Source of the DNA: Hemiscyllium ocellatum
Taxonomy: Eukaryota
NCBI RefSeq assembly: GCF_020745735.1
Contig: NC_083438.1
Coordinates: 32,424,443 to 32,488,442, forward strand
Direction: 5' to 3'
DNA: 64,000 nt
The stretch's first letter is position 1. The number at the start of each line of letters is the position of its first letter. Of the stretch, positions 1-64,000 are shown piece after piece. Position numbers and translations under genes: made by a program. The notes beneath the pieces were generated by a model that was given only the letters and a program-made list of their open reading frames with translations, had not been told where the DNA came from and ran no database searches.

Positions 1-235
1 TCGGGGAGAGGGTACATAAGCCTAAACATACGCACCAGCCGGTCTCGAAACAGTTTCTCCGCTACTGTTGTCAGAATGCTGAATGGACTCACAAACTCTT
101 AGCATTTGCCAGTAGCTGTGTTTTGGTTTTTGCTGCTGTTTCCCCATTATTTACTTATCGATGCTCCTTAACTCTCTGATCTGCCTGTATTGCTCTCAAG
201 ACAAAGCTTTTCACTGTGCCTCAGTACACATGTCA
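1..235 (+). mobile_element. 3' end of a LINE, probably Rex1/Babar-like
   Basis: Start of window translates as ..TSRSRNSFSATVVRMLN, resembling the C-terminal RLKNSFFPxAVRLLN motif of Rex1/Babar ORF2; followed by a UTR with AATAAA. Family call from memory of the motif. Confidence 0.4.
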
Positions 236-239
236 ATAA

Positions 240-765
240 ATTCAATCCAGTCTAATCCTGTACATCACTCGATACCAGGGTTTGCTGAATTTGTTGGTGC
301 CACCCTTTACCTTTATTGGAATAGGATGGCCCTGTGCTCTCCCTATTTCCTTGGTGAGTGTGTCCCACCTGATCTTAAAACATAGAAACAGTTTTCTGTC
401 ACAGATTTACCCAGAAGGTCCCCTCTGGCCAGGTCATATCTCCTTATTAAAATTGGCCTTCTTCAATTCAGACTTTGATTTCAAGCCTACCCTTTCCCTT
501 TCCCAAAACAAGCTGGAATCTGACTGAGTTATGACCACTGTCGACAAACCGTTCCCCAACTGATACTTCAATCACTCGCTGAGCTTCATAACCTAAAATC
601 AAGCCGAGGATCACTCTCTCTCGTATGGTCTTCTGAAGCTGTCCTGGATGCATTGTAAGAATTCCACACTCTAAACCTCTCACACAATGACCGAGCTATT
701 TATCCTTGATGTTGAAATTCCCTACAATCACGACCCTATTACTTTTACATTGCCTGAGATTTGCT
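240..765 (-). mobile_element. CR1-type LINE ORF2 fragment (endonuclease C-terminal part)
   Basis: ORF 468-683 reads TIRERVILGLILGYEAQRVIEVSVGERFVDSGHNSVRF, a degenerate CR1 PTRExAILDLVL...SDHNxVRF APE motif. Confidence 0.7.
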
Positions 766-1058
766 GAGAAAACTGCTCTTCTGTTTCTCTAAGACTCTCA
801 GAGGGTCTGTCGGACACAACTACATCCTCTGGTTCTCCAGTGGGATAATATTTGCTCCTTTCCAATCCACGGGGACTGTTCAGCAGCAAGAGGATGACAA
901 GCTGGAAGTGACTGGATGATGCTGCTCAATGACAGGCTGGATTGAAGCATCCTCACAGCTCAGGGAATGGACAGGGACAGAGCTCAGCAACATTTCACAC
1001 AATGTTATACAAAGATCAAAGGGTTACCATGGAAACAGTGCAACATTCCAGAACTCAC

Positions 1059-1164
1059 CATCTTTGTCGCTTTAGGACAATGTAACCCACAATTCCTGCT
1101 ACAATAAAAACAGCAGCAATCCCGATTCCCAAACCAACTCTTGCTCCAGGGGAGAGTCCAGGAC
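1059..1164 (-). CDS. Gene A transmembrane exon (GPGLSPGARVGLGIGIAAVFIVAGIVGYIVLKRQR)
   Basis: ctctgtctctag|GT acceptor and TG|gtgagt donor; 106 nt, phase 1 to 2; about 22 hydrophobic residues then a KRQR stop-transfer; paralogous to three other exons. Confidence 0.88.
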
Positions 1165-1469
1165 CTAGAGACAGAGTGAAGCCATTAACAGACTGGGACA
1201 CACAAACAAAACTAACAGCAGAGACCTTCAGCACCTAGTGTTTCAGAACCAGCCCCAGTACAAACAGATCCCTGGGTAATTCTAGTCCTGGAGGGATGTG
1301 GGAGGTTAGATCCCAATAAGCTCTCACACACCAGACCACCCCACAGCTCCTTGCACACACACACACACACAATGTGAGTGATACATGCTTTCCAATAGCG
1401 AGAACTGGGCACTTACAAGCAGCAGTTTCCCTTCAATTAAACTGAACAGCAACTGAAATTATTGTTAAT

Positions 1470-1800
1470 TTTACAAGGAAAGGAAAGTGTTTCACACTGC
1501 CTTCAATCCAGGGTCACGACCTCCAGATTATATCTCTCTGTGCCCTCACCTCTGGTGGGCCTGTCCTTCCAGTGGGACAGGACGTACCCAGGGATGGTGA
1601 TAGGGGAGTCTGGGATGTTGTGTTATTTCTGTCAGTGTGACTATGTCCCACAGTGTCCCAAGTTGGACCCCAGTCCCCAGATGTTAGTGAGGGGGACTTT
1701 GCAGGGTCAGCTGGGCTGGCTGTGACATTGCTGTGTCCTGATTCGATGCCTGGCTCACAGCCAGTGGTCCATTCAGTTTTATTGTGGATTTTCCTGTCTA
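1470..1800 (-). mobile_element. Old degenerate LINE endonuclease remnant in the intron (paralogous copies 2270-2660, 18540-18850, 22880-23680, 40200-40500)
   Basis: Translates with frameshifts as DIVTLTE...ITIPGYVLSHWKDRPTRG, the N-terminal APE motif of CR1/L2-group LINEs. Confidence 0.6.
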
Positions 1801-2055
1801 GGAGTTTGATTGATGTGAAACTAATTGATATGCTCAGATAATTAAAAAGGGCAAGTAAACTTTCCCCAGGTTAATGTGGACTGAAGGGTCTCTTTCCATG
1901 CTGTATAGCTCTATAACTCTATGGGACTCTCACTGAGTCATTCTTTGGTAAAATATCACAAAGCATTTCAAACTTTCCAATGTTCCTCCCTGTCTATCCA
2001 ACATGATCCAATGTAAGAGCTGAAAACACATGCAGTAGTTTAGAAACATATTTAC

Positions 2056-2094
2056 CTGGTACAGGTGTTTTCGGTCCAGGTGTAGGAGCTCGCT
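2056..2094 (-). CDS. Gene A 39-nt stalk mini-exon (ERAPTPGPKTPVP)
   Basis: ttttctttag|AG acceptor and CAG|gtaaat donor; phase 1-1; conserved in B and C; joins V to TM in frame. Confidence 0.8.
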
Positions 2095-2689
2095 CTAAAG
2101 AAAACATCGTGTGGTAAGTACGGTGTGTGAAACAAACTACAGAAATGTTCAGAGACTCTATCGGGCTTCAGGGAAACACACCCAGGGAGGAATGAGGCTC
2201 AGGTCAGACTGATCAGGAGGGATCAGGAACAGGAACAGGATCGGGAGTGAAAATTCCAACAGGATTGCATTAACTGTGAAGGGTAGAATGGAAGTTTTCC
2301 AGAGTGACCCTGAGCAGGATCATTCCCAGCAGCTTACATCCCCCTGTGGAAAGAATCCTCACAGGATCCTGGGCTGACTGGGATACACTTTCAAGGACAG
2401 TGCACTGGGTCTTGGAAAGGCTGCTTGGGAGGGGCTGTGGGTCCCTCCTCCTTCCCCCTAACCTCTGGAGGCATAAGGACACAGCCTGTGATGGTGACAG
2501 TGCAGTCTCTGGTGGAAGGGGATTCTCTCAGTAAGGCTCTGTTACACAGCCCAACGTACAGATGTTACTGATGGATCTTTGTAAAGTTGACTTGATTGAG
2601 TGTGTCTCTGCAATTCAGTCCCTGGTTCAAAGCCAGTGGTCTGTTGGGTTTTATTTATGTTCCTCTTTGTAATGGTGAGACAAACTCAT

Positions 2690-2995
2690 TTCCCTCGGAG
2701 GTAATTTGCCAAATCAGAAAAATGTCCCCCAGGTTGGTGTGGGACTGGAGTCACATAGAGACCAGACCGGGTAAGGACGGCAGGTTTCCTTCCCTAAAGG
2801 GACATGAGGGAACCAGTTGGTGTTTTACAACAATCCAACAGCTTCATGGTCAGCAGTTCTGAGGAAGGGTCACTCAACCCAAAACATTCATTCTGATTTC
2901 TCTCCACAGATGCTGCCAGATCTACTGAGCTTTTCCAGTAATTTCTCTTTTTGTTTCTGATTTACAGCATCTGCAGTTTTTTTGATTTTTATTTA
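2690..2995. mobile_element. SINE fragment plus Penelope-type terminal fragment with a degenerate hammerhead-like core
   Basis: 2700-2860 matches the SINE at 63.5k; 2860-2995 has CTGAGGAAGGGTC..ACCCAAAAC followed by the cagatgctgccaga..cagcatctgcag tail seen at 32.2k; copy at 23690-23970. Confidence 0.5.
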
Positions 2996-3151
2996 GCTTC
3001 ATGGTCTCTTTTATTGCGGCTGAATTTATATTTCCAGATTATAATTCAAATACACTACTTACATTGAGAGAGAGTGGCATACAACCCCTGCACAAACACA
3101 GACAGAAAATCACAGATTAAATACTAAACATCAGAAGGAGATCGCTCTCAC

Positions 3152-3490
3152 CTTTTACAGAGAGATCGACAGAATCAAACTGCTCCAAATTTAGATCCAC
3201 TCTCTTTTCAATCCAACACCGATACACACCCTGGTCTGTCACCCTGAGGTCAGAGATCAGAACTGACCAGTTCCCTTGTTCCAGTTGATCTTTGAACAGG
3301 TTCGCTCGGTTTCTGAACCGTGGGTCTTGTTGGGCCAAATCATCATTCCCATCGACAAACACGTATAAAATTTCCTCCTTCTGTGTGCTCCAGATTACCA
3401 GTAAATCAGAGACTGGGACATTCCCTTTGTAGGTACAGGGCAGCACAACCTGCTCCCCAAGGAACCCAGAAACTGGGACAGGCGAGTCAC
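3152..3490 (-). CDS. Gene A IgV exon (V1), B7/butyrophilin-like V-set domain
   Basis: ttccag|GT GAC acceptor and AAAG|gtgag donor; 339 nt, phase 1-1; B-strand LPC, C-strand W, QDPRFRNRANLF, GNWS, DxGxYxC. Motifs resemble the CD276/VTCN1/BTN V domain; orthology not assignable by eye. Confidence 0.92.
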
Positions 3491-5640
3491 CTGGAATAGA
3501 TTGAAAGGATTTATCCACAGATAGAACCTCCCTGCTGGTACATCACATCCCAAGCTTCACACGGTTACACTGTGATGCTGGATTTACAAGAAGCTCTGAT
3601 CAGTAACTCACTGCTTTCATTTCTGGGGGAAGGTTAAAGCTCAGACATTGAGGGTCTTCAACTAAAAGCAGCTTGTGCTGGATATTTGTCAGCACTGAGC
3701 AGCTGGACAGCACTTTGAATCACATGGTTCCCATTTGGACACCCACTGGGAGACTGGGGAGCGGTTGGGAGGGAAGGTGCACTGTGGGAGGTGGAACTGA
3801 GCAGCCAAAAAACCTGGAAAGGATAAAGACAGAAATGGGAGGGGTGGGGGAGTGCACCCCAGGATGTGCAGAGAGTTTGGGACAGGCTGTGGGGACCTTA
3901 CCCTCCTCCCCCACACACTCAGAATCCTAAGATCCAGAGCTTCATCCCCACTCCCACGATCTGAGACAATTCCCACCTCCATTTGATCCCAGGAGATTCC
4001 CAGATTCCTGATCCCAGTGCTCAGGGCTCACTCTCCCCTCCCACTGTCACTGAGTGTAGTTCAGTGTCCAGCTGCCTCTGATCACATCCCAGGGGTTAAC
4101 CTGAAGACATTGAGTGCCTTCCTTTCATTGCATTCTTCATAGAGAGAAATCTGAGGTACATGTACAGTTAGTGAACCCACTCAGATCTATTACTTTCTTT
4201 ACACACAGAACAAATCAAGTCTTTGATTTTCACATTCTCTATATTTACAGTCAACCTCTTGGCATTTAGCTGAGGCGTCAGCGAGGTCCAGTTACTGCCT
4301 GAACCCCTGTTATTCTCCAGCAGAACGACCTTACACGGTGGTCTTTCCCCGCTGCACCTTGGCAGCAGCTGCCCCAAGCTGTAGGAAAGGCAACGTGGAG
4401 ACACACCACACAGAAGATTTAACACAACGCACGCAATTTTAACACCCATTTTAAAGTTTATGAGGTTAGCAATGGCCATTCACCAATGGTCCAGTCACTG
4501 GGGGGACTGTCTGCACCCCCTTGTGGGTGAGCTGTTGGACCCCCGCAGGGCTGAGGTAGCCGTCCCCTTCCTCACTGCGGCCATTTTCCCGCTCTGGTGA
4601 GAACAAGGTCAGCAGAGTCCAGTTCTGAGTCTGACAGAGGGACTGTCGGAGGATTGCGGCTCCCAGTTACCTGGAGCTGTGGGCCAGTGGGTATCCCCTG
4701 GTTCTCACCGAGTGGGGCTGGACTTTACCAATCCCCTCGGGAGGGTGGGGCCCATTGTTTCCGGGTTGGGGAACTCTTCTCCTTTCCCCCGTGGTGCTCC
4801 GCCTCTTTTTCTGATGATGACCATCCTTCCTTCCCCACCCCCCCACCCCTGAACTTCACCAGAAGAGCTGCTGGTGTCATCCTCATGTAGCTGTCTGTTT
4901 CCCCTTTACTGTGAGGCTGTGGTGGGATTCCCTTTTCCTGTTGTGTTTCACCGGTATCCACTCCCCCACCTCCTTGGTCTCCTCCTCCTCCATTGTCTCC
5001 CTCTGTCCAGCTGGAGGTGGGGTCGGTTGCTGGGCCTCCATGCTGGCTGCTGTCTGTTCCACTCCAGCCTGTCCTTTCTGGGAGCCTCTTGTCTCGGTTC
5101 CCTTCCTGGATGGGGGTGTGGCACCCCCCCACCCCCATCCTATAATGGGCCGGCCTTGTACATGTGACCGTCACCTTACAGTCCGCTGCCATATGTCCCG
5201 CCCTCCCACAGGTTCAGCACACTCTAAGCTGCCCTGTATATGTCAGGTCACCTCTGCTCCTTCCAATCGCGAAACTGGAGGGCGGGTGGAGAATGTTCCC
5301 CCTGGCATCCACCCTCAGGATCACATTCACCAGCCGCCTACTGGTCCAGGTTCCGAAGGCATCCACAACATCAGTGCTGTCTCCTTCAAGCTACATGTAC
5401 CTTCCCAGGAAGGTGACAACATCTACTGCTGGGCCATGGGGGTTGTACATATGGATTGGAACAGCCCAGCTCCTCTGTGCAGGGAGAACACACAATGACA
5501 CCCCTGACAGGATGGAGAACAGAGCCACACCTTCTTTCTCCTCAAATACCTTCAGAAGATGCTCACATTGCTTCACACTCCTAAAGGTCACATTGAAACA
5601 TCCACCACTGGGGAAATCCTGCCCTCAGAGGATTGTTTTT

Positions 5641-6980
5641 TAAATTTCAAAAATACACTTTTATTCATAAAATATTTTGATGATCTGTACAATTGGTGGT
5701 GCCATTCACAGGCACACCTTGCATTTCTTTACATAGAGATGGGAATTAATCATTCCTATATACGGGTCTGTACGTTCACCACCCATATATTTAGCTGAGG
5801 CTTCAGCGGAGCCCACTTACTGCGTGGCCACCCTGTTCTTCTTAGGCAGGCAGACATTACACGATGGTCTTTCCCCACTGTGCCTTGGCGGCAGCTGACC
5901 CAAGCTTCCCTCAACACGTAGTCCTGGACCTTGGAATGTGCCAGTCCGCAACACTCAGTTGGGGTCAACTCCTTCAGCTGGAAGATCAACAGGTTTCGGA
6001 CAGACCAAAGGGCGTCTTTCACGGAGTTGATGATCCTCCAGGAGCAGTTGAAGTTCGTCTCAGTGTGCGTCCGGGAACAGACCGTAGGGCACGGAGTCCC
6101 GCGTCACGGAAGATGGCCCGGGTGACTGCAATGGCACAGGTTCTGGGAATAGGCCAGATCTGTGTTACATATAACAGCAATAACAGTGCCTCACACCTGA
6201 TGAGCAGGTTTTTACCCATGACAGAGAGTGACCATAGCTTCCATCTGCCCAGTTTCTGCCTCACTTTCTTGAAACGCTCCCCCCAAGAACTGGCACACAT
6301 CCCAGCCCCCCCGAACCAAATACCCAGCACCTTCAGGTGGTCGGTCCTGACGGTGAAGGGGATCAAGGATTGGTCGGCCCAGTTCCCAAAGAGCATGGCC
6401 TCACTCTTGCGTCGGTTTACCTTGGCCCCCGAGGCCCGTTCAAAATGGTCACATATGCACAGGTGTCTGCGCATGGACAGTGGATCCGAGCAGAAAACGG
6501 TGACTTCATCCATGTACAGGGAGGTCTTAACCTGCAGGCCCCTACTGCCAGGAATAGTCACCCCTCTGGCGGGTCTCTGGCACTGTGAGGCAGCAGTGCT
6601 AACCACTGTGCCACCGTGCCGCCCATGGTATAAGACAGATGTCAGAGGTAGTTTCTTTATTCAGAGAGTAGTAAGGGCATGGAATGCTTTGCCTGCAACA
6701 GTAGTAGATTCACCAAGTTTAAGTGTGTTTAAGTCGTCATTGGACAGGCATATAGACGTACATGGAATAGTGCAGGTGGGATGGGCTTCAGATTAGTATG
6801 ACAGGGCGGCACAACATCGAGGGCTGAAGGGCCTGTACTGCGCTGTAATGTTCTATATATGAATGATTACTCAATCGCTGTTTGCAAAGAAACGGAATGC
6901 TTATGTATGTGTGGCATGACCAATTGTACAGATCATCAAAATATTTTTATGAATAAAGTATATTTTTGAAATAAAAAAAG
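5641..6980. mobile_element. Nested Tx1 3' fragments plus HE1 SINE/CR1 tail pieces
   Basis: ORF 6019-6606 has RT motif SLYMDEV..GAKVNRRKSEAM; Tx1 tails (ttttatgaataaagt) in opposite orientations at 5641-5700 and 6900-6980; CR1 3' end at 6620-6860. Confidence 0.75.
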
Positions 6981-7093
6981 CCAGCATGAAGATCCACCAA
7001 GAGCTGGCCTGCCCAACCAATGATCCTCCAACGCCCAATCACCATCCAGCGATGATCCCAATAGCTCTGATGACTCACAACTCAACTCCCACA

Positions 7094-7139
7094 CTGATCA
7101 GAACAGATTCTAGACTTAGCCAAAAGGACAAAAAATGAT
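7094..7139 (-). pseudogene. RNU2: U2 snRNA 5' fragment (head of the Tx1 element; 6-nt deletion)
   Basis: ATCATTTTTTGTCCTTTTGGCTAAG------TCTAGAATCTGTTCTGATCAG aligns to U2 nt 1-52 (ATCGCTTCTCGGCCTTTTGGCTAAGATCAAGTGTAGTATCTGTTCTTATCAG). Confidence 0.75.
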
Positions 7140-7326
7140 TAAGATCAAGTGCCTTCCTTTCAGCTCTCTCTCATGATCACGGTGTGTAATGTGAACCTAC
7201 TGTGTCCCACTCCCTCAGTGGGTCCACTTGCAGCCCACACAGCACCTTAAAGCAAGAGGAATTCCTGATTCCCCCCACCCCCAGCCTTTGATCCTGCTGA
7301 AATGTTCCAGCACTCACAGCACTGAC

Positions 7327-7399
7327 CTGAAACAGCAGCAACAACATTTAGCAGCAGCAGCAGCAGCAGGGGGGGGAGTAGTTTCTGTGAGCTGTGTCC
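7327..7399 (-). CDS. Gene A leader (signal peptide) exon GHSSQKLLPPLLLLLLLNVVAAVS(G)
   Basis: tgttttcttgttgcag| acceptor and TCAG|gtcagt donor; 73 nt, phase 0 to 1; joins V1 in frame; same length in B and C. Confidence 0.85.
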
Positions 7400-8018
7400 C
7401 TGCAACAAGAAAACACAGTGAGTCCCTTTCCAACAGATTCCCTTCCTGATCAGGTTGATGATCCCGCTCCGCCCTGTCCCCGGGTGATGCCTGACAGATA
7501 CAGCCCATGAGAAGGGCTGGGACATGGGGACTCGGAGTGAGAGGGAGGGCAGGGACAATTCACACAGTTACTAAAAATTGCAATCGACATTTTGATCGCA
7601 TTTTGCCAGTTTCCTTCTTTCTAACGAACATTCTTAGCGCCTTCGCAAACGCCGCAGCCTCGGTCTCTCATATTTCAATCGTTTGAACTTTCTGTCCACT
7701 CCCTCAGTTCACCACAATATAATCTGTTGTCCCTCAGAAACTCGCATCTTTCCGATTGTGAGAAACCCCAGAGCAGGATCCTGTTCGTCTGGTTCAGCTC
7801 CATCTCCCCCTCCCTCCCCCCTCCCTCAGTTCACTCACAGATCACTTTATAAACTTCTGAGAAGTTCCAGCCCTTTCTGTCTGTCTCTGAGATTGTCAGC
7901 ATTTCCTTTTAATAAAGAGGTGAGTGCTGGGGGGTGATGAGGGAGAGAGAGTTTCCCCCCAGATCCCCCTCCCTCCCTCCCTCCGTGTCCCCGGGTGGGA
8001 GACACTGACAGTAAGTAC

Positions 8019-8102
8019 CTGCAGCTCCTTTCCCGGGACCGGGACTGCGATCAGGATCAGAGGCAGACACTGACAGGAGACCGAGAAGCTGCTGAGAAAC
8101 AT
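8019..8102 (-). CDS. Gene A candidate first coding exon (MFLSSFSVSCQCLPLILIAVPVPGKELQ)
   Basis: ATG plus 28 codons ending CAG|gtactt in phase 0, matching the leader exon; conserved in B and C. Donor is weak; an alternative start is an in-frame upstream ATG (MSQPFSW..) read into the leader exon. Confidence 0.35.
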
Positions 8103-8325
8103 TTGGTAAAACTCCATGTTGGAGGGAGAGCAGGGTGTGTCTCAGTCAGATACAGCCCAGATCCTGCCCAACATTACACCCCGCTGCTTCACTCCTTGTC
8201 AAGGACTCAGCGAGAGTGTGTTTACGTGAATTGATACAGATGTTAAACTGACCCATGTTGGGGGAGGGGGGTGGTCATTCCCTTTCCCTTCCCTCTCTCT
8301 CCACTCCGGATCTGGACCCACAGTT

Positions 8326-8480
8326 TTCCGGGAATCCCCACTCGGATCATTATTTTACTCCATTCCCTTCAGGGTTAAAGCAGCTTTGATCCGGCTTTTC
8401 CCACAGAGGCTGCACCCGGATTCCTCACCCACCCCCTTCCGTGAGAATGGGATAGTCCAGGCCCCGCCCAGACACGTGAC
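8326..8480. promoter_or_regulatory. Candidate promoter of gene A: GAS site, GC box, E-box
   Basis: TTCCGGGAA at 8326-8334 (STAT consensus), GGCCCCGCCC and CACGTGAC at about 8461-8480; locally CpG-rich; homologous motifs at 31262-31271 and 31408-31441. Confidence 0.4.
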
Positions 8481-8639
8481 AGGAGTGGAGCGATGAATGA
8501 ACATTACGGGAATGTAAAAACCCTGACAGAACGCTTTTCAGTCCACGTGACCATCCATTGGTCTAACCCGGAACGGAGTTATGGAGATGTACAGCAGGAA
8601 ACAGACCATTCGGTCCAACTCGTCCATGCCGACCAGATT

Positions 8640-10700
8640 TTTGTTTAATTCAAAAACATATTTTATGCATAAAATTATTTGGATCTCTATACAATCGGTC
8701 ATACCATTCTAGTGCACACATTACACAGCTTTACATACAGACAGCGAAATTTATTTTTCCTATATACAGGTCAGTACATTTACCATCCAGCTCTTCTTGG
8801 TGCTTGTTGGAAAGTTCTGGCGATGAGGCATTCTGCCAAATGGCTTTGACAGTCTGCTCAGGGAACCGCTCAATAGGATCCACCCTCTCCTTTTCCCAAA
8901 GGGTCTCAAGGACGCTACGTGCTGACCACATCCTGATGGACGTGTGGTCAAAGGTGTTTTTCTTCATAAACTTCTCCATGAAGGACAGGTGGTACGGAAC
9001 AGTCCAACTACTCGGAGCGTTCTGCAGCAGCGAGGCCAGGCCCATCCTTCGCAACACCGGGGACAGGTAGAACCTCAGTACGTAGTGATACTTGGTGTTT
9101 GCGTACCGGAGATCCATGCACAGCTTGATGCAGCCACACACAAAGGTGGCCATCAGGGTGAGGGTGGCATTGGGTGTATTTTTTCCCCATTGCCCAGATC
9201 TTTGTACAGCGAGTCCCTTCGGACTCAGTCCATCTTTGACCTCCATATAAATTGGAAGATGGCCCGGGTGACTGCAGCGGCACAGGTTCTGGGAATAGGC
9301 CAGAACTGTGCCACATACAACAGCAATGACATGCCTCATACCTGATGACCAGGTTTTTTCCCGTGATGGAGAGTGACCGTAGCTTCCACCTGCCCAGTTT
9401 CTGCCTCACTTTGCTGATACACTCCTCCCAAGACTTGGGGCACGCCTCAGCCCCTCTGAAGCAAATACCCAGCACCTTCAGGTGGTCGATCCTGACGGTG
9501 AAGGGGATTGAGAATTGGTCAGACCAGTTCCCTAAAAGCATGGCTTCGCTCTTGCCTCGGTTTACCTTGGCTCCCAAGGCCTGTTCAAACTGGTCACATA
9601 TGCACGAGTCTGCGCCCGGACAGCAGATCCAAGCAGGAAACGGCGACATCATCCATGTACAGGGAGGCCTTAACCTGCAGGCCCCCACTGCCAGGAATAG
9701 TCACCCCTCTCAGGCTCGCATCCGTCCTGATGGACTCGGCAAATGGCTCTATGCAGCACACAAACAAGGCAGGAGAGAGAGGGCAGCCCTGTCTGACTCC
9801 AGATCTGACTGGGAAGCTATCTGATACCCACCCATTGATTGAGACTGCACTGACAATGTTGGTGTAGAGCAGTCTGATCCAGTTACAGATTCCCTCCCCA
9901 AAGCCCGTTTTGGAGAGAACATCGCTCATATATGTGTGTGATATCCTATCAAAGGCTTTCTCCTGGTCCAGGCTGATCAGGCAGGTGTCCAACCCTCTGT
10001 CCTGCCCGTAGGCGATCATATCCCTGAGGAGTGTGAGACTCTCAGCGATCTTCCTGCCCGGCACAGCACAGGTTTGGTCAGGGTGAATCACCGACCCCAG
10101 AGCAGACCTGACCCGGCTGGCGATGACCTTTGACAGAATTTTGTAATGCGCATTCAACAGTGAGATTGGTCTCCAATTTTTGAGTTCCTCCCTCTCCCCC
10201 TTCTGCTTGTAGATGAGGGTGATGATGCCTTTCCTCCTGGATTCACTCATGGTACCTGCCCGAAACATACTGACATACACCTCCAGCAGGACCTGGCCAA
10301 TCAAGTCCCACACAGCAGAATTGAGCTCGACCGGTAAACCGTCACTTCCGGGAGTTTTATTCTTTTCGAAGGACTCGAGGGCCTTGGTCAGCTTGTCCAG
10401 AGACAGCGGCTGGTCCAGCCTCGCCCGTGTTCTGACGTCTAAGACCTCCGTGATAGAGGACAGGAACGACTGGGAGGCTGCACTGTGGGTCGGCTTCACT
10501 TCATACCCATCCCCTCAGAGGGATCATCTTTCCCTGTTTGGGCAGCACTGCCCTCCTTTTTCCCTGCGGCGCTCTGTCTCTGCCTCTGGTGACGACCCTC
10601 CTTCCGCCCGTCCTCACCGCCGGAAGAGCTGCCTGTATCCTCGTCCTGTAGGTGTCGCTTCCCCCTTCGCTGGGTGGTCTGATTTTCCCCTTGTGTAGTC
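8640..10700 (-). mobile_element. Tx1-like L1-clade retrotransposon, truncated and degenerate ORF2 (RT)
   Basis: ORF 9594-10499: KTPGSDGLP, NWRPISLLN, LDQEKAFDR, QGCPLSP, LYMDD; Tx1-type 3' tail at 8640-8700. Confidence 0.9.
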
Positions 10701-10774
10701 ACATGTCAAATGTTGTTTGATTGCTCCCATGTCCTTTGTGAAAGGTGCTATATAAATGCAAAGTGTTGCTGCTC

Positions 10775-11440
10775 ACTCTCGTCTATCACTTTTCAAACCC
10801 CCAACCTGGCACCACCCCCCATCTCTGACCTCACGGGGTTCAGTTGCCCTCTGACCATCTGCAAACAGTGAGTGTACCCAGAGAGAAGTATGAAGAGTAA
10901 CGATCTCATCTACCAGGCCAAAGTCAGGAGTGTGAGGGAATACTCCCCACGAGCTGGGATGGGGGCAGCTCCAACAACACTTCCAGGACAAAGCTGCCCT
11001 CCCTTGATTGGTACCACATCCAAAAACAGCTCCTCCACATCTACTTCCTCCACCACCAACACTCAGTAGCAGCAGTGTGTTCCATCTACAAGATGTGCTG
11101 CAGGAACTCACCAAGGCTTCTTAGACAGCACCTTCCAAACCCATAACCACTTCCATCTAGAAGGCTGCAGATAAATGGCAACAGCACCATCTACAAGTTC
11201 CCCTCCAAGTCATTCATCATCCTGACTTGGAAATATATTGCTATTACTTCAGTGTCACTGGGTCAATATCCTGGAATTCCCTCCCAAAGGGGCATTGTGG
11301 GTCTACCCACAGCACATGGACTGCAGCGGTTCAAGGTGGAAGCTCACCACCATCTTCTCAATGGGGCAACTAGGGACAGGCAATAAATGCTGGGCCCAGC
11401 CAGCATTGCTCATGTCCCACAAGGGAAGAGAAACAAAAAT
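10775..11440 (+). mobile_element. 3' part of a CR1/L2-group LINE
   Basis: IYQAKVRSVREYSP motif and 3' end gggcaataaatgctgggcccagccagc; a minus-strand copy lies at about 44985-45510. Confidence 0.7.
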
Positions 11441-11481
11441 TAAATGATGTAACCTGTACTCTGCTTGTGTCTCTCTTCTTG

Positions 11482-11656
11482 GAATTGTGTTCGAAGCCGA
11501 CACTCCAGTAATCGAAATGAAGCATCACATGGTGACCCTTTGAGAGAGGTGGCCTGTTCAGGTGAAGCACGGAGCCTTGTACCAACAGCACCTGAGCATC
11601 AGGATGGAGCGGCTGGAGAACAAAACCTTCTGGGGAACGGGGCTGTCCAGCACTGA
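11482..11656 (+). pseudogene. Orphan cytoplasmic-tail exon with mutated acceptor
   Basis: Encodes NCVRSRHSSNRNEASHGDPLREVACSGEARSLVPTAPEHQDGAAGEQNLLGNGAVQH*, paralogous to the tails of B, C and D; acceptor reads cttcttg|G versus cttctag|G in gene D; no plus-strand TM or V exon upstream. Confidence 0.75.
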
Positions 11657-13413
11657 CTGAGTTTCCCCCGCACTGAGCCTGGCTCAGGGAGGGGGGGAAT
11701 CAGCCCAGTGTTGGGGGGATCGAGTGATTCCTGATGGAAAGTCTGAGCTCAGGATTGGGATCAACAATCACCTTCCAATTTGCACAAATCCTTCTGAGCA
11801 GCACAACCTCAGGAGGGAAACTCCCAGTGGGAGTGTTATCCAATTACTAGAAAAACTGTCCAAGTATTTCATTCTCTGTATTATTCAGCATTACTGTTAC
11901 AGTCTGTGTCCAAACACTGTCTCAGGGTTCAGCTGTGAAACCCTAACTCTAACCCCCAATGCTCATCCTGTGAGATATTTTTCACAGATTTTTTCTTTAT
12001 TATTAATTGAGAACTTTAATAATTTGTGCTCAGTGTGGGTGATACTGCCAGGGATCCATTTATTGTCCATGTGGCCTTGACCAACTGCAGTCCTTATAGT
12101 GATGGTGCTCCCACACTGGGGAACATGGGAAGAGGCTTCAGAAACTCCCCCTGCAGCAGCACCTACTGGGCAAAGCCAGGAACTACATCACAACCACCTG
12201 GTGAAGAGGCACTTGGAAAGGTAGTGGTTCCAAATGAACCTGTTGGACTATAACCTGATGTTGTGTGATTTTTAACTTTACAATACTACAGGAAATAATG
12301 TAATGTAATGAAGGTATTAATAATATATTGATCTTGTGCTGATGTGTCCTGTATGTTTATTTCTGACTTTTGTGTACGAAACAAGATGGTAAATATTTTA
12401 TATGCAGATATTTCTATATTTTTATCCTGGATATTTCTTACATTTCTACCTCTGCTTTTTGCTCTGAGCTGTGATTAAAGAAAAGCTGGTCCTGATGTTA
12501 GTGGGTCTACAGTCCGATGTTTAATGACTGCTGGTCACTGCATGAACAGAGGGGCTGCTGTCTACAGGCAGTAAGTCCCTGATACGACTTGGAGTGAATG
12601 GAATTGGCTGAAGACTGGGATCAGTGATTGTGGGAATCTCAGGAGGAGCAGGAACATTTATCCAGTCGGTGTTCCTGGCTGGAGATGTTCTGTGAACTCT
12701 TCAGTCTTTTACATTGTGCCAAGGGAAGGTACATAGGAGCAGGAGTCGGCCAATTAAGTTGTTTGAGCCTGGTCTGCCATTCTCAATCCTGGCTGATCAT
12801 CTACTTCAAAAGAACAAAACAACAAAAGTACAGCACAGGAACAGGCCCTTCAGCCCTCCATCATCATGCTTTCACTAAACTAACAAACAAACCTTCTGCC
12901 CTTATTCAGTCTGTATCCCTCTATTCCCTCCCTATTTATGACATCATCTGGATGCCTCTTCAATGTCACCAATGTGCCTGCTTCCACCACCTCTTCTGGC
13001 AGTGTGTTCCAGGCTCCTACCACAGTGTGAAAACCTTCCCGCGCACATCTGCTTAAACCTCCCCCTCTCACCTTGTACCTGTGTCCCCTTGTAATTGAAA
13101 CTTCAACCCTGGGGAAAAGCCTCAGACTATCCACCCTATCCATGCCTCTCATAATGCTGTAGCCCTCTGTCAGGTCTCCTCTCAGCCGCTGTCTTCCCAG
13201 TGAAAACAACGCTAGTCTTTTTAACCTTTCTTTGTGGCCAATGCCCTCGAGATCTGGCCCCATCCTGGTGACCCTTCTCTGTGCTCTCTCCATGTCCTTC
13301 TGGTGGCATGGCAACCAAACCTCATTACCATATTCCTGTCCCTCCCCCATATCTCTCGCTGTGATCAGTGACTAGACATTGATCAAGCTCTGTCTTCCAT
13401 TTGCCTCTGGATT
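11530..13413. repeat. Left arm of a large inverted repeat (right arm about 15085-16690)
   Basis: Mirror ORFs 12880-13350(-) and 15148-15618(+) are nearly identical; arms include the tail exon, 3' UTR and a CR1 fragment; spacer about 1.7 kb. Confidence 0.9.
12820..13300 (-). mobile_element. CR1 3' fragment (mirror copy at about 15200-15680, plus)
   Basis: ERAQRRVTRM..ERLKRLALFSLGRQRLRGDL..TRGHRYK, the CR1 ORF2 C-terminus. Confidence 0.85.
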
Positions 13414-16400
13414 GTCATGGGGGAACCGCTCTCCAACACAACGGGAAGAGGGACCCCATTGATACTGTCAAGCCAAAAGGATCATTGAAGCTGGGGATGG
13501 GATGATGGTCCGGGGCTGGAAGGGATGGGGAGCTGTCAGAAACACACCCCTTTGTGGGGTACACACCTCCAGGGGTTCCATGAGCAGGAGAAAGAGAGCC
13601 AGTGCTGAGGGATGTGCACTGGGTTAGGAGTGACCACCTTTCCAATGCACTGACCAGAAGTGTGTGTGGGAGCTGGGGAAGCCTCGAACCATTTCATAAA
13701 TCCTGTCACCTGATGCTGCTGCAGAAACCCATGGAAACCACTGAGACTGAGAGCTGGAGCAATCTGGGACTCAAATCAGATCGCTGTTCCCCCCTCCCCC
13801 CTAGGCAGAGACTTCTAACAAACCTGTTCGGGGATGTTAGGACACATCTCTGGAGAAGGTGGGATTTGAACTACGGCCAGAGGTGGGGTCACTACCACAA
13901 CATCCATCCCTTGTAGAATAAAGAGGGTGTCTGACTGGAAACAGCACTCACCTCCGTTTTGCAGAATCATTTTGGGGAAGATGAATTGGGGAGGGAGGGG
14001 GTGTGGGGTCAGGAGGAGAGTTTACCAGGGGCCAGGGGACTAGAGGGGGCCCGGATCAGCCGGCTGGACTGACTGCCCACGGCCGGTAGGCCCGAATCCC
14101 CGGGGTGTGGGTACATCGATGGGCGGTGTGTGTGTGTGTGTGTGAGAGAGAGGGGAGAGAGTCACCGTGGGCCAGGGGCCAGGGAAGGGCTGGAGAGAAA
14201 AGGAGAAGCCCCACACAAGGCTGAGGGACATGGAAAGGAGACAGGCCCTTTAGGTGGGGAGCAGAGGGCTCAATATCTAAACTTCATGGGGAGAAGGGAA
14301 CAACGTTAATGGAGAGATTGAAGGGAAAAACAGGTGGGATTTCCCAGACTCACCAGAGGAGGGAAAGATCTGGTGGGAAACAGAAACAGGGGCAGGAGTC
14401 AGGGAAAGGCTTGGATAAATCATTTTGGAAATATCAGAGTTTTCTGGAATTCTAGGAAAAGGAAAGTGTGAGTGTGTGTGTGTGTGTTCAGAAACTGCAG
14501 GATTATTCCAGAGAGGGAGGGAGAAACGAGGGGCAGGATGAGACAGAAATGTAGAACATGGCAGTGGGCTGGGGAGAGGGGGCTTCCTGAGGGCACATTG
14601 TGCTGGGATATGGAGGGCTGGGGAAAAGGAGGCAGCTGTAACTGATAGAGAGCTCTTTCCTCCTGCACCCTCACTTTTGGGTCAATATCCCCCTCAACCA
14701 CCAGCATTTAAATCAAACAGAGAATCTGATCATAATGACAGTGCTACGTGTGGGAACTTACTGTGTGCAAATTAACCACCATCATTCCGAGATTACAACA
14801 GTCCCTTCACTGACCGGGAAGCATTGTGGGATGTGGTACAGAGGTGAAAGGTGCTAGAAAATGTAAACCCTTCCTGAAATGGAGTCAACATAAAAGAAAG
14901 TGTTCACACCATCAAAGCTCTGCAATGCTGCTGCATTCAGCCTTTAATGGTGGGGAACCATTCACCATCAAGTGGGAGGTGACTCCATGTCCATCCGTAT
15001 CCTCAATGATGGGGAAACCTGCATCTGCTCAAAGAGACGGTGTGTGTGCGTCAGAGGGAGAGAGAGAACACAGGTACAGGAAGCAATTCAGAGGCAAATG
15101 GAAGACAGAACTTGGTCAATGTCTAGTCACTGATCACAGGGAGAGATATGGGGGAGGGGCAGGAATATGGTAATGAGGTTTGGTTGCCATGCCACCAGAA
15201 GGACATGGAGAGAGCACAGAGAAGGGTCACCAGGATGGGGCCAGATCTCGAGGGCATTGGCCACAAAGAAAGGTTAAAAAGACTAGGGTTGTTTTCACTG
15301 GGAAGGCAGCGGCTGAGAGGAGACCTGACAGAGGGCTACAGCATTATGAGAGGCATGGATAGGGTGGATAGTCAGAGGCTTTTCCCCAGGGTTGAAGTTT
15401 CAATTACAAGGGGGCACAGTAACAAGGTGAGAGGGGGAGCTTTAAGGAGATGTGTGCGGGAAGGTTTTCACACTGTGGTAGGAGCCTGGAACACACTGCC
15501 AGAAGAGGTGGTGGAAGCAGGCACATTAGTGACATTGAAGAGGCATCCAGATGATGCCATAAATAGGGAGGGAATAGAGGGATACAGACTGAATAAGGGC
15601 AGAAGGTTTGTTTGTTAGTTTAGTGAAAGCATGATGATGGAGGGCTGAAGGGCCTGTTCCTGTGCTGTACTTTTCTTTTGTTGTTTTGTTCTTTTGAAGT
15701 AGATGATCAGGCAGGATTGAGAATGGCAGACCAGGCTCAAACAACTTAATTGGCCGACTCCTGCTCCTATGTACCTTCCCTTGGCACAATGTAAAAGACT
15801 GAAGAGTTCACAGAACACCTCCAGCCAGGAACACCGACTGGATAAATGTTCCTGCTCCTCCTGAGATTCCCACAATCACTGATCCCAGTCTTCAGCCAAT
15901 TCCATTCACTCCAAGTCGTATCAGGGACTTACTGCCTGTAGACAGCAGCCCCTCTGTTCATGCAGTGACCAGCAGTCATTAAACATCAGACTGTAGACCC
16001 ACTAATCTCAGCACCAGCTTTTCTTTAATCACAGCTCAGAGCAAAAAGCAGAGGTAGAAAAGTAAGAAATATCCAGGATAAAAATACAGAAATATCTGCA
16101 TATAAAATATTTACAATCTTGTTTCATACACAAAAGTCAGATATAAACATACAGGACATATCAGCACAAGATCATTACATTATAACACAGCAGGAAATAA
16201 AGTTAAAAATGACACAACATCAGATTATAGTCCAACAGGCTCATTTGGAACTACTACCTTTAGAAGTGCTTAAATATTTCACAGGATTAGCATTGGGGGT
16301 TAGAGTTAGGGTTACGCAGCTGAACCCCGGAGACAGGGTTTGGACACAGACTGTAACAGTAATGCTGAAATATAACGCAGCGGATGAAACACTTGGTCCA

Positions 16401-16598
16401 TTTTTTTGAGTATAGGGATAACACCCCCATGGGGTGTTTTCCTGAGATTGTGCTGCTCAGAATGATTTGTACAAAGTAGAAGGTGACTGTTGATCCCAAT
16501 CCTGAGCTCAGACTTTCCACCAGGAATCAATTGATCCCCCCCAACATTGGGCTAATTCCCCCCCTCCCTGAGCCAGGCTCAGTGCGGTGGAAACTCAG

Positions 16599-16719
16599 TC
16601 AGTGCTGGGCAGCCCCGTTCCCCAGAAGGTTTTGTTCTCCAGCCGCTCCATCCTGATGCATGGTCACCTCTCTCAAAGGGTCACCATTCAATGCTGCCAT
16701 CTTGTGTAGGTTCTGTTTC
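16599..16719 (-). CDS. Gene B cytoplasmic-tail exon (RKQNLHKMAALNGDPLREVTMHQDGAAGEQNLLGNGAAQH*)
   Basis: tctctctccatag|G acceptor, phase 2 matching the TM exon; 39-nt in-frame deletion relative to gene C. Confidence 0.8.
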
Positions 16720-18090
16720 CTATGGAGAGAGAAAACAGCAGGGAACAGGTTAAAAGAATCCACTATTTTGGACATGTGTGTCGGGGAGCTATTCAGGAGC
16801 ACAGACCCATTAAATCACCCTCAACATCCTGGGGACCAATGGCAGCTGGAAAATGGGTGACAGGAGCTGCACGGTGATGGAGCACAGAGTGTAGAGGAAA
16901 GGAGGCAATGGACAAGAGCTGGGCACTCCACAGGAGCTGTGTTGACTGACAGAGGGAGGGCCAGAGGAGAGAGTGAGAGAACCCTGCAATAGTTCCTCCT
17001 CCCACAGTGAGGGCTGTGTGTGGGGAAAGGCGGGGAGCACAGAGATGTGGATATTGAGGGAAACAAGGAAATCGAGATGGGCTTCCGAGTGACTGAACAC
17101 TTCAGTCCCAGGATAAGGGATGGGCTGTGTTGTTCGGAAAGTGCAGAATAATGAGTAACAACTTGCATTTCGATAGCACCTTGCACATTGTGGAGTATAG
17201 GAAAAGACAAGAGAGTGGCAGTGGAGAGACAGAGGGAGACGAGGGAGAGAAACTCAGACAAAGAGGTTTAGGTGAGGATTTGCAGAGCTTCAGAGCCAGG
17301 CAGCTGAAGGCACAGCCACCAATGGGGCAGCAATGGAAATATCAGGGATACAGGAGCACAGAGATCTGAGGGCTGTACAGCTGAAGGTGGTTACACATAG
17401 GGAGGGCGGAGGATATGGAGGGATTGGAAAAAGGATGGGAATGTTCAAATCTGTCCATCTCAGTCTGAAACAGATTTAACGATGGAACATCCACACCCAC
17501 ATGGAGTATAAACGTGAACCAGCATATCCCTGTTTGCAGCCTCTGTATCCCCCTCACAGCTTACTTTCCCACTGAGCTTTGTATCAGCAGCAAACTGGGA
17601 CAATCCCACCCTATCCCCCCATCTCAGTCACTGATATAGATTGTGAGTCACTGAGGTCCCAGCACTGATCCTTGCAGCACCAGTTACATCCTGACAACTG
17701 ACAATGACCCATTTGTTCCTGCTCTGTTCCTGTCCATTAACCAATCCTCAATCCATGCCAAATCACCCCCCAATCCCCTGGGCCCCTCATCTTGTACAAC
17801 AACCTATTGTGTGGCACCTTCTCAAATACCTCCTGAAATTCCCAATATATGCCCCATCCTCTGATTCTCCAGTGGGAAAATATTTGCTCCTTTCCAATCC
17901 ACGGGGACTGTTCAGCAGCGAGAGGATGACAAGCTGGAAGTGACTGGATGATGCTGCTCAATGACAGGCTGGATTGAAGCATCCTCACAGCTCAGGGAAT
18001 GGACAGGGACAGAGCTCAGCAACATTTCACACAATGTTATACAAAGATCAAAGGGTTACCATGGAAACGGTGCAACATTCCAGAACTCAC

Positions 18091-18193
18091 CTTCTTTGTC
18101 GCTTTAGGACAATGTAACCCACAATTCCAACAACAAAAACAGCAGCAATCCCGATTCCCAATCCAACTCTTGCTCTAGTTGTGACTCCAGGAC
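18091..18193 (-). CDS. Gene B transmembrane exon (GPGVTTRARVGLGIGIAAVFVVGIVGYIVLKRQR)
   Basis: tctctag|GT acceptor and AG|gtgagt donor; 103 nt, phase 1 to 2. Confidence 0.88.
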
Positions 18194-19121
18194 CTAGAGA
18201 CAGAGTGAAGCCATTAACAGACTGGGACACACAAACAAAACTAACAGCAGAGACCTTCAGCACCTAGTGTTTCAGAACCAGCCCCAGTACAAACAGATCC
18301 CTGGGTAATTCTAGTCCTGGAGGGATGTGGGAGGTTAGATCCCAATAAGCTCTCACACACCAGACCACCCCACAGCTCCTTGCACACAAAACACTCACAC
18401 ACACACACACAGCCCCACAATGTGATTGATTCATACTTTCCAACAGCGAGAACTGGGACTGACCAGCAGCAGTTTCCCTTCAATTAAACTGAACAGCAAC
18501 TGAAATTATTGTTAATTTTACAAGGAAAGTAAAGTGTTTCACACTGCCCTCAATCCAGGGTCACGACCTCCAGATTATATCTCTCTGTGCCCTCACCTCT
18601 GGTGGGCCTGTCCTTTCAGTGGGACAGGACATACCCAGGGATGGTGATCGGGGAGTCTGGGATGTTGTGTTATTTCTGTCAGTGTGACTATGTCCCACAG
18701 TGTCCCAAGTTGGACCCCAGTCCCCAGATGTTAGTGAGGGGGACTTTGCAGGGTCAGCTGGGCTGGCTGTGACATTGCTGTGTCCTGATTCGATGCCTGG
18801 CTCACAGCCAGTGGTCCATTCAGTTTTATTGTGGATTTTCCTGTCTATGGGTGTGGTATAAACTGATTGATGTGGTCAATTAAAGAGGGCAGTTAAATCT
18901 CTCCCCCCTCCCCACTTTGTGTGGAACTGGAGTCACATATATTGAACAATGTGAATTTAAGTTCTGAAAGTACCACAGTAGGATTTGATCTCTCACTCTC
19001 TCTCTCTCTCTGTTATTAATCCAGATTTCTGGATTACACGTCTAGTAACATATCCCCGGCACTCCCATCCCCCAAAAAATCAGAGATCCAATACAGAATC
19101 CCTGAAACAGAAACCTCTTAT

Positions 19122-19454
19122 CTGTTACAGAGAGATGAACACGTTGATGAAAGTGTAGACCCGTCCTGTCAGAAATCTGACACTGATACTCGTCCTGGTC
19201 TGTCTCCATGAGGTCAGAGATCAGAACTGACCAGTTGCCTTGCTCCTGATGAGCTTTGAACAGGTTTGTTCTGTTTCTGACACGTGGGTCTTGTTCTCTT
19301 AAATCATCGCTCCCATTCACAAAAGTGTGTACCATTTCACTCTTGGGTGTCCCCCAGATTACCAGTAAATCAGAGACTGGGACATTCCCTTTGTAGGTAC
19401 AGGGCAACACAACCTGCTCCCCAAGGAACCCAGAAACTGGGACAGGCGAGTCAC
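19122..19454 (-). pseudogene. Gene B second IgV exon (V2): open frame, non-canonical donor (ACAG|ataag)
   Basis: Intact acceptor, both Cys and Trp present, 333 nt phase 1-1; donor position has AT where paralogs have GT (compare GAG|gtgagatatttctgtttcagg at 40032). Confidence 0.75.
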
Positions 19455-19569
19455 CTGGAAAAGATTGAAAGTATTTACCCACAGATAGACCCTCCCTGCT
19501 GGTACATTACATCCCAAGCTTCACATGGTTACACTGCGATGCTGGATTTACAAGAAGCATTGAAGTCCT

Positions 19570-22290
19570 GAATTGGAAGATGGTATTGGGCAAGATCTTT
19601 CACAAGTTCACTGGGGGTGGATATTCTCAGATATAGGGTTGGCTGGAAAATGGGAAGCTTTCAAAGAATGAGACAGCGAGGGTCAAGAAACACTATGTCC
19701 CTGTCAGGATGAAGGGCAAGGCTGGTAGGTGTAGGGAAAGCTGAATGACTTGGAGAAATTGAGGGTTGGGTCAAAAAAAGAAAGAAACATATGGCAGGGG
19801 ATAGACAGCAGAAATTGAGTTAATCCTGGGAAGTGTATAAAGGCAGTCGGAGCATACTTCAGAGGGAAGTCAGGTGGGCAAAAAGGGGACATGAGATAGC
19901 TTTGGCCAATAGGGCTAAGGAGAACCTAAAGCGATTCTCTAAATTCATTGAGGACAAAAGGGTAACGAGGGAGAGAATAGGACACCCCAAAGATTAGTAA
20001 GGCAGCTTTTGTGTGGAACTGCAGGAGATGGGGGAGATACTAAATAACTATTTGGCATCAATGTTTACTGTGGAGAAGGATCTGGAAGATTGAGAACTGG
20101 GTGAAATAGATGGTGACATCTTGAAAAGTGTCCATATTACAGAGAAGGTGGTGCTGGATGCCTTAAAACACAGAAAGGTGGATAAATCCCCAGGACCTGA
20201 TCAGGTGTACCCTAGAACTCTGTGGGAAGCTAGGGAAGTGATTGCTGGGCCCCTTGCTGAGATATTTGTTCCATCGATGTCACAGGTGAGATGCCAGAAG
20301 ACTAACGTGATGTCACCACTTAAGAAAGGTGGAAAGGAAAAGCCGGGCAACTATAGACCAGTGAGTCTGACATTAATGGTGGGCAAGTTGTTGGAGGGAA
20401 TCCTGAGGGACAGCATTACATGTATTTGGAAAGGCAAGGACTGATTCAGGGAAGTCAGGCTGGCTTTGTGTTTCAGAAATCATGTCTCGTGAACTTGATT
20501 GAGTTTTTGAAGAAGTAACAAAGAGGGTTGATGAGGGCAGAGCGGTGGACGTGATCTATGTGGACATCAGTAAGGAGTTTGACAAGGTTCCTCATGGGAG
20601 ACTGGTTAGCGAGGTTAGACCGCATGGAATACAGGGAGAACTAGCCATTTGGATACAGAACTGGCTCGAGGGTAGAAGGCAGAGGCTGGTGGTGGAGGGT
20701 TGCTTTTCAGACTGGAGGCCTGTGATCAATGGTATGCCACAAGGATCAGTGCTGGGACAACTCTTTTTCATCACTTATTTAACTGTTTAAATGTGAGCAG
20801 AGGAGGTACAGTTAGTAGGTTTGCAGCTGACACCAAAATTGGATCATAGAATCCCTAATGTGGAAACAGGCCATTGGCCCAACAAGTCCTCACCGACCCT
20901 CCAAACAGTATCCCACCCAGACCCATTCCCCAACCCTATATTTCCCCTAAGTCACATGCCTCACAACCCTGAACACTATGGGCAATTTAGCACAGCCAAT
21001 TCACCCGAACCTACACATCTTCAGACTGTGGGAGGAGACTGGAGCACCCAGAGCAAACCCACACAGACGCAGCGAGAATGTGCAAACTCCACACAGACAA
21101 TTGCCTGAGGTTGGAATTGAACCCAGATCCCTGGTACTGCAAGGCAAAATTGCTAACCACTGAGCCACCATGCCGCGTAGTGGACAGTGAAGGTTATCAC
21201 AGAGTACAACGGGATCTTGATCAGATGGGTCAATGGGCTGAGTAGCAGCAGATGGAGTTTAATTTAGATAAATGTGAGGTGCTACATTTTGGTAAGGTAA
21301 ATCAGAGCAAGGCTCATACACTGAACGGTCATGTCTTGGGCAGGTGATGCTGAACAAAGAGACCTTGGAATGCAGGTTCAGAGTTCCTTGAAAGTAGAGT
21401 CACAGGTAGATACGATAGTGAAGTAGGCCTTTGGTATGCTTTCCTTTACTGGTCAGTATTGAGTACAGGAGTTGGGAGGCCATGTTGCGGCTGTACAGGG
21501 CATTGTTAAGGCCACTTTTGGAACATTGTGTGCAATTTTGGTCTCCCTTCTATCAGAAGGATGTAGTGAAACTTGAAAGGGTTCAGAAAAGATTTACAAG
21601 GATGTCGCCAGGATTGGAGGATTTGAGCTGTAGGAGAGACTGAATTGGCTGTTTTCCCTGGAGTGGAGTCTGAGGGGGTGACCTGAAAGAGATTTATACA
21701 ATCATGAGGAGCATGGAGAGGGTAAATAAACAAAGTATTTTCGCTGGGATGGGAGAGTTCAGAACTAGACAGCATAGGTTTTGGGTGAGAGAGATAAGAT
21801 TGAAAACTGACATAAGGGGCAACTTTTTCACACAGAGGGTAGTGCATGTATAAAATGAGCTGTTAGAGGACGTGGCGGAGGTTGGTACAATGACAGCATT
21901 TGAAAGGCATTTGGAGGGTTTGAGCTCGAGGGAAAGGCGGAATAGGCTGGGGCTGTTTTCCCTGTAGTGTCAGAGGTTTGAGGGATGACCTTTTAGAGGT
22001 TTATCAAATCATGAGGGGCATGGATAGAGTGAACAGCCAAGGTCTTTTCCCCAGGGTAGGGGAGTCCAAAATTAGAGGGCATAGGTTTAGGGTGAGAGGG
22101 GTAGGATTTTAAAAAGGACCTTTTTCACAGAGAGGGTGATGCATGGACTGAATGAGAATAGAAAGGTATATGAATAGAAAGAATATATAGAGGGGTATGG
22201 GTCAAATGCTAGTAAATGGGACTTGGTTAATTTAGGGTATCTGGATAGCATGGATGATGTGGAGTGAAGGGTCTCTTTCCATGCTGTCCC
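19570..22290 (+). mobile_element. Degenerate CR1 ORF2 fragments with a nested HE1-like SINE (about 20845-21178, minus)
   Basis: KSPGPDQVYP, NYRPVSLT, DISKEFDKVPHGRL, PQGSVLG, KLERVQKRFTRM in successive ORFs. Confidence 0.9.
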
Positions 22291-22436
22291 GTTCTATAAT
22301 TCTGTGACTCTCACTGAGTCAGTCTTTGGTAAAATATCACACAGCATTTCAAACTTTCCAAGGTTCCTCCCTGTCGATCCAGCATGATCCAGTGTAAGAG
22401 CTGAGAACACACGCAGTAGTTTAGAAACAGATTTAC

Positions 22437-22475
22437 CTGATACATGTGTATTCGGTCCAGGTGTAGGAGCTCGCT
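22437..22475 (-). CDS. Gene B 39-nt stalk mini-exon (ERAPTPGPNTHVS)
   Basis: tttccttcag|AG acceptor and CAG|gtaaat donor; phase 1-1. Confidence 0.8.
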
Positions 22476-22599
22476 CTGAAGGAAACATCGTGTGGTTAGT
22501 ACGGTGTGTGAAACAAACTACAGAAATGTTCAGAGGCTCTATCGGGCTTTAGGGAAATACACCCAGGGAGGAATGAGGCTCAGGTCAGACGGATCAGGA

Positions 22600-22840
22600 A
22601 CAGATAAAAGCAAATTCCTGCAGATGCTGGAATCTGAAACCAAAAGAGAAAATGCTGGAACATCTCAGCAAGTCTAGCAGCATCTGTAAGGAGAGAAAAG
22701 AGCTGATGTTTCGTGTCTAATTGTCCCTGTATCAAAGTTTTGACAAAGGGTCAGTTAGACTCGAAACGTCAGCACTTTTCTCTCCTTACAGAAGCTGCCA
22801 GACCTGCTGAGATTTTCCAGCATTTTCACTTTTGGTATCA
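22600..22840. mobile_element. Palindromic element built from two inverted Penelope-type termini
   Basis: Arms aaatgctggaacatctcagcaagtctagcagcatctgtaaggagagaaaag and cttttctctccttacagaagctgccagacctgctgagattttccagcattt are reverse complements; degenerate TGAC..GAAACGTC cores. Confidence 0.65.
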
Positions 22841-24134
22841 GCAACAGGATCGGGAGTGAAAATTCCAACAGGATTGCATTAACTGGGAAGGGTAGAATGG
22901 AAGTTTTCCAGAGTGACCCTGAGCAGGATCATTCCCAGCAGCTTATATCCCCCTGTGGAGAGAATCCTCACAGGATCCTGGGCCGACTGGGATACACTTT
23001 TAAGGTCAGTGCACTGGGTCTTGGAAAGGCTGCTTGGGAGGGGCTGTGGGTCCCACCTCCTGCAGCCCAACCTCTGGAGACAGAAGGACCATGTTTCTGG
23101 GGAGGAAGTGCAGGTTCTCACACTGTTAACCCCTTGCATCACCCAGTTTGGTAGCTCCATCCTTCAGGGCTCAGTCAGCTCGCTCAGTGGGGTTTATTAC
23201 TGAGTGACCCTTGGGGATGGACAGGGAGGACCCACTCAGTAGATTCTGTGTCTGTGTGACCCTCAGTGCTTCCCCCAAGTGGGGGTGAACATTGTGGGGT
23301 ACCCATTGATCAGCTGAGGGAGGGCAGTAGGTGAGAATCAGCAGGAGGTTTCCAGGCCCATGTTTGACCCGAGGCTGAGAGACTTAATGGGGCTCAAAGT
23401 CAATGTTGAGGAGCCCAATCCCCTCTCCCTCCTGACTGTATCCCCCTGGGGTGATCGGATACAGCCCGGGATGGTGATAGTGCAGTCTGGGGTAGACAGG
23501 GGATTCTGTCAGGATGGCTCTGTCACACAGCCCAACATACAGAGCCCAGATGTTAGTGACTGGGTCTTTGCAGAGTCAACTGGGCTGGGTGTGTCTTTGT
23601 TGTTGCCTGGTTCAATCCCTGGGTCACAGCCAGTGGGTCTGTTCAGGTTTAATCTTGTTCCTCTTCATCATGGAGAGATTGAAAATCATTGTCAACTCAG
23701 GTAAATGTCCCCCAGGTTAGTGTGGGACTGGAGTCACATAGAGACCAGACCGGGTAAGGACAGCAGGTTTCCTTCCCTAAAGGGACATGAGGGAACCAGT
23801 TGGGGTTTTACAACAATCCAACAGTTTCATGGTCAGCAGTTCTGAGGATGGATCACTCAACCCAAAACATTAACTCTGATTTCTCTCCACAGATGCTGCC
23901 ATACCTACTGAGCTTTTCCAGTAATTTCTGTTTTTGTTTCTGATTTACGGCATCTGCAGTTCTTTTGATTTTTATTTAGCTTCATGGTCTCTTTTATTGC
24001 GGCTGAATTTATATTCCCAGATTATAATTCAAATACAATACTTAGATTGTCTCAGAATGGCATATAACCCCTGCACAAACACAGACAGAAAATCACAGAT
24101 TAAATACTGAACATCTGAAGGAGATCGCTCTCAC

Positions 24135-24479
24135 CTTTTACAGAGAGATCAACAGAATCAGACTGCTCTGAATAAAAAAGCACACCAACTCTCTTTTGAA
24201 TCCAACACTGATACACATCCTGGTCTGTCTCCCTGAGGTCAGAGATCAGAACTGACCAGTTCCCTTGTTCCAGTTGACCTTTGAACAGGTTCGCTCGGTT
24301 TCTGAACCGTGGGTCTTGTTGGGCCAAATCATCATTCCCATCGACAAACTCGTATAAAATTTCCTCCTTCTCTGTCCTCCAGATTACCAGTAAATCAGAG
24401 ACTGGGACATTCCCTTTGTAGGTACAGGGCAGCACAACCTGCTCCCCAAGGAACCCAGAAACTGGGACAGGCGAGTCAC
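24135..24479 (-). CDS. Gene B first IgV exon (V3)
   Basis: ttccag|GT GAC acceptor and AAAG|gtgag donor; 345 nt, phase 1-1; intact C-W-C triad. Confidence 0.92.
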
Positions 24480-25115
24480 CTGGAAAAGATTGAAAGTATT
24501 TACCCACAGATAGACCCTCCCTGCTGGTACATTACATCCCAAGCTTCACATGGTTACACTGCGATGCTGGATTTACAAGAAGCTCTGATCAGTAACTCAC
24601 TGCTTTCATTTCTGGGGGAAGGTTAAAGCTCAGACATTGAGGGTCTTCAACTAAAAGCAGCTTGTGCTGGATATTTGTCAGCACTGAGCATCTGGACAGC
24701 ACTTTGAATCACATGGTTCCCATTCGGACACCCACTGGGAGACTGGGGAGGGATTGGGAGGGAAGGTGCACTGTGGGAGGTGGAACTGAGCAGCCAGAAA
24801 ACCTGAAAGGATAATGACAGAAAGGGGAGGGGTGGGGGAGGGCACCCCAGGTTGTGCAGAGAGTTTGGGACAGGCTGTGGGGACCTTACCCTCCTCCCCC
24901 ACACACTCAGAATCCAAAGATCCAGAGCTTCATCCCCACTCCCATGATCTGAGACAATTCCCACCTCCATTTGATCCCAGGAGATTCCCAGATTCCTGAT
25001 CCCAGTGCTCAGGGCTCACTCTCCCCTCCCACTGTCACTGAGTGTAGTTCAGTGTCCAGCTGCCTCTGTTCACATCCCAGGGGTTAACCTGAAGACATTG
25101 AGTGCCTTCCTTTCA

Positions 25116-28100
25116 TTGCATTCTTCATAGAGAGAAATCTGAGGTACATGTACAGTTAGTGAACCCACTCAGATCTATTACTTTCTTTACACACAGAACA
25201 AATCAAGTCTTTGATTTTCACATTCTCTATATTTACAGTCAACCTCTTGGCATTTAGCTGAGGTGTCAGCGAGGTCCAGTTACTGCCTGAACCCCTGTTA
25301 TTCTCCAGCAGAACGACCTTACACGGTGGTCTTTCCCCGCTGCACCTTGGCAGCAGCTGCCCCAAGCTGTAGGAAAGACAACGTGGAGACACACCACACG
25401 GAAGATTTAACACAACGCACGCAATTTTAACACCCATTTTAAAGTTTATGAGCTTAGCAATGGCCATTCACCAATGGTCCAGTCACTGGGGGGACTGTCT
25501 GCACCCCCTTGTGGGTGAGCTGTTGGACCCCCGCAGGGCTGAGGTAGCCGTCCCCTTCCTCACTGCGGCCATTTTCCCGCTCTGGTGAGAACAAGGTCAG
25601 CAGAGTCCAGTTCTGAGTCTGACAGAGGGACTGTCGGAGGATCGCGGCTCCCAGTTACCTGGAGCTGTGGGCCAGTGGGTACTCCCTGGTTCTCACCGAG
25701 TGGGGCTGGGCTTTACCAATCCCCTCGGGAGGGTGGGGCCCATTGATTCCGGGTTGGGGAACTCTTCTCCTTTCCCCCGTGGTGCTCCGCCTCTTTTTCT
25801 GATGATGACCATCCTTCCTTCCCCACCCCCCCACCCCTAATCTTCACCAGAAGAGCTGCTGGTGTCATCCTCATGTAGCTGTCTGTTTCCCCGTTACTGT
25901 GAGGCTGTGGGGTGTGGTGGGATTTCCTTTTCCTGTTGTGTTTCACCGGTATCCACTCCCCCACCTCCTTGGTCTCCTCCTCCTCCACCGTCTCCCTCTG
26001 TCCAGCTGGAGGTGGGGTCGGTTGCTGTGCCTCCATGCTGGCTGCTGTCTGTTCCACTCCAGCCTGTCCTTTCTGGGAGCCTCTTGTCTCGGTTCCCTTC
26101 CTGGATGGGGGTGTGGCACCCCCACCCCCATCCTATAATGGGCCGACCTTGTACATGTGACCGTCACCTTACAGTCCGCTGCCATAAGTCCCACCCTCCT
26201 GCAGGTTCAGCACACTCTAAGCTGCCCTGTATATGTCAGGTCACCTCTGCTCCTTCCAATCGCGAAACTGGAGGGCGGGTGGAGAATGTTCCCACTGGCA
26301 TCCACCCTCAGGCTCACATTCACCAGCCGCCTACTGGTCCAGGTTCCGAAGGCATCCACAACATCAGTGCTGTCTCCTTCAAGCTACATGTACCTTCCCA
26401 GGAAGGTGACAACATCTACTGCTGGGCCATGGGGGTTGTACATATGGATTGGAACAGCCCAGCTCCTCTGTGCAGGGAGAACACACAATGACACCACTGA
26501 CAGGATGGAGAACAGAGCCACACCTTCTTTCTCCTCAAATACCTTCAGAAGATGCTCACATTGCTTCACACTCCTAAAGGTCACATTGAAACATCCACCA
26601 CTGGGGAAATCCTGCCGTCAGAGGATTGTTTTTTAAATTTCAAAAATATACTTTTATTCATAAAATATTTTGATGATCTGTATAATTGGTGGTGCCAGTC
26701 ACAGGCACACCTTGCATTTCTTTACATACAGAGATCAGAATTAATCATTCCTATATACAGACCCTATATACCACCCATATATTTAGCTGAGGCTCCAGCG
26801 GAGCCCACTTACTGCGTGGCCACCCTGTTCTTCTTAGGCAGGCAGACATTACACGATGGTCTTTCCCCACCGTGCCTTGGCGGCAGCTGACCCAAACTTC
26901 CCTCAACGTGTTGTCCTGGACCTTGGAATGTGCCAGTCCGCAACACTCAGTTGGGGTCATCGCCTTCAGCTGGAAGATCAACAGATTTCGGACAGACCAA
27001 AGGGCATCTTTCATAGAGGAGATGATCCCCCAGGCGCAGTTGATGTTTGTCTCGGTGTGCGTCCTGGGAAGCAGACCGTAGAGCACGGAGTCCTGCGTCA
27101 CGGAAGATGGCCCAGGTGACTGCGACGGCACAGGTTCTGGGAATAGGCCAGACCTGTGCCACATATAACAGCGCCTCACACCTGATGAGCAGGTTTCTAC
27201 CCAAGACAGAGAGTCACCGTAGCTTCTATCTGCCCAGTTTCTGCCTCACTTTCTTGAAACGCTCCCCCCAAGACCTGGCACACCTTCCAACCTGCAGACC
27301 CCCACTGCCAGGAATAGTCACCCCTCTCAGGCTCGCATCCTTCCTGATGGATTCGGCAAATGGCTCTAGGCAGCACACACACAAGGCAGGAGAGAGAGGG
27401 CAGCCCTGTCTGACTCCAGATCTGACTGGGAAGCTATCTGATTCCTACCCATTGATTGAGACTGCACTGACAATGTTGGTGTAGAGCAGTCAGATCCAAT
27501 TACAGATTCCCTCCCCAAAGCCCATTTTGGAGAGAACATTTCTCATATACGTATGACTACCTGGACCTCATAGTAATCCAGTAAAATCCTCTTCATGGAA
27601 AAGATCCAATTAACCGGGGTATGTTGTTCCACCGTCTTCACAGTCACCCTGACTGTGTTCCGGACTCCATGACCTGGGCTGTGGGTAGCTGCTGAGGCCA
27701 TTGCTCTGGGTTGGCTTTTCCCTGAATTGGTGCTAGGCCGAAGCCGGCATGAAGATGTTATATGTGGCACAGGTCTAGTCTATTCCCAGAACCTGTGCGT
27801 CACAGTCACCCAGGCCATCTTCCATTTTGTATGGCGATCAAGGATGGACCGGGTCCGAAGGGCGCACAGCGAGACAAATATCAACTGTGCCTGGAGGATC
27901 ATCAACTCGGTGAAGGACACTCTCTGGGCTGCCCAAAACCTGTTGATCTTCCAGCTGAAGGAGCTGGCCCCGACTGAGTGTTGCAGATTGGCACATTCCT
28001 GGGTCCAGGAATACGTGTTGAGGGATGCGCTGACGTTTGGGGCAGTTGCCGCCAAGGTGCAGTGGGGAAAGACCACCGTGTAACATCTGCCTGCCTAAGA

Positions 28101-29492
28101 ACAGGGGGCCCACTCAGTAAGTGGGCTCCGCTGAGGCCTCAGCTAAATATATGGATGGTAAACATAAAGGGAGTTAAATGTGGACAAGTGTGAGGTGATA
28201 CACTTCAGACGGAGTAATCGGAATGCAAAGTACTGGGCTAAATGGTAAGATTATTGGGAGTGCAGATGAGGAGAGAGATCTCATAGTCCATGTACACAGA
28301 TCCCTGAAAGTTGCCACCCAGATTGACAGGGTTGTTGAGAAGGCATACAGTGTTTTGGACTTTATTAATAGAGGGATTGAGTTCCGGAACCAGGAGGTTA
28401 TGCTGCAGCTGTACAAAGCTCTTGTACGGCCGCATTTGGATATTGTTTACAGTTCTGGTCAGCACATTGAGAAGGATGTGGAAGCTTTGGAAAGGGTGCA
28501 GAGGAGATTTTCTAGGATGTTGCCTGGTGTGGAAGCAATGTCTTACAGGAAAGGCTAAGGGCCTTGAGGCTGTTCTCGTTAGAGAGAAGAAGGTTGAGAG
28601 GTGACTTAATAGAGACATACAAGATTATCAGAGGGTTAGATAGGGAGAGCCTTTTTCCAAGTATGGGGATGGCAAACACAAGGGGAAACAACTTTAAAGT
28701 GAGGGGAGATCGGTATAGATTAGATTGCTTACAGTGTGGAAACAGGCCCTTTGGCCCAACAAGTCCACACCGACCCACCGAAGCGTACCCACCCAATTCA
28801 CCTAACCTGCACATTTTTGGATTGTGGGAGGAAACTGGAGCAAACCCGCACAGACACGGGGAGAATGTGCAAACTCCACACTGTCAGTCGCCGGATGCGG
28901 GAATTGAACCCGGGTCTCTGGAGCTGTGAAGCAGCAGTGCTAACCACTGTGCCAACATGCCACCCATAGTATAAGACAGATGTCAGAGGTAGTTTCTTTA
29001 CTCAGAGAGTAGTAAGGGTATGGAATGCTTTGCCTGCAACAGTAGTAGATTCGCCAAGTTTAAGTGTGTTTAAGTTGTCATTGGACAGTCATAAGGACGT
29101 ACATGGAATAGTGCAGGTGGGATGGGCTTCAGATTAGTATGACAGGGTGGCACAACATCGAGGGCCGAAGGGCCTGTACTGCGCTGTAATGTTCTATGTT
29201 CTATATATGAATGATTACTCAATTGCTGTTTGCAAAGAAACGGAATGCTTATGTATGTATGGCATGACCAATTGTACTGATCAAAATATTTTTATGAATA
29301 ACATATTTTTCAAATAAAAAAAAAGCCAGCATGAAGATCCACCAAGAGCTGCTCAGCTCAACCAATGATCCTCCAACACCCAATCACCATCCAGCAATGA
29401 TCCCAATAGCTCTGATGACTCACAACTCAGCTCCCACTCTGATCAGAACAGATCCTAGACTTGATCTTAGCCAAAAGGACAAAAAATGATTA
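25116..29492 (-). mobile_element. U2-headed Tx1-like element, gene B copy, with nested Tx1, CR1 and HE1 insertions
   Basis: TSD AGTGCCTTCCTTTCA at 25101-25115 and 29493-29507; ORF1 N-terminus (MASAATHSPGHGVRNTVRV) at about 27560-27705, remainder at 25430-26630; CR1 and HE1 at 28170-29210. Confidence 0.78.
29439..29490 (-). pseudogene. RNU2: U2 snRNA 5' fragment (nt 1-52)
   Basis: ATCATTTTTTGTCCTTTTGGCTAAGATCAAGTCTAGGATCTGTTCTGATCAG is ungapped against U2 nt 1-52, including a 20-nt exact core CCTTTTGGCTAAGATCAAGT. Confidence 0.85.
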
Positions 29493-29671
29493 AGTGCCTT
29501 CCTTTCAGCTCTCTCTCATGATCACGGTGTGTAATGTGAACCTATTGTGTCCCACTCCCTCAGTGGGTCCACTTGTAGCCCACACAGCACCTTAAAGCAA
29601 GAGGAATTCCTGATTCCCCCCACCCCCAGCCTTTGATCCTGCTGAAATGTTCCAGCACTCACAGCACTGAC

Positions 29672-29744
29672 CTGAAACAGCAGCAACAACATTTAGCAGC
29701 AGCAGCAGCAGCAGCGGGGCGAGTAGTTTCTGTGAGCTGTGTCC
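29672..29744 (-). CDS. Gene B leader exon (GHSSQKLLAPLLLLLLLNVVAAVS-G)
   Basis: Same splice signals and 73-nt length as in gene A. Confidence 0.85.
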
Positions 29745-30233
29745 CTGCAACAAGAAAACACAGTGAGTCCCTTTCCAACAGATTCCCTTCCTGATCAGGT
29801 TGATGATCCCGCTCCGCCCTGTCCCCGGGTGATGCCTGACAGATACAGCCCATGAGAAGGGCTGGGACATGGGGACTCGGAGTGAGAGGGAGGGCGGGGA
29901 CAGACAACGCCGTCAGTAAAATGACTGTTTTCTTGCTGTTTGCCAAATTAATCTTTAGAGATCGTTCTGCATCACTTTACAACCGCCGCAGTCTCGGTCT
30001 AACCCTCTTTTCAATGTTTCAATTCAACCTCCCCCTCCCTCAGTTCACTCACAGATCACTTTATAAACTTCTGAGAAGTTCCAGCCCTTTCTGTCTGTCT
30101 CTGAGATTGTCAGCATTTCCTTTTAATAAAGAGGTGAGTGCTGGGGGGGTGATGAGGGAGAGAGAGTTTCCCCCCAGATCCCCCTCCCTCCCTCCCTCCG
30201 TGTCCCCGGGTGGGAGACACTGACAGTAAGTAC

Positions 30234-30317
30234 CTGCAGCTCCTTTCCCGGGACTGGGACTGCGATCAGGATCAGAGGCAGACACTGACAGGAGACCGAG
30301 AAGCTGCTGAGAAACAT
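30234..30317 (-). CDS. Gene B candidate first coding exon
   Basis: ATG plus 28 codons, CAG|gtactt donor, phase 0; paralog of 8019-8102. Confidence 0.35.
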
Positions 30318-30441
30318 TTGGTAAAACTCCGTGTTGGGGGAGAGCAGGTTGTGTCTCAGTCTGATACAGGAAACAGTGAGGTCTGCAGATGCTGGAGTCA
30401 GAGCTGAAAAGGTGTTGCTGGAAAAGCGCAGCAGGTCAGGG

Positions 30442-30644
30442 GATAGGGGAGGGGAGGGAAATACATCCCTGGGTGGTGGGGTCCGTTTGGAGGTGGCGGA
30501 AATGAGGGTGGATGATACTCTGTATAGGGATACCAACCACCAACACCAACCTCCCTATACAGCGTACCATCCGCCCTCATTTCCGCCACCTCCAAACGGA
30601 CCCCACCACCCAGGGATATATTCCCCTCCCCTCCCCTCCCCTAT
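30442..30644. mobile_element. Penelope ORF fragment folded as an inverted repeat (about 90-bp arms, about 23-nt loop)
   Basis: 30442-30529 is the reverse complement of 30553-30644; both match the Penelope piece at 31445-31550. Confidence 0.75.
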
Positions 30645-31439
30645 CAGCGTTCCGCAAAGACCACTCCCCCAAGTCCCTCCTCCCTACCTTGTTTCTTTGC
30701 CTGATTTTCTCAGAAACAGCCCGGAGTCATTTCTCTCATTCCTGACAACAAGTAACAAACTTGCAGACTGACCCACATTGTGGGGAGACAGGGGTGCACC
30801 AGTTCATGCCCCTTTTTCCTCTCTGCTCTCCCGGTTCTGGACCCACAGTTTTCCGGCAGTCCCCACTCGGATCACTGTCTCACTGCAATCCCTTCAGGGG
30901 AAAAGCAGCTTGGACCCGGCTTTTCCCGACAGAGGCTGCACCCGGATCGCTCACTCCTTCCCTCCCCCCCCTCGCTATGAGAATGGGAGAGCCCAGAGCC
31001 CGCCTCCTCCCTCTGATACAGTGTGTGGGGGGGGGGGGGGTAGTGTCCAATTGCTCCGCTTTACATTTGGTCTAACTCCGTGTTGGAGGGAGAGCAGGGT
31101 GTGTCTCAGTCAGATACAGCCCGGAGCTGACCCTGCAGAGACCGCGCAGCGCCTCCTGATCACCCCCAAAACTCCCATTACTCACTGTCTGACCAAGACG
31201 GGGGGTGGGGGTCATTCCCTTTCCCTTCCCTCTCTCTCCACTCCGGATCTGGACACACAGTTTCCCGGGAATCCTCACTCGGATCATTACTTTACTCCAT
31301 TCCCTTTGACCCAGGTTTTCCAGGTTCTGGATCAGTGTTGCTGGAAGAGCACAGCAGGTCAGGCAGGGTCCAAGGAGCAGCCAATCCCTTCATCAGGAAG
31401 GAAACAGGCCCCGCCCAGACACGTGACATGTGACACGTG

Positions 31440-32340
31440 ACTGGGAACCTCCCTATACAGCATATCATCCGCCGTCATTTCCGCCACCTCCAAACGGACC
31501 CCACCACCAAGGACATATTTCCCTCCCCTCCCCTATCAGCGTTCTGAAAAGACCACTCCCTCCGTGACTCCCTCGTCAGGTCCACACCCCCCACCAACCC
31601 AACCTCCACTCCCGGCACCTTCCCCTGCAACCGCAGGAAATGCAAAACTTGCGCCCACACCTCCTCCCTCACTTCCCTCCAAGGCCCCAAGGGATCCTTC
31701 CATATCCGCCACATGCATCCGCTGCACCTGATGTGGCCTCCTCTATATTGGGGAGACAGGCCGCTTACTTGCGGAACGTTTCAGAGAACACCTCCAGGCC
31801 GCCCGGACCAACCGACCCAACCACCCCGTGGCTCAACACTTTAACTCTCCCTCCCACTCCACCAAGGACATGCAGGTCCTTGGACTCCTCCACCGGCAGA
31901 ACATAACAACGGAACGGTTGGAGGAAGAGCGCCTCATCTTCCGCCTGGGAACCCTCCAACCACAAGGGATGAACTCAGATTTCTCCAGTTTCCTCATTTC
32001 CCCTCCCCCCAACTTGTCTCAGTCGATTCCCTCCAACTCAGCACCGCCCTCCTAACCTGCAATCTTCTTCCTGACCTCTCCGCCCCCACCCCCACTTCGG
32101 CCTATCACCCTCACCTTGACCTCCTTCCACCTATCCCACCTCCATCGCACCCTCCCCCAAGTCCCTCCTCCCTACCTTTTATCTTAGCCTGCTTGGCAAA
32201 CTCTCCTCATTCCTGATGAAGGGCTCTGGCCCGAAACGTCGAATTTCCTGTTCCTTGGATGCTGCCTGTCCTGCTGCGCTTTTCCAGCAACACCTTTTCA
32301 GCTCTGATCTCCAGCATCTGCAGACCTCACTATTTCCTGT
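31440..32340 (+). mobile_element. Penelope-like element 3' part (GIY-YIG endonuclease plus terminal repeat)
   Basis: Translates PGTFPCNRRKCKTCAH..CGLLYIGETGRLLAERFREHL; terminal region carries a hammerhead core. Confidence 0.85.
32209..32244 (+). ncRNA. Minimal type I hammerhead ribozyme (Penelope-type)
   Basis: AUUC-CUGAUGA-A-GGGC(UCUG)GCCC-GAAA-C-GUC-GAAU: 4-bp helix I, 4-bp helix II, loopless ACGU helix III; predicted cleavage after C32240. Confidence 0.7.
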
Positions 32341-32389
32341 TTCTGACTGAGACACAACCTGCTCTCCCTCCAACACCGAGTTTTACCAA

Positions 32390-32473
32390 ATGTTTCTCAG
32401 CAGCCTCTCGGTCTCCTGTCAGTGTCTGCCTCTGATCCTGATCGCAGTCCCGGTCCCGGGAAAGGAGCTGCAG
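32390..32473 (+). CDS. Gene C candidate first coding exon (MFLSSLSVSCQCLPLILIAVPVPGKELQ)
   Basis: ATG plus 28 codons, CAG|gtactt donor, phase 0. Confidence 0.35.
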
Positions 32474-32633
32474 GTACTTACTGTCAGTGTCTCCCACCCG
32501 GGGACACGGAGGGAGGGAGGGAGGGAGGGGGATCTGGGGGGAAACTCTCTCTCCCTCATCACCCCCCCAGCACTCACCTCTTTATTAAAAGGAAATGCTG
32601 ACAATCTCAGAGACAGACAGAAAGGGCTGGAAC

Positions 32634-32651
32634 TTCTCAGAAGTTTATAAA
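32634..32651. promoter_or_regulatory. GAS-like site next to a palindromic TATA-like box (also 7846-7863 and 30060-30077)
   Basis: TTCTCAGAA-G-TTTATAAA conserved in all three 5' regions. Confidence 0.35.
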
Positions 32652-32966
32652 GTGATCTGTGAGTGAACTGAGGGAGGGGGAGGTTGAATTGAAACATTGA
32701 AAAGAGGGTTAGACCGAGACTGCGGCGGTTGTAAAGTGATGCAGAACGATCTCTAAAGATTAATTTGGCAAACAGCAAGAAAACAGTTATTTTACTGACG
32801 GCGTTGTCTGTCCCCGCCCTCCCTCTCACTCCGAGTCCCCATGTCCCAGCCCTTCTCATGGGCTGTATCTGTCAGGCATCACCCGGGGACAGGGCGGAGC
32901 GGGATCATCAACCTGATCAGGAAGGGAATCTGTTGGAAAGGGACTCACTGTGTTTTCTTGTTGCAG

Positions 32967-33039
32967 GGACACAGCTCACAGAAACTACTCCCCCCGCTGC
33001 TGCTGCTGCTGCTGCTAAATGTTGTTGCTGCTGTTTCAG
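32967..33039 (+). CDS. Gene C leader exon (GHSSQKLLPPLLLLLLLNVVAAVS-G)
   Basis: ttcttgttgcag| acceptor and TCAG|gtcagt donor; 73 nt. Confidence 0.85.
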
Positions 33040-33609
33040 GTCAGTGCTGTGAGTGCTGGAACATTTCAGCAGGATCAAAGGCTGGGGGTGGGGGGAATCA
33101 GGAATTCCTCTTGCTTTAAGGTGCTGTGTGGGCTGCAAGTGGACCCACTGAGGGAGTGGGACACAGTAGGTTCACAATTAAACACCATTAATATAACTGT
33201 TAGAAAAAAAAGCTCTGGGATATACATATGAAAAAACTGAAACCAACATGATCATTCTAAAAGGTGAGACACTTAACAAACAATCCAGGTCTTTTTCAAT
33301 GTATAATTTCAGCTGCATCATACTGTAAACATTTGCTACAAATTCCGTGTCTTATGATCTGATGCTCCACAACCACATGATGAAGGAGCAGCACTCTGAA
33401 AGCTAGTACTGCCTGTTTGACTATAACCTGGCATTGTCTGAGTTTTAACTTTGTACACCCCAGTCCAACACCAGCACCACTAAATCACAATTAGACACCA
33501 TGATTGTGTGGGAGAGAGCTGTAAGGGAGGCATTTAATGTCTTCAGATTAACCCCCGGGATGTGAATAGTGGCATCTGAACCCTGAGCAACACTCAGTGA
33601 CACTGATAA

Positions 33610-33895
33610 GATTACTTACAGTGTGGAAACAAGTCCTCATCAATCCTCTGAAGAGCAACTCACCCAGACCCATACCCCTAAATTTACCCCTTTACCTAAC
33701 ACTACTGGCCATTTAGCATGGCCAATTCACTAACCTGCACATTTTTGTGTTTGTGGAAGGAAACTGGAGCATCCGGAGGAAACCCACTGGGAGAATGTGC
33801 GAACTCCACACAGACGGTGGCCTGAGGCGGGAAATGAACCCGGGTCTCTGGCACTGTGAGGCAGCAGTGCTAACCACTGTGCCACCGTGCTGCCC
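33610..33895 (-). mobile_element. HE1-like tRNA-derived SINE
   Basis: Head GGCAGCACGGTGGCACAGTGGTTAGCACTGCTGCCTCACAGTGCCAGAGACCCGGGTTC with A/B boxes; CR1-like tail. Confidence 0.85.
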
Positions 33896-36249
33896 GACAG
33901 GATGGGGGACTATAATTCATGGGACTGGGATGGGTCCTGAGCACTGGGATCAGTTCTGGAATTGAATAGAACTGGGAATTGTCCAGGAGTAGAGGGATTA
34001 GGGTATCAAGATTGGGATGTAGAGTGTTTTTGATCATGTAATGGTTGTTCAGACTTGCTGGATGCAACCAAGCTCACTCACTAACAATAGAAGCTTAACT
34101 TTCCTAGCCACACTAATGAACGATGAATCAACACAGGTTTCACATTCTGAATTATAAGAGTAAGTTTAATTTGTACAGAGAATCTCAGTATTGCACAGCC
34201 CATGCTAAACATTCTTATCTGATAAGTAATGAGATATACCACCTCCTCCTCTCACCCCCCGGCCCAAAAGTGGACCCACCTAGGGAGTGGACACAGTAGG
34301 TTCACATTTTACCACGTGATTATGAGAGAGAGCTGAAAGGAAGGCACTTGATGTCTTTAGATTAACCCCTAGGATGGGAATATTGGCATCTGGACACTGA
34401 GCAACACTCTACTGGGATTGGTAACTGGGATCCAGTGGAAGTTTGATGGGTTCCTGAGTATTGGGGTCTGATTTCTTGCCAAAGCTGAAATCAAGTAGAA
34501 CTGGGAATTGTCACTGTGTAAGGGGAGTGAGGTTATCAGGACTCATTATTGGGCTTTGGGTCCTGGGATAAGGCTGGACCAAGCTGTACTGGATCGGGGG
34601 AGGTTAGTGGTGGAGGGAGTTGAGGATCCATATTGCCTTGGCCCCTTTCACACCATCAGCTGCTGCCTCATCCCTGTGCTGTTCTTGCCTGTCACTGTCC
34701 CCCTCAACCTGTCCGAAAGCCATTTCCACATTCTCAGGAACCCCCTTTCACACACATCGCTCTCCTTTTTTACCCTCAGGTCAGTGTTCTCCGTCCCAAC
34801 CCCAAGTCAGTGATTTTTCTTGAAAGATTGTGTCTGGTTCGGAGGGTGTGTGCTATGAGAAAAAAATTGATCAGACTGGAATTACATACCAATAAGGGAA
34901 GGCCATTTGACTGTGCCTGACCTGAATTTAACTTCAACTCCACCTTCCTGCACATCCTGAAAAACTTTCATCCTCTTGGTCATCAAGAATCTATCTGCCT
35001 CTGCCTTAAAGACTCTTAAATGTCATTCCAGATTTTAATATTGGACAAAATTTCGTCATCTGCCATAGTTGGATTTGAACCTACAACCCCAGAATGCTAA
35101 CCTGTGTTTATGGATTGCTGATTCAATGACATTACTCCAATGCCACCATCTTCATGTCAGACCCTTGGTCCTAGTTTTACCCACAAGAGTGCGAAGTAAG
35201 ATGGTGGTGGAGTAGACCTGATGCCCACTCTGCCTCCTTTCTTTCTCCTCCCTTCTCCTGGCCTTGGACACCTGGCCCAGGCATCCGAAGCTGGGATGCC
35301 AGTGACCAGCAGGCCAGTGTAGTGCGTGGCAGTAGCCAGTGGAGACCACATGGAGGTCCCCTGTGCCATTCTGTTGTGGAGAGTCTTTGGACAGAGACTA
35401 TTCTGTTTGTCTTTTTCACTTTGCGTCTTGCGTTTCTGACCTGTGGCCACACTGCTTACAGATGTAATGTAAAGTTTTGTCTTAATTTTTCTATTCTGTA
35501 AGTAAAGATTGTACCGAGTACTCTGTATCTAAGATGCCATTGTATATTCCTTGTATTTTCCACTCAAATCACTTTCTGACCTATCTTTGCATCGTCAGCT
35601 AATTTAGGTTCTAAACTTTGGATTCTTTCATAGAAATTATAAAGAGTTGAGGCCCCAACACTGAATCCTGTGGCACAGTCCTCATAACATCCTGCCAACC
35701 TGCGAAATGACCCATTTATTCCTACTTTTTGCTTCCTGCTCATAAGCCAATTTTCAATCCATGGTAATATGTTACCCCCTGCAACACCAGCTTTTAGTTT
35801 CCATTGTGTTCCTTGGAGAAGTGAATGTTGAGAAGGGACTTGATGGGGGTGGATAAGATTGAGGGACATACATCATGTGGTCAGGAAGGTACTTCCTCCA
35901 TGAATAGAGCAGTCAATCAGTAGGGGCTGCAGATTTAAGGTATGAGGCAGAAGGTGAAGAGGAGAGTGAGAGAATTTCTTTCACACAGAGGCTGGTGAGA
36001 GTCTGGAACTTTATGACTGAGAGTGTGACTGAGTCAGAAACTCCTGTTGTATTTAAGCTGTGTTCAGATATTCAGTTGTGTTGCCATAGTGTCCTGGACA
36101 ATAGGCAGAGAGCTGGAACTGGAGTAGTTATCGTCAGATCATTGTTAAGTATTGTAAACACGATGGGCCAAATGGCCTCCTGTGCTGTAAGTGTCTGAGT
36201 CCAGTATCCAGCTGTATCTTCCCAGTGTGTGCCCAAATGGGAAACATAG

Positions 36250-47472: not shown

Positions 47473-48080
47473 TGTTAAAAATAAGAATTTGAGACGCCCC
47501 AGGGAATCCCTTGTGGACTCAAACCGTAAGCCTCTCTTGGTTCGTCCCGGAGATTGTACTCTATGGTAGCCTGGAATAAAAACATCCTTTTACAGACAGT
47601 TTAGTTTAATTTTAGTCATCCCGTTTATTTACTAATAGCGTCACTGTTCCAACAGAACGCTGATACCTGTAGGCCAGTCTAACTGGATTCTAATAACCCA
47701 GAAGGGGAGGAGATCAGCACTTCGAGAGCACTGGCAGGATACTCTGTTGTACTATCAAAACCAGGGTTCATTTATATAAAAAGTTTACAAAAGCTGCACT
47801 ATCACAAACAGGCTTTCTTTATACAAAAAGTTAAAAGCACCACATGTTCTGAACTAGACAGATAACAGTGAAGGAGAGAAGTTAATTGATTCCGAGTTTC
47901 GTTTTGAGGTCAGAATCAAACACTTATTAATTTCACAAAGGAATAGCTGTGAATGTTATCACTTGGTGTCTTGTTTATACAAATTCACTGATGTTAAGGC
48001 AAATGTTTTTAATTGCCTAACCCTCCCTGCCTGTCTATTTTCTCGTGTGCAGCAAATGTTTTCAATAATTCAACATTACA
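47473..48080 (-). mobile_element. 5' LTR of the ERV (far boundary uncertain)
   Basis: TG..CA termini, TATA-like element at about 47775 and AATAAA at 47624-47629 on minus, directly followed by the PBS. Confidence 0.55.
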
Positions 48081-48639
48081 TTTTAGTCTAAATGTTTAAG
48101 GACAAGGTTTAAGGCTATAAACTTTCTCACTAGTTGTCATAATCTTTCTAGCCCCTGACCTGCTCTTGTAGCCACTATGAGTCCATAGAATCATACAGCA
48201 TGGAAACAGACCCTTCAGTCTAACTAGTCCATGCTGAACATAATCCTAAACTGAACTAGTCTCAACTTGCCTGCTGCTGGCCTGTGTCCCATTCTTTCCT
48301 ATTCATGTACGTATCCAAATGTTTTTAAATGTTGTAATTGTACCCACATCCTCAGGGAGTTCATCCCACACTCAAACCACTATCCTGTGTAAAAAATATG
48401 CCTCTCATGTCTTTTATATATACCCTCTCACCTTAAAATTATGCCCCCAAGTCTTGAGATCCCCATCCTTGGGGAAAGGACAACTACCATTAACTCTATA
48501 TACCTCTCATTATTTTATAAACTTCTGTCAGGTCACCTCTCACCAGCAACACTCCAGTGAAAAAAGTCCCAGCCTTTCCAGAACTCAAACCTTCCATACC
48601 CGGCAACATCCTGGTAAATCTTTTCTGAACCCTCCCTAC

Positions 48640-49010
48640 CTTTCTGGATGTAGGTTTGCCTGCTGAGCTGGAAGGTTAATTTTCAGACATTTCGTCACCA
48701 TACATTTCGTCACTTCAGTGAGTCTCTGGACGAAGCACTGCTGATGTTTCCTGCTTTCTGTTTATAGAAAGTTTGGGATTCTTTGGGTTGGTGATGTCAT
48801 TCCCCATTTACATCGACTAGCCACAAAATGACATGACCCTCTCTCACCAGTATCCTTACGTACAGATAAGGAAGGACACCACTTCGACTGGGACAACATC
48901 CATTCTAGGACAAGCCAAACAGAGACACGCACAAGAATTCCTAGAAGCGTGGCATTCCAACCGGAACTCTAATCAATAAACACACTTGACTTTGACCCCA
49001 TCTGAGACTT
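48640..49010. mobile_element. Penelope-like fragment (GIY-YIG C-terminus plus inverted terminal piece)
   Basis: GQAKQRHAQEFLEAWHSNRNS resembles the PLE REFLEAWHS motif. Confidence 0.65.
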
Positions 49011-52000
49011 TAACCTAATATTTACCTAAAAGCCCATGAATAAAGTCGGCCGATCTGCTCTAGTCCTCGCCCACATTTTGTGTGAGCCTGCTGTGACTGC
49101 TTGTGGCAAGGGCCAACTTTAAAACATCTACATTCACTTATATCACAGGCTCCCGATGACTTTAGAAAGCCCTGTAATCCTGAAGGGCGCTATAGAAATG
49201 CAGGCTGTTGTTGTTGTTGGAATTGCTCCAAGCTCTCCCTACAATACCACGCTCTGCTCACATGTTGGCGATGTTAGTGAAAGTTGTCCACTTGTGGTGG
49301 ACAGCACTGGCTTTACCCTTCACGACAGGAACCAGACTCTCGGTCTATTTCTCTGAACCGCCTTTAATACAGGAACCAGATTCTGAGTCTATCTGGCCTC
49401 TCGTTCGTTACTTTTCAGTTCCTCTGCTCCTGATATCCAGGCAACTTTGAAGGTTTTCCCCCAGAGTGACTGGACTGAACAATCTCCAGGGAGGAATGGA
49501 GGGCACTTATTCCACAATTAAAACCTCTGATATCCTGTATCTCAGATGTATGGACCCATCACCCTGTGATTCTCACTGACATACTTTGTCTCCAACTGTT
49601 GTGCTTTTCCAGCACCATTCTAATCTAGACTCTTGATTTGAAATATTGAGATAACGGGAATATTTAAATAATGGGATTCTGCTGATGGATTGAGATGTCC
49701 ATTTTCTGTGGGAGGCACCAGTAAAAGATAGACCAATCCCAGCTGATGTTGGAAAAGGTGGACCTGATACCAGTCTCTGTCCTTTGATCCCAGTGCAGTG
49801 ACTCCTGGGTGGAATTGACCTGAACAGTGAGTCCAGAGGAACTGGTGACTTAGTGTTCAAGCAGTGGGAGTCCAAGCCTCATAACTGCCCCCAACCCCCT
49901 TGCACACATTCCAAACCCACTGATTCAGCTGCTCAAGAGAATTCTCAAATATCATGTTCTATATTCATGATGGGAAAGATCATGGAAAGCAGTACATTTT
50001 ATAGAACATTTAAACAGTAGAAAATGGAACTTTCTCCCACCAATTACCAGTGATTTTTTTTGTTTAGTGCAGGGAGTAACAATGATCGTCAGGAACAATT
50101 TAAAAAAACCACCACTGGTGGCCACAGGACCATTTTGAGTTGATCAACTTTAACTAACTTGACTGGGTGAAACACACAGATTTCTGATTGTGAAATGTCC
50201 CACACAGATGTTGATATTACCTTCCCAGGAAGTTTCAGTGCAGTTTAAGGACCCGTCCCTAAATAGCTGGTGGCTTGTTCTAAGTTTCTGGTTAATGAGG
50301 ATCATTGACCATAGTAATCTAATCTAATTGACTGGTAAAAACAAATGACAAGAGCACCTCCTTCAAAACAAAAAGCCTCAGAAAACAAATCTGAAGGAAA
50401 CGTACAAACGTTCTGACATTGTGACTTTGTTTCCTGTAACCATCAGGTCCCTCCAGTGCCCACTGGTCACAGAAAGCTGCAGTGAACCAGCAGACATTGT
50501 GTGTTTCCCACAGTGTTCAGTTCCTCCGGCTGTTCCAATCCCTGGGAAATGCTGGTTTGTACAGCCCCATGCTCCACCACTCAATGACTCGGGGCTGTTA
50601 CTTATGCTCAGATTTTCCACTGTGTCCAATCCACCCACATTAACACACTTCGCAATAATGTTCTGAATTTTACTCAATGCGTGTGCATGGAAGGTGCAGG
50701 ACAGAGTCTGAGCCACTGTCTTCCAGAGTCCAGATAAAACAAAGGACCACTTTCTCCGAGAAGGTCAAGTTTGAATCTCGTGTTTCTGAATCACAGGCAA
50801 TTACTGACCTGATTTTACTGTGGAGGCACCAACTCTACCCAGACCGGAGGGATTCAGGAATAAGGTTCACCATAAACTGGAGGGTGAGTACAGATGGATA
50901 ATAAATGGAGCCATGACACCCAAACTCTGAATAAATTATTCTGAACCTATGTGTTATTCACAGGGACCCAGAACCTAGGAGTAGGAATGGGTCATATTTG
51001 AGCCTGCTCCACCATTCAATAAGATCCTGGCTGGTCTGGGTGTGGTCTCAGCTCCACTTTCCTGACTGTCCCCCTCACAGCACTGGGCTCCGTTGTCTAT
51101 TAAAAATCAACCGAACCTGCCTTAGATCAATTCAATGGCCCAGCCTCCACTACTTTCTGGGTAAGAGAATTCCACAGACTCATAACTTGTGCAGAGGGAA
51201 CATGCCTCTTTATTCTCCTAACAAAAGGGAGACCTCAGTCTTAAACTGTGTGCTCTAGTCCTAGTCTCCTTGAACAGAGGAAACATCCTCCCAGTATCTG
51301 GTCCACTCAGTGTCTTCTGTATTATTCCAATAATCTCACCTTTCATTCTTCTAAACTCCACTCAGTACAAACCCAACCGACTCAGTCTTTCCTTCATCCC
51401 AGGAATGAACCTTCTCTGAACTGCAGTTATATCCTTTTACAAATAAGGCCCGCAAACTGGTTTGAGTTTATTTGATTTGGTGTTTATTGCCAGGTACAGG
51501 AGTACAGTGAAAAGTGTCCAACGCCATCATTCCTGGCACTATCTTTGAGACAAAAATAGAAAAACAAAGAAATAGGTTTTAAAATAATTCCATACAACTG
51601 CATAAAAGCAGAAAAATGAAAAAATAAGTTTTAAAAAGTTCCACACTAGGACATAAAAACAAAGAAATAAATTTAAGAAGTCAAGCATTACAATCCTTCC
51701 CTAAGCCATGGGACTGCAGATGCTCCAAGGTGGGCTTTAGCTCAATAACTAGGAAACAACTAGGAAAGCAAATGATTCGTTACAAGGGAGTTGGAGAGTG
51801 AGGACATCTTGCTGCAGTGATGTAAGGCTCTGGTGAAACCACATCTTGAGTACTGTGTTACACTTCAGGTCTCCCTACTCAAAGAAGGATCCTGAGACAG
51901 GGTTGTACAAGGACAGTGTTTCCTGGGATGAAAGGGCTGTTCTGTGAAGACAGATTGAATGGAATGGGTCTATATTCTCGAGATTTTATAAGAATGAGAG

Positions 52001-53109
52001 AGAATCCCATTGAAACTCATATGTTTAACTTCCCAAGCTTTTTCCCACCACGATCCCATTTTGACTTTGGACAACTGACATCACGCTGGGATGATTGGGA
52101 ATGGAATTGGAAAGGAAGCATCGATTCCTGCTCACCACACCTTGATTGGGATGGGGGTGGGAGGGAACAAAGGTTGAGTGAGGTGAGAACTGACGAAAAG
52201 TCAAGGTTTAGACCAAAACACAAACCCTGACCTCTTCACCGGCTTTGTTTTTGCAGCAGGGATTGGGCCTGAGAGATCAACTCATTAGGATCCCCTCTCC
52301 CTTCATCTCCCCCACCTACCCAGAGAAAAGCTGTGAGGATTGGAAGGGACTTTGTGCGATTAGCACTCAGTCCATCCTCATGGCAGCCATTCCTGCCTCA
52401 CAGCTCACCGCCCTCAACTCTCAGTTTGTGATCCCACAGGGAGGGGCATAGGATTTGGAAGGGACAGCCTTGTCCCAGGAGGTTTGACAGGGTCAATGCT
52501 GATAAGCTGGTGCCCCTGGCAGGAGAGTCTACAACCCAAGGTCCCAGCCTCAGGATAAGGGACTGGCCAATTGCAGAATGAGATGAGGGAAAGAATTCCT
52601 CACCCAGAGGCCTGTGGACCTTTGGAGTTCTCACCCCCATAGAGCTGTGAATGCTCAGTTACTGAGGTGATTAACGACGGAGATCCATCAATTCTTGGAC
52701 ACTGGGAGGGCACGAAACTGGAGACGGGGTCGAACATCACCGATGGGGAAGGTTGGAGGAGCGGAATGATGTATTCCTGCTCCTGTTTGTGAAGTTCATA
52801 TCCATGGAACATTCTGGAAGTTACTATCTCACACACCAGCACAAAGTGTGATCAATGATCTACATGGTGAAAGGTGGTCCTCTTTGTTCCTGAGACTGTG
52901 TTTGGAAACAGTCTGCAGAAGTAAGGCGGAGAAATGAAACTGATTGTCAGACATCTCAGTTTCTCCAGGGGGTTTCATTGGGAATGCTCGGCTGAGCTCC
53001 AAGAGCCACCAATTGATGGAGCTCAGGCCAGGGTTTGTTTTGACAGGTTGAAGTGAAGTGTATGTTTTTCATTGATCTTTGATATGCTGTTTCAGCATCT
53101 GTAGGTGCA

Positions 53110-54980
53110 TTTGGACAGGTTTAAGAGTCATAGAGATGTACAGCATGGAAACAGATCCCTCGGTCCAACCTGTCCATGCCGACCAGATATCCCAACCCAA
53201 TCTATTCCCAGCTGCCAGCATCCAACCCATATCCCTCCAAACCCTACATATTCATATACCCATCCAAATGCCTCTTAAATGTTCCAATTGTACCAGCCTC
53301 CACCACATCCTCTGGCAGCTCATTCCATACACGTACCACCCTTTGCGTGAAAAAGTTGCCCCTTAGGTCTTTTTTAAATCTTTCCCCTCTCACCCTAAAC
53401 TTATGCCCTCTAGTTCTGGACTCCCCGATCCCAGGGAAAACAGCCCCAGCCTGTTCAGCCTCTCCCTCTAACTCAAATCCTCCAACGCTGGCAACATCCT
53501 TGTAAATCTTTTCTGAACCCTTTCAAGTTTCACAACATCTTTCCGATAGGAAGACCAGAATTGCACGCAATATTCCAACAGTGGCCTAACCAATGTCCTG
53601 TACAGCCGCAACATGACCTCCCAACTCCTGTACTCAATACTCTGACCAATAAAGGAAAGCATACCAAACGCCTTCTTCACTATCCTATCTACCTGCGACT
53701 CCACTTTTAAGGAGCTATGAACCTGCACTCCAAGGTCTCTTTGTTCAGCAACACTCCCTAGGACTTTACCATTAAGTGTATAAGTCCTGCTAAGATTTGT
53801 TTTCCCAAAATACAGCACTTCACATTTATCTGAATTAAACTCCATCTGCCACTTCTCAGCCCATTGGCCCATCTGGTCCAGATCCTGTTGTAATCTGAGG
53901 TAACCCTCTTCACTGTCCACTGCACCTCCAACTTTAGTGTCATCTGCAAACTTACTAACTATACCTGCTATGTTCACATCCAAATCATTTATGTAAATAA
54001 GAAAACGTAGAGGGCCCAGCACTGATCCTTGTGTGCAATTCACAGGCCTCCAGTCTGAAAAACAACCCTCCACCACCACTCTCTGTCTTCTACCTTTGAG
54101 CCAGTTCTGTATCCAAATGGCTAGTTTTCCTGTTATTCCATGAGATCTAACCTTGCTAATCAGTCTCCCATGGGGAACCTTGTCGAACGCCTTACTGAAT
54201 TCCATATAGATCACATCTACTGCTCTGCCCTCATCAATCTTTTTTGTTACTTCTTCAAAAAGCTCAATCAAGTTTGTGCGACATGATTCCCCATGCACAA
54301 AACCATGTTGACCATCCCTAATCAGTCTTTGCCTTTCCAAATACATGTACATCCTGTCCCTCAGGATTCCCTGCAACAACTTGCCCACCACTGAGGTCAG
54401 GCTCACCGGTCTATAATTCCCTTGTTTTTACCGTCGGCTTGTCTTTACCGTCCTTCTTAAACAGTGGCACCATGTTTGCTAACCTCCAGTCTTCCGGCAT
54501 CTGACCTGTGACTATGAATGATACAAATATCTCAGCAAGAGGCCCAGCAATCACTTCTCTAGCTTCCCACAGAGTTCTCGGGTACACCTGATCGGGTCCT
54601 GGAGATTTATCCACTTTTCAAGATATCCAGCACTCCCTCCTCCGTAATCTGGACATTTTGCAAGGTGTCACCAATTATTTTCCTACAGTCTATATCTTCC
54701 ATATCCTTTTCCACAGTAAATACTGTTGCAAAATATTCATTTAGTATCTCCCCCTTTTTCTGTGGCTCCACACAAAGGCCGCCTTGCTGATCTTTGAGGG
54801 GCCCTATTCTCTCCCTAGTTACCCTTTTGTCCTTAATATATTTGTAAAAACCCTTTGGATTCTCCTTAATTCTATTTGCCAAAACTATCTCATGTCCCCT
54901 TTTTGCCCTCCTGATTTCCCTCTTAAGTAAACTCCTACTTCCTTTATAGTCTTCTAAGGATTCACTCGATCTATCCTGTC
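53110..54980 (-). mobile_element. CR1-type LINE ORF2 (RT) with internal deletions
   Basis: ORFs 53468-54406, 54411-54614 and 54607-54882 carry FSKAFDKVPHG, FADDTK and KSPGPD. Confidence 0.92.
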
Positions 54981-55370
54981 TATATGCGAGGGTGTGAAAT
55001 GATGGAAAGCTGCTGACATTAGACAGGTAGAACTTTTTTCAAAACTGATGTCTAATTCTTTTCAATCTGCATTGAAACTTGACATCACTAGAGCTGGCGA
55101 ATTGATTCAGTACAGAGTGTGGACTGGGCTGAGCAGGACAGAGCAGGCATGGGGAATAGCTTTCAAACTTCAGGTTTCTGAATGCAGGCTAGAGTTCACA
55201 ACTCCCATCAACTATCAATCATCGAAGGGTTGGCCCAACTTGACAAACAATCCATGGGGTTGGAGATAATGACCCCCTCCTGTGAAGATGGCCAAGTGGT
55301 GAGTGCAGGGAGCAGGATTAAACATTGCTGGAATCATCGGAATCAAGGAATCGGATCTCACCAGCCATTT

Positions 55371-55713
55371 TTAATGGCCCCCAGAGTGGATCTGAGTTTC
55401 TGAAAACCGACGCCGAACTTTACGGGATTGTGTTGGTGGCCAGGACTTGGGCCTTGGGTTGTCATCGCTGATCCCAGCCTCTCCGTGGATATTCACTGAG
55501 CAGCTCATGGAAAGAGCTGATTGTTCCCTCAGTGACTCGGTCACAGGGTTAGAGTAACTCATGGGGGTTTCATCGACAGCTCCAGCCCCCAGAGGGGCTC
55601 GTTCTCCAGCCGCTCCATCCTGATGATCGGCTGATGTTGGACAAAGTGCTTCCCCTTCACTCGGATGAGACACATCTCTCAAAGGGATTTGTGCAGGTCG
55701 TCTGTTTGTATTC
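55371..55713 (-). CDS. Gene D long cytoplasmic-tail exon (about 114 aa)
   Basis: gatttttcttctag|G acceptor, phase 2; WNTNRRPAQIPLRDVSHPSEGEALCPTSADHQDGAAGE..PMSYSNP..RRRFSETQIHSGGH*; shares the PLR and HQDGAAGE blocks with the other tails. Confidence 0.78.
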
Positions 55714-56497
55714 CTAGAAGAAAAATCAACAAGAATTCATGTTACATTTGAACACGTGTGTAAAGGAACTGTTCAGGAGCACAGACCCATTAAATCACCC
55801 TCAACATCCTGGGGACCAATGGCAGCTGGAAAATGGGTGACAGGAGCTGCACGGTGATGGAGCACAGAGTGTAGAGGAGAGGAGGCTTATAGGGGAGGCA
55901 ATGGGCAAGAGCTGGGCACTGCACAGGAGCTGTGCTGACTGACAGAGAAGTGAGAGAACCCTGCAATTAGGGGCTGTGGGAGGTTACTGAGTATGGTTTT
56001 CAAGGTGAGCTGCTGGCATGGATTGAGGATTGGCTGTCTGACAGAAGGCAGAGAGTTGGGATAAAAGGTTCTCTTTCAGAATGGCAGCTCGTGACAAGTG
56101 GTGCCTCGCAGGGTTCAGTACTGGGGCTGCAGCTGTTCACTATAGAAATTACTGATCTGGATGAACTGGGGGCATTCTGGCTAATGATATGAAGTTGGGT
56201 GGACAGGCAGGTGGTTCACCTAATCCAATAGTTAATAGTTCTTAATAGATCTTAATAGTTCCTCCTCCCACAGTGAAGGGTGCATGTGGGGAGCACAGGG
56301 ATGTGAATGTTGAGGAAAACAAGGAAATCTGAAAGGGTATTCCCAGTGACTGATGCATCTGATGCCTAGGATAAAGGGGAGCTTTGAAAATCCTGGAGGC
56401 AACAGAGCATTTATTTAGCAGCTTTAACACAGAATATAGGAGAGGTAAAACACAATCTGACCCTGAGTGACACACAGGAATTTAAGAATGAGGTATA

Positions 56498-57039
56498 CAG
56501 GCAGCCCCTGCTTTTCGAATGTTCACTTTATGCCAATGTGCTTTTACCAGAGACCGACATTGGGACCTGTTTTTGCGAACTGAAAGAGGATTTTCGGCTT
56601 TTACAAAAAAGCACACACAACTCCTTCCCCGAACGTATTAATAGATGACCCTCTTCCTCTTTCTCCTGCACCCCAGTCTCCCACCTACCCCAACCTCAGA
56701 CCTCTCAGTCTAACATACCATCATCATCATCATCATCACCAGCTCTCAGCCTTCCAGTGTGCTCACTGCGTTTCCTCAGTCTGGTGAATGAAACTACACT
56801 GTACATACATCATTTCCTCTTTCTGCAGGCTGTGTATTTATTGTATCATTGCTGCTTTTTCTATACGTTGGTGTTGTTTTAGGTTTTGTGTGCTATTTGG
56901 TATGACTTGGTTGGGTATTTTTGGGTGTGGGAACTGAAAAGGATTTCCCATATAAATTACTGCTTCTTTGCTTGACGCCATTTCAGCTTACGAAAGGTTT
57001 CATAGGAACACTCTGCTTTCGGACAGTGAGGGATACCTG
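56498..57039. mobile_element. Non-autonomous Tc1/mariner (Tigger/pogo-like) DNA transposon
   Basis: TA|CAGGCAGCCCCTGCTTTTCGAA...TTCGGACAGTGAGGGATACCTG|TA: imperfect TIRs and a TA target duplication. Confidence 0.7.
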
Positions 57040-57979
57040 TACCTTAACAGCCAGCTTCAATGAGCACAGGATGGGTGGGGCTGAGGGCCCATTGACCCCA
57101 GTGTTCAACAGAATGACATTCCCATAAACCCAAACACCATCCAGTCTTTACGAAAGGGACCAAGACCGTACACAGCTCTCCCAAATCCAAGAGAAACTGC
57201 AGCACATCTCTTTCCTCTGACCCATTTGCAATAAAGCCAACCATCCCATTTACCTCCCTCATCCTACCTGTAATTTGGAGATTTATCTACAAATTCCTCT
57301 GAATGACATTCACTGGCCTTTCTCCTTGTAAAAATATTCTTCTTTTCTATTCACACTTCACTTTTTTTAAAAAACACAAACGACTGCAGTTATTATCCAT
57401 ATATTTCTCCAGCGTATTCCTGTTTGCAGCCTCTGTATCCCCCTCACAGCTTACAAAGCTCCGTGGGAAAGTATCAGTAGCAAACTGGGACAATCCCACT
57501 CTATCCCCCCATCTCAGTCACTGATATAGATTGTGAGTCACTGAGGTCCCAGCACTGATCCTTGCAGCACCAGTTACATCCTGACAACTGACAATGACCC
57601 ATTTGTTCCTGCTCTGTTCCTGTCCATTAACCAATCCTCAATCCATGCTATATCACCCCCCAGTCCCCTGGGCCCTCATCTTGTACAACAACCTATTGTG
57701 TGGCACCTTCTCAAATACCTCCTGAAATTCCCAATATATGCCCCATCCTCTGGTTCTCCAGTGGGATAATATTTGCTCCTTTCCAATCCATGGGGACTGT
57801 TCAGCAGCGAGAGGATGACAAGCTGGAAGTGACTGGATGATGCTGCTCAATGACAGGCTGGATTGAAGCATCCTCACAGCTCAGGGAATGGACAGGGACA
57901 GAGCTCAGCAACATTTCACACAATGTTATACAAAGATCAAAGGGTTACCATGGAAACAGTGCAACATTCCAGAACTCAC

Positions 57980-58082
57980 CATCTTTGTCGCTTTAGGACA
58001 ATGTAACCCACAATTCCAACAACAAAAACAGTACCAATCCCGATTCCCAATCCAACTCTTGCTCCAGTGGAGAGTCCAGGAC
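57980..58082 (-). CDS. Gene D transmembrane exon (GPGLSTGARVGLGIGIGTVFVVGIVGYIVLKRQR)
   Basis: tctctag|GT acceptor and TG|gtgagt donor; 103 nt. Confidence 0.85.
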
Positions 58083-58266
58083 CTAGAGACAGAATGAAGC
58101 CATTAACAGACTGGGACACACAAACAAAACTAACAGCAGAGACCTTCAGCACCTAGTGATTCAGAACCAGCCCCAGTACAAACAGATCCCTGGGTAATTC
58201 TAGTCCTGGAGGGATGTGGGAGGTTAGATCCCAATAATCTCACACACCAGACCACCCCACAGCTCC

Positions 58267-58303
<37 letters not shown>

Positions 58304-58949
58304 GATTGATACATGCTTCCCAATAGCAAGAACTGGACACTGACCAGCAGCAGTTTCCTTTCAGTTAAACACAACAGCAGGAGTGTGTAACTTACCAATT
58401 TGGAAAACCACGCAATTGGTGGAACATTGGTTGACACTGACTTCAACCAGCATTACTCCCAATTCCATCAGTTTCCCAACAGGAGAGTCCCATTCACATT
58501 GTACCGAGACTCTCCACACAGAATTCCAGAAACGCAGATTCAAGTGGGAAGCAGGAATCCTCAGAGTTCAGTATCTGAGGGACAGTAGGGGGAGTCTGAG
58601 AAACTGAAATAACAATTCCAGGGAGTTTAAGGACCAGTTCTAGGCAATGGTGACCCACATCACTCACTCTCACAGGGTCATTCTTTGCTGAAGTAACTGG
58701 ACTATAGCTGTCGGTAAACAGATATAAACCATTAGCATTTAGCACAATCACAATTATAAAATCCTCCTTTACACACACGGACAAAACAAGTGGGGAAAAT
58801 AGATTCCTAGCGGAAGTGGAGAAAGCTGGAAAGTGAGTCTAAGTATCATTCCTTCCTGATCCTGATTTGAGATCATCTTACTTGACATCATCAGTGTTTA
58901 ATTTCTAGAGAAAGAGAGTCTCTGATTGATCAATTCAAAAATCACCACT

Positions 58950-60345
58950 CACAGCACCAGCCGCAGGAAAGTAAATGGAAAGGTAAGTTTTATGTAAATA
59001 CACGTTTAAACTGAATGTTTACTGCAGAGAACAGACAGCGTCTGCAGAGAACAGCAGCACAATCTTCTGTCTCCTTTGTTCAGTGTGCCCGTGTTTCTGG
59101 GACTTGTTTTCCATTGCCCTCAAATTCAAAAGGGCTAGAAAATGGGAGAGTGAACGTAAGACAAGAGGTAAGAAATGGAGAGCTGGGAACACCCCAAGGC
59201 CTCCCCCTCAGACCAAAAAGAAAAGTACTGAAGGTGGAGGGTGCAAGCTAAGGTGTTTCCATGGTAACAAGGAAATTTGGAGGAAAGTTGGAGGTTCAAT
59301 GGGATAGATTAGAGTTTGTAAAAAGAAAGGAAACGAGTTGTAGATTTACTTACAATTCATGGCCAGAGGTAGACACTACGGTGAGTGCAGGATGGATGAG
59401 ACAATATGGAGGATTGTTATGTAAATACAAGGTAGCACCTTTTTCTTCAAAGGAAGACTCCAAGCCAGTCACTATTCTCACAGATACAGGAGCTACTTGA
59501 TGGAGAAGGATGAAGCCAAAGTGTTGGGAAATGGGATGGATGGAGAGTCTATCCCACTTGCCTTTGTCCAAAGTCCAACAGAAGTGTGACTCGGGTTGTC
59601 TGGACTCGTGGTAGTTGGGGCAGTTAAAAAAATTACCTGAAGACGGAATTGTTTTGCTCCTGGGGAATGGTTTGGCAGATGTGAGAGTCGCAGTTTTGCT
59701 TTTGATGACAGGAAGTCTAGTTGAGGCTTAAAAGACAGAACAGTAAGAGGAACAGATCCTGGGTATTTTCCAACATGGGGCGTGATCAGAGCAATTGCTA
59801 AACAAAGTCCACCACCAGAGGTCCCAGTAATTCCACACGCAGATGTTCGGGTCACTGAAGCTGTAGTTAAGAATGAGGATAATTCAAAGGATGTGTTGGA
59901 TATGTCTTTATGAACTTAGACCCAGGATGCAGAGCCAGACCTGAGTAAGACAGCACAGACAGATCCCACTGAGGCTGGAGTGTCAGTATATAGAAATTGA
60001 GTTCTGGGATGAGGACATGGAGACATCATCACAAACCTATGAATGACAAACAGATGGCTGGTCATCAAATACTGGTACCATCCGGATATCTGAGGGAAAT
60101 ATTGCGAATAGCACATGAAATTCCAAAAGCAGGGGATATAGGAATATAAGAAACAAAAACATCCAGCAACAAGTATTTTACAAGGGCCAGGACTTCATCA
60201 TGACATTGTGCAGTTCTGTAAAATATACCATACAGGTCAGGAGGTCAGGACATTTCAGCATGTAATCAGACCTGCCCATTTGATAGCCACACCAGGTTTT
60301 GAAGAACTTTATAGCCAAGTGTCAATGGACTGTGAGTGATCACAT
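58950..60345 (+). mobile_element. Gypsy-type LTR retrotransposon internal remnant (gag knuckle, protease, integrase N-terminus; RT region missing)
   Basis: KLRCFH knuckle remnant, KPVTILTDTGAT protease, GIVLLLGN, and integrase-like LREILRIAHE..PGLHHDIVQFCK..PAHLIATPGFEELYSQVSMDC. Confidence 0.75.
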
Positions 60346-60383
60346 TCATAATGATGGGAAAGACAGTATAATTACAGATACAT

Positions 60384-61024
60384 TGTCACAAAGCTGGTGC
60401 CTTTTTTTGAAAAGCTGTTCCTTTTCTCAAGGATATTGGTTTCTTTCAGAGGGTTCCTAAACAGCTCCCGGTTCTGATTAGACTGGTTTGGTAAAGAGAT
60501 TAAAGGGTATTGAGAGGCCTTTTTGTTTATATGTAACTGGATGAGACTTCAGGCTAAAGTGGTCATGTTTTAGAAGTGACCTGTATAAGGAAAGGACAGT
60601 GGTCAGCTCTCTAGCTGAGCAGTTCAGTCCAGAACTGGTTGGGAGTTCAACAGTGAGCTGTATGGAAACAGGTTGCTAACCTCTCTCTCTCCTTCTGCCC
60701 TTCTAACTTCAACCTGTAAGTGTTTGTTTCATTTTTACTGTTATTTAAAGTGGGTTTGCTTATTGGGTCTGTTGTGTATGTTCAGAACAGCATGATTAAG
60801 TCTAGTTTGGATAGACTGAGGTGTGTAGGGCTTCTTTATTCTGTTCTTTATGTTTCATTGTGTAATTTTGTGAATAAATTTTTGTCTGTTTTAAATCCTG
60901 GTAGTCAACCTCGCTAACTTACTCTGCGTAGTTTTCACTGTACACTCAGCAAAACAAATTACAAAGTTATGGTCTGGGCTGCCTGGTTAAGAATGTTTTG
61001 AGTGGTCTGACTTAGTCCATAACA
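60384..61024 (+). mobile_element. Solo LTR
   Basis: TGTCAC...ATAACA termini flanked by a 4-bp ACAT duplication; internal AATAAA at about 60872. Confidence 0.75.
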
Positions 61025-61753
61025 ACATTATCCCAAATGTAAAATGTTAGAATAAGTTAAACATTCAGGAAATTTTCAGACTGTGTAAGGTTTCATAAAG
61101 TGGGAGGACAAATAAAAGCATGTAGATCTTGTTTTGATGTTGTGTATTACATGTTTATAATTAAACACGTTTAATAAAATGACATTTCATTCTCTTAAGG
61201 ATGGAGACAGTGTGGACTGCATCTTTTTATTTTTGTGTTTTTAAAAACAATCCTTTCTCATTGTGGAACACAGGTTTTTAAAAAAAAGCTTTACCAGGAT
61301 GACTCCAAAACTTGAAAACAAGGAGTTTGATACCTGTTGTGAACTCTATTTTGTGTTTGCGGCTGTGGGATCCTACAGTGTGCAGCTGATCAGGAACCGA
61401 GGCATGTTTACAAGTGAAGCTGGTGGGTACTCAGTGAACTGAGCAGGTTGGAGTGGGAAACAAGTTATAGAGTCACAGCGACAGAGAGAGAGAGAGAGAG
61501 CGAGAGCGAGAGAGAGACCGAGAGAGAGAGAGAGAGAAAGTTTCTTATTGTTCTCCCCTGCAGAAGTCAGTTCTCTGCAATAAAACAGAACTCTGCCTCA
61601 ACTTGAACAACACCAGTTACCTTTCTTACAGCTGTTGCTGTGAAGCTGTAACTTTTGAAATGATAAATAAGGAACATTTTACAAGTTAATCAGTCCATCT
61701 TACAAACAGGGGAAGCATTCAGAGAAAGATGTCTAAACGACAAGGGCTCTGGC

Positions 61754-62055
61754 TAGATTGGATTACTTACAGTGTGGAAACAGGCCCTTCGGCCCAACAA
61801 GTCCACATCAACCCGCTGAAGTGCAACCCACCCATACACCTACATTTACTCCTTACCTAACACTACGGGCAATTTAGCATGGCCAATTCACCTGACCCGC
61901 ACATCTTTGGACTGTGGGAGGAAACCGGAGCAAACCCACACAGACACAGGGAGAATATGCAAACTCCACACAGTCAGTCGCCTGAGTTGGGAATTGAACC
62001 CGGGTCTCAGGCGCTGTGAGACAGCAATGCTAACCACTGTGCCACCATGCCGTCC
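61754..62055 (-). mobile_element. HE1-like SINE
   Basis: Same head and tail as the other copies. Confidence 0.85.
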
Positions 62056-63098
62056 ACTAGAAGGCTAGAAAGACGAAACATTTCAACAGCAAAACTGGGA
62101 AGCAAAGAGAACTGTCCTGACTTTCCAGTGTTACTACCTCTGCCAATCAGCTATTGTTCACTACTTGCCTGTTTGTGACAGGGAGAGAGGGACAGGGAGA
62201 GGGGGGAAGGGGAAGGAGAGGGAGAAGGAGAGGGGGAGGGAGGGAGAAGGGGAGGGAGTATACATGTAAGAGGGAGTTTAGAAGGGGATTAGAGTTTGAG
62301 TTCGTCATTGTTATATGCCGATGATTTATATCTGTTCACATGTAATTACAGCCTAATTACTTGTAATAAATAGCATTTCTTCTTAAGCACAGAAGCCTGC
62401 TCTAAGCTTGATCTGAATTGGAGTCTGGTGAATACTTTAAAATATCATTAATATTTGGTCCAATTCTGTGAATAATGAGGCTCAATTTACAAAGTGGGTC
62501 AAAACAGCTGCAAAAACAAATTCTACTGAAGGATACGGCCGTGAGAAATTGTTGGACCAGTTTATAAAATGACTTTCCTACAAAGCAAACCAATGTCCAA
62601 TTGAATGGCCTTCGAAAACAAAGCCTCACCATTTGCTTCAAGCTTACCCCCAAGCTGATCGAACTTGGTCATAACCCCAAGGGTTGTATTCATTCATAAT
62701 GCTCTCAGTCATGGGAAACGGATTTTCCCCAATTCTTCGAATGAACATCTGATATTTACACCATTGTCAGGGTGTGGGGATTAACGGCAGGGCTGGTATT
62801 TATCGTTAATGCCCAATTGCCCTTGAGAGGGTAGTAATTGAGACCCTGTCCCATGGATCAGGATCAGAAAACAGCAGAAATGAAATAAATCTTCTCCCAC
62901 TTTTGGGAGAAACAATAAAGAGGCTGACCTGGGCAGGATAAAAGAAAGTTTTCCCCAAAATCTCCTTGGAAGTCCTTGATGAGATTCCAGTCTCTCTAAC
63001 TCACTCCCAAGTACATTATTTGATGTGTTTATGAAACCCTTGAAGATTAGATTCCAGTTTGTAACTGACACTTGGGTTTCTATGGCTCAAGAAATTGG

Positions 63099-63347
63099 CG
63101 GGCGGCACGGTGGCACAGTGGTTAGTGCTGCTGCCTCGCAGCGCCAGAGACCCGGGTTCAATTCCCGCCTCAGGCGACTGACTGTGTGAAGTTTGCACGT
63201 TCTCCCCGTGTCTGTGTGGGTTTCCTCCAGATGCTAATTGCCTGTAGTGTTAGGTAAGGGGCAAATGTAGAGCTATGGGTGGGTTTCGGGTCAGTAGTGG
63301 ACTTGTTGGGCCGAAGGGCCTGTTTCCACACTGTAAGTAATCTAATC
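63099..63347 (+). mobile_element. HE1-like SINE (internally deleted)
   Basis: GGCGGCACGGTGGCACAGTGGTTAG..GGTTCAATTCC head; ends ctgtaagtaatctaatc. Confidence 0.88.
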
Positions 63348-63477
63348 AGCACACACCCTTTGATCGGATTCCAATTGCAACAGAATCCTGGTACCTGTTA
63401 TTCTACGTATAAACAGCTCAAAGCCCTGCTTGACATCCTAAGCTAAAACCCACTTCTGAGTAGCTTTTTGTTTATTA

Positions 63478-63820
63478 AGTCATGGGATGAGGGTGTCACT
63501 GGCTAGGCCAGTATTTATTGCCCAGAGGGCAGGTGAGAGTCAACCCCCATGGCTGTGGGTCTGGAGTCGGGTGTAGGCCCAGACCAGGTGAGGATGGCAG
63601 TTTCGTTCCCTGAAGGACAATAGTGAACCCAATGGATTTTCCCAACAATCGACAATGGAAATTATGGTCATTATCAGACTTTAATTCCCAATTTTTTTTC
63701 TGTTAGATTCAACTTCCACCATCTGCCATGGCAGGATTCAAACTCGGGCCTCCAGAACATAATCTGGGTCTCTGGATTAACAATCTAGTGATAATACCAC
63801 TAAACCATCACTCCCCAGGC
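63478..63820 (-). mobile_element. Second tRNA-derived SINE family whose 3' tail matches the CR1/L2-group LINE at 10.8-11.4k
   Basis: Minus-strand tail ggcaataaatactggcctagccagtgacaccctcatcccatga matches the LINE 3' end; B-box-like gagtttgaatcc near the head. Confidence 0.6.
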
Positions 63821-64000
63821 AATCTGTTATTCTATACATAATCCACCCCAAATCCATTAACGCAAGTCTAGCCTGTAACTCGTTCCCAGGTATCTGTTAT
63901 TCCACAAATAAACATCATGAATCCCTTGATTAGTTTGCAGTCTGTGACTCAATCCCAGGTATCTTTTATTCTGTTTAAAAATTCTTTGACCTCTTTGGTC

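Follow-up and report, generated by a model that had tools for sequence, protein, structure and literature searches.

A cluster of shark-restricted B7-H3-like genes that probably encode single-V, IgC-less membrane glycoproteins in Hemiscyllium ocellatum

Introduction

By V domain sequence and by fold, the nearest known proteins to the shark family described here are CD276 (B7-H3), then VTCN1 (B7-H4) and PD-L1. These proteins have a V-C ectodomain (V-C-V-C in human B7-H3) and are low-copy and conserved. Like them, the shark proteins are of the type I membrane class and have a short tail and exons with phase-1 borders. Unlike them, they lack IgC, are encoded by multi-copy genes, have either a Pro/Thr mini-exon or another V after the first V, and end in an unrelated tail. 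Butyrophilins and BTNL proteins (BTN1A1, BTN3A, BTNL2/8) likewise have a B7-related V domain. However, the butyrophilin arrangement is IgV-IgC plus B30.2 (PRYSPRY), and the shark proteins have neither IgC nor B30.2. By architecture, the shark family is not a butyrophilin family.

Relatives of B7 and BTN proteins that lack IgC are already known, namely MOG, chicken BG and VISTA. BG genes lie in a multigene cluster whose copy number rises and falls and in which hybrid genes arise. VISTA is a conserved single gene, and its product has a long tail and additional disulfides. Genes A, B and C of this study (NCBI models P0170 and P0223 among them) share with chicken BG and MOG a single-IgV ectodomain without IgC, followed by a transmembrane (TM) segment. 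In BG proteins, many 21-nt exons encode a tail that forms a long coiled coil of heptad repeats, whereas the shark tail comprises 40-55 residues encoded by a single exon and has a conserved C-terminal motif of its own. MOG has a second hydrophobic segment, whereas the shark proteins have only one after the V domain, and the shark V domain is nearer to that of B7-H3 than to those of BTN or MOG. VISTA (B7-H5), which also bears a B7 name, has one IgV and lacks IgC; it was not among the sequence (PDB profile) or Foldseek fold matches of the shark family.

NITR, DICP, CD300-like, MDIR and NILT proteins signal by way of ITIM or ITAM motifs or through a charged residue in the TM segment, and they have V domains of other types. 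The shark family is similar to these NILT, NITR, DICP and CD300-like receptors (teleost) and to skate MDIR in forming lineage-specific clusters of one-V and two-V proteins subject to birth and death, a pattern described for the NILT membrane receptors (PMC3022915). It differs from NILT, NITR, CD300 and KIR-like receptors in having no tyrosine motif, an uncharged TM segment and a V domain of the B7 type.

Gene content and exon structure

We analyzed a 64,000 nt stretch of the epaulette shark (Hemiscyllium ocellatum) genome, hereafter the window, which is part of a larger cluster. An earlier note on this DNA had described four paralogous units. Three of these are V-bearing genes with shared exon sets (A, B and C; Table 1). 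Gene A lies on the minus strand from 8117 to 1059 and is cut by the window edge, with its tail exon outside; gene B lies on the minus strand from 30317 or 31287 to 16599. The fourth, unit D, consists only of a TM and a tail exon, with which LOC132833867 (P0233) ends. Unit D was ruled out as a V-bearing paralogue, given that the P0233 ectodomain is non-V, Cys-rich and encoded beyond the window. Homology of the unit D tail to that of the family extends as far as ...DHQDGAAGE, beyond which the unit D tail is divergent and longer.

In genes A, B and C the exons follow one common order: start, signal peptide, B7-H3-like IgV, Pro/Thr stalk (13 residues), TM segment with the glycine zipper VGLGIGI, and tail. 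Exon junctions were predicted from sequence logic and the NCBI models. The joined coding sequence of gene B is identical to NCBI protein P0170 (XP_060708491.1), and gene A matches two NCBI isoforms, P0223 and P0206. Isoform X1 of gene A starts at the ATG at 8117 (MEFYQMFLSS...), and residues 1-33 of P0223 match with 100% identity. The product of isoform X2 is doubtful because its first exon lacks a signal sequence.

The five exons previously proposed for gene C were recovered with AG acceptors, GT donors and one open frame to the TGA, and joining them reproduced the junction codons G, E, G and W. The assignment of the 'leader' as the first exon did not hold: it begins with an acceptor and contains no ATG in frame, and each of the three genes has a start exon farther upstream. 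This start exon contributes another hydrophobic stretch before the signal-peptide core.

The gene layout of the window results from repeated segmental and inverted duplications. Genes A and B derive from a direct duplication of ~21 kb, and genes B and C from an inverted, head-to-head duplication. In addition, an inverted partial duplicate at 12320-13414 matches the gene B 3' end (16183-15084) at 96.8%.

Table 1. Exons and exon-like features of the window
Feature	Position	Strand	Remark
Gene A start exon E1	8019..8117	-	second in-frame ATG at 8102; donor gtactt
Gene A exon 2, signal peptide hydrophobic core (GHSSQKLLPPLLLLLLLNVVAAVS)	7327..7399	-	no ATG; phase 1 end
Gene A alternative first exon (MSACLRRTGWPRS)	5819..5857	-	NCBI isoform X2 / P0206
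Gene A V exon V1, 339 nt	3152..3490	-	intact, both Cys, AG/GT borders
Gene A stalk mini-exon (RAPTPGPKTPVP)	2056..2094	-	
Gene A TM exon	1059..1164	-	glycine zipper VGLGIGI
Orphan tail exon copy	11480..11656	+	in inverted partial duplicate of gene B 3' end
Gene B alternative first exon	31186..31287	-	NCBI isoforms X1, X3, X4; in spacer of inverted B/C arms
Gene B start exon E1 (MFLSSFSVSCQCLPLILIAVPVPGKELQ)	30234..30317	-	
Gene B exon 2, signal peptide core	29672..29744	-	
Gene B V exon V3, 345 nt	24135..24479	-	intact
Gene B stalk mini-exon	22437..22475	-	skipped in NCBI isoform X3
Gene B relic second V exon V2	19122..19454	-	stalk-to-TM intron; frame open, both Cys
Gene B TM exon	18091..18193	-	
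Gene B tail exon	16599..16719	-	with stop
Gene C start exon E1	32390..32473	+	
Gene C exon 2 (earlier 'leader')	32967..33039	+	no ATG
Gene C V exon V4	38493..38837	+	intact B7-type IgV
Gene C stalk mini-exon, 39 nt	38978..39016	+	encodes (E)RAPTPGPNTPVP(G)
Gene C pseudo-V exon V5	39694..40031	+	338 nt; second Cys changed to Tyr
Block X, exon-like, 248 nt	40204..40451	+	gene C stalk-to-TM intron
Gene C TM exon	40904..41012	+	
Gene C tail exon	42723..42882	+	with TGA; conserved C-terminal motif ...TAPEHQDGAAGEQNLLGNGAAQH
Unit D tail exon, 113 codons	55371..55713	-	LOC132833867 (P0233)
Unit D TM exon	57980..58082	-	LOC132833867 (P0233)

Domain type and protein architecture

As had been proposed, the V domain belongs to the B7 type. 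Compared with the PDB, a single V sequence matched CD276 (6e-16), VTCN1 (3e-15) and MOG (1e-10), with butyrophilin-type matches at 1e-6 to 1e-5. A family profile matched CD276 (2e-21), VTCN1 (4e-18), PD-L1 (3e-14), MOG (7e-10) and SCN4B (2e-8). The overall order is CD276, VTCN1, PD-L1 and then MOG/BTN. The fold agrees: an AlphaFold model with V-domain pLDDT of ~90 gave PD-L1 IgV (TM-score 0.80-0.85) and B7-H4 IgV (0.84) as best Foldseek matches. The segment ...F/YxNRTxLFxDxLxQGNxS... is shared with CD276, and its sequons NRT and GN(A/W)S are conserved in the alignment.

The reported absence of IgC was borne out, in that no IgC exon was detectable. A tblastn search with 159 proteins (the family plus the best non-family B7/BTN-like proteins, many of them multi-domain) matched only the five V exons of the window; a scan between V and TM found no Ig-like open stretch besides V2 and V5; and Pfam recognized V-set as the sole domain, with none in the tail. 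The lengths of 76 family proteins also leave no room for IgC. The Pro/Thr mini-exon said to stand in the place of IgC is present, but genes B and C carry a dead second V exon in addition to this stalk.

The remainder of the protein corresponds to a type I plan with a signal peptide, one TM segment and a short tail, each domain being encoded by one exon with phase-1 borders. A single hydrophobic segment lies C-terminal of the V domain, and in the model residues 191-219 form the one TM helix. No charged residue for adaptor pairing occurs in the TM core (VGLGIGIAAVFIVAGIVGYIVL). The tail is disordered in the model. Consistent with the earlier reading, the 53-residue tail of gene C contains no B30.2, ITIM or ITAM, and no tail tyrosine is conserved.

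Distribution and divergence of the family

Family members occur in ten genera of sharks, with Galeomorphii and Squalomorphii both represented. Searches of protein databases (as distinct from ray and chimaera genomes) recovered none from rays, chimaeras or bony fish, the next matches beyond the family being B7/BTN/pIgR-like proteins of ray-finned fish. Family V domains score 116-230 bits, compared with 64 bits for the next-best protein, and they form a discrete monophyletic clade (SH-aLRT 97). Proposed as a cartilaginous-fish family, it was found only in sharks (Selachii). The clade is multi-copy, and its members do not stand in one-to-one orthology with a two-domain B7 gene, in agreement with the earlier proposal. 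The description as a single-V family holds for genes A, B and C but not for the family at large, in which V-stalk-V-TM members are widespread; these include H. ocellatum P0154/P0155 and a C. punctatum orthologue of gene C, and two-V proteins are among the closest relatives of genes B and C.

Many copies are present per genome, with lineage-specific turnover. Rapid evolution, also claimed previously, applies to this gene content and to two loop segments, whereas the V framework and the cytoplasmic C-terminus are strongly conserved. Across ten genera the framework has a mean column identity of 76% and an entropy of 0.7 bits, versus 1.9 bits for C-C' and 2.2 bits for the FG hairpin. The V exons of genes A and B (V1/V3) differ with dN of 0.056 and dS of 0.041, and this dN/dS of ~1 fits relaxed constraint as well as diversification.

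NCBI annotation already models each of the genes discussed above, and the family goes under many misleading names. The predicted labels CD276 homolog, VTCN1-like and MOG-like were all found, together with ICOS ligand-like, CD86-like, SCN4B-like, JAML-like, MXRA8-like, BTNL2-like and BTN1A1-like. In the literature we found no paper describing this shark family.

Alternative explanations

The second V exons raise the possibility that the real products have two domains (V-stalk-V, or a V with a constant-like domain that escaped detection) and that the single-V form is an artifact of exon calling. Many close relatives are indeed V-stalk-V, P0154/P0155 and the gene C orthologue in C. punctatum among them, and V4 pairs with the first V of C. 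punctatum P0002 and V5 with its second. V2 retains an open frame and both cysteines, but its donor is acag/ATaaga (AT in place of GT), the nearest GT would break the frame, and V2 is absent from all four gene B isoforms at NCBI. The sole NCBI model of gene C joins V5, but this exon is frameshifted because it is 7 nt short, and it has lost its second cysteine. In RNA runs, 0.08-0.16 of sampled words of the V5 region (39600-40130) were found, versus ~0.6 expected if the exon were included, suggesting that V5 is probably skipped in transcripts. The exon-like Block X lies in the same intron (borders tag/ and GAG/gtgagg), with copies in gene A (1550-1797) and gene B (18597-18844) and 99-100% identity among the three; its inclusion would shift the frame of the TM exon. 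Gene A lacks a second V exon altogether, and no IgC-like sequence was found, making a two-domain product highly improbable. A non-immune role, as an adhesion or channel-accessory protein of the MPZ, sodium-channel beta-subunit or MOG type, is equally hard to credit. Such proteins have the same architecture (one V, one TM, short tail), a glycine-zipper TM is a feature of MPZ too, several members are named 'sodium channel subunit beta-4-like' or 'MOG-like' by NCBI, and SCN4B and MOG are among the PDB profile matches. However, CD276, VTCN1 and PD-L1 are ahead by 4 to 13 orders of magnitude, and the many copies, lineage-specific turnover, two-V forms and loop-restricted variation are unlike the conserved single-copy MPZ and SCNxB.

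A less remote alternative, although still an unlikely one, is that the genes in the window largely represent copies left by recent segmental duplication and now in decay, with little or no function, and that working members reside elsewhere in the cluster. Debris is evident in the orphan tail, the dead V2 and V5 exons and the inverted partial duplicates. Moreover, the V1/V3 dN is near intron divergence, and the gene B tail is 39 nt shorter than that of gene C, a deletion inside the conserved motif that removes 13 of the motif's residues (CSGEARSLVPTAP). Gene C may be non-functional, because its only NCBI model includes pseudo-V5 and ends there without a TM segment, and the RNA word shares are low and ambiguous. 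Against decay, open frames, both cysteines and all AG/GT borders are kept in six of six exons in each of genes B and C and in all five visible exons of gene A. NCBI lists four isoforms for gene B and two for gene A, which is usually a sign of transcript evidence. Furthermore, the TM exons have diverged more than their flanking introns, which simple decay does not predict.

Proposed function

We consider it likely that the cluster encodes shark-restricted, single-V, IgC-less B7-H3-like type I membrane glycoproteins that would act as B7-like ligands or counter-receptors. The single-V state of genes B and C would have arisen when their second V exon was lost. The proteins would reside at the cell surface, where, in the manner of PD-L1 and B7-H3, the GFCC' sheet could form a paralogue-specific binding face presented to a receptor on another cell. 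With such a face on display, they would serve immune recognition as ligands or counter-receptors of a B7-like kind. The glycine-zipper TM may aid self-association, and the conserved tail (...TAPEHQDGAAGEQNLLGNGxVQH, without a tyrosine motif) may bind one common cytoplasmic partner or sorting machinery. Given MOG, chicken BG and VISTA, the IgC-less state of these shark proteins is not unprecedented.

A B7-type V domain without a constant domain

The window holds three V-bearing paralogues, designated genes A, B and C. Their products are type I membrane proteins in which a B7-type V domain is mounted on a Pro/Thr stalk. An earlier note, made by reading the sequence, had called the cluster B7- or butyrophilin-like. 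Database and structure searches place the V domain with B7, nearest to B7-H3. When the gene C V exon (V4) was compared by itself with PDB sequences, the matches were to CD276 (6e-16), VTCN1 (3e-15), MOG (1e-10), PD-L1 (6e-9) and BTN (1e-6). The profile built from 35 V domains of the family (A1) matched CD276 (2e-21), VTCN1 (4e-18), PD-L1 (3e-14), pIgR (1e-10), MOG (7e-10) and SCN4B (2e-8), and its alignment to CD276 includes a common NRTxLF and QGNxS segment. An unlikely alternative is that the genes specify non-immune, MPZ/SCNxB-like molecules; SCN4B does appear among the profile matches. In the AlphaFold model of the gene B product (30-sequence alignment), the V domain has a pLDDT of approximately 90, a single transmembrane (TM) helix spans residues 191-219, and the stalk and tail are disordered. 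Foldseek aligned the modelled V domain with the IgV domains of PD-L1 (TM-score 0.80-0.85) and B7-H4 (0.84) and also with MOG, and Pfam identified V-set and nothing else in the product. The V domain lacks a J-like G strand.

A further possibility, also unlikely, is that two-domain products are hidden in the locus, and two of the genes do hold additional V exons between stalk and TM (V2 in gene B and V5 in gene C). We searched the window by tblastn with 159 proteins, comprising the family and the best non-family B7/BTN-like matches, many of which are multi-domain. The five V exons were matched and nothing credible was found elsewhere in the window, including any IgC exon. Between the V and TM exons, long open stretches are limited to V2, V5, repeat-like sequence and an exon-like block termed block X, and the 76 collected family proteins leave no space for an IgC domain. 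These three observations uphold the IgC-less architecture proposed earlier, and the tail is likewise free of B30.2, ITIM and ITAM, as had been claimed. There is no conserved tyrosine in the family tail, and the TM core is uncharged. A third reading, likewise improbable but less so, takes the genes as decay products. V2 and V5 are relics; the five exons placed in gene C by the earlier note are bounded by AG acceptors and GT donors, and when joined they yield the junction codons G, E, G and W, as stated there, in a single open frame that runs to a TGA. The joined gene B coding sequence matches a predicted protein, P0170 (XP_060708491.1; P numbers are handles for collected proteins), at every residue.

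Exon inventory and gene structure

The window contains zero N and has a G+C content of 47%. Using tblastn with the gene C product, followed by reading exon by exon, we located five V exons, three stalk mini-exons, four TM exons and four tail exons, one of which is an orphan.

Coordinates of family exons and related elements in the window
Feature	Position	Strand	Remarks
V1	3152-3490	-	gene A V exon
V2	19122-19454	-	second V exon, gene B, between stalk and TM
V3	24135-24479	-	gene B V exon
V4	38493-38837	+	gene C V exon
V5	39694-40031	+	second V exon, gene C, between stalk and TM
TM exon	1059-1164	-	gene A
TM exon	18091-18193	-	gene B
TM exon	40904-41012	+	gene C
TM exon	57980-58082	-	unit D
Tail exon	55371-55713	-	unit D, 113 codons
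Orphan tail exon	~11480-11656	+	frame and stop intact; in inverted copy of gene B 3' end
Start exon	8019-8102	-	gene A; isoform X1 begins at 8117
Start exon	30234-30317	-	gene B
Start exon	32390-32473	+	gene C
Alternative first exon	31186-31287	-	gene B; inside 1.8-kb spacer of inverted arms
Alternative first exon	5819-5857	-	gene A
Block X (248 nt)	1550-1797	-	gene A, stalk-to-TM intron
Block X (248 nt)	18597-18844	-	gene B, stalk-to-TM intron
Block X (248 nt)	40204-40451	+	gene C, stalk-to-TM intron

Four paralogous units had been proposed, of which only three are V-bearing genes. The remaining one, unit D, has no V domain of its own, and its TM and tail exons are the final pair in LOC132833867, which encodes P0233 (250 aa). 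This protein has a Cys-rich, non-V ectodomain (...CYTIVITEV...) encoded past the window end (beyond 64000). P0233 has the TM and proximal tail in common with the family, carries a tail of 113 residues and has orthologues in Chiloscyllium punctatum. The orphan tail exon has a candidate acceptor in the correct phase (ttcgaag/C, exon border marked by a slash), and no exons were found upstream of it on the + strand inside the window.

The exon taken in the earlier note as the leader is not the first exon. It opens at an acceptor, lacks an in-frame ATG and is exon 2, which encodes the signal peptide's hydrophobic core. The ATG at 33018 within it was rejected as a start, being out of frame and yielding the wrong V frame. 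Genes A, B and C each have a start exon 500-620 nt ahead of exon 2, with the product M(EFYQM)FLSS(L/F)SVSCQCLPLILIAVPVPGKELQ. Exon 2 of other paralogues is spliced to a 7-codon start exon (MAGQEQQ), and no short start exon of this type is present in the window. A leader-like tblastn match at 37017-37061 was also discarded, as it belongs to a retrotransposon reverse-transcriptase fragment. Open frames or fragments of retrotransposon reverse transcriptase (...YMEFSKAFDKVPH...) occur at 53468-54406 (-) and at ~36940-37140 (+), the latter inside the long intron between exon 2 and the V exon of gene C.

Existing annotation

All three genes are already modelled by NCBI. Gene B is listed as 'CD276 antigen homolog' (X1 to X3) and 'uncharacterized LOC132833869' (X4); isoform X3 lacks the stalk, X4 lacks the V exon, and none uses V2. 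Gene A is represented by P0223 (XP_060708607.1) and P0206. The gene C model, P0004 (XP_060708489.1), proceeds from the stalk into pseudo-V5 and ends there without a TM segment. The earlier prediction that automatic annotation would use CD276-, VTCN1- or MOG-like labels was accurate, and ICOSLG, CD86, SCN4B, JAML and MXRA8 are also in use. All family proteins derive from genome annotations and none (n=0) from transcripts.

In Cetorhinus maximus, the NCBI model P0034 (XP_078389634.1) joins a family V-stalk-TM to a PRDM7/9-like protein and is probably a merged gene model. In P0230 (Mustelus), P0200/P0208 (Heterodontus) and P0029 (Rhincodon), the stalk, TM and tail exons are frame-shifted after a partial V exon. 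These isoforms are likely model artefacts, though they recur across species.

Family range and phylogeny

With the family HMM, member V domains score 116-230 bits and the next-best protein 64 bits; the proteins immediately below the family are CD276-, VTCN1- or BTN-like and come from ray-finned fish. Members occur in ten genera (Hemiscyllium, Chiloscyllium, Stegostoma, Rhincodon, Cetorhinus, Carcharodon, Mustelus, Scyliorhinus, Heterodontus and Pristiophorus), which span Galeomorphii and Squalomorphii. An exhaustive HMMER search of protein databases with V4, together with the profile search, yielded no ray, chimaera or bony-fish member. Thus the family is lineage-specific, as suggested earlier for cartilaginous fish, but the lineage narrows to sharks. 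A literature search that took in papers on shark MHC, B7 molecules, PD-1/PD-L and the IgSF yielded no description of the family, which automatic annotation already contains.

In a quick IQ-TREE run on 80 V domains, with few columns, the family is monophyletic (SH-aLRT 97); its genes form a multi-copy clade and are not one-to-one orthologues of a two-domain B7 gene. Most clades track shark orders and some cross them, for example Scyliorhinus with Cetorhinus and Carcharodon (99). Two-V members (V-stalk-V-TM-tail) are numerous and include P0154/P0155 of H. ocellatum. First and second V domains cluster by order and not by position, a pattern pointing to exons that were duplicated or converted repeatedly.

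Probable loss of second V exons

V2 has an open frame and retains both cysteines, but its donor is acag/ATaaga rather than GT. V5 is frameshifted (338 nt versus 345) and its second Cys is replaced by Tyr. V5 is V1/V3-like in its 5' half, whereas in its 3' half it is closer to the second V of C. punctatum P0002, a mosaic that points to gene conversion. In the tree the first V of P0002 is joined by V4 and its second V by pseudo-V5, indicating that the gene C lineage was two-V before the Hemiscyllium/Chiloscyllium split. V1 and V3 belong to a clade made up of single-V genes that is strongly supported (98), and V2 falls near second-position domains without a settled placement. From these exon sequences we infer that the single-V state of genes B and C arose when the second V exon died. 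For gene A, either loss or original absence of a second V would account for the single-V state.

RNA runs contain 0.19 of the sampled words of 38300-43000, a share that cannot prove gene C expression since many words are common to paralogues and repeats. Around V5 (39600-40130) the share is 0.08-0.16, where ~0.6 is expected if V5 is in mature RNA and ~0.2 from paralogue-shared words. This comparison favours skipping of V5 but falls short of proof.

Segmental duplications and block X

The exon layout of the window follows from segmental duplications. Genes A and B lie in a duplication of ~21 kb that is ~94% identical. Inverted arms of genes B and C (29526-30440 and 33186-32265) are 97.9% identical, and the gene B 3' end has an inverted copy (12320-13414 versus 16183-15084, 96.8%). 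A partial copy surrounds the TM exon at 57.4-58.4 kb. The inverted arms set genes B and C head to head, ~2 kb apart, with a 1.8 kb spacer. Elsewhere, a 24-bp minisatellite of ~27 units (46775-47427) is open on both strands and on the + strand would give (SPTPITTG)n.

The three copies of block X are 99-100% identical, with borders tag/ and GAG/gtgagg. Each has 83 open codons in phase with the stalk exon, specifying a Ser/Thr/Pro-rich peptide with three N-x-T sequons, and including the block would throw the TM exon out of frame. It has no match among the 159 proteins aligned to the window. A structured RNA is not supported: Rfam reports no family at gathering score in the entire window, and the block folds only weakly better than shuffles (z = -2.0). 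Further intron stretches beside the TM exon are as conserved as block X, so recent conversion suffices to account for its identity. Block X could also be an alternative or poison exon.

Conserved and variable segments

The 35 V domains have a mean column identity of 76%. Entropy rises from ~0.7 bits in the framework to 1.9 at C-C' (positions 34-43) and to 2.2 at the FG hairpin (positions 92-108), whose length differs as well. In IgV domains the C-C' and FG segments are on the GFCC' face, the receptor-binding face in PD-L1 and other B7 molecules, and the variable segments of the family would map to this face. The cytoplasmic C-terminus is kept across shark orders (...NRHSxNxNEASNxVPLTxVxCxGEARxLVxTAPEHQDGAAGEQNLLGNGxVQH). 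Hence the family, described earlier as fast-evolving, is so in gene content and particular segments but not as a whole molecule.

The V exons of genes A and B differ with dN 0.056 and dS 0.041, near intron divergence, and older pairs have dN/dS of 0.55-0.9. The excess divergence of V exons over 400 nt of upstream intron is not significant, which limits the case for diversifying selection on V to the location of the variation. The TM exon, with the motif VGLGIGI, has diverged more than the surrounding 360 nt of intron (160 nt upstream, 200 nt downstream) in 6/6 pairs (Fisher p 0.03 to 3e-5); the introns flanking TM exons are 97-100% identical.

Discussion

Lymphocyte activation is controlled by B7 and butyrophilin molecules, whose early history among jawed vertebrates has been little charted. 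The family is not a new kind of molecule, since B7/BTN relatives lacking IgC are familiar, as are IgSF clusters specific to one lineage. It differs from the B7 family in having no IgC domain, and from butyrophilins in having neither IgC nor B30.2. Chicken BG and MOG are IgV-only like the family, but the family tail differs from theirs and its V domain is nearer to B7-H3. The signalling motifs of NILT, NITR and CD300-type receptors are absent.

The shared chassis, a leader exon followed by stalk mini-exons, TM and tail, is found with Cys-rich non-V ectodomains as well (P0224, P0233, P0225 and P0227). Those of P0224, P0225, P0227 and Rhincodon P0016 are of a second type, distinct from that of P0233, and P0214 and P0229 are V-less isoforms on the same chassis. 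One chassis is thus combined with different outer domains. At the surface the proteins probably act as ligands or counter-receptors, each paralogue engaging a receptor on a different cell through a GFCC' face of its own. Their conserved tail may bind a common partner or sorting machinery; its EQNLL is spaced like a dileucine signal, yet is not strictly conserved. A glycine zipper in the TM segment could promote self-association. The restriction of variation to loops, together with a TM exon diverging faster than its flanking introns, is part of a broader reading that we regard as a long shot. Specifically, sharks would possess their own modular surface-recognition system, in which a conserved chassis with interchangeable cassettes (one V, two V or Cys-rich non-V) is the counterpart of the BTN/BTNL/Skint/BG ligands that select or trigger gamma-delta T or NK-like cells, and signals via a new tail motif (TAPEHQDGAAGEQNLLGNGxVQH).

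The family constitutes a separate branch of B7-H3-like V domains, confined to sharks, that has shed the constant domain; it comes in one-V and two-V forms, with a tail motif conserved in shark orders either side of the Galeomorphii/Squalomorphii split. Comparative immunologists thereby gain a named target in place of scattered, misleading labels. The locus also illustrates family remodelling through exon death, inverted duplication, gene conversion and ectodomain cassette swaps on a common chassis. If the V domains bind shark lymphocytes, they would represent an independent, IgC-less solution to B7-type signalling.
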